Part shown: positions 1 through 42,384 of the stretch, piece by piece | Position numbering within the stretch: the stretch's first letter is position 1 | How the letters are laid out: each line of letters starts with the position of its first letter | Position numbers and translations under genes: made by a program | Sequence record: OR188718.1 | DNA length: 42,384 nt | From: Pseudomonas phage LPPA56 | Reading direction: 5' to 3' (one strand) | The notes under the pieces: model-generated | What the model was told of the DNA's origin: nothing | The model's database searches: none | The model's input: the letters and a program-made list of their open reading frames with translations, nothing else

Positions 1-123
1 TTCAACCCGAGCCGGCAATGGCCACCCGCGGGCGGGGTGTCGCGAAAAGCGGGGCAGTGACGTGCTACTCAAAAAGCCCCGGGGGGCCCCTGAAGCGCCG
101 CCCCCGACAAGGGTGATTCGAAC
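1..123. repeat. 123-bp terminal direct repeat, left copy (genome terminus / circular-assembly overlap)
   Basis: Read directly: nt 1-123 match 42227-42349 with one mismatch (nt 78 c vs 42304 a). Contains overlapping GGGGCCCC/CCCCGGGG palindromes at ~75-92. Confidence 0.85.
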
Positions 124-155
124 CCCGTTCTCGCGCTAGTGGCTGGGCCGGGAAG

Positions 156-210
156 TTAGTTAACAGGGTTAACCGGGTTAACCCCCCTCGGTTCATCGTG
201 GTTAACAGGT
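156..210 (+). promoter_or_regulatory. four GGTTAAC(M)GG direct repeats upstream of terS; putative TerS (Nu1-like) binding sites, cosB-like
   Basis: GTTAAC at 159-164, 168-173, 177-182, 201-206, immediately 5' of the terS start. Analogy to lambda cosB R sites is inference. Confidence 0.45.
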
Positions 211-217
211 ACCGCAC

Positions 218-808
218 ATGGAGTTCATGACCAAGGCAGCGTTCGCGGACCGCCAAGGCTGGTCGCGCGCCTACGTGTCGAAGCTGGTCCGGCAAGGACG
301 CCTCGTCCTCACTGCCGACGGAAAGGTCGACGTCCAGGCGAGCGACGAACTGCTGGCCGCCAGCGCAGACCCGAGCAAGGCTGCCGTGGCCGAGCGGCAC
401 CGGCAGGAGCGGGTGGAGAAGGGCGTGTACGCCCACATAGGCGCAGGTGCAGCCCCGAGCCCGGCCTTACCGGCACCTGGGCAGACCGCACCGCTGCCCG
501 ACTACCAGAAAGCCCGCGCGCGGCGGGAGTACGCCCTGGCTCTGCTGGCAGAAGACGAACACCGCAAGAGCCGTGGCGAGACGGTCGAGCGCGCGCGTGT
601 CGACTCCGCGGCCTTCACCGCTGCTCGCGCTCTGCGCGATCTGCTGATGGGCGTGCCGCCGAAAATCGCCGGCGACCTGGTGACGCTGACCGACCCCTGG
701 GAAATCGAACGCCGCCTGACCCAGGCGCTGCGCCGTGCCTTGGAAGATGCCGACCGCCTCCTGCAGCTCGATGCCGAGATCGAACAAGGGGGCAAGGAGC
801 CGAACTGA
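218..808 (+). CDS. terS: terminase small subunit (Nu1-like HTH N-terminus)
   Basis: 196-aa ORF directly upstream of and nearly abutting terL. N-terminus FADRQGWSRAYVSKLVRQGRL resembles the Nu1 winged-HTH. Alternative ATG at 227. Confidence 0.55.
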   Translation: MEFMTKAAFADRQGWSRAYVSKLVRQGRLVLTADGKVDVQASDELLAASADPSKAAVAERHRQERVEKGVYAHIGAGAAPSPALPAPGQTAPLPDYQKARARREYALALLAEDEHRKSRGETVERARVDSAAFTAARALRDLLMGVPPKIAGDLVTLTDPWEIERRLTQALRRALEDADRLLQLDAEIEQGGKEPN

Positions 809-811
809 ACC

Positions 812-2827
812 ATGGAACAACCGTATGCCGACGGTGCCGCCGTGTACCTGGCGGCATACCGTCGAGGACTGAAGCCTGACCCCGAACTGTGGATCGATGA
901 GTGGGCGGACGAGTTCCAGATGATCCCGGCGGATACGGGGGCGGCCGAGCCGGGCAAGTACCACACCGACCGGACCCCCTATGCGCGCGAGCCGATGCGT
1001 TGCCTGTCGCCGCTGTTCCCAGCCAAGCGCGTGGTGACGATGATCGCCTCGCAGCTGATGAAGACCCAGGTCGCCTTGAACTGGATCGGCGGCTGTATCC
1101 ACATGGCACCGGCCAACATCCTGGTGCTGCTGCCCACCGAGAAGCTGAGCAAGCGGGTATCAGGACGGATCGATAAGACGATCAAGGCCGTGCCTGTGCT
1201 GACCGCGCGCGTTGCCAAGGCCCGCTCGCGCGACTCGCGAAACACGCTCGACACCAAGGAGTTCGAGGGGGGCGCACTGTACTGCGCATCAGCCGGCTCG
1301 GCCTCCAACCTGGCCGAGTTGTCCGCTCGGTACGTGTACGGCGACGAAATCGATCGCTGGGAAATGGACGTCGACGACGACGGCGACCCGGTCAAGCAGG
1401 CCGAGGCGCGCGGTTCGACGTTCGGCCGCCGCGCGAAGTTCTACTACTCCAGCTCGCCCACGCTGAAAGGCGTTTCGCGGATCGCCGACCTCTTCACCCA
1501 GGGCGACCAGCGGCACTACTACGTCCCGTGTCCGCATTGCGGAACGATGCAGGTGCTGGAATGGGAGGGCCTGAAGTACGACCCCGAGTACCGCCTTGTG
1601 CAGTACATGTGCTGCAACGAGGAGTGCGGCGCCCTGATCGAGGAGCACCACAAGGCGGCCATGCTGTCCGCTGGCGAGTGGCGAGCCCATGCCGTCGGTG
1701 ACGGCGAGACCGTCAGTTTCACCCTGAGCGCGCTGTATGCGCCTCCCGGCTGGTTGACCTGGACGGACCTGGCGAAGGAGTACGACGAGGCCAAGCGTCT
1801 ACAGGAGAAGGGCGATCCCGGGTCCATGCAGGTGTTCTACAACACCCGTTTGGCCCGGCTGTGGGACAGCGCCGAGGAAATGACCAAGGCGGACGAGCTG
1901 CGCAAGCGAGCCGAGGCCGAGGGGCATCGGCTGGGTCTGGTACCCGCCGGAGCGCTGCTGCTGACCGCGGCGGTCGATACCCAGCACAACCGCTTGGAAA
2001 TGCTGGTGATGGGCTGGGGCGAGGGCCTGGAGCGCTGGACGGTCGATTTCCAGGTGATCCCCGGCGACCCGACCGACGAGCGTACCTGGGCGCTGCTCGA
2101 CGAGCGCCTGAAGGCTCGATATCGGCACGTCAGCGGTGTGGACCTGGCCATCTGCGCGGTCTGCATCGACTCGGGCGGTCACCATACCCATGAGGTCTAC
2201 CAGTTCACCCGCCTGCGCCGCTGGCGAAACGTGCTGGCGGTGAAGGGGGCGAGCAAGCGCGGCCGCCCAGTGCTGGCCCAGCGGCCGTCCAAGGTCGACG
2301 TCACCTGGCAGGGCACCGTCGAGAAGAGTGGCGCCGAACTATGGATGGTCGGTACCGACACGGCGAAGGACTGGGTCTACAACCGCTACCACCTCAAGGA
2401 TGGCCCCGGGGCGTTGCACTTCTCCGCAGACCTGCCGCCTGACTTCTTCGACCAGTGCGTGGCCGAGCGCAAGGTGGTCCGCTACGTGAAGGGGTTCAAG
2501 CGCACCGACTGGGTCAAGGCCAAGTCGGAGCGAAACGAGGCCCTCGACCTCATCGTGTACAACCTGGCCGCAGCCCACTTCCTCAACCTGCATCGCTATC
2601 ACGCTCCTCAGTGGAGCAGCCTGCGCGCAGCGGTAGGTCAAGGCAGCCTGTTCGCCGACCCAGTCGCCACGGTGCCCAGCGCAGCCGACGAGGCGGACGA
2701 GCATGAGCCGCAGGGCGAGGCGCCAAGCGCCCCAGTGCGGCCGGCACCTCCCGCGCGGAGCGCGAACCCACCATCCCAACCAACTGGCCGGCGTACCTCG
2801 CGCAGCGGGTATCTGAGCCGCCGATAG
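812..2827 (+). CDS. terL: terminase large subunit, lambda GpA-like
   Basis: 671 aa, the size and position of lambda gpA, followed by W-like, portal, protease and capsid genes in lambda order. Confidence 0.85.
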   Translation: MEQPYADGAAVYLAAYRRGLKPDPELWIDEWADEFQMIPADTGAAEPGKYHTDRTPYAREPMRCLSPLFPAKRVVTMIASQLMKTQVALNWIGGCIHMAPANILVLLPTEKLSKRVSGRIDKTIKAVPVLTARVAKARSRDSRNTLDTKEFEGGALYCASAGSASNLAELSARYVYGDEIDRWEMDVDDDGDPVKQAEARGSTFGRRAKFYYSSSPTLKGVSRIADLFTQGDQRHYYVPCPHCGTMQVLEWEGLKYDPEYRLVQYMCCNEECGALIEEHHKAAMLSAGEWRAHAVGDGETVSFTLSALYAPPGWLTWTDLAKEYDEAKRLQEKGDPGSMQVFYNTRLARLWDSAEEMTKADELRKRAEAEGHRLGLVPAGALLLTAAVDTQHNRLEMLVMGWGEGLERWTVDFQVIPGDPTDERTWALLDERLKARYRHVSGVDLAICAVCIDSGGHHTHEVYQFTRLRRWRNVLAVKGASKRGRPVLAQRPSKVDVTWQGTVEKSGAELWMVGTDTAKDWVYNRYHLKDGPGALHFSADLPPDFFDQCVAERKVVRYVKGFKRTDWVKAKSERNEALDLIVYNLAAAHFLNLHRYHAPQWSSLRAAVGQGSLFADPVATVPSAADEADEHEPQGEAPSAPVRPAPPARSANPPSQPTGRRTSRSGYLSRR

Positions 2828-2838
2828 ACGAGGTCAGC

Positions 2839-3063
2839 ATGAGCACAGCGCAGCAGCGCCTGGACGAGGTCCGGGTGGCGATTCAGGACATCCTGAAAAA
2901 AGGGCAGTCGGTGCGCAAGGGAGACCGCCAGGTCGACCGCGCGCAACTGGCGAGTCTGCGCGTTCTGGAGCAGCAGTACGCCGAAGCCGCAGCCCTGGAG
3001 GCGGCTACGAACAACCGGCGCTCGCGCCAGGTTCGCCTCTACAGCGGAGGCAAGGGGATCTGA
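2839..3063 (+). CDS. head-tail joining protein, gpW-like
   Basis: 74 aa between terL and portal as in lambda. Basic, Gln-rich sequence pattern resembles gpW. Confidence 0.55.
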   Translation: MSTAQQRLDEVRVAIQDILKKGQSVRKGDRQVDRAQLASLRVLEQQYAEAAALEAATNNRRSRQVRLYSGGKGI

Positions 3064-4529
3064 TGGCTACCCGATACCGAATCACGTCGAAGCGCATTCG
3101 CAACAGCTACGAGGGCGCTGGCACCGGACGCCGCGCCGCTGGCTGGGACGCGCCCGAGGCGGCGCTGAATGCGGTAGCCATTCCGGCATTGCCGACCCTG
3201 CGCAAGCGCTCGCGAGCGGCGGTGAGGAATGACCCCTACGCCGCGAGCGCGATCAGCAAGCGCGTCAGCAACCTGATCGGCACCGGCATTACGCCGCGCG
3301 CACGTCTGGACGACGCGGTGCTGCGCGAGGCGTTGAACCTGCTGTGGGAGGACTGGGTAGACGAGTCGGACGCGGATGACCGTACCGATTTCTACGGCCT
3401 GCAGATGATCATCGCGCGGATGGTCGAGGAAGCGGGCGAGTGCTTCGTGAGGCGCCGTAACCGGCGGCCGGAGGACGGCCTGGCGGTCCCACTGCAACTG
3501 CAGGTGCTACCGCCTGACTTCGTCCCGGTGGATCGCAATTTCACGACCCGCAGCGGCAACGTGGTGCGCGCGGGAATCGAGTTCGATGCCATCGGCCGCC
3601 GGATTGCCTACTGGATGTGGCAGAGCCATCCCGGCGATCCGGCAGCGCCCCGGCGCGGCTACAACCAGCTCAACCGCATCCCGGCGGACCAGGTGCTGCA
3701 CATCTTCGAGCCGCTGGAGGGTGGCCAGTTGCGCGGTGTGCCGCGCTTGTCGCCGGTTCTCCTGCGGCTGAAGTCGCTGGATAACTACGACGACGCGGTG
3801 CTGTTCAGGCAGGAAGTCTCCAACCTGTTCGCCGGCTTCATCACCAGGCCTCGACAGGATGGGGCGCCGATCTTCGATCCGTCGACCGGGCTGGCACCTG
3901 CGCAGGATCGCGACGGGACGCCGATGGTCGGCCTGGAGCCGGGGACCATGCAGGAACTGTTGGAAGGGGAGGAGGTGGTTTTCTCCGACCCGCCGGACGC
4001 CGGTAACACCTACGTCGACTTCATGCGACAGCAACTGATGGCAGCGGCGGTCGGTGTCGACCTGCCGTATGAGCTACTCACCGGCGACATGGGCGATATC
4101 AGCGACCGCACCTTGCGGGTGCTGCTCAACGAGTTTCGGCGCCGGATCGAACAGGTTCAATTCAGCGTGTACGTCTACCAGCTCTGCCGCCCGGTGCGCG
4201 CGTGGTGGCTGGATACCGCGTACCTCAGCGGAGCAGTCGACCTGCCGGACTATCCGGCGCGGCGACGTGAGTTCCTGCGCACGCGTTGGATCCCGCAGGG
4301 CTGGGCCTACATCCATCCGGTGCAGGACGTCCAGGGCAAGCTGCTGGAGATCGGCGGAGGCCTCGCCAGCCGGAGCGAGCATGCGCTACGCACCGGATAC
4401 GACGCCGAGGTGATCGACCGGGAGAACGCCCAGGACAACGCCCGGGCCGAGAGCCTGAACCTGCACTACACCACCGACACCGGGCAACCGGTGAGAGACC
4501 AAGGGGACACCCATGAAGAAACGCAATGA
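3063..4529 (+). CDS. portal protein (lambda gpB family)
   Basis: 488 aa; position after terL/W; ATGA overlap with W-like gene. Confidence 0.8.
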   Translation: MATRYRITSKRIRNSYEGAGTGRRAAGWDAPEAALNAVAIPALPTLRKRSRAAVRNDPYAASAISKRVSNLIGTGITPRARLDDAVLREALNLLWEDWVDESDADDRTDFYGLQMIIARMVEEAGECFVRRRNRRPEDGLAVPLQLQVLPPDFVPVDRNFTTRSGNVVRAGIEFDAIGRRIAYWMWQSHPGDPAAPRRGYNQLNRIPADQVLHIFEPLEGGQLRGVPRLSPVLLRLKSLDNYDDAVLFRQEVSNLFAGFITRPRQDGAPIFDPSTGLAPAQDRDGTPMVGLEPGTMQELLEGEEVVFSDPPDAGNTYVDFMRQQLMAAAVGVDLPYELLTGDMGDISDRTLRVLLNEFRRRIEQVQFSVYVYQLCRPVRAWWLDTAYLSGAVDLPDYPARRREFLRTRWIPQGWAYIHPVQDVQGKLLEIGGGLASRSEHALRTGYDAEVIDRENAQDNARAESLNLHYTTDTGQPVRDQGDTHEETQ

Positions 4530-5685
4530 ACAGCCCCTGGCGCTGGCCGCCCTGTGGGCGTTGCTGGGCGTAGGCACGCTCGCCGATCCGCGCATCCAGA
4601 ACAAGGCGCAGGGCGCGCCGGATCTGCAGGCCGAGCACTGGTACAGCGTCAAGGCGCTGAGCGCTGAGGGTGCCGGCTCGGTCGCCTCCATCGAGATCTA
4701 TATCTACGGCGAAATCGGCTTTTGGGGCATCACCTCCGCGGATTTCATCCGCGACCTGAAAGCAGTCGACGACGGCACCTCTCCGGTACTGGTTCACTTC
4801 GACACCATCGGCGGCGACCTCTTCGACGGCATCGCCATCCACAACGCGCTCCGGGCCCTGGGCGAACGCTGCACCGCCCGGATCGACGGGGCCTGCTTCA
4901 GCGCGGGCAGTGTCGCGGCCTGCGGCGCGCACCGGGTCGAAATGGCCGACAACGCGCTGTTCATGATCCACAACCCCTGGACCTTCGCGGCAGGCGACAG
5001 CGAAGACCTGCGCAAGGTCGCCGACATGATGGACCAGGCGTTCGAGGGCATCGTGGCGAGCTACCAGCATCGGCCGCTGAATGTCGACGACGCCGAACTG
5101 CGCCGGATGATCGACGACGAAACCTGGCTCACCGCGCCCGAGGCGAAGGACAAGGGGTTCGTGGACGAGGTGCTCGGCGCGGCCGAGCCGGTCGGCGTGA
5201 ATGCACGCCTGGGCAAGGTGCTGAATCGCTATCGCAACACGCCTGACGCGGCGCGCCGGCTGCTGGCCAGCCAGGAGCCAGCGGGTGACCTCCCCCCGAC
5301 GTCGGCCGAACTGGCTGCGGAGCTGACGGCGGACTGCGCCCAGGCCGGTCTGGCCGACTGCGCGGCGTATCTGATCAAGGCCTCGGGCCTGAAGGATCGC
5401 GAGACTGTGCGCGGGGCCTTGGACCGGGCGAAGGCCGTCCGGTCGGTATGCCTCGTCGCGAAAATGCCCAATGAGGCCAAGGCGCTCATCGAGGAGGGCC
5501 TGGATGCCGACGGCGCCCGTCTGCGGCTGTACGACAAGATCGTAGCGCGCAGCACCCAGGTGGAGATCGACAACCGCGTGCCGACGGACGATCTGCCGCA
5601 GAACAAGGCTTACCAACCCCCGGCGCCGAGCGACGTGTACGCGAAGCGCCGGCTCAATGCCTCGAAAGGAGGAAAGCAAGCATGA
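4513..5685 (+). CDS. prohead protease (S49/ClpP-like, gpC-like), possibly with C-terminal scaffold
   Basis: Motifs IYIYGEIG...FDTIGGDLFDG...CFSAGSVAA...FMIHNPW are typical of the S49/ClpP serine protease fold. Position after portal. Confidence 0.75.
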   Translation: MKKRNEQPLALAALWALLGVGTLADPRIQNKAQGAPDLQAEHWYSVKALSAEGAGSVASIEIYIYGEIGFWGITSADFIRDLKAVDDGTSPVLVHFDTIGGDLFDGIAIHNALRALGERCTARIDGACFSAGSVAACGAHRVEMADNALFMIHNPWTFAAGDSEDLRKVADMMDQAFEGIVASYQHRPLNVDDAELRRMIDDETWLTAPEAKDKGFVDEVLGAAEPVGVNARLGKVLNRYRNTPDAARRLLASQEPAGDLPPTSAELAAELTADCAQAGLADCAAYLIKASGLKDRETVRGALDRAKAVRSVCLVAKMPNEAKALIEEGLDADGARLRLYDKIVARSTQVEIDNRVPTDDLPQNKAYQPPAPSDVYAKRRLNASKGGKQA

Positions 5686-6317
5686 CCATCAAGACCGAAG
5701 GCGTTCACGCCGGAGAGTTCCTCCTGTCGGAGGCCAACGGCTCGCGCAGCCGCGAAAACATCGTCATCACCGCCGGCTCCGGCCGGCTGGTGGCGGGTAC
5801 CTTGATCGCCCCCATCACCGCCGCCAATGCGCTGACCGCAACCGCGGCGGCAGGGAACACCGGCGACGGCACCGTCGGTGCCACCGTGGTGACCAGCGCC
5901 GCCATCAGCGGCACCTACGTGCTGGAAATCACCGAGGCCGGAGCCAATGGCGGCAAGTTCGAGGTGGTCGACCCGCAGGGACGCCAGGTGGGCACTGGTC
6001 AAGTCGGCCAGGCGTTCACCGGCGGCGGAATCGGCTTCACCCTTTCCGACGGGGCCACCGACTTCGTGGTGGGTGATCGCTTCACCCTGCAGGTGTTGGC
6101 AGGGCTCGGCGAGTGGACGCCCTACGACGACGACGGTGCCGATGACGGCCGTCGCGCGGCTGGCGGCATTCTGTTCGGTCCAGTGGACGCCACGGATGCC
6201 GACGTCAAGGCGGTGGCCGTAGTCCGTGATGCCGAAGTGATCGCCAGCCTGCTGACCGGCCTGGATGCCGCCGGTGAGGCCGACCTCAAGGCGCTGGGCC
6301 TCATCCTTCGCACCTGA
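5682..6317 (+). CDS. head decoration / scaffold-like protein
   Basis: 211 aa, Gly/Ala-rich, between protease and major capsid, where lambda has Nu3/D. Confidence 0.4.
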   Translation: MTIKTEGVHAGEFLLSEANGSRSRENIVITAGSGRLVAGTLIAPITAANALTATAAAGNTGDGTVGATVVTSAAISGTYVLEITEAGANGGKFEVVDPQGRQVGTGQVGQAFTGGGIGFTLSDGATDFVVGDRFTLQVLAGLGEWTPYDDDGADDGRRAAGGILFGPVDATDADVKAVAVVRDAEVIASLLTGLDAAGEADLKALGLILRT

Positions 6318-6345
6318 CCCTCCTCCGTCCCTCAACCACCTCAAG

Positions 6346-6366
6346 CCCCGCCTGCGCGGGGTTTTT
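6346..6366 (+). terminator. intrinsic terminator/attenuator hairpin (CCCCGCctgcGCGGGG + T5) 20 nt upstream of capsid start
   Basis: 6-bp GC stem, 4-nt loop and T-run read directly. Followed by CATTTCTGGAG then ATG 6385. Confidence 0.5.
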
Positions 6367-6384
6367 CATTTCTGGAGTATCCAC

Positions 6385-7383
6385 ATGGCTGAAATCAGCA
6401 TTTTCGAAGATGAGGCGTTCTCGGTGGAGGCGCTGCTGGCGGTGATCAACACCGATCACCCGGTGCCGGGGCAACTCGCCGCGCTGGGCCTGTTCGAGGA
6501 ACAGGGTGTGTCCTCGCTGGTGGTGCAGATCGAAAAAGACGGCACCACGCTGCAACTGGTGGAGGCGAAAGCCCGCGGCGGCGTAGGCCAGGTCGTGACC
6601 GGTGACAAGCGTCAACTGGTCCCCTTCAACACCGTTCACCTGCCGCAGACGTTCCAGATCCTCGCCGATGAAATCCAGGGCATCCGTGCGGTGGGTAGCC
6701 GGACCGAGCTGCAGTCCGCCGAGGCGGTCGTGGCCAAGCGCCTGGAAAAAGCGCGCCGCCAGTTGGACCTGACCCACGAGTATCAGCGCATCGGCGCCAT
6801 CAAGGGCAAGATTCTTGATGCCGACGGTTCGACGGTACTGCTGGATATCTACCAGGCCTTCGGACTGAGGAAGCCCAAGCCGCGATCGCTCGAACTGGGT
6901 AACCCCGAGGGTGATCTGAGCGGCATTCTTGCCGACCTACTCGACGAGCAGGACGACGCGCTGGGCAACGTCACCAGCACCGGTTCGCGAGCGTTCTGTG
7001 GCAAGAACTTCTGGGCCAAGTTCATCGATCACCCCAAAGTGCGCGGCACTTACCTGAACACTCTGCAGGCGGCGCAACTGCGGGGTGACCGTCGCCAGTC
7101 GTTCGAGTTCGGCGGCGTGGTCTGGGAGCGCTATCGCGGCAAGCATGACGGGGAGCCGTTCGTGGACGATGGCAGTGCCCAACTGGTCCCGGAGGGGGTT
7201 CCGGACCTGTTCATCAGCGCCTTTGCGCCGGCGGACTACATGGAGGTCGTCAACACCGAAGGCCTGCCGTACTACGCCAAGCTTGAGCGTCTGCCCTTCG
7301 ACAAAGGCGTGGCTGGGGAAGCGCAATCGAACCCGCTGCACCTGTGCACTCGCCCGTTGGCGGTGCGCGAACTGACCCTCTGA
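6385..7383 (+). CDS. major capsid protein, lambda gpE-like
   Basis: 332 aa from ATG 6385 (GGAG RBS). ORF track starts earlier at 6265, but that extension overlaps the terminator hairpin. Size and position match gpE. Confidence 0.75.
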   Translation: MAEISIFEDEAFSVEALLAVINTDHPVPGQLAALGLFEEQGVSSLVVQIEKDGTTLQLVEAKARGGVGQVVTGDKRQLVPFNTVHLPQTFQILADEIQGIRAVGSRTELQSAEAVVAKRLEKARRQLDLTHEYQRIGAIKGKILDADGSTVLLDIYQAFGLRKPKPRSLELGNPEGDLSGILADLLDEQDDALGNVTSTGSRAFCGKNFWAKFIDHPKVRGTYLNTLQAAQLRGDRRQSFEFGGVVWERYRGKHDGEPFVDDGSAQLVPEGVPDLFISAFAPADYMEVVNTEGLPYYAKLERLPFDKGVAGEAQSNPLHLCTRPLAVRELTL

Positions 7384-7697
7384 CCGTGGCGGGTTTCTCT
7401 GAACTGGTCGCCGACATGGACGAGATCATCGCCGACGTCCTCGGCGATGGTGAGTTTGGCTACCTGGACCGCTCTGGCCGGCAGGTCGGCAATGCTGCGG
7501 TGATCGTTGAGGAAGGTGTTGAGCGCATGGAGGCCGGCGCCCTGGATCGCTACCGGACCATTGCGTGCCGCAAGGCCGAGTTGCAGCCCCTTGATCGCAA
7601 GGGAGCTTTCCTCGATTCCGATGGCCAGGTCTGGCGCATCGACGGCATCCATGCCGACGACGGCGACTGGATCACTTTCTACGTGGTGCCCGAATGA
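7344..7697 (+). CDS. head-tail connector protein (start uncertain: ATG 7344, GTG 7387 or ATG 7416)
   Basis: ORF directly after capsid gene; small acidic protein typical of FI/FII-like connectors. Confidence 0.4.
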   Translation: MHSPVGGARTDPLTVAGFSELVADMDEIIADVLGDGEFGYLDRSGRQVGNAAVIVEEGVERMEAGALDRYRTIACRKAELQPLDRKGAFLDSDGQVWRIDGIHADDGDWITFYVVPE

Positions 7698-8131
7698 GCG
7701 ATGTGATCAATGTACAGGCCGCGGTCATCGGCCAGTTGCTGGACCTGCTCGCCGCGGTTCCGGTGTTCGGCGATACCGTCCGTGAGGACTGGGTGGCCGG
7801 GGTGCTCGACGCCGAAGACAGCGACGAGCCCGAACGGCTGATCATCCTGCAGGAAGGGGACACCGTGGAACGAGACCGGTCGCCGGGCAGTGTCGTGGAG
7901 GAGTGGACCGTGAACATCGTCCCGATGGCGCGCGGCAGGGACGCCGCCCAGGCGTTGCGCGAGGCGCGCCTGGCGATCAAGCGGGTGCTCAAGGGCCACA
8001 AGGCCGGGCTGACGGTGCCCGGCCTGGTGCGTGTCGATTTTCCGGCATCCGCTGTGCGCCTGCCCGAGCCCGGCCGGCGCTGGGCCTATCGAGCCATCCC
8101 TCTGCAGGTCAGCTACTCGCAGCAGTTGTAA
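7694..8131 (+). CDS. head-tail adaptor / tail completion protein
   Basis: 145 aa, ATGA-coupled to the upstream gene, within the connector module. Confidence 0.4.
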   Translation: MSDVINVQAAVIGQLLDLLAAVPVFGDTVREDWVAGVLDAEDSDEPERLIILQEGDTVERDRSPGSVVEEWTVNIVPMARGRDAAQALREARLAIKRVLKGHKAGLTVPGLVRVDFPASAVRLPEPGRRWAYRAIPLQVSYSQQL

Positions 8132-8142
8132 CCCATCCACCA

Positions 8143-8170
8143 GGCCGCCTCCGGGCGGCCTCTTCATTTC
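8143..8170 (+). terminator. hairpin GGCCGCCtccgGGCGGCC followed by TCTTCATTTCCGGAGG, then gene start 8182
   Basis: 7-bp GC stem and T-rich tail read directly; same element family as 6346, 9196, 12924, 20401, 40744. Confidence 0.45.
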
Positions 8171-8181
8171 CGGAGGGCTCC

Positions 8182-8385
8182 ATGCCCGAGATCATCGTTA
8201 CCAGGCCGTTCAACTACCGCGAGGGGCTCGACGCGACCCACTACCCGGCGTCGAAGGGCGCCATCAGCGTTACCGCCGCCGTAGCTGCCCATGCCCTGGG
8301 CAAGGGCTACGCCACCGATGCCAAGGCCAAGGCGCCGCCGATTCCGGCAGCCTCCGCCGAACCGACCGGTGGCGACCACAAGTAA
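8182..8385 (+). CDS. small hypothetical structural-module protein
   Basis: 67 aa from ATG 8182 with GGAGGG RBS (internal start of the 7903..8385 ORF). Confidence 0.35.
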   Translation: MPEIIVTRPFNYREGLDATHYPASKGAISVTAAVAAHALGKGYATDAKAKAPPIPAASAEPTGGDHK

Positions 8386-8412
8386 CCCACCCGAACCCAT
8401 CAGGAGAGCCCC

Positions 8413-9165
8413 ATGCTCCAGACCATCGACCGCTCGTTCATCGGCGAGGGCATCATCCATGCCCGCCTGTACGGGTCGCAGGAACCGTTCCTGCCGCTCG
8501 GCAACTGCGACACCTTCAACATCAGCTTCGCCACCGACCGCAAGACGCTGCCCAACTACATGGGAGGCGGCGGCAACAGTAACGTCCGCGAGCGCGTCAC
8601 CGACGTGACGTCCTCCATCGGTATGTTCGACCTGACTGCCGAGAATGTCGCCCTGGTGACGCGCTCCACCATCCAGGTGGCGCCCACCGCCGCAATCACC
8701 GACGAGGCGCATACCTCTCAGGGGGTTGCGCTGGAGTTGATCCCGTTCAAGTACCTGCCGGACCTGACCAAGCCCGTGACGGTCAAGACCGCAGGGGACG
8801 TCGAGGTGGCCCCGGGCACGGACTACCTGCTGGTACCCCACGGCATCCAGGTGCTGAGCGGCGGCAAGATCGATGCAACCGGCATCAAGGTCAGCTACAC
8901 ACCGCGCCCGAGCCGGGCGGTGCATATGCTCAACGGCTCGCAGAAGGAACTGGAGCTGTTCATCGCTGGCCTGAACGACGCGCAGTCGGGCGAGCCGTTC
9001 GCGCTGCGCCCTCGCCGCGTCAAGTTCGGCCTCCTGCAGGAGCTGGCGGTGTTGGGCCAGGAATACGCCAAGCTCACCGGCCCAGCGGAACTGCTCGCAG
9101 ATTCGCGCGTGACCGCGACCGACATTTCCAAGTTCTGCCAGATGGATCTCGCGCAGGCGGCCTGA
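8413..9165 (+). CDS. major tail protein (gpV-like by position and size)
   Basis: 250 aa immediately before the tape-measure gene, followed by a strong terminator. Confidence 0.5.
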
Positions 9166-9195
9166 TCGCCGAGCCAGGGATGGCCCCATGACCAC

Positions 9196-9223
9196 AGCCC
9201 GCCGTTTGGCGGGCTTTTTTTTG
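9196..9223 (+). terminator. intrinsic terminator AGCCCGCCgtttGGCGGGCT + T8 between major tail and tape-measure genes
   Basis: 8-bp stem, 4-nt loop and 8 T's read directly. Confidence 0.6.
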
Positions 9224-9236
9224 CCAGAGGATTGCC

Positions 9237-12200
9237 ATGGCGAACCCAATGCAGCGCCTGATCCAGTTCGTTCTTCGCGGCCGGGACGAACTGTCGCCCG
9301 CCGCCCAGCAGTCGACCGAGGCGCTGGAAGGGCTGCGCACCACGGCGGCGAACCTGAACCGGCAGTTGGACGATGCGAAGGGGGCTCGCGGCCTGGTGAC
9401 CGCGCTCGGAACTACCGAGCGCGCCATTGCGCAGACGCAGACGTCGGTGCAGCGGGTGGACCGTACCATTGCGGACCTGCGCGAGGCGTTGGACCGCAAC
9501 CCCGGGAGCCGGGGCCTGGCCGTGTCCCTGCAGATCGCGGAGCGGGACGCAGCGGGTCTGCGTCGGACCCTTGACCAACTGACCGCTCGGCACGCTGAGC
9601 AGCAACGTGCGGCGCGGGCGGCGGGCGTGGATACCGGCCAGCTTGCCACCGAGGAGCGGCGGCTGGCGTCGGTGGTCGACAACACCCGCGAGAGCATCGC
9701 GCAGAACAGCCGCGAGATCCGCGAGCTGGAACGTGCGCAGATGCGAGCGGCGCGGGAGGCTGCTGGCCACACCTCGCGCGTGACGGCGCTGCGCGAGGCC
9801 ATGTCGTCCGGTGTTCGCCAGGCAGCCGCTTACGCCGCGGCCTTCGTCGGCATCCAGGCGGCGCTGAACCTGTTGCGCAGTGGAATCGGCCTGGTGCGTG
9901 ATGGCATCGTCTCGATGCTGACCACCGGCGACCAGTTCGAGAACCTGCAGAATCGGCTCACGTCGCTGATGGGCTCGGTTGCCGAGGGTGAGCGGGCAAC
10001 CGCCTGGATCAAGACCTTTGCCAAGGACACGCCGCTTCAGTTGAGCGACGTCGCCGACGCCTTCGCGCTGCTGAAGGCCTACGGCCTGGACCCGATGGAT
10101 GGGTCGCTGAAAGCGATCGAGGACCAGTCGGAGAAGCTGGGCGGCGGCATGGAGCGCCTGGAGGGCATCACGACAGCAGTCGGTCAGGCCTGGGCGAAGC
10201 AGAAGCTGCAGACCGAGGAGATCCTGCAGTTGGTCGAGCGTGGCGTGCCGGCGTGGGACATGCTGGCCAAGGTCACCGGCAAGAATGCCGCGCAGCTGGA
10301 GGATCTGGCGAGCAAGGGCAAGCTTGGCCGGGACGTCATCAAGGCGCTGGTCGACGAAATGGGGCGCAGCTCCGAAGGGGCCGCTGCGAAGGCCATGAGC
10401 ACCCTGACCGGTCTGGTCAGCAACCTCGGCGACACTGCGGCCGACTTTCTCAACCGCATTGCCAACGCCGGCGCGCTGGACCACGTCAAGAACAAGCTGA
10501 AGGAACTGGGCGATACCATTGCGCAGATGGACCAGGACGGGCGCCTCGACACGCTGGCCAAGGGGCTGTCGGATGCCTTCGTCCAGGGCTCGGAATGGGT
10601 CGAGCGCTTCATCAAGCGCCTGGCCGACGTCGATTTCGGCACCCTGATCGACAAGACCTCGGCCTGGCTTAGCAGCTTCAGCACCCAGCTGGACGACATG
10701 GCCTCGCGGGTGCAACTGTTCATCGCGCCGTTCCGGACGTTGTTCAACGGTGTCACCTCGGGCATCAGCGCTATCGCCCTGGCCTGGACCGGCACCCTGT
10801 CGCTGATGGTCGCCGGCATCGAGAAGGTGGCGGAGAAGATCCCGGCGGCGCTGGGTGGGGAGCGCATCCGCAGTTCCGTCGCCGGCGTCCACGACTTGCT
10901 CAGCAGCATGAGCGAGGGTTTCCGCCAGCAGATCCAGCAGGACGCGCAGGATATCGCGGATGCCTGGAACACCAGCACCACGGCTACCGCCTCCGCCGCA
11001 CAGCAGCAGAGCCAGGCGATCACCGACACCTTCACCGACCTGAAGGCGGGTGCGAAGAACGCGGCCGCCGAGTCGGTGCAGGCGGTGACCAGCCTGCAGA
11101 ATGCCCTGGACCAGATCAGCGCGGCCAAGACCACCGAGCAACTGACCGCCCTGCAGGGGGAAATGCTCAAGGCCTACCAGGCCGGCACGCTGAGCCAGCA
11201 GGAGTATGCGAACGGCGCCGGTGTCCTCAACGCGAAGCTGACCGAACTGAAGTCGACCGCCGGCGGCGCCGCCCTGGGGGTGTCTGACCTCAGTACCGGC
11301 CTGGAGAACTTGAAGCAGGTCCAGGACGCGATCAGCAGCGCGAAGACCACGGTCGATATCCAGAACATCCGGACGGCGCTGGGCCGGCTGTACAACGACG
11401 GCACGATCAGCGCGCGGGAGTTCAACCAGGAACAGACCAAGCTGTCCGCCAAGGTCAAGGAACTGAAGGCGGCCGGCGAGGAGGGCGCCAAGGGTATGCA
11501 GGCGGTCGCGGAGTCCTCGGACAAGGCGGCCAAATCGCTCTCGGACCAGCGCAAGGCCATTGGCGAATCGATGGAGGCGACCCGCAAGGGAGTAGCGTCG
11601 ACGAAGGACGACATGGGCGCCTTCGAAGGGTTCTTCGGTGGGGTGTTGAGCACCGCGCGGCAGGGCGTTGCGCAGTTGAGCCAGGAAGCGCTGAACGCCT
11701 TCGACGCGATGCGTGGGATCTCCACCGTCGATCTCAGCATCGACACCAGCAGCCTGGACGCCACGTCGCGCTCGCTGGCCAAGGTCAGCGAGCAACTGGC
11801 CCGGATCAAGGCCGAGTCGGGTGTGGGCATGAGCGGTTTCGGGCGCTGGGCGATGGATACCCAGCGAGCCAGCCTGGAGATCCAGGCGGCGTACCTGGAG
11901 CAGAAGCGCAGCCTGCAGAGCCTGATGGACGACTACGAGCGCGGGACCATGAAGCTGGGCGACTTCGTGTCGGCGGCCAAGGGCGCTCGAAATGGCCTCA
12001 GCCTGCTGAACGATTCGGATATGCGGCAACTGGAGAGCGCAATCGAGGCGGCCAATCAGAAGATCCAGCAGCTCAAGGAAGGCTCGAAGTCGACGCTGGT
12101 CAGCCTGCGCGAGGAACTGGCGGGGCTGCGCGGCGAGCAGGAAGCCGTGGATCGCAGCCGGTTCAACAGCCGTAAGGCTGAGTTGCAGCAGCAACTGGCC

Positions 12201-12509
12201 GAGGCCCAGGGCAGCGGCGACATGAACGCGGTACAGAACCTGATGACGGCGCTGGCCACCCTGCAGCAGATCCAGGCCGAGACGGATGCCAAGCGGCAGC
12301 GAGAGGAGCAGCAGAAGCGGGTGGACGAGCAGAACGCCGCCAAGGCCGCGGCGGCGCCGCCTGCCTCGCCGCCGGCTTCGAGTCCTCCGCCCCGGGTCGT
12401 TCGTTTCGAGACGGCGCGGGGAGCCGTTGACGTGGCGGTGGCCAGCGAACAGGACGAAACCAACCTGCTCGGCGTGCTCGAGCAGGCCAGCATGAGGACC
12501 GGCCGATGA
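9237..12509 (+). CDS. tail tape measure protein
   Basis: 1090 aa, Ala/Gln/Leu-rich with long predicted coiled coils; position after major tail gene. Confidence 0.8.
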
Positions 12510-12916
12510 GGCTCGATGCGGTGGAACTGGGCGACCAGTTCGAATGGGTGGACGAGTTCACCTGGGATGCGGTGGCACAAGAGCAGGAACGCTCCCTGAC
12601 CGGCGCGCTGCTGGTGCAGGAAGGCACCAAGCTGCATGGCCGCCCGATCACACTGCGCTCCGGGGGAGGGGTATGGACGCCGCTGTGGGTCGTGCGCCAA
12701 CTGGAGGTGCTGCGCGACCAGCGCCTGCGGGTCATGCCGCTGGTGCTACCAGACGGCCGCGAATTCTCGGTGATCTTCAACCGCGCCGAAGGGACGCCGC
12801 TGGAAGCCGAACCGCTGTTCCGCGAGGTCAACCCCGGTCCGGACGCCGACTACCTGGTGACGTTGCGACTGCTTACCGTAGCGCCGCCCCCGGCGCCGCC
12901 CACCCCCGACCCTTGA
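12506..12916 (+). CDS. minor tail protein (gpM-like position)
   Basis: 136 aa, ATGA-coupled to the tape-measure gene. Confidence 0.4.
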
Positions 12917-12923
12917 TCCCACA

Positions 12924-12943
12924 CCCCGCCTCGGCGGGGTTTT
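12924..12943 (+). terminator. hairpin CCCCGCCtcGGCGGGG + TTTTCTTTTCTGG before gene start 12965
   Basis: read directly. Confidence 0.45.
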
Positions 12944-12964
12944 CTTTTCTGGCTGGAGTGTTCC

Positions 12965-15900
12965 ATGACGATCACCGTCGATGATGTAAAGCTGCTGAAA
13001 TCCCAGCGCCTCACCGATGAGGACGACGGCGGCGGCCGTGCCACCGGGCAGGCCGTGGTGGATCGCGAGATCAACAACCTGTTTCCCGATATCTCGCGCC
13101 TGGACCGGACCATCGGCCGGATCAACCTGCGCAAGGCCTTCGCCGGCATCAGCTCGAATAGCGCCGAGCCGTACCTGGGCGCTCATGCCATCGTCACGCG
13201 GGCGCCGGCCGATCCGCGTGTCTCGGTGCTGCTGTTCAACACCGGCAGCCAGACCGATGAGCGCCGCGACGCGCGCAACGCCATCGAGTCCTTCGTGGTG
13301 CCGGCCGTGTCTGCCTCGTTCGAACTGCTGGGCAACCAGTTGCAGGGCCAGCGCGCCATCGCTTGCGTGCAGCGCGAAGAACAGCGGCTGCCCGAGATTG
13401 GCGAGGTCTATCAGTTGGTGTTCGAGTCGCGCTCGCAGTATGTCCGCATCACCGACGTCGAGGCGCGGCTGGAACAGTTTGCCCACGACTACGGCAACGG
13501 CAACTTCGTGAACTTCACCCGGCGCCGGCTGGACCTGTCGATCAGCGCGCCGCTGGGCGCGACCTTCCCCGGCGGCCAGGTGACGCCAGGCGGCACCACC
13601 AGCCCGAAAAGCCAGGTGCTCAGCACCCAGGTCGCCGATGCCGCGCGGTACTACGGCATCAGCCCCCTGGCCGAGGCTGTCAGCCGCGGCGCGCTGAGCC
13701 TGCGGGTCAAGTCGGTCTATTCCCAGCTGGTGCCCAGCACCACCCGAGAGAACGCGCTGGTCGACCAACTGGCCGGCTACCAGCGGCGCCTGTTCGCTGC
13801 GGCCGGGCCGGCGCGGACGGTCAACCTGAATGTCGCGAACATAGGCAGCGGCAGGTCGCGGACGTTCCTCGGCACCGGCTGCGCGCCGGGTTCGCTGTCG
13901 CTGAGCGCCGGCGGCGGCGTGTTCGCCGACGACCGCAAGGGAGGCCTGCGCTACATCAGCGGTTCGAACTGGATTGCCAGCGGTACCGTCGACTACGAGA
14001 GCGGCGCAATCGAGATGGCGGCCTCCGGCAGCGGCTGGAGCGGGACAGCGAGCGCCACCTACCAGCCGGCCGCGGCGGCGACCGGCGAAGCGGTGACCGG
14101 GGAGATCCCTATCGAACTGGGCAACCGCGGCTTCGTCTACACCCTGTCGCTGTCCGAAGCGCCGCCCCAGCCGGGCACCCTGGTGGTCTCGTTCCTCGCC
14201 CTGGGCAAATGGCAGGAGATCCGCGACCAGGGCAACGGCGAATTGGCCGGGGAAGGCACCGGCACGGTGGACTTCGCGACCGGCTCGGTATCCATCACCC
14301 TGAGCGCGCTGCCGGACGTGGGGAGTTCGCTGATCTACGCCTACGTCGGGCAGAACGATGCGGCGCTGACCCAGCGCACCGGCACCAGCGTGCAGGCGCG
14401 CGCGCGGATCAACCGGACGTTGCCGCACCAGGGGCTGTTGCCCGGCTCCTACAAGGCGACGTTCAAGGTCGGCGGGGTAGAGCGCACCGTGCTCGATAGC
14501 GGCAACGGCTCGCTCAGCGGTACCGGTGGCAGCGGCCAGATCAACTATGCCGACGGCAAGGTCAGCATGGAATTGAGCGCCACCCCGGATGCCGGGAGTG
14601 GGATCGTGCATACCTACCAGCAGGGCAGCGTGACAGACAGCCCGCTGGCGGTGACCTCCGACAGCACCGGCATGTGCATCGGCACTCTCCCCGGGGCGCC
14701 GCTCAAGGCGGGCAGCGTGCGCCTATCGTGGATCACCAAGCGTCGCCAGGCGGCACCGACCCTCGGTGCTGACATGGGCACCGGGGCGCTGCCGATCTTC
14801 GAATCGGAGATCACCGTGGACAACTCGGTGACCGACGACGCCGCCGGCGGCTGGGCCGGGCGCGCCGGGACGATCAACTACGAGACCGGCGAATTCAGCC
14901 TGAAGGTGGCCGGCAACTACGTGTTCAAGGAGTACACCTACTACACCGACACGGTCGACAACTTCGGTATGAAGAAGCTGCGCCTGGTGGCCACCGATAC
15001 CACGTTGCTGGAGGGGTTCGGCGGCACGCTGAGCGTGCGCGCGCAGAGCCGCGGCGTCGAGTACGGCGAGCAGACCGATTCGCAGACCGTCGCTCCGGTG
15101 ACCCTGGACCTGTTGCCTGGTGTGGCCGAGCCGATCCTGCCGGGCTCGCTGGTGTTCACCTGGGCCGGCGAGGTCTACGTCGACCGCTCCGGTGTGCTCT
15201 ACAAGAACATCAACAGCAGCACCAACGCCGGCATCGCCGTCGGCTCGGTGGACTACGCCGGCCGTACCGCGACGCTGAATACCTATGGCTCGGGGGCGGC
15301 GCCGACGGTCACGCTGCTGGCCTGTCTGACCACCAACGCCGGCTTCAGCGTCACCAGCATGACCTTCCGCACGCCGGGGGCGCCGCTGCGTTCTGCGAGC
15401 CTGCAGGTGACGGCGGTTCGCCTGGATACCGCGCAGATCGTGACCACCACGGCGGACGCGAACGGTAAGCTCAATGGCGCGGTGATCAAGGGTAGCGTCG
15501 ATATCGTGACCGGCATCGTCCGGCTGCGCTTCACCAGCAATCTGGAGGACACCACTGGGGCCAGCGATATCCCGGTGATTCCGCTGCTGCTGCGCTACAA
15601 CGCGGTCGTCTTCACCTCGCTGCCGCTGGACGCCACCCTGCTGGGCCTGGACCCGGTGCGACTGCCGGCGGACGGGCGGGTGCCAGTGTTCCGCGAGGGT
15701 GACGTGATGGTGGTTGCCCATACCGCCGAGACCACGGTGCCGAGTCCTCAAGCTGGCGGCGTGCTGCAGCTCGGCCGCGACCAGCAGGCCGAGATCAAGG
15801 TGGTGGACGCCAACGCGGTGGAACTGGCCTCGGCGGGCTACAGCGTCGACCTGGAACGCGGCCGGGTGACATGGGCCAACCCGCTGGTCCTGCAGGATGC

Positions 15901-16516
15901 CGAGGGCAACCCGCTGACCCTGCCGCTAGTGGTGCGTGACCGGGTTGAGCACATGACCCTCTGCACCGAGGTCCAAGTGAACGGCGAGCTGGGAATCTCC
16001 TCGCCGCTGCCCTGGGATCTGCCGGCGGGCGAAACGCTGGCGTCCAGTGCGCTGAGCTGGGGCGACCTGCAGGCGCGGCTGCACCACTGGTTCACCCAGC
16101 GGACCTGGGATATCGGCTCGCCGAACTGGACCGACGAGCCCAAGGGCGATGGGACCACCGCCAACTACAACAGCCTCGCCTATCCACCGCTGATCGCCAA
16201 CCGCGGTGCGATCGATGCGAAGTGGGCGCTGGTGTTCAACTCCTCGACCAGTTTCAGCGTGGTGGAGGAGAAGCTGGGGGTCATCGCCAACGGCACTACC
16301 ACCACCGACACGGCGCCGATCAACCCGGAGACGAACACGCCGTACTTCACCATCCGCAAGGAAGGCTGGGGCAGTGGCTGGGCGGCCGGCAACGCGGTGC
16401 GCTTCAACACCGACTCGTGTCTGGGGCCGATGTGGATCGTGCGGACGGTACTCAGCGGCAAGGGCACCGTCGAGGACGATGAATTCCACCTGCAGATCAG
16501 AGGAGACGCGGACTGA
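12965..16516 (+). CDS. large distal tail / host-specificity protein
   Basis: 1183 aa, Gly/Thr/Ser-rich beta-type composition, in the distal tail module. Confidence 0.55.
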   Translation: MTITVDDVKLLKSQRLTDEDDGGGRATGQAVVDREINNLFPDISRLDRTIGRINLRKAFAGISSNSAEPYLGAHAIVTRAPADPRVSVLLFNTGSQTDERRDARNAIESFVVPAVSASFELLGNQLQGQRAIACVQREEQRLPEIGEVYQLVFESRSQYVRITDVEARLEQFAHDYGNGNFVNFTRRRLDLSISAPLGATFPGGQVTPGGTTSPKSQVLSTQVADAARYYGISPLAEAVSRGALSLRVKSVYSQLVPSTTRENALVDQLAGYQRRLFAAAGPARTVNLNVANIGSGRSRTFLGTGCAPGSLSLSAGGGVFADDRKGGLRYISGSNWIASGTVDYESGAIEMAASGSGWSGTASATYQPAAAATGEAVTGEIPIELGNRGFVYTLSLSEAPPQPGTLVVSFLALGKWQEIRDQGNGELAGEGTGTVDFATGSVSITLSALPDVGSSLIYAYVGQNDAALTQRTGTSVQARARINRTLPHQGLLPGSYKATFKVGGVERTVLDSGNGSLSGTGGSGQINYADGKVSMELSATPDAGSGIVHTYQQGSVTDSPLAVTSDSTGMCIGTLPGAPLKAGSVRLSWITKRRQAAPTLGADMGTGALPIFESEITVDNSVTDDAAGGWAGRAGTINYETGEFSLKVAGNYVFKEYTYYTDTVDNFGMKKLRLVATDTTLLEGFGGTLSVRAQSRGVEYGEQTDSQTVAPVTLDLLPGVAEPILPGSLVFTWAGEVYVDRSGVLYKNINSSTNAGIAVGSVDYAGRTATLNTYGSGAAPTVTLLACLTTNAGFSVTSMTFRTPGAPLRSASLQVTAVRLDTAQIVTTTADANGKLNGAVIKGSVDIVTGIVRLRFTSNLEDTTGASDIPVIPLLLRYNAVVFTSLPLDATLLGLDPVRLPADGRVPVFREGDVMVVAHTAETTVPSPQAGGVLQLGRDQQAEIKVVDANAVELASAGYSVDLERGRVTWANPLVLQDAEGNPLTLPLVVRDRVEHMTLCTEVQVNGELGISSPLPWDLPAGETLASSALSWGDLQARLHHWFTQRTWDIGSPNWTDEPKGDGTTANYNSLAYPPLIANRGAIDAKWALVFNSSTSFSVVEEKLGVIANGTTTTDTAPINPETNTPYFTIRKEGWGSGWAAGNAVRFNTDSCLGPMWIVRTVLSGKGTVEDDEFHLQIRGDAD

Positions 16517-17523
16517 TGACCGCTCGACAGTACAGCTATCGGGACGCCGGCGCACCGCCGGCGCTCTTCCCGTCGGCGGTGACGCCGTTCCAGAAGCTCA
16601 AGAGCTACCTGCGCGCGGCGCTGGTCGATGGCTACGGCAACAAGCCACCGGCAGGGTGGACCGTGGTAAGCGAGTTCGACACTGCCATCACCCTGGCTCC
16701 GGCGTCCAACTGTGCACAGATCACGTTCTGCCAGCACTTGCCAAGTAGTAGCGGTAGCAGCTACCGGGACTTCGTCGGGATCTTTGTACATGAGGGCATG
16801 CTGGATATCAGCACTCCGCTTCCAAAGGGGGTCAACACGCGATCACGTACGTGGTCGGCGGATACCAACCCCACCAGCAATGATGCCCATATCCTCTATC
16901 TGGGCTACATGTACTGGAACTACGCCACCTATTGGCAGATCTGCGCGGATGCCGAGACGTTTGTCTTTTGCATGCTGGCGGATAGGGGCTATGAGAATAC
17001 GAGCGAGGACTACAGCCTCGGCCTCTATGTCGGGCAGTACGAGAGCTTTAGTGGCGCCTCTGGCGTCCAGGGATTCATCGCCGTCGGTGGCGCCCAGGGG
17101 TATCAGAGTTCAGCCAGCCGAAGTACCAACCGGTCCTTTGGGAGTGGGTTCAGTTCACTGCGTGACCAGCGCTCGGGGGAGATCATCCAGGGTGGCGGCG
17201 CCGCCCTGGGGGCGCTGATGGACCAGATGCAGTACCAGAGCATGTACTACGACAGGCCAGAGGGAGAGAATCCGCCCTATTGGCGTATGCAGCAGCCCTA
17301 TGTGGCGAACGGCGCGAACTACGTCGGCCTCCTGAAGGGTGTGTGTTTCGACCCGATCCTGGGCCACTACCGGCATGGGCACCTGCTGGATCGGCTCGGC
17401 CTGCCCCTGGCCGCAACCTCGGTGGCGGAGGCGGTGCAGATGGATGGCAAGACCTATTACGTGGATATGGACCGTTGGGGGCTCTGGTTCCTGTCTGTCG
17501 ATCCGGCGTGGTGGCCAGCATGA
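16516..17523 (+). CDS. tail fibre / receptor-binding-like protein (contains a lower-GC patch)
   Basis: 335 aa; Tyr/Trp/Gly-rich. Nt ~16790-17200 are visibly less GC-rich than the flanks. Confidence 0.4.
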   Translation: MTARQYSYRDAGAPPALFPSAVTPFQKLKSYLRAALVDGYGNKPPAGWTVVSEFDTAITLAPASNCAQITFCQHLPSSSGSSYRDFVGIFVHEGMLDISTPLPKGVNTRSRTWSADTNPTSNDAHILYLGYMYWNYATYWQICADAETFVFCMLADRGYENTSEDYSLGLYVGQYESFSGASGVQGFIAVGGAQGYQSSASRSTNRSFGSGFSSLRDQRSGEIIQGGGAALGALMDQMQYQSMYYDRPEGENPPYWRMQQPYVANGANYVGLLKGVCFDPILGHYRHGHLLDRLGLPLAATSVAEAVQMDGKTYYVDMDRWGLWFLSVDPAWWPA

Positions 17524-18380
17524 GCGGGCTGATGCTGCAGGTGGTGCCGCCGGTACAGGTCAGGCCCGGCACCTGGCTGCAGCGCTTCGGCATTGGGCCG
17601 AAGTCGCTGCGCCCGCCTGTGGAGGTTGCCTGGTCGGGGGCCAGGCAGGCGATCTACCAGACCCTCGCCGTGAAGGTCACCCGTGAAGGGGAGGAGACCT
17701 CGGCGCGCAAGATCGCCACGCTGTATCGCGGGGCGGTTGTCACCGCGACTGCAATGACGGCGTCTTTCCAGGTCTACGAGGGCGAGACGGTGCAGCGCTT
17801 CGAGGCATCGGGCCTGCGCGGACAGTTCGTGATCCAGGTCACCGACGAAGGCGACCCGCGCCTGGGGATCATTCGCTGGCCGGTCCTCGATGCCGATACG
17901 CGCCTGCTGTCCTATGACCTGACCGAAGGCTCGGGCGGTCGAGATCCGACCGACCCAGCGAAGGTGCGGGCGGTCGTCACGGTCGACGGCGGTGCTGCGG
18001 CGCGCCAGGTGGTGGTCATCGAGCGCAAGCTCGATGGCGAATGGCGGGTGGCCGGCGTGGGGCAGACGGCCGAGTCCGGGCGTGCCGAGATCGCCCTGGA
18101 GGTGACGGCCGGCGGGACCACTTACGCGATGGGGCTGGATGACTGGGGCGCGGTGTTCGAGCCGCGTCTCGCCGTCAGCCTGGGCCAGCGCGTGCGTCCG
18201 ACGATCTTTTCTGGCTGGCTCTACGAGGTGACCGAGGCCGGGGTACTGCCGGCGGCTGAGCCGGAGTGGTGGCCGATCGAGGGCGACAACCCCAGCCGCC
18301 AGGTCGGCACGGCCCGTCTGCAGGCGACGCGATACTACCGCCCGCTCAGCCACGGGCCCTTTCCTGTCGAGGCTCTATGA
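17520..18380 (+). CDS. tail protein
   Basis: 286 aa from ATG 17520 overlapping the upstream stop (track ORF 17280..18380). Confidence 0.4.
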   Translation: MSGLMLQVVPPVQVRPGTWLQRFGIGPKSLRPPVEVAWSGARQAIYQTLAVKVTREGEETSARKIATLYRGAVVTATAMTASFQVYEGETVQRFEASGLRGQFVIQVTDEGDPRLGIIRWPVLDADTRLLSYDLTEGSGGRDPTDPAKVRAVVTVDGGAAARQVVVIERKLDGEWRVAGVGQTAESGRAEIALEVTAGGTTYAMGLDDWGAVFEPRLAVSLGQRVRPTIFSGWLYEVTEAGVLPAAEPEWWPIEGDNPSRQVGTARLQATRYYRPLSHGPFPVEAL

Positions 18381-20137
18381 TCAATGCGAGTTTCGGCGCC
18401 CCCTGGCAGAGGGCGGCGCCGCTTTCCGTGCGCGCCGTCCCGCTGCGCTGGCAGCGCCTGGTGCTTGCCGATGCGCGTAGCGCCGGGCTGTGGGGCTCCG
18501 GCCGGCCCCTGGCACGGCGTTGCGCCAGTGGCTGGTCCGGTGTACCGGTGCGTGATGCGGGCTGGGGGAGTGGCTGGGAGCACGCCGAGCAGCGCAACGC
18601 GGCAGCCCGCAGCGCTTGGGACAGTACCCGGGTGCTGGACGTGGAGAGAGAGCTAGGCTGGGATCGGACGCTGCGCCCGCGTGATCGGCGCCTGTCGCTG
18701 ATCTACAACCCGCGCCCGTCGCCCAAGGACGCCGGCCGTCCACCCGGCTGGCGGCGCTCGGCCGAGTTCGACCGCTTCCGCGATGCGCTCTCGGAGAGGC
18801 GTGCCAGTCTCTACATCCCGACCGGCCTGCTCGACTTCAATTTCGGCCCGACCCGCTACACCCCGGCGAACACGCCCGACGTGTTTTTCGATTTCCGCTA
18901 CGTGGCGCCGGTCCGTGGTATCCGGCCGGTGGACGCCGGGGCGCGCAGCAGCTACGGCAGTCCGACCCGCTTCGATGCGTTGCGGCGGATTCCCTGGGCA
19001 TGGGGGCGGCCGACCGATCCGGTGCCGACGGGCATTGTCTACCCCGACTATCCGGGGCCGGTGGTACCGATAGATCCACCCACCGAGCCCGAGATACTGG
19101 AGACCTACATGATAGGAAACACGGTCACCCTGGTGGTGCTGCCGAGTCGCACGCCGCTGGATGCGACCAGCATTCGCATCGGCCTGGATATCGACTCGTT
19201 CGCCTGGTCGTTCTCGGCTGACCTGTTCGGTCGTACCTCGCTGGACCTGGCGGCGCCGGATGCCAACGGGCCGAAGACGGTAGAGCTGGAGATCAACGGC
19301 TGGACCTGGCGGTTTCTGGTCGAGCGTTACAGCGGCAGCGGCAAGCATCCGAGCGAGCGCTACACCATCAGCGGCGCGAGCCGCACCCAACTGCTGGACG
19401 CGCCCTATGCGCCGAAGCGCAGCGCGGTGAACACGGCGCCGCTGAACGCACGTCAGGTTGTCGACGACCAGTTGCAGTACACCGGCTTTTCAGTGTCCTG
19501 GGACGTCGAGAACATGGGGCCGCCGGACTGGACGCTGCCGGCCGGCGCCTTCAGCTACCAGGACCAGACGCCGATGCAGGTCATCGTCAAGCTGGCCGAG
19601 GTCGCCGGCGGCATCGTCCGGCCGGGCCTGATGGACGACTCGGTGACGATCCTGCCGCGGTATCGTGAGGCGACCTGGTACTGGGACACCGCGATTCCCG
19701 ACCGGATCATCCCGGCCGCCATCGTCGCCGAGTGGGGCAGCGAGTGGAGTCCCCAGCCGGCATGGAATTTCGTCTACGTCAGCGGTACCAGCTACGGCGT
19801 CAGCGTGCAGGTGCGGCGCGCCGGTACCGCCGGCGAGGAGTCGGCGCCCGACGTCATGGAGGACTGGATGACCGGCACCGAGGTGGCGCGCTCGCGTGGG
19901 ATCTGCGAGCTGTCGAAGGGCGGTAACCAGGCGATCGAGACGCGCCGTATCCCGCTGTTCCAGAAGGATGACGGGGTACCGGGCCTGGTGCAGCCGGGAA
20001 TGCTGGTCGAGGTGAGGGACGAACAGGTTACGTGGCGTGGTCTCTGCCTGGCCACCGATATCTCGGCTGAGGGAGTAGGGGCTAGCCGCGTTTGGCAGAC
20101 CCTGCGCATCGAGCGCCACTACCCGGGAGGCTCCTGA
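18377..20137 (+). CDS. tail protein (fibre / tip-associated)
   Basis: 586 aa from ATG 18377 (ATGA overlap); track ORF 18266..20137. Confidence 0.45.
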   Translation: MINASFGAPWQRAAPLSVRAVPLRWQRLVLADARSAGLWGSGRPLARRCASGWSGVPVRDAGWGSGWEHAEQRNAAARSAWDSTRVLDVERELGWDRTLRPRDRRLSLIYNPRPSPKDAGRPPGWRRSAEFDRFRDALSERRASLYIPTGLLDFNFGPTRYTPANTPDVFFDFRYVAPVRGIRPVDAGARSSYGSPTRFDALRRIPWAWGRPTDPVPTGIVYPDYPGPVVPIDPPTEPEILETYMIGNTVTLVVLPSRTPLDATSIRIGLDIDSFAWSFSADLFGRTSLDLAAPDANGPKTVELEINGWTWRFLVERYSGSGKHPSERYTISGASRTQLLDAPYAPKRSAVNTAPLNARQVVDDQLQYTGFSVSWDVENMGPPDWTLPAGAFSYQDQTPMQVIVKLAEVAGGIVRPGLMDDSVTILPRYREATWYWDTAIPDRIIPAAIVAEWGSEWSPQPAWNFVYVSGTSYGVSVQVRRAGTAGEESAPDVMEDWMTGTEVARSRGICELSKGGNQAIETRRIPLFQKDDGVPGLVQPGMLVEVRDEQVTWRGLCLATDISAEGVGASRVWQTLRIERHYPGGS

Positions 20138-20373
20138 TGGCGACGGTCAACCCCTGGCGTCGGTTCATCGGGCTCTTACCGGGCGGCGCGCGCACGGTGG
20201 GGGAGGTGATCGACGTCGACGAGGGCGCCGGCACCTGCCGCGTCCGCCTGCGAAACAACGTCGTGATCGCGGCTCGGGGCACGGCGGTGCCGGCCGGGCA
20301 GATGGCGTTCATCAGCGATGGCCTGGTGACCGGGCCGGCGCCGCAGCTCCCCCAGTTCGATATCGAGGTCTGA
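20137..20373 (+). CDS. small hypothetical protein at end of tail module
   Basis: 79 aa, ATGA-coupled start at 20137. Confidence 0.3.
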   Translation: MATVNPWRRFIGLLPGGARTVGEVIDVDEGAGTCRVRLRNNVVIAARGTAVPAGQMAFISDGLVTGPAPQLPQFDIEV

Positions 20374-20400
20374 GCCGGCCGGCTCCAGGCCTTCAACCCA

Positions 20401-20424
20401 AGCCCGCCACCTAGCGGGCTTTTT
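20401..20424 (+). terminator. intrinsic terminator AGCCCGCcacctaGCGGGCT + TTTT upstream of endolysin
   Basis: 7-bp stem, 6-nt loop and T-run read directly. Confidence 0.5.
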
Positions 20425-20446
20425 CATGCCCGGAGGAAATGAAATT

Positions 20447-20860
20447 ATGGGCCAAGAGTGTGATGTAGATGTACTGGCGCGGACGCTGTGGGGTGAGGCG
20501 CGCGGCGAAGGCGCTGCCGGCATGGTGGCGGTGGGCTGGACCATCAGGAATCGGGCCGCCCAGCCAGGCTGGTGGGGGCGGGATATCCAGACCGTCTGCC
20601 AGAAGCCCTACCAGTTCAGTTGCTGGAACAGGGACGATCCCAATTTCCCCTACCTGAGCGGTGCCAAGCAGATTCCGGCGGCGCAGTACCTGCAGGCGCG
20701 CGAGGCGGCGCTGGTGGTGCTGGCGGGCAAGCAGCCGGATCCCACCGGCGGCGCTACCCATTACTACTCCACCAGCATGTCGAAGCCGCCGGCCTGGGCT
20801 GCGTTGGCCAGGCGCACAGTGAAGATCGGCCGGCACATTTTCTTCCGCGACGTGCCGTAG
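20447..20860 (+). CDS. endolysin, SleB-like cell-wall hydrolase (Hydrolase_2 family)
   Basis: ARTLWGEARGEG...VGWTIRNR...YQFSCWN...HYY are hallmark motifs of SleB-type hydrolases. GGAGG RBS 9 nt before ATG 20447. Confidence 0.7.
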   Translation: MGQECDVDVLARTLWGEARGEGAAGMVAVGWTIRNRAAQPGWWGRDIQTVCQKPYQFSCWNRDDPNFPYLSGAKQIPAAQYLQAREAALVVLAGKQPDPTGGATHYYSTSMSKPPAWAALARRTVKIGRHIFFRDVP

Positions 20861-20868
20861 GGGGAGCT

Positions 20869-21363
20869 ATGGGAGCGCTTCTATCCAAGGCCTGGTTGCA
20901 GGCCTGCGCCGCTGTCCTGCTGATCGCGTTAGGCTCCGGGCTCGTCTGGTGGGGGCTGGCCCCGCGCATCGATCTCCAGACCCAGCGCGCTGATGCTGCG
21001 GAAAAGGCCGCCGGTGAGGCCCAGCAACTGGTCAGCCTGCAGGCCGGCGTGCTGGCTGAGCAGCAGCGCCAGATCGGTCAGATCACCGAGATCGACCAGC
21101 GCATGCGAGCGCTGGCTCAGGCCGTTTCCACCAATGCCAGGGTCCAGGGCACGGCCCTTGAGGAGTTACGCCGCAATGACCAGGCTGTCGATGAGTATCT
21201 GCGCGGGCTTGTGCCTGCTGGCCTTGGCCGGCTGTACGAACGGCCCGAGACCACCGACCCAGGCGCCTACCGCGGGCCGACAGTTCTGCCCGCTGGTGCC
21301 GTGCGTCCTACCGGCACGGCCGGCGGTGCTGGTGAACGATCAGTGGCGGCAGGCCCTGGATGA
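20869..21363 (+). CDS. Rz: i-spanin (Rz-like): N-terminal transmembrane segment plus coiled coil
   Basis: MGALLSKAWLQACAAVLLIALGSGLVWWGL TM helix then Q/A/L-rich coiled coil; directly after endolysin. Confidence 0.6.
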   Translation: MGALLSKAWLQACAAVLLIALGSGLVWWGLAPRIDLQTQRADAAEKAAGEAQQLVSLQAGVLAEQQRQIGQITEIDQRMRALAQAVSTNARVQGTALEELRRNDQAVDEYLRGLVPAGLGRLYERPETTDPGAYRGPTVLPAGAVRPTGTAGGAGERSVAAGPG

Positions 21364-21442
21364 CACCGAGGCCGCGCTGCTGAGCTGCGCCAACCAGGTG
21401 CTGGGGTGCATCCAGCGCCAGGACGCCCAACGTCCGAAGTGA
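21176..21442 (+). CDS. Rz1: o-spanin (Rz1-like) lipoprotein embedded in the +1 frame of Rz
   Basis: MTRLSMSICAGLCLLALAGC lipobox (LAGC), Pro-rich mature part, starts inside Rz and extends 79 nt beyond it; GAGGAG RBS. Confidence 0.6.
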   Translation: MTRLSMSICAGLCLLALAGCTNGPRPPTQAPTAGRQFCPLVPCVLPARPAVLVNDQWRQALDDTEAALLSCANQVLGCIQRQDAQRPK

Positions 21443-21451
21443 AGGAGCGGC

Positions 21452-21829
21452 TCAGGGGAGCAGTTTGAAGAGTCGGAGCATTCTTACCGACTCTTCATCT
21501 TGTCCTGCTATTGAGACTTCGCCCCGATTCAGTGTCGTCCAGGCGCCATCGGTGAACGCTGCTAATTGATTGGCCGGAATAAGCTGGTGGATTATTGGAT
21601 AGCGTTCTGTGTAGCACTTCCACGCCCCGATCATGTGCTCTTTAAGCTCATCTTCGGTGTAGGGCGAGCAACGCATGCTGGCGGCGAATTTTGCGGCTCC
21701 AGCGAAGTGCCTGGCCTTCTTGCCTCCTCTGTAGGTGCATGCAATTTGCTTGAGGCATAGAAGGGCTGGGTAGATGGTTAGGCAGCGAAGCCACCAATAG
21801 ATGCCTTGGGCCTCCGGCTCTCCCTGCAT
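21452..21829 (-). CDS. hypothetical protein, AT-richer moron gene (possibly the 3' part of a frameshifted gene)
   Basis: 125-aa ORF. Its reading frame stays open upstream into the 21778..22002 ORF with a ~50-codon overlap. Confidence 0.3.
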   Translation of the reverse strand: MQGEPEAQGIYWWLRCLTIYPALLCLKQIACTYRGGKKARHFAGAAKFAASMRCSPYTEDELKEHMIGAWKCYTERYPIIHQLIPANQLAAFTDGAWTTLNRGEVSIAGQDEESVRMLRLFKLLP

Positions 21830-22002
21830 TCTCTTGAGTAGATCGTTGATAATCTCTCCAGTGTCCAGGTCGCTCTGAGCACGAGATGCGGCATCATTTC
21901 GCCGTTGTTGCTGGTGAGAATTCGGTCAGATGCTAAGTGCAGGAAGTCGGTCTTGAACGTGACCAGTTCGTCATAGTCGAGATAGGCGATTTCGAAGGCC
22001 AT
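21778..22002 (-). pseudogene. hypothetical ORF overlapping 21452..21829 in another frame (possible frameshift or programmed shift)
   Basis: Two ORFs overlap by ~50 codons in different frames with no second RBS. Confidence 0.25.
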
Positions 22003-22185
22003 GGCCGCTCCTTGGCTGGGCAGTTATTTGGTAGGTTTCGAGTTCTCGGCGATCTTCGCCGCCATATGGGCGTCGTCATCGATGCTCAGCGGACGGGTTT
22101 GCTTCCTGGCCTTGGCTCTTTCCCCGGGTGGCAGCGCTGGGTGGGTTGTTCTGAAGGAGTTACGGAGCAGGCATAAAAGGAGAGA

Positions 22186-22683
22186 TCAGGCTATCTGGAA
22201 TGCTTTGGCGAACATATCCAGCCAGGCATCAGGCGCGTTCAGGTTGCGAGTGTCGAAGTCTCGGCCCCAGTGTGCAAGCCAGCTTTCCAATTCGTCACAA
22301 CTGTATTCGCCATTGGCTAGGCCAAGGACAATTGTTACCAGTTCGTGGCCTGGGGCGGTCAACTCGTAGCCATTCATCAACAAGAAAAGGAAACCGGCGG
22401 CTGCTGCCGTGCGCTTGTTGGCGTTGGCAAACGGATGGTTCCGCACGATGCTTTCCATCAGCGTGGCTGCTAGCCGGTACATGTCGTTCGTCTGTTCGTA
22501 GAAACGAATCTGTGCCGGGCGCTGCTGCGAGGAAGACAGCTCATTGGGCTTCAAGACTCCGACCATTTCGTCCGGAGTCTGAAGCCTGATCAGTTGCTGG
22601 TTGATGAAGATAAGCGCGTCAACGGTGAGGTAGCGAATGCCTTCGCAGATTTCACCGTACTGGGAGAGATCCTTCTCGGCCAT
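22186..22683 (-). CDS. doc: Fic/Doc-family toxin (Doc-like)
   Basis: Motif HPFANANKRTAAAAGFLFL matches the Doc core HxFx(D/N)xNKRTA (P1 Doc: HIFNDANKRTAL). Confidence 0.75.
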   Translation of the reverse strand: MAEKDLSQYGEICEGIRYLTVDALIFINQQLIRLQTPDEMVGVLKPNELSSSQQRPAQIRFYEQTNDMYRLAATLMESIVRNHPFANANKRTAAAAGFLFLLMNGYELTAPGHELVTIVLGLANGEYSCDELESWLAHWGRDFDTRNLNAPDAWLDMFAKAFQIA

Positions 22684-22686
22684 GGC

Positions 22687-22878
22687 TTATACCTTGGCCA
22701 GCTCCTCAAGCGCTTTCTCATAACGCTGGAAAGCCATGCAGAAAGCCTTCTCAAGCTGGACCTGGTACTCACCTTCAGCCGGACGCGCCACTGCCTCGCC
22801 GCGAGACTTGTCGCGCGGGGGAATGTAAATGCGATCAGGTTTTTTCAGTGCGTGGCCCATGGCTATCTCCGTGCCCAA
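22687..22878 (-). CDS. putative antitoxin (Phd-like position)
   Basis: 63-aa ORF immediately upstream of doc with a 3-nt gap. Confidence 0.45.
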   Translation of the reverse strand: MGTEIAMGHALKKPDRIYIPPRDKSRGEAVARPAEGEYQVQLEKAFCMAFQRYEKALEELAKV

Positions 22879-23088
22879 TTTTTCGGCGTTCCGACCGTTG
22901 GATTTTCAACAGTGGTAACGCCTTTTCAAAATGGGGGCCGATTGTTTCGCTGTCAACTGCTCATGTCAACGAAATCGGCGCTTCATCGACCTATCGTTCA
23001 GATAGGTGGTAACGATGAGACAACGGGCGTGATTTTCCGTTCGCCTTTTGGCGTTCGGGAAATGTTCGTCAGAAAGTCGTCGCTGTTT

Positions 23089-23304
23089 TTGTACGTCGAA
23101 TTGTACGTTTCAGCGTAGGTTCAATGGTTTGGATGTGCGCAAACTATTGATTTAGATGGTGCCGGCACCAGGAGTCGAACCCGGGACCTACTGATTACAA
23201 GTAATCCGCCCTTAATTGCAAAATCAACGGTTTACGACGTTTCTTTGTACGCGCTTGCTGTCGTTCAGGCCGCATTCTATGCGGGGTGTTTCGATCATTG
23301 TACG
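23089..23304 (+). promoter_or_regulatory. attP region: four direct TTGTACG arm-type repeats flanking the tRNA-derived core
   Basis: TTGTACG at 23089, 23101, 23245 and 23298, all in one orientation, on both sides of the core 23157-23201. Also GTGGTAACG at 22912 and 23006. Confidence 0.5.
23157..23201 (-). tRNA. partial tRNA: 3' 45 nt (anticodon loop through CCA) of a tRNA-Thr(UGU)-like gene = att core; not an intact tRNA gene
   Basis: Reverse complement reads cttgtaa-tcagt-aggtc-ccggg-TTCGACT-cctgg-tgccggc-a-CCA (T-loop, T-stem, acceptor 3' strand). 5' half absent: no complementary acceptor strand or D-arm. Confidence 0.7.
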
Positions 23305-24464
23305 CCCCCGTTCGGGCCTCCCGAGGGGGCGACTATAGGTACGCTGAAGTCATAGACGTCCAGCATCGACTCGTCACGGTGGCCGCTGGCCTCCTGCTTT
23401 TCTCCCCGGGTGCCGGGGGTGTCAGTGATGCCGCGGCGTTTAAGGTCGTGCATGCCGAAGCGCTCCTCGGCGGTGATGATGTTCTTCTCCAGGGCCTGGG
23501 TGATGAACCGCTGCCAGGCGGTGTCTAGGCTCGACTTCCGGAGTGGCCCGCCGTGGGCTGCCACGATCAGCCGGCGCTGATCCGCTGCGATCGGTACCGG
23601 CATGCGCTTCTTCTCCCACACGTCAGCACGGACTTTCTTTGCTGCATCCCAGGCCGCGCGTAGGCGCGGTGTCCAGCGGACGATGTTGTCGCGGCTGCCC
23701 TTGCGGCGGTTGGTCAGCACGCCTTCTTCTGTTTCGTTCGCGTCGGTGAGCGTGACTGTCTCGATGCCGCGCAGGCGGCACAAGTAGCTGATCTCCATGA
23801 CATACCAGAGGTAGGGCGCGCAGGCGCCTTTCTGGCCGCGCACCAGTTGGCCCTGCTGATAGGCGAACTGAATGAGCTGCGTCATAGCAGCCGGCGCAGG
23901 CAGCCGGCGGCGCTTTCGTTCTTTGGGTGCCTCGATGCCTTTGGCGACGTTCTCGTCGACAAAGCCCCGGTTCTTGCCCCACTGCAGCACCAGACGCAGG
24001 TAGCGCAGGGCGTGGGCCGCCTTGGATGGCGTGCCTTGCTCCGCGATCTTGTCGATCAGGCGCTGGACCAGGGGAGAGGTGAACTTGCGGACGGCCAGGT
24101 CGCCCAGCGTCTTGCCGGCGAGTTGGGTCGGTACGCCAAGCAGCACGTCGCGGCTGTAGCTGTAGTCTTCCTGGGTCTTCTGGCCGAGGCTGGTGAACCT
24201 GATGCTGGCGTGATACTGCTCGCACAGGTACCGCAGGCTGTCACGGTCGATGCCCTGCAATTCTTCGACGATGCGGTGCAGTTCGGCCAGGGTGACCGTA
24301 GCGCCGCACAGGTTCTTGCGTACCCGGCGGCCGGCTTCGTTCATGCTCAACCGGTACCAGCAGCCGGCGCCGCGGTGGTCGAAATAGACGTCCTTCGGCA
24401 GAGAAGCTTGGTCTATGTGGGCAGGGATGTGAGGGTTTGCCTGGCGTTTTCTTCCGCGTCTCAT
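23295..24464 (-). CDS. int: tyrosine integrase (phage integrase family)
   Basis: C-terminal HDLKRRG...HRDESMLDVY recombinase-type motifs. Adjacent to attP core. Start at ATG 24464 (ATGA-coupled to xis) preferred over track start 24545. Confidence 0.8.
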   Translation of the reverse strand: MRRGRKRQANPHIPAHIDQASLPKDVYFDHRGAGCWYRLSMNEAGRRVRKNLCGATVTLAELHRIVEELQGIDRDSLRYLCEQYHASIRFTSLGQKTQEDYSYSRDVLLGVPTQLAGKTLGDLAVRKFTSPLVQRLIDKIAEQGTPSKAAHALRYLRLVLQWGKNRGFVDENVAKGIEAPKERKRRRLPAPAAMTQLIQFAYQQGQLVRGQKGACAPYLWYVMEISYLCRLRGIETVTLTDANETEEGVLTNRRKGSRDNIVRWTPRLRAAWDAAKKVRADVWEKKRMPVPIAADQRRLIVAAHGGPLRKSSLDTAWQRFITQALEKNIITAEERFGMHDLKRRGITDTPGTRGEKQEASGHRDESMLDVYDFSVPIVAPSGGPNGGVQ

Positions 24465-24676
24465 CTGAGTATGTCTGGTCCGTAGTGTTCCTGGTTGCCT
24501 GCGGCGAGGCCCGCGGCATGGTTGATCAGTTCTGTGGTGGTCCATGGGCCCTTGCGGCCGTGGAAAATCTTGATGCCCTGCTCACGCAGCACGCGCTCGA
24601 CATCGGCGCGGCGCACGTAGCCGGTGACCTGCTGAAGATCCTCGAAGTCTAGGATGCCGGCGACATTGCTGCTCAT
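24461..24676 (-). CDS. xis: excisionase-like DNA-binding protein (DUF4224-like)
   Basis: 70 aa from ATG 24676 (AGGAG RBS). Sequence QQVTGYVRRADVERVLREQGIKIFHGRKGPW resembles DUF4224 proteins that precede integrases. Confidence 0.5.
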   Translation of the reverse strand: MSSNVAGILDFEDLQQVTGYVRRADVERVLREQGIKIFHGRKGPWTTTELINHAAGLAAGNQEHYGPDILR

Positions 24677-24692
24677 GATCGCGTTCTCCTGC

Positions 24693-25151
24693 TCAGGCGG
24701 CGACTGGCGAGGGCCAGGCGCCGACAGCGTCATAGATGCGGGCGGCCTGGGCTTCGTCCAGGGTCACGCTGTCGGGAATTGCAATCCAGCCGGAGCTGAC
24801 GATGTGCTTCGAATTACAGCTGGCGAGGTGTTCGCGGTAGAAGGCCTCTATCACGTCGGTTAGCTGGTCGGCGAGGTAGACGCCTTGTGGCGCCACCTCG
24901 GTGCTCTTGATGTAGCGCTTGCCGAACTGGTCGATGCACAGGGCGCTGATGTAGATGCACCAGGGATGGGTGAAGTCGCACACCGCGTCAACCATGGGGT
25001 GCGACTTAATCAGCCTGCCGGTTTTCCAGTTCACTAGGTGCTGGTCGCCGGCTGGATCGATGTTGATCACGGCGGCGTGGTTGGTGCGCACCAGTGCCCG
25101 GCAGTTGCGCTCGAGGCGGGCGCGCATGTTGTGGGGCTTGCGGGTGCTCAT
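24693..25151 (-). CDS. hypothetical protein
   Basis: 152-aa ORF, ATGA-coupled to the upstream gene. Confidence 0.4.
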   Translation of the reverse strand: MSTRKPHNMRARLERNCRALVRTNHAAVINIDPAGDQHLVNWKTGRLIKSHPMVDAVCDFTHPWCIYISALCIDQFGKRYIKSTEVAPQGVYLADQLTDVIEAFYREHLASCNSKHIVSSGWIAIPDSVTLDEAQAARIYDAVGAWPSPVAA

Positions 25152-26662
25152 TTCGCCCCCTTGAACATGCGGCGCTCGGTCTGGCCGACGAGCCAGGCCT
25201 TCGGCACCTCATTGCCGGGCGAGGCGGTGAGCAGTTCGGCAGCACGCCACAGCGCGTCACTGGTGCGAAGATCGGAATAGGCCATGATCGCTTCCCAGTG
25301 GCTTTCCGCCTCTTCGTCATCGAACTCGGACAGCAACTGAACGATGGCAAAGGTCTGGGCGTGCTCCGGGGCACCGGAGTCAAACATGCCGGCAGCGTTG
25401 AGCGAGTATTTCCTTCCTTCGGCCGCTACCAGAGCGGCGGCATTTAACGGCACGCTGTGCTGAGCCTGGTTGTCGATCAACGCGATGATGTGGTCAGGCA
25501 TGGTCAGCGCCTCGTAACGCACCATCAGGTCCGAGGCCTCATCTCCGCTGAGTAGCGGGTTCTTGAGTGCGACAGCAATTCGGCGCAGTTCCGAGTGGTC
25601 GCCGGACTGAGTCTGGGTTACTGGGGCGTCGGTGCGGGCCCAACCAGCTGAGCACATGGCAGCTTCGTCCACTGCTTGGATGTCATTCGTAGAGCTTAGG
25701 AAAACCACAATTGCCTCGGGGTTGCACTGCGCCCGAATAGCGTCATGGAACCGCTTGCATTCGTGAACCTGCTCTTCGTTGAAGTCGCCGACCAGGGCGA
25801 TTACCGAAGCATCTACGGGAACATCCTTGATGCGCGCGGCGACCAGGGCTTCGAGTGCTTTGACCCTGGCCAGGGCAGCGTCGCGCAGTTTCTGGAGCGC
25901 CCTGGATTCAGCTTCCCAGTGGTCGGCAGCGCCTCGCAGTTCCTTAATCTCCATTTCCATTCCAGCGCACTGATGGCGCGCAGCATCGCCTTTTGCGGCC
26001 GCGTCGTTTGCCATAGCTAGTTCGGCTTCCAACTCCGCGCACCTGGCCAGGGCGGCGTCGCGCTCTTGCTCCAGTTGGTCGATACCAACAGACAGGTAGC
26101 CGTCCATCATGCCCATCATGCGGTGTTCGAGGGCGTCGGCGCGCTCGTTGGCGGCGTCTCGCTCTTTTTCGCAGCGCCCCCAGCCGTTCGTTGCGCTACC
26201 GAGCTTGAAGATCAGCTCGGTGTTGCGCTCTCGCTGAGATTGAAGCTCCGCCCGCAGTGCTTCGACTTCGGCCTGGGCGACTTTCAGTTGATCCTCCAAG
26301 CGCTTGGCATAGCCGCGAATGCCTTGCACGGTCCAGCCACCATCGATGGCGTCTTGCGGCAGCCCTTCGCAGATACGCTCGAACTGGCGCAGGCGCACGG
26401 CGATTTCGTTCTTGTGGTCTCGCTCCTGTTCGGCCAGGTATTGCCAGTGCTCGGCAGCCGGCCATGGGGACGGAACAACCACTGCGTCGACCGTAATTCC
26501 CTCTGGCATCGGCAGGGCATTCAGGTCGGCCGCGTGCTTGTCGGCGTCTTCGCGGCTGAATGCTGCGTACAGTTCGTCCGGCCCTTGGGCATGTACAGCC
26601 CACAGTTCCGGCCGCTCCGCCTCGGCGATGGGCAGGCTGTCTTGTTGGGTCTTCTGGCTCAT
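25148..26662 (-). CDS. hypothetical coiled-coil protein, translationally coupled to the DGR reverse transcriptase
   Basis: 504 aa. Residues ~80-290 are E/A/L/R-rich heptad-like. Start ATG 26662 overlaps the RT stop (ATGA). Confidence 0.5.
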   Translation of the reverse strand: MSQKTQQDSLPIAEAERPELWAVHAQGPDELYAAFSREDADKHAADLNALPMPEGITVDAVVVPSPWPAAEHWQYLAEQERDHKNEIAVRLRQFERICEGLPQDAIDGGWTVQGIRGYAKRLEDQLKVAQAEVEALRAELQSQRERNTELIFKLGSATNGWGRCEKERDAANERADALEHRMMGMMDGYLSVGIDQLEQERDAALARCAELEAELAMANDAAAKGDAARHQCAGMEMEIKELRGAADHWEAESRALQKLRDAALARVKALEALVAARIKDVPVDASVIALVGDFNEEQVHECKRFHDAIRAQCNPEAIVVFLSSTNDIQAVDEAAMCSAGWARTDAPVTQTQSGDHSELRRIAVALKNPLLSGDEASDLMVRYEALTMPDHIIALIDNQAQHSVPLNAAALVAAEGRKYSLNAAGMFDSGAPEHAQTFAIVQLLSEFDDEEAESHWEAIMAYSDLRTSDALWRAAELLTASPGNEVPKAWLVGQTERRMFKGAK

Positions 26663-27729
26663 GCTGCCTCCTTGAACGTCTTGCGCAGGTTTGCGGAGAC
26701 AGAGCGGCCGCGCTTCTGCACGATCCTGGCCAGCCTCCGGCGGGCGTTGTGGCTGTGGCTGGCCTGGTCCAGCAGGCCGAAGTAGCTGTTGGCGGTTTCG
26801 CGCAGCTGTTCCCCCGGCGCGGCGCTTACCTGGCGCAGGGCAGTTTCCACGGTGCGCGGGCGTGTGACGCGGCGGTGCGGAAGGATCACCTGGCCAACGA
26901 AATCGATCCCGCGGGCGATGGGCTGGAGCACGGTCTTCGCAGGGTTGAGTCGGGCATGTAACGTGTCGGCCAGGAATGCCTCGATCTGGTTGTGCCAGGC
27001 ATTCAGCTGTTGGGGAGACTCGGCCAGCAGAACGAAGTCATCGACGTAACGGATGTAGTGCTTCACGCGCAGCTGGTGTTTCACGAACTGGTCCAGAGCG
27101 TCGAGGTGCACGTTGGCGAAGAACTGTGACGACAGGTTGCCGATAGGCAGGCCCAGGTACGCCGGCTGGGCGGTGAGCCGCTTGTGCTGCGGCACGCGAT
27201 TCAGCAAGCGGGTGGGGCTGCGGGTTTCGTAGTTGGTGCGTGGGTCGTGCCAGAGGATCTGTAGGGCAAGTGCCCGCCAGGTTGGCTCGGGGATGCGCGC
27301 GATCAGTTGCTGCTCGAGCACCCGCTTGTCGAGGGAGATGAAGAAATTGGACAGGTCGCACTTCAGGTAGAAGGCGCGGCGTTTCCAGTTGCGGGTGATG
27401 CTGCGCACCTTCTTCTCCAGGCGCTGGGCGCCATAGAGTGTGCCGCGGCCCTTGATGCAGGCACAGCTATCAACAATGAAGGAGCGCTCGATGCGCGGGC
27501 CGATGTGGTTGTACAGCAGGTGGTGGACGATTCTGTCTCTGAAGTCGGCGGCCCACACCTCGCGGTGCTTCGGGTGGGTCACGACAAAGCAGATGGAGGC
27601 GCCGGGTTGGTAGGCGCCGGTGTTCAGCTCATGGTGGAGTTGCATGATGTTGCGCTCCAGGTTGAACTCGAATGCAAGGGCCGACTTGCTGTTGCGCTTG
27701 CTGCGCCGGCAGTCGTAATAGGCCTGCAT
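26659..27729 (-). CDS. DGR reverse transcriptase
   Basis: RT motifs incl. IRYVDDFVLL (YxDD), NLSSQFFANVHLDALD, QPGASICF. N-terminus FSIEALMQAYYDCRRSKR aligns with DGR RT N-termini. Start ATG 27729 with GAGG RBS; the track ORF extends to 28077 across the TR and is probably not translated. Confidence 0.85.
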   Translation of the reverse strand: MQAYYDCRRSKRNSKSALAFEFNLERNIMQLHHELNTGAYQPGASICFVVTHPKHREVWAADFRDRIVHHLLYNHIGPRIERSFIVDSCACIKGRGTLYGAQRLEKKVRSITRNWKRRAFYLKCDLSNFFISLDKRVLEQQLIARIPEPTWRALALQILWHDPRTNYETRSPTRLLNRVPQHKRLTAQPAYLGLPIGNLSSQFFANVHLDALDQFVKHQLRVKHYIRYVDDFVLLAESPQQLNAWHNQIEAFLADTLHARLNPAKTVLQPIARGIDFVGQVILPHRRVTRPRTVETALRQVSAAPGEQLRETANSYFGLLDQASHSHNARRRLARIVQKRGRSVSANLRKTFKEAA

Positions 27730-27775
27730 GAGTGCCTCGATAGAAAATCCAGCATGGCCGCCGGTGTTGCCGTTC

Positions 27776-27877
27776 GATGCTGCGGACGGCGAAAGCGGGC
27801 CGTGCGTTGTCCTTGTCGTCGTTGTTCTGGTTGCCATCGTCGAAGTTCTGGATCCACGCGTTGTTCGGGCCGTTCTG
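27776..27877 (-). repeat. DGR template repeat (TR)
   Basis: 102-bp copy next to the RT. Every site that differs in the other two copies is an adenine on the minus strand. 8 AAC codons in the VR frame. Confidence 0.85.
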
Positions 27878-28051
27878 CGCCAGGTCGTGCTATCTACGTC
27901 GCGCTGCCGAAGGCCGAGGCCGATCAGTGGCGAGACTGCGCAGGGCCTGCCGGGACGATGCCCGGCGGTTCCCCTGGTGCGCATGACGGTGGCCTTGTGA
28001 GCCAGCGGCACGACCAGAATCAAAATCGCGCTGGTGTGAGGGCCGTGGCGC

Positions 28052-28414
28052 TCACACGGCTGGCGATGCGGCGGCATTTCGTTTCCACCCAGTGGCCTGC
28101 CGGCCTATGTCGTCGGTGATTTCAATGGCTCGGCCGTGCTGGGCTCCGCTGAGCAGCCCGAGGTCGACCGAGAGGCGCAGCATCAGTTCGACGACCTGGA
28201 TGCGTTCCAGGATCAGCTGAATGTGCGCTACCCGTTCCTGGCCGCCGGCCGTGTTGGCGCGGAAGATCAGGATCGACACGTCGATGCACTCGTTGAGCAC
28301 CTTTTCCCCGAGGGTGCGCTTGAAGTCGCGGCGCCACCCTTTGGAGAGGTCGGCTACAAGCCGGGCCAGTTCTCCGGCGCGTTTGTAGATCGGCAGGTGT
28401 TGGGCGATGGCCAT
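28052..28414 (-). CDS. avd: Avd-like accessory variability determinant (four-helix-bundle protein)
   Basis: 120 aa, basic, predicted helical, lying between target gene and TR as in the Bordetella phage mtd-avd-TR-brt cassette. Confidence 0.7.
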   Translation of the reverse strand: MAIAQHLPIYKRAGELARLVADLSKGWRRDFKRTLGEKVLNECIDVSILIFRANTAGGQERVAHIQLILERIQVVELMLRLSVDLGLLSGAQHGRAIEITDDIGRQATGWKRNAAASPAV

Positions 28415-28428
28415 GCTGGAAAACTCGC

Positions 28429-29091
28429 TTACTGCGCGCTGCGCGCGCAGTTGTTCAGAGCATTAAGTGGTGAAGGGATGAGGATTCTGCGGACGGCGAA
28501 AGCGGGCCGTGCGAGGCCCTTGCCGTCGATGCCCTGGTAGCCACCGCCGAAGTACTGGAACCACGCGCTGTTCGGGCCGTCCTGCGTGCTGGTGAGGCAC
28601 CAGCCCTTGCCCTGAAACTGTTCAGGGATGTGTGCCCAGCACAGGTACGCCTCTGCGCGGGACGGCAGGTAGAGATCCGTGTGTCCTTCAGCTTCCTGCT
28701 CGGTGGCCCATAGCGCAGCAGGGTGATCGATATCATGAGCGGTCAACGCACGGGTGTTGGCCAGGCCGTCGCGGATGTGATCTGCGCCGGTGACCCGGTA
28801 GCCGCGGCCGCCGTAGGTGATCGAGTCGATCTGTGCATGCTTCGGGGCGATAAGGTGGTAATCCGGTTCGCCATTTTCGCCACGCATCACGCCGACGTAA
28901 GTGCCGCCCTGGCCGTGCCAGTGCTGGCCGATAGCGGGCGGAGTGAGGTGGGCATCGAGAGTGATCAAATTGCCCTGGATGCTGCCGCTGGGTATCAGGC
29001 CTGTTTCCTGTTCCAAGGTGTGGCGGGCGAGCAGGGCGTTGGTGGTGATGAGCGTGGTGTCGCCGATTGCCAGAGTGATTTCGTTCTGCAT
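28429..29091 (-). CDS. DGR target protein 1 (DUF1566 / C-type-lectin-fold-like C-terminus carrying VR1)
   Basis: C-terminus WCLTSTQDGPNSAWFQYFGGGYQGIDGKGLARPAFAVRR = VR1. DUF1566-like motifs (GLANTRAL..., ...ARPAFAVRRI). No signal peptide. Confidence 0.8.
   Translation of the reverse strand: MQNEITLAIGDTTLITTNALLARHTLEQETGLIPSGSIQGNLITLDAHLTPPAIGQHWHGQGGTYVGVMRGENGEPDYHLIAPKHAQIDSITYGGRGYRVTGADHIRDGLANTRALTAHDIDHPAALWATEQEAEGHTDLYLPSRAEAYLCWAHIPEQFQGKGWCLTSTQDGPNSAWFQYFGGGYQGIDGKGLARPAFAVRRILIPSPLNALNNCARSAQ
28483..28584 (-). repeat. DGR variable repeat VR1
   Basis: Differs from the TR only at TR-adenine positions. Followed 32 nt 3' by an 8-bp GC hairpin (28432-28450). Confidence 0.85.
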
Positions 29092-29153
29092 GGTCTAGTC
29101 CTCAAAAATTTGAGCCGACCGCGCGCGGGGCGCGCGGCAGGAAAGCGAAGTGG

Positions 29154-29768
29154 TCAAGGGGTGACTTTGATTCTGCGGACGGCGAAAGCGGGCCGTGCGC
29201 TGACCTTGCCGCCGTCGGTCTGGTAGCCATCGCCGAAGAGCTGGATCCACGCGCCGTACGGGCCGTCCTGCGTACTGGTCCAATAACTGCGGGCCTCCAG
29301 CGCCTCCTCGCCGCCATCCTGGAAGATGGCAATGGGGCTCTGCCCGGGCGCCACGGCGGTGTACGGGTAGCCCGGCGGCAAGCTGCTGGGGTTGTCGCCA
29401 TCGCGGAAGCTGCACCAGTTCTCATCGGTGGTGGGCTTGCAGACCCGATAGATCATTTCGTTCTCGTCGCGGGCGCCGAGATACCAGTCGTTGTGGCCGC
29501 CAATCGAAAGGCCGAGCGCCCAGGCGGCCAGTTTCGAGCCGGCTTCGGCCATGGCCTTGGTGTTGGCCAGGCCGTCCACGAAGCTATCGGCGTCCGGGAT
29601 CAGCAGTCCGTACTCACCCCAGTGGATGGGAGCGTGGAAGCCCAGTGCTTTGGGTGCGCGGATGAGGGCGAAGCGCTCGCCCTGAATCTGGTACTGGCCC
29701 ATGTAGAAGCCGCCCTCGAACGGGGTGCCGAGGACGGTTGGCAGGGCGATGCTGGTCAGTGCGTTCAT
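29154..29768 (-). CDS. DGR target protein 2 (paralogue of target 1, VR2 at C-terminus)
   Basis: C-terminus YWTSTQDGPYGAWIQLFGDGYQTDGGKVSARPAFAVRRIKVTP. Shares the GLANT...W...YL core with target 1. Confidence 0.8.
   Translation of the reverse strand: MNALTSIALPTVLGTPFEGGFYMGQYQIQGERFALIRAPKALGFHAPIHWGEYGLLIPDADSFVDGLANTKAMAEAGSKLAAWALGLSIGGHNDWYLGARDENEMIYRVCKPTTDENWCSFRDGDNPSSLPPGYPYTAVAPGQSPIAIFQDGGEEALEARSYWTSTQDGPYGAWIQLFGDGYQTDGGKVSARPAFAVRRIKVTP
29169..29270 (-). repeat. DGR variable repeat VR2
   Basis: Differs from the TR only at TR-adenine positions. Followed 32 nt 3' by an 8-bp GC hairpin (29119-29137). Confidence 0.85.
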
Positions 29769-29779
29769 GTTTCATTTCC

Positions 29780-30322
29780 TCAGGCATTCGCGGTGCGATG
29801 GGTGATGGAGAGCAGATCCATCAGGCGGTAGTGGAAGCGGGTGCTGGCTTCTTCGATGGACCAGGGCTTGATGCGTGCCGCCAAGGGCTGGATACCGTTC
29901 AGGCAGGCCCACTCGGCGGGGTCGGCAGGCATCAGGTCGCGGCGCTCGGTGGCCAGCGCCACCAGGTCGGCGTGCTTGACTGACTCCGGCAGTTCCTTGT
30001 CCAGGTCGAACCGGGTGCAGATGGCTTCCCAGATGTGGTCCTCGACTTCGCGGTAGGCATGTATCTGCTTCTTGAGCGGCCGGACCATGTCACCGACGTA
30101 GGACTCGGTGGCGTCATGCAGCAGGGCGGACAGGCAGTCGGTGCTCGGCACCAGGTCTGCCACCAGGTAGCTGTGCTGGGCAACGCTGTAGTGCTGGGAC
30201 ACGTGGCCGTTGAACCGGCAGCAGTGGGCCAGGGCGTGGGAGATATCCCGCGGATCGATCATTTCCGGCTTGGGCTCGAATAGGTCGAAGCGCTTGCCGG
30301 TGTAGGTGAGAATCCAGGTCAT
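29780..30322 (-). CDS. HD-domain phosphohydrolase (YfdR-like 5'-deoxynucleotidase)
   Basis: HD motif context HSYLVADL...LLHDATESYVGD; 180 aa as in prophage YfdR. Confidence 0.7.
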   Translation of the reverse strand: MTWILTYTGKRFDLFEPKPEMIDPRDISHALAHCCRFNGHVSQHYSVAQHSYLVADLVPSTDCLSALLHDATESYVGDMVRPLKKQIHAYREVEDHIWEAICTRFDLDKELPESVKHADLVALATERRDLMPADPAEWACLNGIQPLAARIKPWSIEEASTRFHYRLMDLLSITHRTANA

Positions 30323-30330
30323 GGGTCACC

Positions 30331-31065
30331 TCACATGCACATCGGCGCGGTGTCGCCGGTGTAGTCGAGGTCCACCGCCTCCCAGGCGGAGAGTCTGTCT
30401 GTCGACTTGGCGTGCGGCAGGTTGGCCCCAGGTGCCTCGGACTCCTCGGCCTTGACCAAGGCGTAGGTGACGGCCTCGCGGATCGTCCTGGTGCCCCGGA
30501 AGGTATCGCCGACCTCGAAGCTCAAGGTGAAGGTGCCGAAGTCTGCGGAGCCGGTTGCATGCTGCTCGAGGAAGTCAAACAGCTTCGTATCAAGCGGCGG
30601 GGGCACTTCAGCGGCGAGTGCGGCCGGGATGCGCTGGAGCAACGCGCGGATTGCTTCCTGCGCGGCGTGGGCCTCTTCAGCCTTGTCGTTAGCGTGCAGG
30701 CGGGCGAACACGTCTCCGGCCAGGCGGAGCAGCTTCGCGGAGGTGGTGAGGGTGTCTCCGTCGCCTGGCTGAAACTGAGCGTACTGGGTACGGGCGTTGT
30801 TCCTGTCCAGGATCTGGTCGGCCTGCAGAAGCAGTGCTGCACGATCGTTGATGTGTTTCGCCTGCATCGCGCCCACGTCGGCCTGGAGAGCTCGAATGTG
30901 GACCTGCTGGTCTTCGATGCGGAGTTCGCAGGCTCTGGATGCATCGTCGTGGCCGGAGTTGTAGCCATTGGCATAGGCGGCGCGAGAGGCGCGGAGTGCG
31001 AAGAACAGAACCGCGGCGCAGGCGAGAGCCAGTCCGCCGATGATGAACTGATAGGTGATAGGCAT
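30331..31065 (-). CDS. hypothetical membrane-anchored protein
   Basis: N-terminal TM helix IIGGLALACAAVLFFAL. Shares the start context CACAGCACATG with the next two genes. Confidence 0.45.
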   Translation of the reverse strand: MPITYQFIIGGLALACAAVLFFALRASRAAYANGYNSGHDDASRACELRIEDQQVHIRALQADVGAMQAKHINDRAALLLQADQILDRNNARTQYAQFQPGDGDTLTTSAKLLRLAGDVFARLHANDKAEEAHAAQEAIRALLQRIPAALAAEVPPPLDTKLFDFLEQHATGSADFGTFTLSFEVGDTFRGTRTIREAVTYALVKAEESEAPGANLPHAKSTDRLSAWEAVDLDYTGDTAPMCM

Positions 31066-31131
31066 GTGCTGTGTCCTCGTATAGCCCGCCGCCGGTGTAG
31101 AGGCCGGCGGCGGGGTGCTGCGTGGTAGGAG

Positions 31132-31941
31132 TTATTCGCCGACCTTGAAGGTGCCGATGGTCAGATCGGTGGAGGTGATGTCGGTAGCGAGCATGTCCTT
31201 GAACTCCTGCGCGATTTCCTCTCGCACCTGCTGTTCAGCTACCCAGCGAGGCTTGATTACCGGTTTGGCTTCGCCAGTCAGCACTGACAGGCGCAGGACG
31301 AAACTGCGCAGCGGCAGGCCGTCGTAGGGCAGGCAGGTGAAGATCAGCGAGGCCGGCAGCGTGTCCTGGCTGGCAGCCTCGATCTGGTCCATGGCGCTGC
31401 GCGACGCATTGAAGTTGCCCTCAACGCTGGTGCGCTCGCTGGAAGCCTTGATGGTGATGTTGCGTACTGCCGCGATGGCCTGGACCAGGGGCATTTCCTG
31501 ATCATCCGGGGAGATCGCCTTCAGGAAGTCGCGCCAGTCTTCCATCCACTCAGCCAGGTCCTTCTGCGACAGACGCTGGCCAGCGATGTCTTGCAGAGCG
31601 GCATAAGCGGCCGTGGGCTGCAGCGCCAAGGTGGCGATATCGTCGGCGTGCCCGGCCAGTTCGGTATCACCCAGGTTGAAGATCACCCGGCAGGACATGC
31701 TGTCCTTGTCGACGAAGCCGCGAGCCTCTTCTCCGGCGCGCTCGTTCACGTAGGTTACGAAATCTGCGAGCGAGGAGGTGGTCAGGGCACCACGGAAACG
31801 GTTGCGGTGCGCTTCCAGCCGTTCCAGGCTTTGGAGCTTGAAGCCCTCCGGGACAACCGCCATGGCGCCGGCCGAGCCGGTGATACGGGTGCCTGCGGCA
31901 GCGATGGCGTTGGCGAGGACCAGTTGCAGTGCTTCTTTCAT
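31132..31941 (-). CDS. DUF2303 (YfdQ-like) protein
   Basis: 269 aa, size and neighbourhood (beside an HD/YfdR-like gene) as in the yfdPQR cluster. Similarity judged from memory only. Confidence 0.4.
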   Translation of the reverse strand: MKEALQLVLANAIAAAGTRITGSAGAMAVVPEGFKLQSLERLEAHRNRFRGALTTSSLADFVTYVNERAGEEARGFVDKDSMSCRVIFNLGDTELAGHADDIATLALQPTAAYAALQDIAGQRLSQKDLAEWMEDWRDFLKAISPDDQEMPLVQAIAAVRNITIKASSERTSVEGNFNASRSAMDQIEAASQDTLPASLIFTCLPYDGLPLRSFVLRLSVLTGEAKPVIKPRWVAEQQVREEIAQEFKDMLATDITSTDLTIGTFKVGE

Positions 31942-31986
31942 GTGCTGTGTTCCTTGATGTAGTAGAGGTTGTGGGGTGTGGACGGG

Positions 31987-32334
31987 TTAAGCGTCCTGGG
32001 GGACGACCGGTGCCTGCTGGCGGTTGAACAACTGGTCGGTCGGGTTGGTCTGGAATAGCTCCAGGCCGTTAGGGGTGACGTACATCGGGGTGTCCAGCGC
32101 GGTGTCTTCGCTGCGACTGCCGCGCTTGGTGGGCACCTTGTAGTCGAGTTTGTGGTTGATCTTTACCTGGTTGGATTCGCCGATCTGACTGAGCTCCAAG
32201 GTGATGACGACTTTGCCTTTCTTGCCGAACTCGACCACGCCGGAGCCGACGTCGGAGAGGGCCGTGCCGATCTGGTTGGCGAAGACGCCCGCATTCAGCG
32301 AGCTGAAGAAGTCGTTCACGTCGGTCTTTTTCAT
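31987..32334 (-). CDS. hypothetical protein
   Basis: 115-aa ORF with GAGG RBS and conserved start context. Confidence 0.4.
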   Translation of the reverse strand: MKKTDVNDFFSSLNAGVFANQIGTALSDVGSGVVEFGKKGKVVITLELSQIGESNQVKINHKLDYKVPTKRGSRSEDTALDTPMYVTPNGLELFQTNPTDQLFNRQQAPVVPQDA

Positions 32335-32551
32335 GTGCTGTGCCTCGTTGGTGGTGGTTGGTATTCCCCAGGACGCTCTCGTCGAAAGCGCCCTGGGGAA
32401 GGCCCGTCTCCAGGCCTTCCGGTTTCACATACGCCGCCATATGTGACTGCTGGTCGAGCTCGGCCAGTTGGGCTGACCTGCCCCGGTTGGGATGTCTACA
32501 TGGCTGCCACTCCTCCCTGTCGTTTCACCCGGTTGCGCCGGGGCGCGTCGA

Positions 32552-32788
32552 TCAGGCTGCCTTGACGCCCTTAGCGTCGAGGAACTCGGCCAGGTCCGTC
32601 AGGTACACCAGCGGCTCCTCCAGTCGGGACGTCGTGAGCTTGCGGGTGACCAGTGCCACCTCCCCGCTCTTGATCAGAGCCCGCAGGCGTTTATCGGTCT
32701 TCAGGTGTGGGAAGTACGCTGCCCGGACCTGGGCGAGGGTGAGCGTTGCTGTACCCCACTGCTGGTAGAGCTGCTCAAGTGTCGTCAT
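32552..32788 (-). CDS. PrtN-like small DNA-binding activator / excisionase-like protein
   Basis: 78 aa; LTLAQVRAAYFPHLKTDKRLRALIKSGEVAL resembles the PrtN family common in Pseudomonas prophages. Confidence 0.4.
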   Translation of the reverse strand: MTTLEQLYQQWGTATLTLAQVRAAYFPHLKTDKRLRALIKSGEVALVTRKLTTSRLEEPLVYLTDLAEFLDAKGVKAA

Positions 32789-33153
32789 AGCGCCTCCCCG
32801 CGCCCCGCTGGTAGGCGAGCCGACACCAAGGCGACTAGGCCGTTGACTGTCTTGCCGAGGCCGCTAGCGGCGATGTTGCCCGCCGCGTCGGTGACTATGG
32901 CGCCGTAAGGGCGCACTTCGTCGTTGGTGAGCGTGACGTGGGGTAGCCAGCCGCGCGGGGTGATGGCCACCAAGGCGGTATAGAGGAGCGCCAGTTGAGT
33001 TACTTCCTGGGGCTGGGTGTCCAGGCGGTCGATGCACTCTGCCGCGGCGGCCTGTAGAGCGTCGGCCGGGTAGGCAGTCGGTGCCGCGAAGTGCATGCCG
33101 ACCAGCTTGAGCGTGCCGACGGCGTCGGCGATGGGGTTCGGTTTCGGAGTCAT
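32785..33153 (-). CDS. hypothetical protein
   Basis: 122-aa ORF ATGA-coupled on both sides. Confidence 0.4.
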   Translation of the reverse strand: MTPKPNPIADAVGTLKLVGMHFAAPTAYPADALQAAAAECIDRLDTQPQEVTQLALLYTALVAITPRGWLPHVTLTNDEVRPYGAIVTDAAGNIAASGLGKTVNGLVALVSARLPAGRGEAL

Positions 33154-33434
33154 GCCACGTCGTCCTTGTGCTGGGTGACGGTGATGGACACGCCGAGGCG
33201 CTTGGCCAGGTAGGCGATTCCAGCCTCGGTGACCATCACCACGCTGTAGTGGGTGTACTGGCCCAGTCGCGGGTTCCAGCGCGAGCGCGGATCCATGAAC
33301 AGGTGGCCCTGGCCGATGTGCTTGGCCGCCAGGGTGCCGTCCTGGTTCAGGTCCTTGTGCTGCCGCAGGTGGTTGCGCAGGTCCCGTTCGCTGACGCCGA
33401 GGGCGGCAGCTGCATGGCGGATATCCCGGTTCAT
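33150..33434 (-). CDS. hypothetical protein, possible HTH regulator
   Basis: 94 aa; ALGVSERDLRNHLRQHK is HTH-like. Confidence 0.35.
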   Translation of the reverse strand: MNRDIRHAAAALGVSERDLRNHLRQHKDLNQDGTLAAKHIGQGHLFMDPRSRWNPRLGQYTHYSVVMVTEAGIAYLAKRLGVSITVTQHKDDVA

Positions 33435-33445
33435 GGCGGGCCCTC

Positions 33446-34015
33446 TCAGGCTGCGTTCTTTGCGCGGAGTTGGAGCAGTGCCATCACTTCGTCCAGCGTC
33501 TGGTAGAGATCATTCAGACTGCCGTCGTTGCTGATGAACAGGTCGTGTGCCCCCGCTGTGATGCCCGACTCGCTACTGTGCGCGGCGACTTCGGCGGTAT
33601 CCTGTCGATGCAGATGGACGACTACGCCGCCCTTGGCGCGGATCCAGTCCGCCTCGTTGTCGAAGCGCACGTCGCTGATGACGAACCCCTGGGCCTGAGG
33701 CATCGCCTCCAGGTGGTTGGATAGGTTCATGTCGGCCAGCATCAGCCAGAGCTGCGGATGCACTAAGTTGCGGCCCCACTCAGTGCCCAGCAGTTGCATC
33801 AGTTCGCGCGGCGACTTGCCCAGCCAAGGCAGCGGCTGTTCCTTCGCCGGACCCTCCAGGGCGGACCCGGGCAAGTTCAGCATGTCGAGCAGGGCCAGCT
33901 TCAGCGGTGAGGCTAGGGCATAGACCAGCAGGCCGAACTGGGCGGCGAGGTAGTTCGCCGCAGTGTCTTTGCCGGAGCGAGCGCGGCCAGTGAGGCCGAT
34001 CAGGAAGGGCTTCAT
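33446..34015 (-). CDS. P-loop dNMP-kinase-like protein
   Basis: GLTGRARSGKDT Walker A of the phage deoxynucleotide monophosphate kinase type. Start ATG 34015 with GGAGG RBS (track ORF extends to 34246). Confidence 0.5.
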   Translation of the reverse strand: MKPFLIGLTGRARSGKDTAANYLAAQFGLLVYALASPLKLALLDMLNLPGSALEGPAKEQPLPWLGKSPRELMQLLGTEWGRNLVHPQLWLMLADMNLSNHLEAMPQAQGFVISDVRFDNEADWIRAKGGVVVHLHRQDTAEVAAHSSESGITAGAHDLFISNDGSLNDLYQTLDEVMALLQLRAKNAA

Positions 34016-34320
34016 GCCGCGGCCTCCATGCTGAGGTAGCGCTGGGTGAAGGTCAGGAGCATCGACAGGTTCTGCCGGGATTCGTCCTCCGTGAGGTTCC
34101 TGCGACGGCCACGGGTGTCGGCGCCGATGAAGGCGTACTCGTAGGCATGGGCAACTCGGGCTCCCAACGGCGTGGTGTCGTCGGCCCGGTGGATTGAAAC
34201 GGAGACGTCCGCGTCGATGCAGGACAGATAGAAGGTGGCCTTCCACTTGCCCTGGCTGTCGATCAGCAGGCAGGTGGAGAGGATCTGCAGCAGTAGTTCC
34301 TCAATGGTGGGCTTGTTCAT
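34012..34320 (-). CDS. hypothetical protein
   Basis: 102 aa from ATG 34320 (GGAGGTG RBS). Confidence 0.4.
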   Translation of the reverse strand: MNKPTIEELLLQILSTCLLIDSQGKWKATFYLSCIDADVSVSIHRADDTTPLGARVAHAYEYAFIGADTRGRRRNLTEDESRQNLSMLLTFTQRYLSMEAAA

Positions 34321-34526
34321 GCAGCACCTCCCCACGGGCCGCTGTCGGCATCCGTGCTGGGGGCGACAGGGCGCGGCTGGTAGAGACAGGCGCGCTGGGA
34401 GGTGCTGATGATCACCAGCAGCCCGGTGCGGGCCTGGATGGCCTCAACAGTGGCGGGGCTGGTGGCCGCTGCCGGGTGTAGGTACACCGGGCAGCGGGCT
34501 TTGGGCGTGTGCTGTGCCGATTGCAT
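34317..34526 (-). CDS. first gene of the leftward early operon, unknown function
   Basis: 69 aa. GGAG RBS. 31 nt downstream of the predicted PL start. Confidence 0.4.
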   Translation of the reverse strand: MQSAQHTPKARCPVYLHPAAATSPATVEAIQARTGLLVIISTSQRACLYQPRPVAPSTDADSGPWGGAA

Positions 34527-34563
34527 GTCTCGTACTCCAAGGTAGAGGGTGGGTACGAAACAC

Positions 34564-34605
34564 AGATTAGCTACAGCTAATTACATTAGCAATACAGAAT
34601 GCTAA
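34564..34605 (-). promoter_or_regulatory. PL/OL: -35 TTGCTA (34592-34587), 17-bp spacer, -10 TAATCT (34569-34564). Operators: TTAGCtacaGCTAA (34567-34580) and TTAGCAatacagaaTGCTAA (34586-34605)
   Basis: Read directly. Identical hexamers and operator placement to PR at 35357-35385. Confidence 0.55.
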
Positions 34606-34613
34606 ATTTTTTG

Positions 34614-35300
34614 TCAGGCGGAGGGAATAAAGCGTGAGGACTTGACTATCGCTCCAACGAAATGGACATGGACGATCTCGTCGTCTTCCAGGAAGACGGG
34701 AGATTCGTTGGGGTTCACGCTGTCGAAGCGCCAAGTGCCCTCTCGGCGGTAGCTGTATTCCTTGATCATTGCGCGGCCATCAACTGTCTTAACCAGCACT
34801 TCGTCGCCTGGCGCAAAGGAGCGGTTTGGCTCGATCATCACATACTCTTTGTGCTTGATTCTCGGGTGCATGCTATGCCCGACAACCTGCAGCGCATAGG
34901 CATTGGGATCGGTGCTGCTGATTAAGATGCTGCCGTCGCCATGGCCCACTGGATAGTCTAGGGCCTCGAAGTATCCATCTACACCCAACTTAGCTTTCCC
35001 TACTACTGGGACGCTTCCTTTCAGCACCGGTAGGGCTTCCTCTTCCAGGTTGCTCACCGGTAGGTCTTTCCCTTGAGCCCGATGCACGTCCGGGAATTGG
35101 GTTGGCATCACAAGAGAGTTCGGTGCTAGGCCAATCTTTGCCTCTAGGTTTCGTGCGGCTTTCTCGCCCATCGGGCGATGGCCATTCAGCAGTTGCGAGA
35201 TGTAGGAAGCGTCAAGGTTGTGCTTCTCAGCAAAATCCTTGGTCTTCTGATCGCCGATGAGGGCGCCAAGGGCGCGGATTCTGAGCTTGTTGATGTCCAT
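34614..35300 (-). CDS. cI: CI-like repressor (XRE HTH + S24 LexA-like peptidase domain)
   Basis: N-terminus DFAEKHNLDASYISQLLNG (HTH). C-terminus GHSMHP (catalytic Ser) and VDGRAMIKEY (Lys). Divergent from cro. Confidence 0.85.
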   Translation of the reverse strand: MDINKLRIRALGALIGDQKTKDFAEKHNLDASYISQLLNGHRPMGEKAARNLEAKIGLAPNSLVMPTQFPDVHRAQGKDLPVSNLEEEALPVLKGSVPVVGKAKLGVDGYFEALDYPVGHGDGSILISSTDPNAYALQVVGHSMHPRIKHKEYVMIEPNRSFAPGDEVLVKTVDGRAMIKEYSYRREGTWRFDSVNPNESPVFLEDDEIVHVHFVGAIVKSSRFIPSA

Positions 35301-35320
35301 GGGCCAAGGTTCGCCAAGTG

Positions 35321-35385
35321 TTAGCGTTTTGTAAATTGATGGCTGCTAATCCCTTGTTGCTATATTCGTTAGCGGACGCTAATCT
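35321..35385 (+). promoter_or_regulatory. PR/OR: -35 TTGCTA (35357-62), 17 bp, -10 TAATCT (35380-85). Operators: TTAGCggacGCTAA (35369-82) and TTAGC-N19-GCTAA (35321-49)
   Basis: Read directly; 14-bp palindrome overlaps spacer and -10. Confidence 0.55.
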
Positions 35386-35402
35386 TTGCGGCAGGAGGGA
35401 CC

Positions 35403-35633
35403 ATGAAACTACTCGACTACCTCAAGCCCCTGAGTAAAGACGCAAAGGCAGCGCTTGCGGCCCGTTGTGGGACGACTGTGGGGCAACTGACCCAGGTGGC
35501 TTACGGGCATCGTCGGGCGAATGCCGCCCTGGCAATTGATCTCGATAGGGAGACTGGCGGTGTTGTGGCATGCGAAGAGACCAGGCCTGACATCGACTGG
35601 GCCTATCTCCGCGGGAAGCAGCGAGCGGCATGA
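35403..35633 (+). CDS. cro: Cro-like regulator (YdaS/Cro family)
   Basis: 76 aa, divergent from cI, GGAGGG RBS; sequence typical of small Cro/YdaS HTH proteins. Confidence 0.55.
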   Translation: MKLLDYLKPLSKDAKAALAARCGTTVGQLTQVAYGHRRANAALAIDLDRETGGVVACEETRPDIDWAYLRGKQRAA

Positions 35634-35881
35634 AATATTCATCGGATGCAGGGGAGCGTATGGACATATTCGCGGATAACTTCGGTGTGGCCCCCGGCCT
35701 GGAGGTGGTGATGCGCCACCTCGATGACGGCCTGGTCATGGTCACGGCACGGCACAAAGGGGAGGCCTTCGAAAGCTATCGCGCCGTCCCGGTGGAGAAG
35801 GCCTTGGAAGTAGCTGGCTACCTCATTCGAGGCTCTCAACCACCACGCGCCCTGTTTTGTCCCTGTACACCTGCTCGCTGA
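35630..35881 (+). CDS. hypothetical early protein
   Basis: 83 aa, ATGA-coupled to cro. Confidence 0.35.
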   Translation: MKYSSDAGERMDIFADNFGVAPGLEVVMRHLDDGLVMVTARHKGEAFESYRAVPVEKALEVAGYLIRGSQPPRALFCPCTPAR

Positions 35882-36026
35882 ATTCGACCTGGACCAGTTC
35901 GGGGCCGCGCTGTTTTAGGCGGTAGAACTCTAGGCCGCTGAAGTCGACTTCGTAGTGATCGGGGTAGACGGCGAGATGCTCCCGGAGCATTCCGACGGTG
36001 ATTGTCTGAGGCTTCTTGGAGGGCAT
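35823..36026 (-). CDS. small hypothetical protein on the opposite strand within the rightward early region
   Basis: 67 aa from ATG 36026 (AAGGA RBS), high GC3. Confidence 0.3.
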   Translation of the reverse strand: MPSKKPQTITVGMLREHLAVYPDHYEVDFSGLEFYRLKQRGPELVQVEFSEQVYRDKTGRVVVESLE

Positions 36027-36232
36027 ACGCAGTTCCTTGCGAAAAGAAGAGGGAGGTGAATACAGAAAAGGTTGGCCGGCGCGGGCCTCTACACCCGCGC
36101 CGGCCGGGTGCCGGACAGGGCCTCTACACCCTGGGCCCGGCGTACGACGACACAGCACATTGCATCGGTCGTGGTCATAGAGTAGGGCGAGCCCCGCTCG
36201 ATGGCTACACCGTAAAAGGAGTATTTACGGTT

Positions 36233-36733
36233 ATGAGCCGGAAAGACCTGCTGCCGGACGCCGGTCCGGTATTCGATCTCCGCCAGGCGCTATACCGCGC
36301 AGGGCGCGACTACAAGGGAGGCTTGACCTCCCTGGCCCACGACATGGTTCTGCCCTATGAGGACCTGCAGAAGAAACTGAAGCTTGACGAGGAACGCCGG
36401 TGGCCCACCCCCGACGAACTCGAAGACATCATCCGCCTGACCAAGGATCCACGCCTGCTGGACGCACTGATGCGCCCGGCCGGTGCTGTCTGGTATCGGC
36501 CTGAGGCGGTCAATGCCACGGCTTCCGCCCTGAAGGCGGTCGGGGATTTGCTGCAGCGCGAAGGCGAGTTTGTTGCCAGTCTGCATAAAGGTGCGGATGA
36601 CAACCGCTGGGAGCCCGTCGAGGTCGCCGATCTGGAGTACCACGGTGCGAATGTGATTCGGGCTGTCCTGGGCATCATGGCCGGCGCCCGCCAGGCAATG
36701 GAGCAGGATCTGGAGGATAGAGCCAATGGGTGA
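36233..36733 (+). CDS. CII-like regulatory protein (Phage_CP76-like)
   Basis: 166 aa from ATG 36233 (AAGGAG RBS); position after cro. Family assignment from memory. Confidence 0.35.
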   Translation: MSRKDLLPDAGPVFDLRQALYRAGRDYKGGLTSLAHDMVLPYEDLQKKLKLDEERRWPTPDELEDIIRLTKDPRLLDALMRPAGAVWYRPEAVNATASALKAVGDLLQREGEFVASLHKGADDNRWEPVEVADLEYHGANVIRAVLGIMAGARQAMEQDLEDRANG

Positions 36734-36968
36734 CATCCTCGATCGCGCCTCCGAACTGGAGGAGTTCCATTTGCAGGCGGCGCTCGCTTCTCGACCCCGT
36801 CCGGCGCCGGCGTACAGTATCAGCGCGACGATCTGCGATGACTGCGGCAGCGAGATCCCACCAGCGCGCCGCCTGGCGGTGCCTGGGTGTGATTGCTGCG
36901 TTGAGTGCCAGCAGCGCAGGGAGGTGCGTCGTGGATACCGCTTGCAGACTAAGTCGGGGGCGGTATGA
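36726..36968 (+). CDS. TraR/DksA-family C4 zinc-finger protein
   Basis: CDDCGSEIPPARRLAVPGCDCCVECQ: CxxC-N17-CxxC. Confidence 0.7.
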   Translation: MGDILDRASELEEFHLQAALASRPRPAPAYSISATICDDCGSEIPPARRLAVPGCDCCVECQQRREVRRGYRLQTKSGAV

Positions 36969-39703
36969 GGCCTGGCGAAGATAGTCTACGTAGCGAGTGG
37001 GCTCGCTGGTATGTCGAACAAGGCATCGCGCTGGTAGTCATCGAACCGGGGAACAAGATCCCCAAGGGCAAGGCCTGGCAGAGGCCAGGTGGTTACTACA
37101 CCGATGCTGCCCAGGCTGAGGCTTTCTGGTCCAAGCATCCGAAGCACAACATGGGGGCTGTACTCGGCCCCAGTCGTGTTTGCTCGCTGGACGTCGACGA
37201 CGTCCCATCCACTCGCCAGGTGCTGTGGGACTGCCTCGGGTTGGATCTGGATGCGTTGCCGGTAGCCTACCCCACCGTGGTAGGGAATCCGGAGCGCTTC
37301 CGAATTCTGTTCCAGGTGCCGGATGGGGTTGAGCTGAGTCGGCACTCACTGAGCTGGCCCAACGAGAAGGACCCGGACGGCTCCAAGTTCAAGCTCGCGC
37401 AGGCGGCGATCCTCGCAGCGAAAGAGAAGGGGGATGCCGAGCAGCAGACAAAGATGCAGGTGCTGGCCGACAGCCTGAAGCGCTTCACCGTGTTCGAGCT
37501 GCGCGCAGGCCTAGTGCAGGACGTCCTGCCACCCTCCATCCATCCTGGCACCGGGCGACCGTACACCTGGCGCAACCCGCCAAAGGGTGAGGGGCTACCG
37601 GTATTGCCGGACAACCTGCTGAACATCTGGAAGAACTGGGACATCTTCAAGCGTGACGCCGAGGCGGCATGCCCTTGGGCGCCGGTGCAGAAACCGAAGA
37701 AGGTTACCAAACCGAAGCGGCTGGCTCCGGCTGGTAGCGCTGGGTCGGTTATCGATGCCTTCAACCGGGCACACGATGTCGAGGCATTGCTCGAGGCGCA
37801 TGGCTACCTCAAGCGTGGGAAGAAGTGGCTGTGTCCGCAGAGCAGCACCGGCTTGCCGGGCGTCACGGTCAGCGAGGGGCGGGTGTATTCACACCATGGC
37901 TCAGACCCTCTCGCCAACGGCCACCAGAACGACGCGTTCGACGTGTTCTGCATCCTCGACCACAACGGCAACCAGGGCGAGGCGGTCAAGGCCGCGGCGC
38001 GCCTACTGGGCATCGAGCGCGAGTCCAGAGCACCCAGTGTTCGCGAGGCGCTGGAGCAGTTCGATCAGATGCTTAGCGGCGATGAGCCGCCCCCCAGCCC
38101 GGCCAAGGAGCTTCCCCGCTCCCCATCGGTCGAAGACGTGGATGCCGACGGCGACGCCGCAGGTGACAGGGGGGCGGGGGAGGGCCTGACTCTGGCCAAG
38201 GCGCTGCGGCGCTACGCCCTGGTCGAGGGGACAACCCACGTGTGGGACATCGACAAGGCGATGAAGATGAAGAAGACCGCCTTCGTCGCCCTGGTGGGCC
38301 AGAAGGTTTTCAAGGAGTGGTCGGAGGTTACCGACGAGAAGAAGAAAAAGCGCATCAGCGAAGAGCAGGTCAAGGAGATCGAGCGAGCCCGGTCCATGGC
38401 CGGAAAGGCCGTCGGGCCGATGAGCATGCCTCCAGCGGTGCGCTACGTCTACATCGATGGCACCAAGGACGTGTGGGACCTGGCGAAGAAACGGCGTGTG
38501 CCCGAGGGCGCAGTGAAGATGGCCCTGGGCGATGCCTACTCGCTCTGGCTCAACAGCCCGGAGCGCCGGGTGGTAGACGTTGCCGACATTGTCTTTGACC
38601 CGACGATGACGTGCGACACCAAGACATGCATCAACACGTTCGAGGGCCTGCCGCTGGAGCCCAAGCGCGATGATGCGGCGTGCGAGAACCTCCGCTGGCT
38701 GATCGCCTTTCTGTGCAACCACGCTGAGGACTCCATGCAGTGGCTGGTGCGCTGGCTTGCGTATCCGCTGCAGCACACCGGCGCGAAGATGGACACGGCG
38801 GTGCTGATGCACTCGACGATGGAGGGGTCAGGCAAGAGCCTCTTGTTCTCCGTCGTGATGGGACGCCTGTATGGTCAGTATTCCGCCACGGTTGGGCAGA
38901 CCCAGCTTGAGGGGAACTTCAATGCCTGGCAGAGCGGCAAGTTGTGGGCGGTGTTCGAGGAAGTGGTCAGCCGGGACCAGCGCTACAACCAGGTCGGCAA
39001 GATCAAGCAGTTGATCACCGGTCAGACCGTGCGCATCGAGAGCAAGTTCGTGAACGGCTGGGAAGAAGCCAGCCACATGAACGCTGTGTTCCTTTCCAAC
39101 GAAATCATGCCCTGGCCAATCAGCGAGGGTGATCGGCGGTTCTTGGTCATGTGGCCCGAGGAAAAGCTGCCGGAGGCCAGGCAGAAGGCGATCAAGCACG
39201 AGTTGGCCAATGGCGGCGTCGAAGCGCTATATGCCTGGCTGCTGGCCCAGGACTTAGGCGACTTCGACCCACAGACCAAGCCACCGAGCACGCCGGCGCG
39301 CGAACGCCTGGTGGCCTTGAGTAGGTCCACCTGGCAGACGTTCGTACACCTCTGGCGCAGCGGTGAACTCGGGCACGGGCTGTGGGGGGCATGCATGAGC
39401 AAAGATCTCTACGCGCTGTTTCTGGAGTGGTGCCAGCAGAACAAGGAGCATTCGATAAGCCACACGAAGTTCAGTCTGTTCATCAGCACGGCAAGTATCG
39501 AGAAGACCAGGCCAATTCCCTGGACGGACGGCAGCAACCGTCGGTTCGCGGCGTTCTTCTTCCCTGAGGACCCGGAGTCCTTCCTGCCCCCATCCCCTTC
39601 CTCGGCCGCGCTGGGTGCGCACGTGGTCGAGTGGCGGGCGCGAGCCAAGCTAGCGGGCTGGAACGTGGACAGTTGGGACCATGTGAAGGGGCACGCGACG
39701 TGA
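36965..39703 (+). CDS. replication protein: N-terminal Prim-Pol primase fused to a D5_N / SF3 helicase (P4 alpha-like)
   Basis: 912 aa; Walker A MEGSGKSLLFSVV; VDDV acidic primase motif in the N-terminal domain. Followed by an iteron origin. Confidence 0.8.
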   Translation: MRPGEDSLRSEWARWYVEQGIALVVIEPGNKIPKGKAWQRPGGYYTDAAQAEAFWSKHPKHNMGAVLGPSRVCSLDVDDVPSTRQVLWDCLGLDLDALPVAYPTVVGNPERFRILFQVPDGVELSRHSLSWPNEKDPDGSKFKLAQAAILAAKEKGDAEQQTKMQVLADSLKRFTVFELRAGLVQDVLPPSIHPGTGRPYTWRNPPKGEGLPVLPDNLLNIWKNWDIFKRDAEAACPWAPVQKPKKVTKPKRLAPAGSAGSVIDAFNRAHDVEALLEAHGYLKRGKKWLCPQSSTGLPGVTVSEGRVYSHHGSDPLANGHQNDAFDVFCILDHNGNQGEAVKAAARLLGIERESRAPSVREALEQFDQMLSGDEPPPSPAKELPRSPSVEDVDADGDAAGDRGAGEGLTLAKALRRYALVEGTTHVWDIDKAMKMKKTAFVALVGQKVFKEWSEVTDEKKKKRISEEQVKEIERARSMAGKAVGPMSMPPAVRYVYIDGTKDVWDLAKKRRVPEGAVKMALGDAYSLWLNSPERRVVDVADIVFDPTMTCDTKTCINTFEGLPLEPKRDDAACENLRWLIAFLCNHAEDSMQWLVRWLAYPLQHTGAKMDTAVLMHSTMEGSGKSLLFSVVMGRLYGQYSATVGQTQLEGNFNAWQSGKLWAVFEEVVSRDQRYNQVGKIKQLITGQTVRIESKFVNGWEEASHMNAVFLSNEIMPWPISEGDRRFLVMWPEEKLPEARQKAIKHELANGGVEALYAWLLAQDLGDFDPQTKPPSTPARERLVALSRSTWQTFVHLWRSGELGHGLWGACMSKDLYALFLEWCQQNKEHSISHTKFSLFISTASIEKTRPIPWTDGSNRRFAAFFFPEDPESFLPPSPSSAALGAHVVEWRARAKLAGWNVDSWDHVKGHAT

Positions 39704-39709
39704 ATCTGC

Positions 39710-40020
39710 CCGGAAGTGTGTTGGGTGTGTTGGGTATGTGTTGGGTTGTTTTGCGAACCCAACACAGCGTGAGGCCGCGAAACTCGGGGCCTCTGGGTGT
39801 GTGTGTTGGGTGTGTTGGGTTTACGCGCGCGGGCGCGTGCGTGCGAATAAAAAAATGCACCAAGATCATGGTGCGGCGCGCTGCTTTTTTTCCTACGCGA
39901 GGGCTGGAAAAACCCAACACACCCAACACACCCGACACACGTTTATCTAGCTCATTGATTCTATTGAGTTTTAAGTGTGTTGGGTGTGTGTTGGGTATGG
40001 CGTTTTTGTGTTGGGTTGAG
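39710..40020. repeat. origin of replication: at least 8 direct and 3-4 inverted GTGTTGGGT iterons with AT-rich tracts
   Basis: Direct copies at 39718, 39727, 39738, 39803, 39812, 39977, 39988, 40008. Inverted ACCCAACAC at 39757, 39912, 39921 (39930 degenerate). A8 and T7 runs at 39846-39890. Confidence 0.7.
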
Positions 40021-40042
40021 GTTTCAGGCGGGGAGAGGGGCG

Positions 40043-40600
40043 ATGATTGAAGAGATCGAAGTGTTGATGCGGCATTGGAGTGCGCAGATCGGCCGTAATG
40101 GGGTGGGATGCAGTTCCATATCCAGCAGCCTGGCGGGTTTGATTGAGTGGCAGGGCGCGCCGCCGCGCGGCGAGCCTGGTTCGCGTGTGTTGCTCGGTGG
40201 AACCTCCGTCGATCATCGTGCGCGCGAGGTTCAGGCATGCATAGATGCGATCGAACGGCGAGGGGAGGAAGGTGCATGTCTCGCGCGCTTGGCGCGCTTG
40301 CGCTATCTGAGTTGTCCTCCGCGCACCGTCAAACAGCAGATCGCGGCACTTGAGGTCGGGGAAATCACCGACCGTACCTATCGCAACTGGGTGCAGCGCC
40401 TCCATGAACTGGTGTTGTGCGAACTGATCCGCCGGCATGCCGGCACGCTGGAGGCGATCAAGGCGCTCCGGAAGGTCGAGCGGCGGCGCACTGCTGCACG
40501 GCGTGGCAAAGCCGTACGCGGGGTAAATGGTGAATACCGTTCGTCGGCAATTGCTCCCCCGTCAGCCCCCGCGAGCCCCCGTCAGCCCGTGTCAGGATAA
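40043..40600 (+). CDS. putative late-gene antiterminator (Q-like), by position
   Basis: 185 aa between the replication module and a promoter-proximal terminator/holin. Weak family resemblance only. Confidence 0.35.
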   Translation: MIEEIEVLMRHWSAQIGRNGVGCSSISSSLAGLIEWQGAPPRGEPGSRVLLGGTSVDHRAREVQACIDAIERRGEEGACLARLARLRYLSCPPRTVKQQIAALEVGEITDRTYRNWVQRLHELVLCELIRRHAGTLEAIKALRKVERRRTAARRGKAVRGVNGEYRSSAIAPPSAPASPRQPVSG

Positions 40601-40743
40601 CCGATAATTCCCCCCTTTCGGTTTTTCCGTTCGGGGGGTACAAAGCCGCCATGGTGTTCGAGATCCGCCAAGGCGGTCCGGCATCGAGTGATGCACGTGC
40701 TGTGCAAACCGCCCCGGAGCTTCCCCGCCCGGGTCACCCTGAA

Positions 40744-40772
40744 AGCCCCTCGCTCGAGGGGCTTTCTCTTTT
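40744..40772 (+). terminator. late-leader terminator AGCCCCTCgctcGAGGGGCT + TTCTCTTTTCTG, 27 nt before holin start
   Basis: 8-bp stem, 4-nt loop, T-rich tail; tR'-like position. Confidence 0.55.
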
Positions 40773-40798
40773 CTGCCGCCGGCTGAGGAGTTCTAGCG

Positions 40799-41164
40799 AT
40801 GGGAGAACCAGCGAGCACGACTGCTTCCGCTGTTGTGGCCGGTGCCGCTGGTATCGGTCTGGCCGGGTATCTGGCCGGCATCGATGGGGCCGCTGCTGTG
40901 GGCGCGCTGTTCGGCGCTCTGCTGTATTCGACGACGAACAAGGAATATCCGACCTGGCAGCGGGTGCTGTTTCTGCTGATCTCGTTCGTCATGGGCTATA
41001 TGACCGCGCCGGCAATCAAGGACGTTGATGTATACGGATACCGGCCGTTCCACTATTCGGGTCTGGCTGCCTTTGTCGCGGCGCTGCTGGTGGTGACTGT
41101 TTCTCTGTGGTTGCTCCGGCGAGGTAAGGCAGGACCTGGCGCAATAGGAGGCCAAGATGGGTAA
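40799..41164 (+). CDS. holin (3-4 transmembrane helices, charged C-terminus)
   Basis: 121 aa with hydrophobic segments AVVAGAAGIGLAGYLAGI, VLFLLISFVMGYM, LAAFVAALLVVTVSLWLL, and C-terminal RRGKAG. Confidence 0.55.
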   Translation: MGEPASTTASAVVAGAAGIGLAGYLAGIDGAAAVGALFGALLYSTTNKEYPTWQRVLFLLISFVMGYMTAPAIKDVDVYGYRPFHYSGLAAFVAALLVVTVSLWLLRRGKAGPGAIGGQDG

Positions 41165-41447
41165 CCATCTGGTGCAATTGCTGCTGACGCAAGCGACGTT
41201 CTGGCTTTGCGTCGGTATGTTCCTCCGGCTCTTCACCTACCAGCGGGGGGAAGCACGCTATCGGTTCGGTATCTCGTGCCTCGCCTGGCTGGTTATGGGG
41301 AGCGCTGGTTCTGCAGCGCTCTACATCCTGAAAGGCTGGCTGGTTGTACCGCCGCATGCCTGGCCTCTGGTCGTCTTGCTCGGCGTGTTCGCGTGGGCGT
41401 TGTTTCGGACTCGGGGCAACCTTGCCCGGGTCTGGCGGATTCAGTAG
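41157..41447 (+). CDS. second small membrane protein (antiholin or second holin candidate)
   Basis: 96 aa, 2-3 hydrophobic helices, overlapping the holin stop. Confidence 0.4.
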   Translation: MGNHLVQLLLTQATFWLCVGMFLRLFTYQRGEARYRFGISCLAWLVMGSAGSAALYILKGWLVVPPHAWPLVVLLGVFAWALFRTRGNLARVWRIQ

Positions 41448-41449
41448 CG

Positions 41450-42187
41450 ATGCGCGGCAGTATCTCGGCCAGGGACTTGGACGACGCCGTTCGGTCCTTG
41501 CAGCAGCTCGGTGGCGACTTGCCTGCTGCTGTGTTGGCCGACGCCTTGAACCACACGGCGAACCAGGCGAATCAGGCGCTGGTCGGGGAGATCGACCAGG
41601 TCTTCGACCGGCCGACACCGTTCACCCGCAACGCTGTCCGCATCCTGCATGCCACTTCGCGCCGCCTTGAGGCGGCCTTGTGGGTGAAGGACGAAAAGGA
41701 CCATGCCTCGAAGGGGCAGGCGCCGGAGGACTGGGTGGCTCCCCAAGTCTTCGGGGGGCCGAGGGTGGACAAGGCGTCGGAGCGGAACCTCCGAGCCCGA
41801 GGCATCCTGCCGGCGGGCATGTTCGTCGTTCCAGCGGAGGGCGCCCGGCTGGACCAGTACGGCAACATGAGCCGCGGCCAGATGATCCAGATCCTCTCCG
41901 GCCTGGGCGCCCTGGAATACCGAGCGGGGTTCAAAGGAAACGCCACTCAGTCGGCGCGCTCCCTGGCGAAGGGACACCAACTGGCGTACTTCGTGATGCG
42001 CCGTGGCCGCCGACCCATTGGCATCGCCGAGCGCCGTGGACGGACGTTGACCATGGTCCTCGCCTTCGTCCGCCAGCCTCAGTACCGCGTGCGCTTCCAG
42101 TTTCACGAAGTCGTTCGGCGTGTTGCCGAGGACGACGCGCGCATCGAGGCGAACATCGAGCGGGCCCTGGCGAAAGCGTTGCGCTGA
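41450..42187 (+). CDS. hypothetical protein (last gene before the terminus; no Cys, so not HNH)
   Basis: 245 aa from ATG 41450 (track ORF 41207..42187). Confidence 0.35.
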   Translation: MRGSISARDLDDAVRSLQQLGGDLPAAVLADALNHTANQANQALVGEIDQVFDRPTPFTRNAVRILHATSRRLEAALWVKDEKDHASKGQAPEDWVAPQVFGGPRVDKASERNLRARGILPAGMFVVPAEGARLDQYGNMSRGQMIQILSGLGALEYRAGFKGNATQSARSLAKGHQLAYFVMRRGRRPIGIAERRGRTLTMVLAFVRQPQYRVRFQFHEVVRRVAEDDARIEANIERALAKALR

Positions 42188-42226
42188 ATCGTTGGCGGGT
42201 GGCCTGGCCGGGTGGAGCGGGGTTAG

Positions 42227-42349
42227 TTCAACCCGAGCCGGCAATGGCCACCCGCGGGCGGGGTGTCGCGAAAAGCGGGGCAGTGACGTGCTACTCAAAA
42301 AGCACCGGGGGGCCCCTGAAGCGCCGCCCCCGACAAGGGTGATTCGAAC
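42227..42349. repeat. 123-bp terminal direct repeat, right copy
   Basis: matches nt 1-123 (1 mismatch). Confidence 0.85.
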
Positions 42350-42381
42350 AAGTCGGAGGCCAAGCGGTCTTAGGAAGACAA
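42350..42381 (+). other. non-biological: probable MGI/BGI sequencing adapter (AAGTCGGAGGCCAAGCGGTCTTAGGAAGACAA) read-through at contig end
   Basis: 32-nt string recognised from memory as the DNBSEQ read-1 adapter; begins exactly where homology to nt 124+ stops. Confidence 0.6.
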
Positions 42382-42384
42382 CGC

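Follow-up and report, generated by a model that had tools for sequence, protein, structure and literature searches.

The window, by which we mean the whole 42,384-nt stretch of DNA that was analysed, is the complete genome of a temperate lambda-like Pseudomonas aeruginosa siphovirus with a unit of 42,226 bp, and the structure of its ends is very probably explained by a cos phage with 12-nt 5′ cohesive ends, combined with adapter read-through and an assembly overlap of k=77. That the window is a whole phage genome with a real unit of ~42,226 bp had been proposed in the initial annotation and proved correct. The gene set includes an integrase and CI/CII-like regulators, a portal of the lambda family, a capsid of the protein E type and a ClpP-like protease (Pfam); the GC content is 58–69% (per 2-kb windows), and a tRNA scan of the window found none, so that an attP–tRNA clue is absent.

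Nucleotides 1–123 of the window recur at 42227–42349 with a single mismatch, C at 78 versus A at 42304, as the initial annotation had it, and the similarity between the two copies stops at 123/124 and 42349/42350, respectively. The exact shared prefix of the copies is 77 nt, a detail that had been missed. The features at the window ends are as follows:

1–111, plus strand: redundant copy of the genome right-end sequence, the same as 42227–42337; not a physical terminal repeat
78–78, plus strand: variant base in the left copy, C versus A at 42304; gives rise to the branch in the graph that determines where the contig begins
42227–42349, plus strand: true right-end sequence of virion DNA after end repair, with A at 42304, ending with the putative filled-in cohesive end
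42350–42384, plus strand: MGI/DNBSEQ adapter (32 nt), then 3 nt from the start of the sample barcode; not of biological origin

The string at 42350–42381, previously recognized as an MGI/DNBSEQ adapter followed by CGC, matched AAGTCGGAGGCCAAGCGGTCTTAGGAAGACAA at 32 of 32 positions; this is the sequence named ‘MGI sequencing adapter left' (bioRxiv 10.1101/2020.03.22.002840), and it occurs in 57 papers of the searched literature. The CGC that follows represents the first 3 nt of the barcode, because the same 32-mer precedes a 10-nt barcode in the phage record LPPA36. Trimming of the last 35 nt as contamination was therefore rightly advised, the tail being MGI adapter plus barcode. The adapter was found nowhere else in the window on either strand, nor at its left end.

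LPPA36 (GenBank OR188719) was independently MGI-sequenced and contains a full 84-nt adapter unit embedded in its sequence, with the right junction at the same base as in the window. The unit comprises the 32-mer, then the 10-nt barcode, then the reverse complement of the MGI right adapter, and it occupies 177–260 of a GenBank ‘complete genome'; adapter sequence is also present in three other phage records. The junction reads ...GGGTGATTCGAAC, 84-nt MGI adapter unit, GGTGATTCGAACCCCGTT..., with the 12-mer GGTGATTCGAAC on both sides, and beyond the adapter the LPPA36 genome resumes at the equivalent of window position 112. The two phages are distinct, with LPPA36 covering only 6% of the right half of the window; a common sample for the two was considered and rejected, as both their lysogeny/replication halves and their barcodes differ. 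A scan of IMG/VR for the end-plus-adapter junction GGTGATTCGAACAAGTCGGAGG returned 0 matches, and hence no further adapter-tagged example there.

Contig breaks were also observed at this site in three virion-DNA assemblies, obtained by other laboratories with other chemistries. The contigs of Pacha and Presto start at 112, and the right arm of Presto breaks at 123–125; not every record is base-exact, as the right end of Pacha extends 10 nt beyond 123 and the Haddon contig ends at 119, a few nucleotides off. The left end of Haddon was rejected as an exact terminus because its first bases are an 18-nt inverted copy of window 126–143, a fold-back artefact, and it locates the terminus only to within about 20 nt. 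No interruption of the cos was seen in 10 chromosomal prophage copies or in 32 IMG/VR contigs. The earlier proposal that 42349 is a physical DNA end is thus upheld by an adapter at the same base in an independent assembly with a different barcode, and by the three further assemblies that break there.

These data bear on the possibility that the window is purely a circular-assembly artefact, with no fixed end and an adapter derived from a chance short-insert read that happened to finish at 123. Read-through into the adapter is possible wherever a sheared fragment ends, and the geometry of the overlap is indeed that of a de Bruijn graph with k=77; however, an adapter after the same base in another phage, from a separate library, would be expected about once in 42,000 by chance, the left-end junction of LPPA36 lies 12 nt upstream, three other virion-DNA assemblies terminate at the 112–123 site, and this site lies directly upstream of terS, where a cos of the lambda type is expected. 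We regard such an origin as highly improbable, and the reading with fixed cohesive ends is followed below. The features of the packaging region are:

112–123, plus strand: putative cohesive-end segment (cosN overhang) GGTGATTCGAAC, with a second copy at 42338–42349; placed by the flanking copies in LPPA36, the starts of Pacha and Presto, and the window adapter after 123
159–206, plus strand: candidate cosB, four GTTAAC (GTTAACMGG) motifs at 159, 168, 177 and 201, between cosN and terS
218–808, plus strand: terS, small terminase subunit (phrog_57, E 6.7e-35)
812–2827, plus strand: terL, large terminase subunit of the lambda gpA family (Pfam GpA_ATPase and GpA_nuclease; phrog_15)

For the window phage, the left end would lie at 112, a position transferred from relatives whose sequence at 107–182 is identical to that of the window. 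The true terminal redundancy is 12 nt, at 112–123, which is the pattern that a 5′ cohesive end leaves once it has been filled in. In end repair, 5′ overhangs are filled and 3′ overhangs are removed, and the two ends of a 5′-cos phage consequently have the cohesive stretch in common (PMC5557969); under this rule, the duplication of GGTGATTCGAAC on either side of the LPPA36 adapter points to filled-in 12-nt cohesive ends, for which 5′ polarity is predicted. We infer that the gpA-type terminase would nick concatemeric DNA at 111/112 on the top strand and 123/124 on the bottom strand, leaving a 12-nt 5′ overhang with 5′-GGTGATTCGAAC at the left end.

A blunt 12-bp terminal redundancy, or some other end chemistry, with the same fixed ends at 112 and 123, would give the same picture in end-repaired short reads as a filled-in 5′ overhang. 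It is nevertheless very unlikely, given that gpA-family terminases make staggered nicks, that lambda ends are 12-nt 5′ extensions (cited in PMC5557969), and that packaging with a 12-bp direct terminal repeat (DTR) is not described in the same survey, in which the smallest DTR exceeds 100 bp. By eye, the nick sites show little two-fold symmetry (each has G^G, and the flanks are GGGT/ACCC, with a half-base offset), and this symmetry was not counted as evidence.

The cut site at 112–123 lies just upstream of terS (218) and terL (812), about 95 bp from terS. The assignment of TerL to the lambda gpA family is based on Pfam and PHROGs, with matches to GpA_ATPase (E 6.8e-81, 272 bits) and GpA_nuclease (E 4.4e-101, 338 bits) that both lie far over the curated cut-offs; TerL had no match among PDB sequences at E 0.001 or better. 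For TerS, Pfam gave no family at this threshold, Nu1 included, and 4,372 blocks of public assemblies are indexed as carrying exactly this protein. Some likeness of the TerS N-terminus to a helix-turn-helix was seen by eye only.

The four GTTAAC sites between the cut site and terS are the only ones in the whole window (clustering P of about 6e-9). The array is kept with the window-type TerS and absent with an unrelated TerS, a correspondence seen in 25/25 and 7/7 contigs. It is therefore likely, judging from sequence and co-occurrence, to serve as the small-terminase binding site, that is, as a candidate cosB.

The initial annotation had favoured a terminally redundant linear virion genome. In this model, the 123 bp would be a direct terminal repeat in the true sense, of the T7/T3 kind, with a left end at 1 and a right end at 42349. 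Both the repeat and the junction with the adapter do exist, and 123 bp is near the smallest reported DTRs (PMC5557969); yet the terminase is of the lambda gpA type rather than a DTR-type enzyme, the left end of the window carries no adapter, and LPPA36, Pacha and Presto all place the left end at ~112, not 1. Moreover, the two copies differ at 78, whereas DTR copies made from one template should be identical; the repeat begins precisely at the branch vertex of a k=77 graph, for which the chance of a mismatch falling at 78 is about 1/123; and the genome is temperate and lambda-like, without a DTR-type (for example, T7-like) terminase/replication module. A true 123-bp repeat is accordingly not upheld, and we consider it extremely improbable.

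The 123-nt repeat is instead an assembly construct, produced when the assembler closed the circle. The k=77 graph of the window consists of one cycle plus one dead-end tip leaving from a branch k-mer, the first 77-mer being the only branching node, and a single out-branch node at position 1 is obtained only when k=77. The tip is 81 nt long (the variant base, 45 nt and the 35 nt of adapter), and the lengths add up exactly (42,226 + 77 + 81 = 42,384 nt). The end overlap of LPPA36 is likewise exactly 77 nt. We infer from these values that k=77 was the assembler setting for the window contig. The single mismatch had been held to argue against an exact k-mer overlap, an argument that does not hold, since a mismatch at 78 leaves an exact overlap of 77 nt, the k of the cycle and its tip.

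The whole structure could then have arisen as follows. During MGI library preparation, 5′ overhangs would be filled in, so that right-end fragments finish at 123 (equivalent to 42349) and are ligated to the adapter, and untrimmed read-through would leave the adapter tail. Some reads would cross an uncut or re-sealed cos and close the de Bruijn graph into a circle, and the C/A difference at 78 would turn the 77-mer at 1–77 into a branch point. With k=77, the assembler would output the cycle and then the dead-end branch, running from A78 to 123 and into the adapter, with the appearance of a 123-bp repeat carrying one mismatch. The 1–111 copy stands at the contig start because the assembler path crosses cos.

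Position 78 is A in 8 GenBank relatives, 10 prophage copies and 33 IMG/VR contigs, and C was found in 0 of these 51 relatives, including 0 IMG/VR contigs. Given this distribution, C78 probably reflects an error in sequencing or assembly, or else a rare variant; a strand-specific error adjoining the G-run is only a guess at its source. It is unlikely that the difference between C78 on the cos-crossing path and A78 on the cut-end path is real, with packaged and unpackaged DNA differing, for example through a second near-identical resident prophage that supplied uncut cos reads.

The packaging biology here is of the standard lambda type, and the main value of the analysis lies in curation. The 35 nt of adapter and barcode should be trimmed together with the redundant copy, for example to 112–42337 for a cos-oriented linear map, and base 78 should read A. 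Completeness tools that flag the window contig as ‘DTR' would misassign its packaging, as the phage appears to be of the 5′-cos kind. Furthermore, GGTGATTCGAAC provides a candidate for the cos end, exact to the base, in a prophage lineage that is very common in P. aeruginosa, of use for genome orientation and for transduction and packaging studies. No cos is annotated in the LPPA36, Lodos, vB_Pae_U5, Meadow, Turba and Haddon records, neither the 12-mer nor its reverse complement was found in the searchable literature, and the publications on Haddon and on Pacha/Presto report how the phages were sequenced and contain no analysis of termini; the 12-nt cos end has apparently not been reported before for this prophage family, which is present in thousands of P. 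aeruginosa genomes. Adapter read-through in public assemblies could be mined systematically for exact phage termini.

In lambda, cosB is located between the cut site and terS, the position at which the window has its cluster of repeated motifs, and the cohesive-end sequence is GGGCGGCGACCT, in contrast to GGTGATTCGAAC in the window. The window resembles lambda in its gpA-family TerL with ATPase and nuclease domains, its lambda-family portal, capsid protein E and ClpP-like protease, and in a cos placed immediately upstream of terS–terL. It differs in its candidate cosB, made of four 6-bp GTTAAC palindromes spaced by 9, 9 and 24 bp rather than of lambda R sites, in a TerS lacking a Pfam match, Nu1 included, and in its Pseudomonas host. 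The 5′ end predicted for the window, at 12 nt, has the same length and polarity as that of lambda (PMC5557969).

With T7/T3-type short-DTR phages, the window shares fixed genome ends and an apparent repeat that, at 123 bp, approaches their smallest DTRs (PMC5557969), whereas the terminase family is different, the terminal redundancy is 12 nt and not 123, and the left boundary of the repeat was set by the assembler. The exact 77-nt end overlap is that of a de Bruijn circular contig, as in LPPA36, but in the window this overlap is lengthened by the 81-nt dead-end tip and so resembles a longer, imperfect repeat. The closest likeness in sequence is to LPPA36, Lodos, vB_Pae_U5, Meadow, Turba, Haddon and matching P. 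aeruginosa prophages, in which the packaging/structural half (1–20,373) is 94–98% identical to that of the window and the cos region (107–206) is nearly invariant, whereas the lysogeny/replication half is mosaic, with at most 47% of that of the window covered by any one record and 6% by LPPA36.

The window holds a complete phage genome, as the initial annotation had stated: packaging, structural, lysogeny and replication genes are all present.

Annotated features of the window
218-808, + strand, terS, small terminase (phrog_57)
812-2827, + strand, terL, large terminase (Pfam GpA_ATPase and GpA_nuclease)
3063-4529, + strand, lambda-family portal
4513-5685, + strand, ClpP-type protease
6265-7383, + strand, capsid protein E
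9237-12509, + strand, tape measure protein
no coordinates given, + strand, tail proteins, spanin and holin genes
23295-24545, - strand, integrase
34614-35300, - strand, CI-like repressor
36002-36733, CII-like activator
36965-39703, primase

GC content is 58-69% (2-kb windows). Pseudomonas phages LPPA36, Lodos, vB_Pae_U5, Turba and Haddon share 94-98% identity with the window over its packaging and structural half; the other half (lysogeny/replication) is mosaic. The exact TerS protein occurs in 4,372 blocks of a public assemblies index, many complete P. aeruginosa chromosomes among them. Gene content, relatives and TerS abundance therefore identify a temperate lambda-like P. aeruginosa phage that is very common. 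For gpA-family terminases packaging starts at cos sites; with such a TerL, a T7-style direct terminal repeat (DTR) is unlikely and a cos site is expected directly upstream of terS. The final gene before cos (41207-42187, + strand, ~245 aa) lies downstream of the holin genes; its product matches the PHROGs 'minor tail protein' family (phrog_1924) and is hypothetical or a minor tail protein in GenBank relatives, and the tail label is doubtful because of this placement after the lysis genes. A reverse transcriptase gene (26659-28077, - strand; phrog_1423, E 6e-110; top PADLOC matches generic RT and RT_UG4/DRT-type) adjoins a 504-aa ORF (25148-26662, - strand) that had no match in the defence database; both are neighbours of the integrase in a genome region of lower GC, and 25148-28077 probably represents an RT-based defence or moron module carried by the prophage.

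Comparison of the window with itself confirmed that nucleotides 1-123 recur at 42227-42349 with one mismatch (C at 78, A at 42304), the likeness breaking off precisely between 123 and 124 and between 42349 and 42350. Nucleotides 42350-42381 match AAGTCGGAGGCCAAGCGGTCTTAGGAAGACAA at 32/32 positions, a string that a platform benchmark (bioRxiv 10.1101/2020.03.22.002840) names "MGI sequencing adapter left" and that occurs in 57 papers of the searched literature, and CGC then ends the window; no adapter sequence was found elsewhere in it, the left end included. The earlier calls of an adapter tail to be trimmed and of a 42,226-bp unit thus both stand.

To explain the repeat, the window was modelled as a de Bruijn graph. 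At k=77 alone, the k-mer that opens the window (1-77) is the sole out-branching node of a graph that has one sink but no source: the window is then a 42,226-nt cycle, the same 77-mer again and an 81-nt dead-end tip (A78, 45 nt to the physical end, and the 35-nt adapter-plus-barcode stretch). With k=76, position 2 would be the contig start; with k=78 the cycle is absent. Position 1 thus marks a vertex of the graph rather than a DNA end, and the repeat length of 123 is 77 + 1 + 45. The end overlap of the LPPA36 record, a related MGI-sequenced phage, is likewise exact over 77 nt, so k=77 assemblies are in use for such data. The mismatch had been taken as evidence against a k-mer overlap; this was wrong, as the exact identity between the ends, which the initial annotation overlooked, is 77 nt and the mismatch follows at 78. 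There, 8 GenBank relatives, 10 prophages and 33 IMG/VR contigs all carry A and none carries C, so the right-hand copy represents the natural sequence; C78 is most likely an error at a site adjoining G/C runs, or else cos-crossing reads carry a rare variant.

The position of the right end can be compared with independent records. LPPA36 (OR188719.1) contains a complete 84-nt MGI adapter unit at 177-260, inside the record, in the order ...GGACAAGGGTGATTCGAAC, AAGTCGG...GACAA, CCATATCAAG, CAACTCC...CCGACTT, GGTGATTCGAACCCCGTTCTCGC.... Its left junction falls after the same base as that of the window (equivalent to 123) and the genome resumes at window-equivalent 112, so the 12-nt GGTGATTCGAAC is duplicated, flanking the adapter on both sides. 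Because LPPA36 is another phage (coverage of the window's right half is just 6%) with a different barcode, this evidence is independent as well as decisive; a random fragment end would coincide with this position in roughly 1 of 42,000 cases. Virion-DNA assemblies from other laboratories also break here, in three contigs: Pacha_bin_1 begins at the 112-equivalent (GGTAATTCGAAC...), Presto has a record end at 112 and a mis-join of the right arm at 123-125, and Haddon has one end at 119 and the other as a fold-back of 126-143. These junctions show that 42349 is a physical DNA end, as first proposed.

The proposed 123-bp DTR did not hold up, given the left end at 112 in relatives, the gpA-type terminase and the nature of position 1. 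During end repair, 5' overhangs are filled and 3' overhangs removed, and cohesive ends are <=20 nt whereas DTRs exceed 100 bp (PhageTerm paper, PMC5557969). Under this rule, termini at 112 (left) and 123 (right) imply 5' cohesive ends of 12 nt. Nicks would fall between 111 and 112 on the top strand and between 123 and 124 on the bottom strand, giving strands of 42,226 nt each and a duplex part of 124-42337. A 20.6-kb contig, L051 (IMGVR_UViG_2582581004_000001), ends at window-equivalent 114, within the 12-nt cohesive segment, and could be a further assembly broken at cos.

All four GTTAAC hexamers of the window (159, 168, 177 and 201) lie between the cut site and terS, a clustering with a probability of ~6e-9. 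Haddon, whose TerS is 61% identical to that of the window, has a near-identical array; Pacha, with an unrelated TerS (E 4.9) and a gpA-type TerL of 30% identity, has none. Among 33 IMG/VR contigs, the four-copy array and window-type terS accompany GGTGATTCGAAC in 25/25, the downstream region differs in 7/7 with GGTAATTCGAAC, and the remaining one is truncated. Homology to phages with other terminases ends at 127-138, which, with the array tracking TerS type, fits a cosN (cut-site segment) common to lineages and a TerS-specific putative cosB (TerS-binding region). The cos sequence is uninterrupted in 10 prophage copies. Comparison of 112-123 with locus L002 and IMG/VR loci L024, L028, L034, L036, L039, L043 and L050 distinguished two cos types, which share ~110 nt upstream and almost identical 12-mers. 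Their TerS genes are unrelated, the repeats downstream are not the same and the TerL proteins are just 30% identical; this pattern places a mosaic boundary directly at the cut site. A G-run (83-88, 42309-42314) has six G in the window, prophages L013 and L018 and IMG/VR contig L032 only, and five in most relatives; a C-run after the third GTTAAC (183-188) varies from 4 to 6 C among relatives. These are either homopolymer length polymorphisms or sequencing errors.

The MGI adapter is present in four GenBank 'complete genome' phage records; in LPPA36, adapter and 12-nt duplication add 96 non-genomic nt.

MGI adapter in GenBank phage records
LPPA36, OR188719.1, 177-260, internal
LPPA33, OR188720.1, 4-87
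TPWB-05, PQ374146.1, 1-74
TPWB-10, PQ358089.1, 25731-25800

The 'complete genomes' of Presto (PQ533662.1), Meadow (PQ533659.1) and Hali (PQ533658.1) are ~79-80 kb, about twice the unit length, and in Presto the right end at cos is fused near 67264 to an inverted internal segment (tape-measure region), which suggests chimeric assemblies joined at physical ends.

The candidate cos end was not found in the searchable literature; its base-exact position and the adapter contamination of GenBank phage records are modestly new. Biologically, packaging is of the standard lambda-type cos kind in a well-sampled prophage lineage, and the predicted cohesive ends agree with those of lambda in both length and polarity.

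Follow-up and report, generated by a model that had tools for sequence, protein, structure and literature searches.

A diversity-generating retroelement with two small, predicted lectin-fold targets in the leftward early operon of Pseudomonas phage LPPA56

Pseudomonas phage LPPA56 (OR188718.1), whose 42,384 nucleotides form the window analysed here, carries a diversity-generating retroelement (DGR) with two small paralogous target genes among its early genes. The best explanation of the data, which we consider moderately probable, is that this is a complete, naturally active DGR of ~3.1 kb, that the 504-aa coiled-coil ORF downstream of its reverse transcriptase (RT) lies outside the element, and that the two targets are soluble early binding proteins and not virion components. 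Every part of the system supports a bona fide DGR whose two targets are DUF1566/C-type-lectin proteins: an adenine-specific TR/VR pair, an RT, an Avd protein, ORFs that carry a 3'-terminal VR and have a predicted lectin fold, and a putative IMH with a hairpin. The locus had been described in an earlier note on this DNA; the observation is real, and the sequence-level statements of that note are all confirmed, while its reading of the neighbouring coiled-coil gene is not.

The repeats bear the adenine-specific signature of the class. Within the 104-nt core, 14 of the 15 mismatches between each VR and TR fall on TR adenines (hypergeometric P = 2.3e-8 for each VR), and the fifteenth is a single C-to-A change near the 3' end that is common to VR1 and VR2. 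The GC-rich 3' segment is otherwise identical in TR and the VRs. A degenerate scan of the 42.4 kb, permitting any base at TR adenines and up to 15 mismatches at other positions, recovered TR, VR1 and VR2 and no third VR; a 26-mer search of the window again gave only three repeat copies. The tail module is therefore free of a VR, as the earlier note had it. In DNA folds, GC-rich hairpins follow VR1 and target A (Table 1), unlike TR, downstream of which no GC hairpin was found. The hairpin after target A resembles the hairpin/cruciform element that the Bordetella phage DGR needs to recognize its target. A terminator-like scan also picked out a short hairpin with a T-run between TR and the RT start, which is possibly part of the DGR RNA spacer.

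Table 1. Positions in the window of the DGR, its neighbours and landmark genes of the early region.
Feature	Position	Strand	Remarks
int	23295-24545		
xis	24461-24733		
504-aa coiled-coil ORF	25148..26662	-	mosaic early gene, outside the DGR
DGR reverse transcriptase	26659..27729	-	356 aa; Pfam RVT_1 2.5e-13
Short hairpin and T-run	27749..27764	-	between TR and RT start; terminator-like scan
TR (template repeat)	27776-27879	-	30 adenines in 104 nt
RT-15 RNA motif (Rfam RF03018)	27878..28068	-	structured RNA, avd 3' end to TR start
avd	28052..28414	-	120 aa; four-helix-bundle accessory protein; phrog_3206 ('Avd protein of DGR'), 6e-26
Target B	28429..29091	-	220-aa paralogue of target A; VR1 at 3' end
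GC-rich hairpin after VR1	28431..28451	-	overlaps last target B codons; 9-bp perfect GC stem (DNA fold)
VR1	28483-28586	-	3' end of target B, at codons equivalent to those of VR2 in target A; 15 mismatches to TR
GC-rich hairpin after target A	29115..29141	-	starts 13 nt past stop codon; 8-9 GC pairs in stem (DNA fold)
Target A	29154..29768	-	204-aa DUF1566/Lcl_C protein, predicted C-type-lectin fold; VR2 at 3' end
VR2	29169-29272	-	codons 166-200 of target A (204 codons); 15 mismatches to TR
cI	34614-35300	-	
cro-like gene	35403-35633	+	
cII-like gene	36002-36733	+	
primase	36965-39703	+	

The accessory protein, the RNA and the enzyme of the system are equally recognizable. Besides its PHROG match, Avd matched NCBIfam DivGenRetAVD at 1.3e-8 and Pfam bAvd at 2.9e-6, both under the curated cut-offs. 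The RNA upstream of TR matched the RT-15 model over all of its positions (cmscan, 1-192 of 192; 172.2 bits, gathering score 82; E 7e-43), and this stretch is better conserved than the adjoining coding DNA in L004 and L005. DGR RTs are marked by the motifs I/LGxxxSQ and YxDD, and the LPPA56 translation contains IGNLSSQ and YVDD; the protein is 62-70% identical to the RTs of Cruim01, Haboob, phPA-G, Magia, vB_E192a and Shewanella vB_Sb_QDWS. A longer RT ORF of 472 aa was rejected: it reads through TR, the relatives are called at 356 aa, and the start is placed at the ATG at 27729. The annotation of that ORF should be shortened to 356 aa.

The phage that hosts the element is a lambda-like temperate siphophage of P. 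aeruginosa, and the cassette lies inside its delayed-early leftward operon, which runs from cI to xis/int. The positions of cI, the cro-like and cII-like genes, primase, xis and int place the cassette within a same-strand, tightly packed leftward array. The earlier note correctly gave its order on the minus strand (the 204-aa ORF, the 220-aa ORF, avd, TR, RT) and its situation between a YfdR-like HD hydrolase gene and int, outside the tail module; xis accompanies int on that side. The targets are ~5 kb downstream of cI, with intergenic gaps of 11 nt and 62 nt. A consensus promoter scan returned no match, and the gene order suggests that a PL-type promoter drives transcription of the cassette.

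The DGR is a self-contained, portable module of ~3.1 kb (about 26659-29805). The same cassette occurs at 98.5% identity (26275-29729) in another P. aeruginosa prophage and at 88% identity (26659-29805) in P. nitroreducens, with different neighbour genes in both; in Lodos, a DGR-less sibling phage, the HD gene is joined straight to a methylase. The particular cassette of LPPA56 was absent from the phage collection searched but is common in P. aeruginosa genomes. Two small targets with avd, TR and RT in the cI-to-int operon recur in Pseudomonas, Burkholderia and Ralstonia elements; the gene arrangement of Shewanella phage vB_Sb_QDWS is compatible with this layout (genes were compared, not repeats), and a Chromobacterium prophage has the targets and avd with no called RT. 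DGR-bearing relatives in the early operon are found in Cruim01, Haboob, Magia, vB_Sb_QDWS, vB_E192a and the Ralstonia and Chromobacterium prophages, and DGR-less family members occupy the same operon in Aurca01, Pseudogulbenkiania, a Pseudomonas MAG and D3 (orf68). Among about a dozen genomes examined, not one has the cassette within or beside a tail-gene module, and its location is the cI-to-int operon in every one except the lytic phage PMBT3, where a homologue closes a same-strand gene run that also holds peptidoglycan-hydrolase and lysis genes. Across several genera, elements of this RT lineage, itself already catalogued, normally combine an early-operon position with two small targets; the placement reported in the earlier note stands, but the word 'unusual' that it attached to this context does not.

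Natural copies of the cassette carry the footprint of diversification. In P. aeruginosa, no two of the 42 target A copies have the same VR peptide, and they fall on only 8 backbones; the variation is confined to TR codons containing A, and CAG and AAG codons are nearly invariant. VR1 differs among the window, L004 and L005, again at TR adenine-containing codons, whereas TR is unaltered (100% identity) in the L004 prophage, with a single change in L005. Both VRs vary among natural copies, with the remainder of the protein constant. Judged by this footprint in natural variants, rather than by observed retrohoming, the DGR appears to be active in nature. On the model of the Bordetella phage DGR, Avd and RT would copy the TR-containing RNA to cDNA, misincorporating opposite template adenines, and the cDNA would replace VR1 and VR2, with the shared GC-rich 3' end (the IMH) and the GC hairpins beyond it as guides. 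On the same model, some 15 codons (nine AAC, five GAY, one ATC) would be rewritten on the predicted ligand-binding face of both targets, for a theoretical repertoire of ~1e14 per target. Diversification and target expression would follow induction or infection, because the operon is expected from gene position to be repressed in the lysogen, and every burst would yield progeny with new VR pairs.

A question raised by the earlier note is whether the element extends beyond RT, since it had proposed the 504-aa coiled-coil protein as a co-translated accessory factor of the DGR. The overlaps it described exist: the RT stop and the start of this ORF share an ATGA at 26659-26662, and the stop of the ORF and the next start share another at 25148-25151. 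Translational coupling to RT, as an accessory factor might show, is further suggested by a ribosome-binding site inside the RT 3' end, and in another P. aeruginosa prophage the gene after RT matches the ORF at 97% identity, over the first 133 aa only. The next junction is also an ATGA, and therefore the coupling is generic to the operon; the RT 3' end, with its ribosome-binding site and ATGA, would couple translation to any gene next in line. The comparative sequence data already contradict an accessory role. Homology to the P. nitroreducens cassette stops exactly at the RT ATGA, and a DNA methylase comes next; the genes 3' of RT are unrelated in Cruim01, Haboob, Magia, Shewanella vB_Sb_QDWS and Burkholderia vB_E192a, and no homologue follows RT in the Ralstonia prophage. 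Conversely, domains of the ORF occur at the same operon position in ~500-aa early genes of PP9W and LESphi2, in whose examined flanks RT or avd was absent, and further pieces occur in Epa33, the CF23a group and others; many other phages likewise have domains of the ORF at this place in the operon. This is the very outcome that the earlier note had set against its own proposal, an unrelated early gene present in DGR-less relatives. The protein has piecewise matches to 8 different PHROGs without assigned function, and searches for HRDC, nucleic-acid-binding, PADLOC or PDB matches gave nothing beyond coiled-coil noise, so the HRDC-like or nucleic-acid-binding domain that the earlier note had suggested looking for did not appear. 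We therefore give an accessory role hardly any credence, and the 504-aa neighbour should carry no DGR-component label in annotation.

Targets A and B are 32% identical to each other (BLASTP 2e-18). In target B, a disordered linker joins an N-terminal mini-domain to a C-type-lectin domain; its AF2 model has a pLDDT of 85.2, with residues 33-44 disordered, and its best Foldseek match is 8q4e (probability 1.0). The small N-terminal domain on its flexible linker could, in this model, be a docking module. Both targets match phrog_4245 (target B at 2.8e-26). Neither reaches the gathering threshold of Pfam PF07603 (Lcl_C, formerly DUF1566), target A scoring 21.5 bits, below the 34.9 cut-off, and target B giving no match; many target homologues carry a precomputed PF07603 match. 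Membership in Lcl_C/DUF1566 at superfamily level rests on these PF07603-positive homologues, on phrog_4245 and on models matching 8q4e. The modelled folds match those of Lcl, TvpA, Mtd and TaqVP, and structure prediction thus bears out the earlier description of the targets as C-type-lectin-like, assigning a probable Lcl_C/DUF1566 fold to both. On inspection by eye, a basic N-region, a lipobox and a twin-arginine motif are all absent, in agreement with the earlier note's view of proteins without signal peptide or lipobox, and the N-terminus of the 204-aa protein belongs to the modelled fold. A missing signal peptide is uninformative for a phage protein; Mtd, a virion tail-fibre protein, is itself made in the cytoplasm.

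The paradigm for phage DGRs is host-range switching via tail fibres, and receptor-binding proteins of that class are recognized by location in the tail module or presence in the virion; the LPPA56 target genes lie outside that module. The structural module (window 1-20373) aligns in one piece with that of DGR-less Lodos (98.2% identity) and in three pieces with that of LPPA36 (98.3% identity). Since it is 98% identical to and collinear with modules of DGR-less phages, no dedicated docking partner is evident, and since it works unchanged in DGR-less siblings, the targets may serve something besides adsorption. We therefore favour a non-virion early role, in which the A and B pair would be soluble, early-expressed binding proteins rather than integral virion parts, the least certain step of our proposal. 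While infection proceeds they would act on some variable ligand, such as a factor of the host or of a competitor, or a glycan on the surface that is met at lysis. One specific form of this idea, in which the paired DUF1566 proteins are intracellular and offer a pre-made binder repertoire against variable host or rival-phage proteins such as defence or exclusion factors, is speculative and in our judgment rather unlikely; if true, it would make this the first phage DGR acting in intracellular conflict instead of adsorption.

Alternatively, both targets could be optional virion-associated receptor-binding proteins on the tail fibres or tail tip, with the DGR tuning host range as in BPP-1 and the early-operon location of the genes a happenstance. 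P. aeruginosa surface glycans are highly variable. Elsewhere the Lcl_C/DUF1566 fold is known from adhesins outside the cell and from the tips of fibres (Lcl, a Bacteroides fimbrial protein, the Bdellovibrio Bd2740 fibre tip), and some long fibre-like viral proteins, one of them with a tail fibre annotation, have it as their C-terminal tip; this points to binding at a surface, possibly in connection with the virion, and counts against a non-virion role, as does the position of the PMBT3 homologue at the end of a run with lysis genes. Characterised DGR targets with the Lcl_C fold are displayed on the virion or cell surface (Wu 2018, PMC5758913; Roux 2021, PMC8144416), and the mini-domain and linker of target B could act as an adaptor. 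Set against this are the distance of the cassette from tail-gene modules across the genomes examined, the structural module shared with DGR-less phages, and the movement of the cassette among phages with different replication and packaging genes, related cassettes being present in a myophage, Magia (PMC7883833). On balance we regard display on the virion as possible but not likely.

The targets might also serve the lysogen, if the prophage expressed them as cytoplasmic, hypervariable proteins that sense or exclude superinfecting phages or other invaders. The DGR-less family member of D3 is the first ORF leftward of cI, a position like that of lambda rexAB, which are expressed in lysogens, and the cassette of Haboob comes after cI and a glycosyltransferase gene. 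Cytoplasmic DGR-diversified putative sensors have been proposed for multicellular bacteria (PMC10907252). In LPPA56, however, the targets are distant from cI, within a tight early array that leaves no space for a promoter of their own, no effector domain was found in them and PADLOC gave no match, and 42 VRs on 8 backbones are easier to reconcile with diversification in lytic growth than with a silent prophage, though not decisively. We consider a service to the lysogen quite improbable, and a non-virion role during infection remains our preferred reading. Its interest lies in a lineage that is common in P. aeruginosa prophages, also present in Burkholderia, Ralstonia, Chromobacterium and probably Shewanella elements, and in which a conserved pair of lectin-fold proteins, small and hypervariable, is encoded amid the early genes. 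P. aeruginosa and inducible prophages are easily manipulated, so the ligand of an early-operon DGR target is directly testable.

Comparison with known systems shows what is shared and what is particular to LPPA56. The Bordetella phage BPP-1 DGR (mtd-avd-TR-brt) has identical parts in the same order (a target with a 3' VR, avd, TR, RT), adenine-specific TR/VR differences, a GC-rich common 3' end carrying a TR/VR difference, and a hairpin after each VR. By contrast, Mtd is a virion tail-fibre protein, whereas LPPA56 has two targets between cI and int, on the Lcl_C/DUF1566 branch of the fold and not the Mtd branch, and its RNA upstream of TR matches Rfam RT-15. The Legionella pneumophila DGR and the DUF1566 'category d' (CLec2) targets of Wu et al. 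2018 (PMC5758913) have the same target domain class, and the Legionella Lcl C-terminal domain is the best structural match; in about half of this class, according to Wu et al., the protein is short and consists of DUF1566 only. The LPPA56 targets differ in having no visible export signal and in forming a paralogous pair within a module of the phage early operon. A further group is formed by the DGRs of the same RT lineage in Pseudomonas (Cruim01, Haboob, phPA-G, SC_8_H2H8_2017), Burkholderia (Magia, vB_E192a, vB_PL1) and Shewanella (vB_Sb_QDWS), with which we group the two-VR DGRs listed by DiGReF (PMC3521204). They share two adjoining small Lcl_C targets, avd, TR and RT between immunity/recombination genes and int, and differ from LPPA56 in their flanking genes. 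The RT-15 RNA is annotated in Cruim01, and a DGR with short targets was already noted in the Magia announcement (PMC7883833); the targets of Magia and Haboob are 120-194 aa long, as against 204 and 220 aa in LPPA56.

The DGR in the window is real, and what had been observed at the sequence level is confirmed. Three repeats of about 104 nt are present: the template repeat (TR), VR1 in target B (a 220-aa ORF) and VR2 in target A (a 204-aa ORF). Each VR has 15 mismatches to TR and 14 of these lie at TR adenines (hypergeometric P 2.3e-8 per VR). The fifteenth, a C-to-A change near the 3' end, is common to VR1 and VR2, as expected for the IMH versus IMH* difference. Strong GC hairpins are located 3' of VR1 and VR2, and none 3' of TR. 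The avd product matches PHROG 3206 ('Avd protein of DGR', 6e-26), and the reverse transcriptase (RT), with its true start at the ATG at 27729 as called in relatives, is a 356-aa protein bearing the motifs IGNLSSQ and YVDD. From the 3' end of avd to the TR start, the sequence is a full-length match to the Rfam RT-15 RNA (172 bits vs a gathering score of 82). The layout of ORFs and repeats gives the minus-strand order target A, target B, avd, TR, RT that had been read from the sequence. A scan for further VRs on both strands with all adenine positions freed, together with a 26-mer search, matched only TR, VR1 and VR2 and found no other copy, so that the tail module indeed lacks a VR.

The window represents a lambda-like temperate siphophage of P. 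aeruginosa. Its packaging, head and tail genes (1-20373) are 98% identical to those of phage LPPA36 and of the DGR-less sibling Lodos, 97.5% to vB_Pae_U5 and 95% to Turba, and are followed by lysis genes and morons and then by a long minus-strand gene array. In this array, upstream of the targets, a YfdP-like gene is followed in turn by a DUF2303/YfdQ-like gene, a 244-aa ORF and the HD phosphohydrolase gene; a 152-aa ORF, xis and int lie 3' of a 504-aa ORF that follows RT. This gene order bears out the placement of the cassette inside the leftward early operon, between the YfdR-like HD gene and int. A scan for sigma-70 promoters, whether PL or internal, returned no sites and is uninformative for a genome as GC-rich as this one. 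A second small DNA-binding protein of 'excisionase' type (phrog_1300; PrtN/pyocin-activator family in relatives) is encoded in the middle of the operon, far from int (32552-32788, minus strand), and its gene is followed by a 217-nt gap, in front of the YfdP-like gene, where an internal promoter may lie. Among the morons that separate the lysis genes from int is a Doc-family toxin gene (22186-22683, minus strand; TIGR01550, 2.5e-30), with a 63-aa ORF just upstream (22687-22878, minus strand) that probably encodes a Phd-type antitoxin.

Coordinates of the DGR and neighbouring features in the window, and of counterparts in relatives (L-numbers denote the relatives' loci)
Feature	Position	Strand	Remark
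Minus-strand array	cI 34614-35300 down to xis 24461-24733 and int 23295-24545	-	
cro-like gene, cII-like gene, primase	from 35.4 kb	+	rightward
HD phosphohydrolase gene	29780-30322	-	
Target A	29154-29768	-	204-aa ORF
VR2	29169-29272	-	
Target B	28429-29091	-	220-aa ORF
VR1	28483-28586	-	
avd	28052-28414	-	
Non-coding stretch		-	322 nt, between avd and reverse transcriptase gene
TR	27776-27879	-	
504-aa ORF	25148-26662	-	3' of reverse transcriptase gene
Target pair, window	28429-29768	-	
Target pairs, relatives	L001 4996-6301; L009 5271-6579; L010 9001-10272; L014 9001-10253; L015 9001-10267		L009, Aurca01; L015, Pseudogulbenkiania NH8B
VRs of Aurca01	L009 5754-5870 and 6442-6558		
Methyltransferase genes in relatives	L005 13107-14939; L018 4264-5313; L019 7129-7827; L013 5835-7988		L005, P. 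nitroreducens prophage

RTs with 62-70% identity are encoded by the Pseudomonas phages SC_8_H2H8_2017, Cruim01, phPA-G and Haboob, the Burkholderia phages Magia, vB_E192a and vB_PL1, and the Shewanella phage vB_Sb_QDWS. Each relative examined has two adjacent small ORFs followed by avd, TR and RT, with the Lcl_C fold of the paired ORFs confirmed for Haboob and Magia and the repeat spacing for Cruim01, Haboob and Magia. The target-avd-TR-RT block sits between immunity/recombination genes and int in Cruim01, Haboob, Magia, vB_Sb_QDWS and vB_E192a, and is placed alike in prophages of P. aeruginosa (GCA_900706995), P. nitroreducens, Ralstonia pseudosolanacearum and Chromobacterium violaceum, the last with no intact RT called. 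By blastn, homology to the window is limited to 26275-29729 (98.5%) for the P. aeruginosa prophage and to 26659-29805 (88%) for that of P. nitroreducens, the genes on either side being different, and in Lodos the HD gene directly adjoins a methyltransferase gene. The cassette is thus a portable module, and its early-operon placement is typical of the lineage. The earlier note overstated the case in calling this context unusual, since the same layout characterises a known lineage that spans several genera. DGRs with two VRs were catalogued by DiGReF in P. fluorescens, Ralstonia and Burkholderia, along with a four-VR DGR in Pseudogulbenkiania NH8B (PMC3521204); Wu et al. defined a DUF1566 target class, half of it short (PMC5758913), Yan et al. 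counted Pseudomonas and Burkholderia with the most DGR-rich genera (PMC6642488), and the Magia genome announcement mentions short DGR targets (PMC7883833). Our full-text search on early-operon placement or target function returned catalogues and this one announcement, and no functional study.

The RT stop does overlap the start of the 504-aa ORF as ATGA, with a ribosome-binding site (AAGGAGG) inside the RT 3' end. The ORF also overlaps the next one, again as ATGA, and such coupling is therefore generic to this operon. The proposal that the 504-aa product is a co-translated DGR accessory factor is refuted, because the ORF is not kept 3' of RT in relatives and its pieces occur in other phages. 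In the P. nitroreducens prophage, homology is lost completely right after the ATGA and a 610-aa methylase is encoded there; an ORF of equal length, 504 aa, further downstream showed no real similarity by BLASTP and is unrelated. The other P. aeruginosa prophage encodes a 272-aa protein 3' of RT that has only residues 1-133 in common with the 504-aa ORF, and in more distant relatives the genes at this position are unrelated to it. The ORF is a mosaic with pieces that match eight PHROGs of unknown function: residues 13-179 are found in PP9W, Meadow, TH15 and the CF24a group, residues 86-405 in part in LESphi2, and residues 385-498 in Epa33, FBPa19 and the CF23a group. In PP9W and LESphi2 the genes that contain these pieces are about 500 aa long and sit at the same early-operon place; the flanks examined hold neither RT nor avd. 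The 504-aa ORF is, as far as these comparisons reach, evidently not a DGR component. An HRDC-like or other nucleic-acid-binding domain was sought in Pfam, NCBIfam, PADLOC and PDB sequence searches; none was detected, and the matches (SMC, augmin, RNA polymerase beta' coiled coil) amount to weak coiled-coil noise. Since homology between cassettes ends exactly at the RT stop, this stop appears to act as a recombination-module boundary that would couple translation to whichever gene follows. The last RT codons (window 26659-26690, minus strand; 13090-13115 in the P. nitroreducens prophage) encode the ribosome-binding site and the ATGA overlap. In several relatives a DNA methyltransferase gene lies directly 3' of RT, the slot taken by the mosaic ORF in the window.

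Structure prediction yielded a C-type-lectin fold for both targets. The AF2 model of target A is confident (pLDDT 93.6), and below its top match it resembles many C-type lectins, among them the DGR targets TvpA, Mtd and TaqVP. Target B, a paralogue 32% identical to target A, is modelled (pLDDT 85.2) as a small N-terminal beta-hairpin-plus-helix domain, a linker (residues 33-44, disordered in the model) and then a lectin fold as in A; both have 8q4e as top Foldseek match, and a PDB sequence search with target B gave no match. From its sequence pattern we had guessed at an AbrB/MazE-like N-terminal mini-domain, for which Pfam returned nothing at E up to 10 with three N-termini. Inspection by eye revealed no signal peptide, lipobox or Tat motif in either target, and a PADLOC defence-system search of the targets, the HD gene and neighbours matched only generic RT models. 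In the Pseudomonas and Chromobacterium sequences of one alignment, the pair consists of two distinct paralogue types, one marked by a long conserved insert (CSFRDGDNPSSLPPGYPYT; 'RDGDNPSS'), the other by an N-terminal extension on a flexible linker. Their order is A-B in the window and B-A in P. syringae phages, and same-size pairs recur in Chromobacterium, Ralstonia and Pseudogulbenkiania. This constant pairing of distinct paralogues points to a heteromer or to a pair of activities that complement each other.

P. aeruginosa genomes abound in homologues of the 204-aa protein, and 42 full-length copies carry 42 different VR peptides on 8 different non-VR backbones. Positions with at least three residue types in these copies are limited to the TR codons AAC (nine), GAC/GAT (five), ATC and AAG, except for the N-terminal backbone positions 7, 12 and 13 plus position 160. 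VR1 is likewise variable between the window and two other prophages, of which one has a TR 100% conserved and the other a single change. Hypervariable VRs beside a conserved TR indicate that the element is active in nature, with a theoretical repertoire of about 1.6e14 per target. Codons 167, 176, 183 and 188 of target A also contain TR adenines, yet the three CAG (Gln) codons among them are almost invariant (one variant each at two of the three) and the AAG (Lys) codon is Lys in 36/42 copies, which argues for purifying selection on what look like scaffold positions.

By analogy with the Bordetella phage DGR, Avd and RT would make adenine-mutagenised cDNA from the RT-15/TR RNA, and this cDNA would replace VR1 and VR2, guided by IMH and the hairpins. 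Given its position, the operon is presumably repressed in lysogens, and diversification and target expression would occur during lytic growth. We favour the view that the targets are soluble early proteins not integral to the virion, because DGR-less siblings have an unchanged structural module and the cassette travels between phages whose backbones are unrelated, a myophage among them. This is the least certain step, and we hold the explanation as a whole to be somewhat better than an even bet. The same two observations count against the targets being optional virion-associated receptor-binding proteins; as every known use of the fold is in binding to surfaces, and the model of target B shows a possible docking domain, that role is nonetheless a serious rival, if a fairly doubtful one. 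A service to the lysogen, as sensor or exclusion factor, we consider quite improbable.

In Aurca01, Pseudogulbenkiania NH8B, a Pseudomonas MAG and phage D3, this operon carries DGR-less members of the target family. In Aurca01 and NH8B they form orphan pairs with no avd, TR or RT adjoining, and the machinery either was lost recently or acts in trans. Within the core, the VRs kept by the two Aurca01 ORFs depart from the TR of the sibling phage Cruim01 at adenines and nowhere else. The D3 member, orf68 (186 aa; L017 24081-24641), is the first ORF leftward of cI, and in this classic P. aeruginosa phage it offers a convenient model for the role of the un-diversified protein.

Follow-up and report, generated by a model that had tools for sequence, protein, structure and literature searches.

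The minus strand of Pseudomonas phage LPPA56 very probably carries a genuine diversity-generating retroelement (DGR) that, as far as sequence comparison and structure modelling indicate, has recently been active in its lineage on both of its variable repeats (VRs). All defining components open to in silico testing were recognised in the window (the whole stretch of 42,384 nt analysed), as the initial annotation had claimed: a DGR-clade reverse transcriptase (RT), an Avd bundle, adenine-specific mismatches and C-terminal VRs in ORFs with a predicted lectin fold. Further DGR features are an invariant GC-rich block and a GC hairpin found after the VRs only. The minus-strand order is target 1, target 2, avd, template repeat (TR) and RT, and the ORFs have the coordinates that the initial annotation gave them. 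That annotation took the RT, TR, Avd and two targets to be the complete element; all of these were recovered, while a fifth component, the RT-15 RNA, had been overlooked.

29154..29768, minus strand: target gene 1 (distal), 204 aa, predicted DUF1566 / C-type-lectin-like fold (ORF, AF2 model, PHROG)
29169-29272, minus strand: VR1, differing from TR only at 14 TR adenines and the marker base
28429..29091, minus strand: target gene 2 (proximal), 220 aa, paralogue of target 1 (ORF, PHROG)
28483-28586, minus strand: VR2, differing from TR only at 14 TR adenines and the marker base
28052..28414, minus strand: avd, accessory four-helix-bundle protein, 120 aa (PHROG, NCBIfam, Pfam, AF2)
27878..28068, minus strand: RT-15 RNA (Rfam RF03018), 191 nt, covering the last 17 nt of avd, the avd-TR gap and the first TR bases (cmscan)
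27776-27879, minus strand: TR, intergenic (gapless alignment with VR1 and VR2)
27807-27874, minus strand: mutable adenines of the TR
27780-27805, minus strand: invariant GC-rich block of the TR
26659..27729, minus strand: DGR reverse transcriptase, 356 aa (start codon uncertain), YVDD (PDB and PHROG matches)

By analogy with the BPP-1 paradigm, a complex of RT and Avd would bind an RNA spanning RT-15 and the TR, and reverse transcription of the TR would misincorporate bases at random opposite adenines. The cDNA would then take the place of the homologous VR, which ends both paralogous target genes, and this replacement may be guided by the GC-rich invariant block together with the VR-specific flank and the GC hairpin. 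The result is visible as a pattern in the LPPA56 repeats: some 19 adenine sites, spread over 12-15 codons of the ligand-binding face, are randomised, and the scaffold codons are fixed.

Adenine-restricted variation in the repeats

Three direct copies of the repeat were found independently and can be aligned on the minus strand without gaps. The initial annotation had also described three copies, but of 102 bp; the homology is 104 nt because two extra 5' bases (CG) match. The alignment of TR, VR1 and VR2 has 20 variable columns. Nineteen of these are TR adenines, so that re-alignment agrees with the earlier claim for all 19 polymorphic positions, and the 20th is the marker base, C in the TR (27779) and A in VR2 (28486) and VR1 (29172). 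The probability that all 19 fall by chance on the 30 adenines among 103 positions is 2.2e-13 (hypergeometric). The variable adenines lie at 27874-27807 (68 nt); the 71-nt segment described earlier, with 19 variable and eight constant adenines, gives the same counts when started at the first adenine (27876). The two VRs, said to be mutually different at many adenine sites, differ at 14 sites, all of them TR adenines. The RT-proximal copy had been described as intergenic, with which the ORF list agrees, and as AAC-rich; the TR reads QNGPNNAWIQNFDDGNQNNDDKDNARPAFAVRSI, with eight AAC codons in the VR frame, and 29 of its 30 adenines are at codon position 1 or 2 of that frame. The invariant 3' end likewise stands: the window contains the 26-mer GCACGGCCCGCTTTCGCCGTCCGCAG at exactly three sites, where zero would be expected, and a search with it across all 42,384 nt found no fourth copy. 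The one marker base separating TR from VRs was confirmed, but the homology stops at about that point.

It is exceedingly improbable that these are ordinary paralogous repeats, diverged by point mutation or gene conversion, with an unrelated RT. Targets 1 and 2 are true paralogues, but their identity outside the VR is only 32%, whereas the scaffold bases within the VR are identical. The AAC-rich copy is the intergenic one, and the restriction of variable columns to TR adenines is shared by about 300 VRs of the family, in which 96% of the pooled mismatches (n = 3986) are at TR adenines. Divergence of ordinary repeats is refuted by this A-restricted pattern.

Relatives of LPPA56 point to recent change. 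The TR is identical in LPPA56 and five near-identical cassettes (L083, L084, L085, L094 and L114), and no two of their 12 VRs are alike. LPPA56 and L083 differ at 52 positions over 3455 nt, none of them in the TR or RT-15; 33 are in the two VRs, and 32 of these are at TR-A sites (17/17 in VR1 and 15/16 in VR2). Non-A differences in the VRs of relatives are rare, numbering three. In target 1, a comparison of 39 distinct P. aeruginosa alleles shows four or more different residues at 11 positions, every one of which is a TR-A codon. The same TR accompanies different VRs and only TR-A residues are hypervariable, and therefore both VRs appear to have been diversified recently, as the initial annotation had proposed.

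We consider it unlikely that the VRs were diversified in the lineage by an element of DGR architecture whose LPPA56 copy is now silent, a copy that might be unexpressed or might carry an inactivating change invisible to sequence inspection. A sigma-70-like promoter was sought near the cassette and not found; the gene spacing is operon-like, and a local promoter is therefore not needed. Some relatives do look decayed (L091, L129 and L133), with VRs that have many non-A mismatches or no mismatch at all. In LPPA56, however, every ORF is intact, the RT is one amino acid from that of L083 with all catalytic residues kept, and the TR and RT-15 are identical to those of relatives with different VRs.

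Each VR is followed by its own G-poor flank of about 35 nt and then by a hairpin:

29138..29172, minus strand: VR1-specific 3' flank, candidate distal IMH part; G-poor, TT at an 8-nt period, starting with the marker A (29172)
29119..29137, minus strand: GC-rich inverted repeat after VR1, CCGCGCGC-CCC-GCGCGCGG (fold z-score -3.4)
28452..28486, minus strand: VR2-specific 3' flank; G-poor, periodic TT, starting with the marker A (28486)
28431..28451, minus strand: GC-rich inverted repeat after VR2, ACTGCGCGC-GCA-GCGCGCAGT (folding and family survey)

In a comparison of 231 VR and 111 TR flanks, the G-poor flank with periodic TT was found 3' of VRs but not of TRs. Perfect stems of 7 bp or more follow 40% of 300 VRs, the corresponding figures being 3% for TRs and 5% for random sites; the GC stems 3' of VRs covary across the family.

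Reverse transcriptase, Avd and target proteins

The RT contains the YxDD motif noted in the initial annotation, as YVDD, and its stop codon shares the ATGA at 26659-26662 with the start codon of the following ORF. Its best PDB match is bRT (8ub7, E 9e-35), the E values being 4e-8 for a group II RT and 3e-4 for a retron-type RT, and phrog_1423 matches it at E 1.6e-107. The bRT residues K29, F66, R74, D138, I181, G182, Q187, D215 and D216, which include catalytic, template-contact and dNTP-contact residues, are conserved in the alignment. The initial annotation had set retron and group II RTs against a DGR; bRT is the best solved relative, ahead of other solved RTs by 27 orders of magnitude. A retron, group II intron or defence (DRT/Abi) RT beside coincidental repeats might be read from the generic RVT_1 match, the weak sub-threshold matches to group II, retron and Drt models and the label 'retron-type' frequently given to GenBank relatives. 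The scores of these models are, however, far under the curated cutoffs (72 vs 300 bits; 47 vs 235), an Rfam scan found RT-15 alone and no group II intron or retron RNA, and the gene context is avd and TR, all of which makes such an origin hardly credible.

The ORF at 28052..28414 had been assigned as a four-helix-bundle Avd, and both a profile match and a structural superposition agree. It matches the PHROG 'Avd protein of DGR' at E 6e-26, and the AF2 model (pLDDT 92) has four helices and superposes on bAvd (4dwl) with TM 0.81/0.90 and an rmsd of 1.4 A. The profile check proposed earlier succeeded in part: NCBIfam DivGenRetAVD matched (E 1.3e-8), but with a score under the curated cutoff. Pfam bAvd matches all 33 avd homologues, the LPPA56 Avd itself being under the curated Pfam and NCBIfam cutoffs.

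As the initial annotation had it, the VRs form the C-terminal ~34 codons of paralogous ORFs, VR1 corresponding to about residues 166-199 of target 1. Modelling and sequence matches suggest that target 1 has a DUF1566/C-type-lectin fold. The best PDB fold match of its AF2 model (pLDDT 95.9) is the C-terminal domain of Legionella Lcl (8q4e, E 4.6e-5), with C-type lectin domains ranking next, and its homologues are named DUF1566 and have PF07603. Both targets match phrog_4245 (E 3.5e-24 for target 1 and 2.8e-26 for target 2), while their own DUF1566 matches are under the curated Pfam and NCBIfam cutoffs. Target 2, 32% identical to target 1, has an N-terminal extension and lacks an insertion of ~43 aa; across the family, distal and proximal targets form two old orthologous lineages. 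Inspection by eye of the targets' N-termini revealed no evident signal peptide or lipobox.

The RT-15 RNA and the 3' end of the template

RT-15 is detected at full length by cmscan with 172 bits (gathering score 82; E 7e-42), and consists of a hairpin P1, a single-stranded linker and a multi-branch domain closed by UCGUGC/GCACGA. It is present in 22/22 relatives by cmscan and 157/161 by nhmmer, and in 140 of 144 loci its 3' end is at most 5 nt from the first base of the TR. Two stretches are complementary:

28015..28024, minus strand: RT-15 linker UUUGAUUCUG, CUGG invariant, candidate primer strand
27773..27782, minus strand: TR 3' flank CAGCAUCGAA, pairing with the linker at 9/10 positions

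The sole mismatch in LPPA56 is the marker base. Over the family, 79% of cells are paired, against 74% in shuffles (0/500 reach 79%) and 26-48% when the helix is slid. The covariation score is 0.186 vs 0.091, covariation statistics being inflated by common ancestry when the sequences are related, and one pair occurs as GC 52, UA 17, CG 8 and AU 3. In an unbiased duplex search the linker site was the best partner in 58 of 117 loci. One position of the helix is paired in just 60% of loci, and a subclade of the L008 and L011 type has a linker without complementarity at this register.

Published work places a series of elements 3' of the TR in the BPP-1 RNA: an Avd-binding stem-loop, the primer strand, 2 nt and a stop duplex whose partner strand lies directly 5' of the TR. 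We tentatively suggest that RT-15 may be a circularly permuted equivalent of this spacer RNA that primes cDNA synthesis, so that the priming scaffold would lie 5' of the TR and not 3' as in BPP-1. G28015 is the candidate priming nucleotide. The linker CUG and the CAG at the 3' end of the TR, both invariant, pair with each other, and on this basis G27783 is predicted to be the first template base. The next RT-15 helix, ending 7 nt ahead of the TR, may act as a stop.

A somewhat doubtful alternative is that the linker-TR helix is real and only closes the TR loop, as a clamp or a BPP-1-like stop duplex, with priming downstream of the TR, as in BPP-1; the priming nucleotide would then fall within the 5' portion of the RT coding sequence. 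Coding sequence can overlap RNA elements, the LPPA56 subclade has a short hairpin and a U-run 3' of the TR, and a published survey predicted upstream-downstream duplexes around the TR as stop elements in 207 of 278 DGRs. Yet the gap from TR to RT start is only 24-51 nt across the family and is not conserved, and the stretch downstream of the TR folds no better than shuffles (z -0.6). RT-15, moreover, repeats the BPP-1 order 5' of the TR (hairpin, CUGG linker, 1 nt, closing stem), and the partner strand of its closing stem ends 7 nt ahead of the TR, which speaks against this alternative.

RT-10 is the BPP-1 spacer, and Weinberg et al. 2017 speculated that other RT motifs serve DGRs; an assigned function for RT-15, an orphan Rfam family, was not found in the searchable literature. 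In the present analysis RT-15 is associated with one DGR family, lies in a fixed position directly next to the TR 5' end and has a covarying helix with the TR 3' end.

Known systems and genomic setting

LPPA56 is a temperate, lambda-like Pseudomonas aeruginosa phage, and the cassette is part of its early-left operon, the one close to the integrase. The BPP-1 paradigm invoked in the initial annotation is the model for the mechanism, but not for the targets, which are DUF1566 proteins of the early-left operon and not a tail fibre. The Bordetella phage BPP-1 DGR (mtd-avd-TR-brt) shares with that of LPPA56 the order target, avd, TR and RT, a homologous RT with conserved template and dNTP contact residues, the Avd fold (TM 0.8-0.9), adenine-specific mismatches, a VR at the C-terminus of a lectin-fold protein, and a GC-rich block and GC inverted repeat that follow the VR only. 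It has one target, whereas LPPA56 has two, of ~200 aa, without the tail-fibre N-terminal part and encoded next to int instead of downstream of the tail genes. The RNA also differs, RT-15 (191 nt) being 5' of the TR and the 140-nt BPP-1 spacer (Rfam RT-10) 3' of it; the TR-RT gap in LPPA56 is only 46 nt.

The targets are DUF1566 proteins of the Legionella LdtA type, and the Legionella pneumophila DGR and category 'd' (CLec2, DUF1566) likewise have the VR in a DUF1566-type lectin domain. LdtA, however, is a surface lipoprotein encoded in a genomic island, while the LPPA56 targets are phage early-operon genes. About half of category 'd' targets are short DUF1566-only proteins (Wu et al. 2018).

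This class of DGR is already known. The LPPA56 element belongs to a large prophage family of about 160 loci, whose members lie upstream of the integrase in the early-left operon and include Burkholderia phage Magia (MT701587; RT 63% identical) and Pseudomonas phage Haboob (OR683404; RT 66%). Both have short lectin-fold targets, avd, RT-15, TR and RT in the early-left operon, but differ from LPPA56 in phage backbone and host. The Magia announcement notes the DGR (PMC7883833); in Haboob it is unannotated, and the Haboob paper makes no mention of a reverse transcriptase, retroelement or DGR. Two targets occur in 13% of DGRs (Wu et al. 2018). In the LPPA56 family they are the norm and not unusual: among 146 loci with enough upstream sequence, 110 have two VRs and 20 have more.

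Three repeat copies and their flanks

The cassette reads, on the minus strand, target 1 (29154-29768), target 2 (28429-29091), avd (28052-28414), the template repeat (TR) and the reverse transcriptase (RT) gene (26659-27729). A repeat finder run on the window independently recovered three direct copies, the TR and the variable repeats that end target 1 (VR1) and target 2 (VR2), which align without gaps over 104 shared nt:

27776-27879, minus strand, TR, gapless alignment of 104 shared nt
28483-28586, minus strand, VR2, gapless alignment of 104 shared nt
29169-29272, minus strand, VR1, gapless alignment of 104 shared nt

The coordinates and counts of the initial annotation were correct, except that the homology extends two matching bases further at its 5' end. 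Of the 20 columns that vary among the three copies, 19 are TR adenines, as had been claimed (P = 2.2e-13 for 19/19 variable columns landing on 30 adenines among 103 positions, hypergeometric), and the other is the marker base directly 3' of GTCCGCAG, which is C in the TR (27779) and A in VR1 (29172) and VR2 (28486). This single marker base is thus present as described, but TR/VR homology ceases at about the same point. VR1 and VR2 each carry 14 A-site substitutions relative to the TR and differ from each other at 14 sites, every one of them a TR adenine. The adenines of the TR are almost confined to codon positions 1 and 2; translated in the VR frame it reads QNGPNNAWIQNFDDGNQNNDDKDNARPAFAVRSI, with eight AAC codons. 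The window contains just three instances of a 26-nt invariant block, one per repeat copy, and therefore holds no remote fourth copy. A search of the window for a further, remote VR likewise gave none.

RT-based searches gave 160 related loci, five of which (L083, L084, L085, L114 and L094, near-identical cassettes with RTs 94-100% identical to that of the window) have a TR identical to that of the window. Each of the 12 VRs of the window and these five loci is distinct, with the differences almost confined to TR adenines. Over 3455 nt, 52 differences separate the window from L083; 33 of them lie inside the two VRs, 32 of these 33 at TR-A positions, while the RT differs by one residue and there is no difference in the TR or in the RT-15 RNA that adjoins it. 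When 39 distinct full-length alleles of target 1 in P. aeruginosa genomes are compared, four or more different residues occur at 11 positions, and each of these is a TR-A codon (residues 168-190). Diversification in populations thus appears to be restricted to adenine sites. The shared TR with its differing VRs, the L083 comparison and the 39-allele pattern together indicate that both VR1 and VR2 have been rewritten recently in the lineage of the window, which agrees with the earlier view that diversification has acted on both, and on these sequence comparisons we consider the element a genuine diversity-generating retroelement (DGR) that has been recently active in its lineage. In three other loci (L091, L129 and L133) some VR copies have many non-adenine mismatches, and the proximal VR of L133 has no adenine mismatches at all; these loci may be DGRs that have decayed or have been freshly reset.

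A G-poor, AT-enriched stretch of about 35 nt, with TT at an 8-nt period, lies 3' of each VR:

29138-29172, minus strand, VR1 3' flank, G-poor and AT-enriched, ahead of a GC hairpin
28452-28486, minus strand, VR2 3' flank, G-poor and AT-enriched, ahead of a GC hairpin

In both VRs this flank is followed by a GC-rich inverted repeat with a stem of 7-9 bp and a loop of 3-4 nt. Of 300 VRs, 40% are followed by a perfect stem of 7 bp or more, against frequencies of 3% for TRs and 5% for random sites; the stems also show covariation across the family. The three copies end in a GC-rich IMH/IMH* block, with a GC inverted repeat after the VRs and not after the TR, a layout that is consistent with the known rule of an IMH plus an inverted repeat. 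Examined as terminators, the VR hairpins are not canonical ones, and a promoter scan of 24-36 kb of the window found no sigma-70-like site. A G-poor, TT-periodic flank of about 30 nt follows every VR and no TR in the window and in loci L003-L162 (for example CCCTTCACCACTTAA, and ATTCAGTAATTCATTCATTTAATC in other genera), and it may be a VR-specific recognition part of the IMH.

Reverse transcriptase, Avd and target proteins

The best PDB relative of the RT is bRT (8ub7, E 9e-35), the reverse transcriptase of the reference DGR of Bordetella phage BPP-1, followed by a group II RT (3.6e-8) and a retron-type RT (3e-4). The RT has a YVDD catalytic motif, of the YxDD type, and matches phrog_1423 at E 1.6e-107. 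An ungapped alignment with bRT shows conservation of K29, F66, R74, D138, I181, G182, Q187, D215 and D216, among them the NTE lysine (K29) and the catalytic aspartates. F66, R74, I181, G182 and Q187 are reported to contact the template base and the incoming dNTP (bRT-Avd-RNA structure paper, bioRxiv version). Taken together, the closest solved relative, the YVDD motif, the conserved bRT residues and the phrog_1423 match indicate that the protein belongs to the DGR clade, in line with the initial annotation of a DGR-type RT with YxDD. Membership of the retron or group II intron clade, which had been named as the outcome that would speak against a DGR, was rejected: NF038233 (retron) scores 47 bits against a cutoff of 235 and TIGR04416 (group II intron) 72 against 300, all NCBIfam group II, retron and Drt matches are far under their cutoffs, and Rfam scans gave neither a retron RNA nor a group II intron match.

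As annotated, the RT aligns from bRT residue 20 onward and so lacks counterparts of the first ~18 residues of bRT. A conserved in-frame peptide, H-A-x-F-S-x-E-A-L, precedes the putative ATG at 27729 with no start codon (27730-27775, minus strand), and at the position of this ATG relatives carry GTG, TTG or a non-start codon. This stretch may hold the true RT start or an RNA element. On the other side of the gene, the start of a 504-aa coiled-coil protein (25148-26662, minus strand) overlaps the RT stop (ATGA), and its first ~130 codons travel with the cassette in L083.

The avd product matches the PHROG 'Avd protein of DGR' at E 6e-26. The profile search that had been suggested for it does give matches, to NCBIfam NF033474 (35.1 bits) and Pfam PF22296 (28.2 bits), but under the curated cutoffs of 80 and 40; all 33 members of its family match the Pfam bAvd profile PF22296 (best E 1e-16), and it is 46% identical to the Avd of Burkholderia phage Magia. 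Neither the single sequence nor a 33-member profile matched any PDB chain, and the link to bAvd, the accessory protein of BPP-1, therefore needed PHROGs and a fold search. The AF2 model (pLDDT 92) has four helices and superposes on bAvd 4dwl with TM 0.81/0.90 and rmsd 1.4 A; it also matches the Avd of 8ub7 (TM range 0.8-0.9). This upholds the reading of a four-helix-bundle Avd gene between target and TR, and the modelled structure suggests that the protein is a divergent member of the family rather than one with a different fold.

The AF2 model of target 1 (pLDDT 95.9) has as its best PDB fold match the C-terminal domain of Legionella Lcl (8q4e, prob 1.00), the founder of DUF1566; later matches include many C-type lectin domains and are weak (E 0.1-2, prob <=0.14). 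By sequence, target 1 scores 21.5 bits against Pfam DUF1566/Lcl_C (PF07603; gathering cutoff 34.9), target 2 has no Pfam match to this family, and a search of the PDB with the target profile gave one marginal match, again Lcl (E 0.0017). Precomputed PF07603 matches are present on most homologues at 50-96% identity, and the homologues of target 1 are annotated as P. aeruginosa DUF1566 proteins. The VR encodes the last three strands of the target 1 model, and we infer that it forms the C-terminus of a protein with a C-type-lectin-type fold. As first reported, the two VRs end paralogous ORFs: target 2 is 32% identical to target 1, has an extra N-terminal extension and lacks an insertion of ~43 residues. 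Across the family, proximal targets and distal targets each constitute an old orthologous lineage. Inspection of both N-termini revealed no evident signal peptide or tail-attachment domain, and because of this and the early-operon location it is possible that the two DUF1566 targets act outside the virion, as binding proteins expressed early, and not as receptor-binding parts of the tail.

An RNA domain upstream of the template

The gap between avd and the TR is filled by a component that was absent from the initial list:

27878-28068, minus strand, RT-15 RNA (orphan Rfam family RF03018), score 172.2 bits (gathering score 82) over the full 192-position model (1-192)

In a sample of 22 relatives cmscan found RT-15 in all 22, and nhmmer found it in 157 of 161; the TR begins no more than 5 nt from the RT-15 3' end in 140 of 144 loci. 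Weinberg et al. (2017) tied another motif, RT-10, to the BPP-1 spacer, and a DGR role of the other RT motifs was speculation only; we found no paper on RT-15.

The single-stranded linker within RT-15 is invariant, and its sequence, UUUGAUUCUG (28024-28015), complements that of the TR 3' flank, CAGCAUCGAA (27782-27773). Over 91 distinct sequences 79% of cells in this helix are paired, against 74% in shuffles (0 of 500 reach the observed value) and only 26-48% when the partner is slid, and the covariation score is 0.186 versus 0.091. One pair occurs as GC in 52 cases, UA in 17, CG in 8 and AU in 3, and in an unbiased duplex search the linker was the best partner in 58 of 117 loci. The linker could instead recognise the VR flank and serve in target recognition, and it is indeed perfectly complementary to the VR1 flank across 10 nt. 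Family-wide, however, positions 7-9 pair better with the TR than with the VR flanks, and we therefore prefer pairing with the TR.

In BPP-1 the priming RNA lies wholly 3' of the TR: a primer strand (Sp47-56) pairs with TR117-129, with G117 as first template base; two nt later Sp59-70 pairs with the strand just upstream of the TR and acts as the stop; and Avd is bound by an 11-bp tetraloop hairpin (bRT-Avd-RNA structure paper, bioRxiv version). RT-15 repeats this set of elements in unchanged order on the 5' side of the TR: a 10-bp tetraloop hairpin, the linker with its invariant CUGG, 1 nt, and a GC-rich closing stem, the partner strand of which terminates 7 nt short of the TR. Downstream of the TR, the spacing to the RT gene is only 24-51 nt across the family and poorly conserved. 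Given this order and this short spacing, we tentatively propose, as a reading that we regard as quite possible if not yet probable, that the cDNA-organising and priming RNA of this prophage DGR family is a circular permutation of the BPP-1 layout. By analogy, the Avd-type hairpin, primer strand and stop duplex would all lie 5' of the TR within RT-15, the primer strand would base-pair with the 3' end of the TR over a distance of ~240 nt, and G27783 would be the first template base. Such an arrangement would also account for the marker base never being transferred. The main rival explanation is that the linker-TR helix is a clamp only and that priming takes place downstream of the TR, the side on which the BPP-1 priming RNA lies; here that stretch folds no better than shuffles. 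If the permuted arrangement is correct, RT-15 gains a function and the architecture of the DGR ribonucleoprotein is modular. Whether an RNA domain upstream of the template can drive cis-priming is the question that this raises; such priming would generalise the BPP-1 ribonucleoprotein model and bear on DGR-based tools for targeted mutagenesis.

The cassette as a mobile module

LPPA56 is a temperate, lambda-like siphophage of P. aeruginosa that shares 95-98% identity with phages LPPA36, Lodos and Turba over bases 1-20373; their early region has matches to much of 29.9-42.3 kb. None of the three carries the cassette. A megablast search of the cassette against 50,697 phage records matched its flanks and not the cassette itself. 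Homology between the window and L083 is restricted to 29729-26275, and the cassette thus moves between phage backbones as a module. Downstream of the HD-hydrolase gene, the closest cultured relatives, Lodos (L001, L165) and Meadow (L002), carry a 2.1-kb cytosine-specific DNA methyltransferase in place of the DGR, and this slot, compared here with 29780-30322 of the window, appears to be a site at which accessory genes are exchanged. Homology to otherwise unrelated prophages (L083, L084, L085 and L114) begins 39 nt inside target 1 and ends either directly after the RT stop or ~390 nt past it, and residues 4-13 of target 1 fall into two haplotypes among P. aeruginosa alleles, matching the homology boundary.

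Transcription of the cassette runs toward int, as does that of the cI-distal early-left genes. In 86 of 161 loci the RT is followed, 0.1-4.9 kb downstream, by an integrase from a single cluster, and in no locus does this integrase precede the RT (only robust ORF-neighbour clusters were used, as the greedy ORF caller gave many antisense artefacts in GC-rich DNA). Among the 146 loci with enough upstream sequence, 110 have two A-biased VRs and 20 have at least three.

Tens of thousands of DGRs have been catalogued, and one more is in itself ordinary. Short DUF1566-only targets and two-target cassettes are described classes (Wu et al. 2018), so two-target DUF1566 cassettes are already known. Among cultured relatives, Burkholderia phage Magia was noted in its announcement to have a potential DGR (PMC7883833), and the paper on P. 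aeruginosa phage Haboob mentions no DGR. The window nevertheless offers a textbook-quality natural two-target DGR in a phage of a genetically tractable pathogen, and it raises the question of the role of a conserved pair of hypervariable lectin-fold proteins in an early operon by the integrase, outside the tail module.

A third, and up to a fifth, A-biased VR is found in ~20 loci (L003, L019, L021, L024, L028, L029, L052, L057, L082, L161 and others), mostly within the same early operon and 2-5.5 kb further upstream. Each extra VR has its own flank, often with a hairpin; the window has no extra VR. Between the conserved tail module and the integrase gene, the region 20373-24545 is not common to the closest phages and includes small ORFs:

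23295-24545, minus strand, integrase gene
20869-21363, ORF for a likely membrane protein, among the small ORFs of 20373-24545

Follow-up and report, generated by a model that had tools for sequence, protein, structure and literature searches.

GC-rich hairpins and a phased 8-nt repeat tract 3' of the variable repeats of a diversity-generating retroelement in Pseudomonas phage LPPA56

How the cDNA of a diversity-generating retroelement (DGR) finds and replaces a variable repeat (VR) is still unknown, as stated in a recent reconstitution of a DGR in E. coli (2026, PMC12875486). The genome of Pseudomonas phage LPPA56 (OR188718.1), of which the whole 42,384-nt stretch was analysed and is called the window here, raises this question at two VRs that share one template repeat (TR): what lies 3' of each VR that could mark it as a recipient, and is it missing at the TR? 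The original prediction was that both VRs are followed by DNA-level cis elements similar to those of BPP-1, namely a flanking motif and a GC hairpin, and that the TR has neither.

All features of the cassette lie on the minus strand. The reverse transcriptase (RT) gene, of 356 aa (26659..27729; RVT_1, E 1.2e-13; 160 homologous loci), is separated by only 46 nt from the TR (27776..27886), whose VR-aligned segment of 107 nt contains 32 adenines, and an Rfam RT-15 structured RNA is found 5' of the TR. The gene for the accessory variability determinant, avd, a four-helix bundle, was placed at 28052..28414; its Pfam bAvd match (E 2.9e-6) is below the curated cutoff, and phages Magia and Haboob have their annotated Avd-like genes at the same position. 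In cultured phages the homologous genes carry annotations as RT and as four-helix-bundle/Avd-like protein. Target gene 1 (28429..29091, 220 aa) contains VR1 (28483..28593, by alignment to the TR), and target gene 2 (29154..29768 in the ORF list, 204 aa), which is C-type-lectin-like with a weak Lcl_C match, contains at its 3' end VR2 (29166..29279), homologous to the TR in the same type of alignment. TR/VR differences concentrate at TR adenines, with 11-12 at A sites vs 2 elsewhere (L001 copy; VR2 equivalent, 11 vs 2). With its RT, avd, TR, two VRs in two targets and this adenine-specific relation, the cassette is a DGR; no third VR was found in the 42,384-nt window.

Both VRs also differ between related phages in the way expected of an active element. 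Loci L003 and L032 show 0 differences in 400 nt of flank, while at the 32 TR-A sites 17 differ in VR2 and 16 in VR1, and at the 75 non-A sites at most two differ. In general, between-phage VR differences number 11-19 at A sites and 0-2 elsewhere, which indicates that both VRs are recently and actively diversified.

A 26-nt GC-rich core ending ...GCCGTCCGCAG is common to the TR, VR1 (28487..28512) and VR2 (29173..29198, GCACGGCCCGCTTTCGCCGTCCGCAG), being the same in the three by alignment. As anticipated, the TR parts from both VRs soon after, 4 nt past CGCAG, and its unrelated 3' flank (27700..27775), which enters the RT start at 27729, carries neither the flank motif and 8-nt tract described below nor a comparable GC-rich hairpin. 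Each VR continues into a specific spacer of 35 nt, which reads AATCCTCA/TCCCTTCA/CCACTTAA/TGCTCTGA/ACA in VR1 (28452..28486) and AATC AAAGTCA/CCCCTTGA/CCACTTCG/CTTTCCTG, a degenerate array of 8-nt repeats, in VR2 (29138..29172). The predicted shared motif, TCAyCCCTTsACCACTT, is present in both spacers (28465-28481 and 29148-29164), 15/17 identical, and is unique in the window, where no other match was found even at up to three mismatches (0.16 expected).

Beyond the spacer, VR1 is followed by a 9-bp hairpin, ACTGCGCGC-gca-GCGCGCAGT (28431..28451), located in the last codons of target gene 1, whose ORF runs on through spacer and hairpin to a TAA at 28429-28431. VR2 is followed by an 8-bp hairpin of G-C pairs only, CCGCGCGC-ccc-GCGCGCGG (29119..29137), which starts 17 nt past the TGA of target gene 2 (29154-29156), a stop codon that falls within the flank motif. 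The predicted 8-bp stems with 3-nt loops, one before and one after the stop of its ORF, were thus recovered, both perfect on the minus strand (28450-28432 and 29137-29119); the claim that both stems are all-GC holds for VR2 and fails for VR1, whose 8-bp form, CTGCGCGC-gca-GCGCGCAG, has one T-A pair within it and an extra A-T pair that extends it to 9 bp. The T-A pair becomes C-G in the VR2 stem, a compensatory change. From the last TR-shared base, ...CGCAGAATC, there are 32 nt to the 8-bp stem in VR1 and 31 nt in VR2, so that the stems start at nt 33 and nt 32, as had been stated, and from the GC-rich core to the stem there are 35-36 nt. The G-C-A triloop of VR1 has a C-G closing pair, and the CCC loop of VR2 is a non-consensus minority variant. 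The T-runs that lie 8-10 nt 3' of each hairpin are likewise conserved.

Perfect hairpins of at least 8 bp are common in the window (26 in 42 kb vs 7.8 ± 3.7 in shuffles) and GC-only hairpins number 5 vs 0.64 in shuffles; the exact pattern CBGCGCGC-NNN-GCGCGCVG occurs at the two VR sites only. Structure prediction, the check proposed originally, gave the hairpin as the minimum-energy single-stranded DNA fold of both VR flanks (z -2.0 and -2.3), while the TR flank was unremarkable (z -0.6).

The loci of about 160 related cassettes provided a family sample of 218 distinct VR flanks and 108 TR flanks. In the near clade, defined by an RT at least 73% identical, a GC-rich hairpin was found in 40 of 41 distinct VR flanks, 30-39 nt past ...GTCCGCAG, and in 1 of 17 TR flanks, counts that come from related sequences and so represent non-independent events; in random windows the frequency was 7%. 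All near-clade hairpins have 3-nt loops, which are G[C/T]A in 34. RNAalifold independently recovers the same helix from the VR flanks, and in the hairpin alignment 96.6% of cells are paired, with compensatory changes in 5 of 9 pairs, a result matched by 0 of 500 shuffles; when the alignment was slid as a control, pairing dropped to 14-58%. Covariation in homologous cassettes, also put forward as a check, is therefore present. With about 30 distinct stem sequences over the family, the stem is kept as a structure whose sequence is free to vary.

Similarity of the two flanks could also be leftover paralogy, from tandem duplication of the targets or gene conversion that dragged the flank along, with no selected function. 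The targets are indeed paralogues, and an alignment of their flanks keeps the frame (L I P S P L vs V T P stop P L). However, outside the VR the two proteins share only 32% identity, with large gaps, against 15/17 in the motif; a compensatory change distinguishes the two stems; and the module is kept down to 56% RT identity, at loci with 2-6 VRs, while the surrounding sequence and the position of the stop codon change. We consider paralogy alone a highly improbable explanation. The stop codon of the target ranges from +13 to +55 from the anchor, and in most relatives it falls within the motif (CCCTT-TGA/TAA), at the place of TCA in the window's VR1. Because the stop codon moves in this way, the constraint on the VR flanks is not at the protein level. 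The VR-specificity, the covariation and the independence from coding computed here all agree with the predicted DNA-level elements marking the VRs.

A Rho-independent terminator also combines a G+C stem-loop with a nearby T-run at the end of a gene, and the hairpins could act on RNA, as attenuators, weak terminators or 3'-exonuclease barriers tuning expression of target 2, target 1 and avd-TR-RT, in which case their adjacency to the VRs would merely reflect that VRs lie at gene ends. Such a role was also raised in the survey by Wu et al. (2018, NAR, PMC5758913), and in the clade with RT identity of 66-73% the distal-VR hairpin is directly followed by T6, the canonical shape of an intrinsic terminator (GGGCGC-AGCA-GCGCC-TTTTTTGTTGCC; phage Cruim01 is another example). 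Both hairpins of the window are at gene 3' ends; however, their T-runs begin 8-10 nt past the stem and not within 0-2 nt, and a terminator scan of 26000-31000 called neither. Several features of the family also disagree with an RNA function: the sense-strand loop is constrained to G-Y-A, which stabilises DNA and not RNA triloops; remote third VRs of relatives bear the same module; the phased distance to the core of the initiation of mutagenic homing (IMH) site is conserved, which a terminator has no reason to keep; the VR1 hairpin is inside the ORF in the window's lineage; and hairpin-less relatives need no terminator between target 1 and avd. Taken together, these points make an RNA-level role unlikely.

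The hairpin, read as a DNA element of the recipient site, is not found throughout the family. Its frequency is 98%, 65% and 24% by clade, the last value being that of VR flanks of cassettes with RT identity below 66%, and none was found at the VR flanks of phages Magia, QDWS and Haboob. Homologues without the hairpin had been named as evidence against its conservation; they are nearly absent from the near clade and occur among distant relatives. Because of these, the hairpin is best described, from what the comparison indicates, as a clade-level feature of enhancer type and not a universal one. Since all 13 near-identical pairs of hairpin-less cassettes, a possible test of recent activity without a hairpin, turned out to be the same genome in two collections, Magia and QDWS were compared instead, and their hairpin-less VRs differ at 12 of 28 A sites and at 0 of 67 non-A sites. 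The hairpin cannot be essential to the mechanism, because most distant relatives lack it and yet show A-biased VR divergence. The loop may also matter little in this family, because the CCC of VR2 fits neither GRNA nor G-Y-A and yet VR2 has been diversified.

The flank motif was conserved as predicted, although not as a stand-alone element: it corresponds to two units in a tract of tandem 8-nt repeats, and this tract fills the approximately 35 nt between core and hairpin with about four phased units of the type YYNYTTNA. Shuffled sequences give a lag-8 identity of 0.30 and TR flanks one of 0.245, whereas the 218 distinct VR flanks give 0.533; the 95th percentile of the shuffled values is exceeded by 86% of the VR flanks and by 0% of the 108 TR flanks. 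Counted from the anchor, the repeat cores keep a phase of +7/8, +15 and +23, and the tract has a G+C content of 0.30-0.47 vs a background of 0.60-0.64, with 63-67% pyrimidine on the sense strand. In the window's own flanks periodicity is borderline, the best lag-8 identity (0.5) being equal to the 95th percentile of shuffles, and the repeat is recognisable here mainly through the family. In Magia, QDWS and Haboob the tract is kept where the hairpin is lost, and in this RT family it is conserved more widely than the hairpin. AATCTG repeats spaced 7-8 nt are present in two unrelated lineages, Lagaffe and BalMu-1, and in some of the VHML lineage, in these three never with three or more copies after the TR; in the VHML lineage as a whole periodicity is weak (9% of flanks above threshold) and in the BPP-1 lineage an 8-nt periodicity is not supported (2%). 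To call the tract universal among DGRs would, on these frequencies, be wrong. A literature search, with partial coverage of subscription journals, found no earlier description of the tract.

What the tract does was approached through several candidates. It could be conserved as code for the C-terminal residues of the lectin-fold targets, and in VR1 of the window it is translated (RILIPSPLNALNN...). However, the ORF ends after 5-8 codons, within unit 1 or 2, in VR2 of the window and among the majority of relatives, the units past the stop are non-coding and still conserved and phased, and the DNA pattern persists while the terminal peptides vary (RIKVTP, RVLTTSTL, RFLID and RVVNP, each before the stop). 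Conservation at the protein level is largely refuted by the moving stop codon, and we find a coding explanation barely credible. Pairing of either spacer strand with the DGR RNA gave no signal in 41 flanks compared by RNAduplex with positions -330 to +200 relative to the RT start (RT-15 and TR included), the mean z against shuffles being +0.39 for sense and -0.35 for antisense. An IHF-like site (WATCAR-N4-TTR) showed no consistent match by eye. The initiation trinucleotide of E. coli DnaG resembles the CTG of the AATCTG repeats; a primase site was dropped as a candidate, as CTG is missing from the TTNA cores of the window's family and occurs in Firmicute phages even though Firmicute primases prefer YTA.

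Taking these results into consideration, we propose that each VR flank is probably a DGR recipient-marking module composed of the GC core, the VR-specific spacer and the GC hairpin. The module belongs to the known IMH-plus-hairpin target type of BPP-1 and is not a new kind of element. In this model, RT-Avd would turn the TR RNA into adenine-mutagenised cDNA, and the GC core would be the end of the cDNA/target homology. When the VR sense strand becomes transiently single-stranded, by replication or transcription, the inverted repeat, with its 8-9 bp G+C stem and 3-nt loop, would form a very stable mini-hairpin; in DNA, a G-N-A triloop with a C-G closing pair has exceptional stability (minihairpins of the Hirao/Yoshizawa type). 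The hairpin might then keep the site open or stall synthesis beside the GC core, and the cDNA could anneal and replace the VR. Because the TR has no spacer tract and no hairpin, information would flow from TR to VR only. By analogy with BPP-1, we infer that homing becomes more efficient with the hairpin and takes its direction from the VR-specific IMH sequence. The tract, AT-richer and pyrimidine-rich on the sense strand, would have the role that in BPP-1 falls to the 21-bp VR-specific half of the IMH, either by offering a platform to a multimeric recognition factor or by acting as an easily melted, strand-asymmetric spacer.

A further possibility, which we put forward tentatively, is that DGR target sites have a third component that has gone undescribed until now, namely 2-4 tandem 8-nt repeats arrayed in phase between core and hairpin. 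If true, RT-Avd or a host factor would use the array as its recognition platform on single-stranded target DNA, and the array would direct cDNA integration, the unsolved step of mutagenic retrohoming. On its own, the element of the window is another example of a known mechanism. The family, with two to six targets per TR, hairpins gained or lost between clades and the 8-nt tract kept throughout, constitutes a natural experiment, in which the loops break the GRNA rule and VR2 is active with a non-consensus loop. Tract, hairpin and loops are mutable features for tests of target recognition and for the design of minimal recipient tags for DGR-based directed evolution; in annotation, the tract and GC core would help to call true VRs, remote ones included, and to separate VR from TR.

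In BPP-1 the target site consists of the IMH (GC14 + 21 bp) followed by a hairpin/cruciform (Guo et al. 2011, PLoS Genet, PMC3240598; Doulatov 2004); efficient homing depends on a GC stem of 8-10 bp, a strand-specific loop and the IMH, which are also enough to retarget it, and the GRNA loop is functionally critical (PMC3240598). The E. coli reconstitution (PMC12875486) likewise found that the stem-loop improves efficiency, and proposed a model of single-stranded DNA on the lagging strand. As in BPP-1, in the window a GC-rich core ends the TR/VR homology and VR-specific sequence comes after it, an 8-bp G+C stem is present 3' of the VR and none at the TR, structure is conserved over sequence, and the loop is biased on the sense strand. 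The original prediction took the spacing to be longer than in BPP-1; this was not upheld, as the window stems, 31-32 nt past the VR end, are within the published distance of 4-34 bp (Guo et al. 2011, PMC3240598). Their length of 8-9 bp likewise fits the 7-10 bp of the inverted repeats of this target type. The BPP-1 VR is annotated to include the 21-bp IMH tail, and from core to stem there are about 35 nt in the window vs about 25 nt in BPP-1. The 21-bp segment likewise has two CYTGA units 8 nt apart (CACCTGAT/TCTTGAGT), vs three to four phased 8-nt units in the window's family; under the third-component reading, these two units would be what the array is reduced to inside the BPP-1 IMH.

Unlike BPP-1, the window has 3-nt loops (GCA in VR1, CCC in VR2; G-Y-A in the family), neither of the 4-nt GRNA form, which is present at most of the 42 hairpins found in 48 sampled VR flanks of the BPP-1 lineage. 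TR and VR diverge completely 4 nt past the core, with no recognisable IMH* tail, one TR serves two targets, and the RT-15 RNA lies 5' of a TR placed close to the RT gene. Wu et al. report a GC-rich inverted repeat downstream of the IMH in 34% of DGRs, a patchiness also seen across the clades of this family, and the consulted part of their survey describes no periodic tract separating this repeat from the IMH core. Hairpins with a triloop, placed within the target ORF, are already known from nanoarchaeal DGRs, those of Nanoarchaeota (DUSEL4) having G-R-A loops (Paul et al. 2015, Nat Commun, PMC4372165). The VR1 hairpin resembles these in a triloop that begins with G and ends with A and in its position within the target ORF; it differs in that the middle base in the window's family is a pyrimidine (GCA or GTA), VR2 has CCC and lies outside the ORF, the host is a bacterial phage and the hairpin is non-coding in most relatives. 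Set against the BPP-1 type, the differences that stand out are the 3-nt G-Y-A loops and the phased 8-nt array.

The window, with a G+C content of 64.5% and the appearance of a Pseudomonas-type phage, carries a complete diversity-generating retroelement (DGR) on the minus strand at 26.6-29.8 kb. On that strand lie, in this order, target gene 2 (29154-29768, 204 aa) with variable repeat VR2 (about 29166-29279), target gene 1 (28429-29091, 220 aa) with VR1 (28483-28593), an Avd-like gene (28052-28414), the template repeat (TR, 27776-27886) and the reverse transcriptase (RT) gene (26659-27729). TR, VR1 and VR2 are identical through GCACGGCCCGCTTTCGCCGTCCGCAG, and divergence starts 4 nt later. Compared with the closest public contig, the IMG/VR viral contig IMGVR_UViG_2671180317_000002, positions 26275-29729 are 98.5% identical over ~3.5 kb, which corresponds to the DGR cassette, with 52 mismatches mostly inside the VRs. 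The remainder of that 11-kb locus gave no megablast match to the window except one of 79 nt; since the match is practically restricted to the cassette, the DGR sits in a mosaic phage background. Both diversified target proteins are encoded in a minus-strand non-structural block, outside the plus-strand block of long ORFs (~0.8-20 kb), which is an unusual position for phage DGR targets; the target genes (28429-29768) adjoin a gene with a weak match to a YfbR-like 5'-deoxynucleotidase (29780-30322, minus strand).

Each VR is followed by a hairpin at the position originally predicted: CTGCGCGC-gca-GCGCGCAG at 28450-28432 for VR1 and CCGCGCGC-ccc-GCGCGCGG at 29137-29119 for VR2. The description of both stems as all-GC holds for VR2 (CCGCGCGC/GCGCGCGG) but not for VR1, which includes one T-A pair and is lengthened to 9 bp by an A-T pair; between the two stems there is one compensatory difference, T-A to C-G. 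The stems start 32 nt (VR1) and 31 nt (VR2) past ...CGCAGAATC. The 17-mer TCAyCCCTTsACCACTT, claimed to be shared by both flanks, was found at 28465-28481 and 29148-29164, with no further match in the window even at 3 mismatches (0.16 expected), and the hairpin sequence type does not occur in the window beyond the two VR sites. In DNA this rich in G+C a perfect 8-bp hairpin is no rarity (26 vs 7.8 expected; GC-only, 5 vs 0.64 expected); what is far from chance is that both VRs have one at equal offset and the TR has none. When structure prediction, proposed as a check, was performed on single-stranded DNA, the hairpin was the minimum-energy structure in both VR flanks (z -2.0 and -2.3), and the TR flank folded no better than shuffles (z -0.6). 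A further perfect hairpin, GC-only and with a loop of 3 nt (CGCCGGCG-cac-CGCCGGCG at 16545-16563, plus strand), has no relation to any VR and lies ~30 nt downstream of the junction between the long plus-strand ORFs 12965-16516 and 16516-17523.

An RT search returned 160 related loci (RT identity 56-100%) from viral contigs, Pseudomonas, Burkholderiales and other genomes. At each locus the TR was located upstream of the RT and the VRs were found through A-biased mismatches; all VRs and TRs were then anchored at ..GTCCGCAG, the end of the GC-rich IMH core common to both, giving 218 distinct VR flanks in which we looked for a GC-rich hairpin of at least 6 bp. Such a hairpin is present in 40 of 41 VR flanks at RT identity of at least 73%, with a 3-nt loop in all 40; in 65% at 66-73% identity, with a loop mostly of 4 nt; and in 24% below 66%, the loop being mostly of 3 nt (17/24), so that its retention in homologous cassettes is not universal. 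Among cultured relatives, phages Cruim01 and SC_8_H2H8_2017 have the hairpin, and none was found at the VR flanks of Magia, vB_Sb_QDWS and Haboob. The same test on controls was positive in 1/17 TR flanks and in 7% of random windows from the same loci. Hairpin starts in the closest clade fall 30-39 nt past the anchor (mode 35), and 34/40 loops there are GCA or GTA. With the 41 flanks aligned by MAFFT, RNAalifold independently predicted a 9-bp helix that is the same as the hairpin; 96.6% of cells are paired and compensatory changes occur at 5/9 pairs, a result matched by 0/500 shuffles, with slid controls at 14-58% paired. Such changes are the stem-keeping covariation that the original prediction had called for. 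C-G-closed G-N-A triloops are exceptionally stable DNA mini-hairpins, and the loop's bias to G-Y-A on the sense strand fits a hairpin formed in single-stranded DNA.

A third VR, or more than three, occurs in some relatives, 2.8-4.5 kb upstream of the cassette (L009:334, L010:1069, L015:1458, L081:662, L063:442, L102:782, L102:1702, L130:551 and L155:733, by locus and position); the repeat tract described below is found at each, and the hairpin too in several (L009, L010, L015, L081, L102:1702). At locus L077 the tandem targets number at least four, or five if a VR truncated by the start of the contig is counted.

Throughout the RT family, the 30-38 nt past the anchor form an array of phased 8-nt units, for example ACCCCTTGA, CCACTTCA, ACCCTTTAA, CCATTTGA in the window clade and GCCCATTTA, ATCATTCA, GTAATTTA in distant members. 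Identity at lag 8 is 0.533 in VR flanks, vs 0.30 for spacers after shuffling and 0.245 for TR flanks, and 86% of VR flanks exceed the shuffles' 95th percentile vs 0% of 108 TR flanks. Counted from the anchor, the positions of the TTNA-type cores have peaks at +7/8, +15 and +23; the tract has a G+C content of 0.30-0.47 vs 0.60-0.64 in its surroundings, is 63-67% pyrimidine on the sense strand, and is retained in clades where the hairpin is lost. For the two flanks of the window taken alone, the periodicity is borderline (lag-8 identity 0.5 at best); it becomes clear only through the family. The 17-mer motif is part of this tract, of which it makes up two units, and the 32-nt spacing corresponds to about four. 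No complementarity was found between the tract and the DGR RNA, and the literature searched, with incomplete coverage, had no prior description of a periodic tract. Leftover paralogy as the source of the flank likeness is highly improbable: the flanks are near-identical while the target proteins are only 32% identical outside the VR, which argues against simple paralogy. Action of the hairpins at the RNA level, as terminator or stabiliser, is unlikely, if less so; in one clade the distal hairpin does resemble a true terminator, but neither window hairpin scores as terminator-like, and a terminator would not account for the loop bias, for a phased spacing from the IMH core or for the absence from the TR.

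The position of the target stop codon separates DNA from protein constraint. Relative to the anchor, the stop moves from +13 to +55 among relatives; in most of them and in window VR2 it lies inside the motif (CCCTT-TGA/TAA-CC), while in VR1 of the window lineage TCA occupies that position and the ORF continues through the hairpin to TAA, placing the VR1 hairpin inside its gene as predicted. The C-terminal peptides vary (RIKVTP*, RVLTTSTL*, RFLID*, RVVNP*) and the DNA pattern and hairpin are kept. A protein-coding constraint on the flank, difficult to reconcile with the shifting stop and variable peptides, is the least credible explanation considered; as originally proposed, conservation is at the DNA/RNA rather than the protein level, and by these comparisons the constraint is on DNA.

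Between near-identical phages, VR differences are almost confined to TR-adenine positions. Loci L003 and L032 show 0 differences in 400 nt of flank, whereas 17/32 A-sites of VR2, 16/32 of VR1 and at most 2/75 other sites are different; VR2 copies whose CCC loop departs from the consensus are included. Both targets are live. Hairpin-less VRs diversify as well: between Magia and QDWS the proximal VRs differ at 12/28 A-sites and 0/67 others, with flanks 11% different. A close relative (L002:3548-3623) has one mismatch in the VR2 stem (GCGAGCGG), and despite it this VR2 differs from sister copies at 16-18 A-sites; the mismatch may be later than the last homing event. At L009 and L051, TR/VR differences are mainly non-adenine (e.g. 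2-5 A vs 10-12 other), which suggests a replaced or decayed TR and an inactive or hybrid cassette.

Rfam RF03018 (RT-15 RNA) strongly matches 27878-28068 on the minus strand (172 bits, gathering score 82, E 7e-43), starting in the final avd codons and reaching 9 nt into the TR, and RT-15 is annotated as misc_RNA in Pseudomonas phage Cruim01. These positions place the structured RNA 5' of the TR in the window's DGR family, whereas in BPP-1 a structured spacer lies 3' of it. Within the match, 27978-28018 (41 nt) shares 97.6% identity with Burkholderia phage Magia, although the Magia RT is only 63% identical, and so represents a highly conserved core of the RNA. The gap from TR to RT start is only 46 nt; 12 nt past the TR and just ahead of the RT start codon at 27729 there is a small terminator-like hairpin (27749-27764, minus strand), CCGGCG-GCCA-TGCTGG, two of whose 6 pairs are G-T; ATTTTCT comes after it.

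Four further DGR lineages were sampled for VR flanks with at least 3 copies of [AT][ACT]CTG. These were found in 10/13 flanks in FP_Lagaffe (77% exceeding the lag-8 threshold), 4/7 in BalMu-1 (copies 7-8 nt apart), 7/43 in VHML (9% exceeding) and 0/48 in BPP-1 (2% exceeding; hairpin in 42/48, loops mostly GRNA), and in no TR flank of any of the four. AATCTG-type arrays occur in BalMu-1, Lagaffe and part of VHML, directly ahead of the GRNA hairpin where present; loci L172-L176, L261-L283 and L310-L319 have 3-4 tandem repeats, 7-8 nt apart, between VR and hairpin. The 21-bp IMH tail of BPP-1 holds two CYTGA units 8 nt apart (CACCTGAT, TCTTGAGT). From these counts and units, the tract is neither universal nor confined to the window's RT family.

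The best-supported reading is that core, tract and hairpin are this element's version of the BPP-1 target module of IMH plus stem-loop. The predicted likeness to the VR-marking hairpin of BPP-1 extends to every defining feature tested except the 4-nt GRNA loop. In BPP-1, the optimal GC-rich stem is 8-10 bp and structure counts rather than sequence (Guo et al. 2011, PMC3240598); the sense-strand loop matters, homing being abolished by GAAA to CTTT (PMC3240598), and IMH plus hairpin are enough for retargeting to a reporter. A 2026 reconstitution in E. coli found that the stem-loop enhances homing but is not essential, proposed that it prolongs the single-stranded target on the lagging-strand template, and declared the DGR integration step still unknown; the G-Y-A triloop seen across the family and the phased tract of 8-nt units, specific to VRs, are testable handles on that step. 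The spacing, originally described as longer than in BPP-1, lies inside the published VR-to-hairpin range of 4-34 bp (Guo et al. 2011, PMC3240598), G-R-A triloop hairpins inside the target ORF have been described in nanoarchaeal DGRs (Paul et al. 2015, PMC4372165), and the patchy presence of the hairpin in the window's family agrees with the inverted repeat in 34% of DGRs given in a GenBank survey (Wu et al. 2018, PMC5758913). Because the BPP-1-type features are found here and spacing, triloop and patchiness all have precedents, this is a variant of a known target module and not a new system, and the finding as such is ordinary for a DGR.
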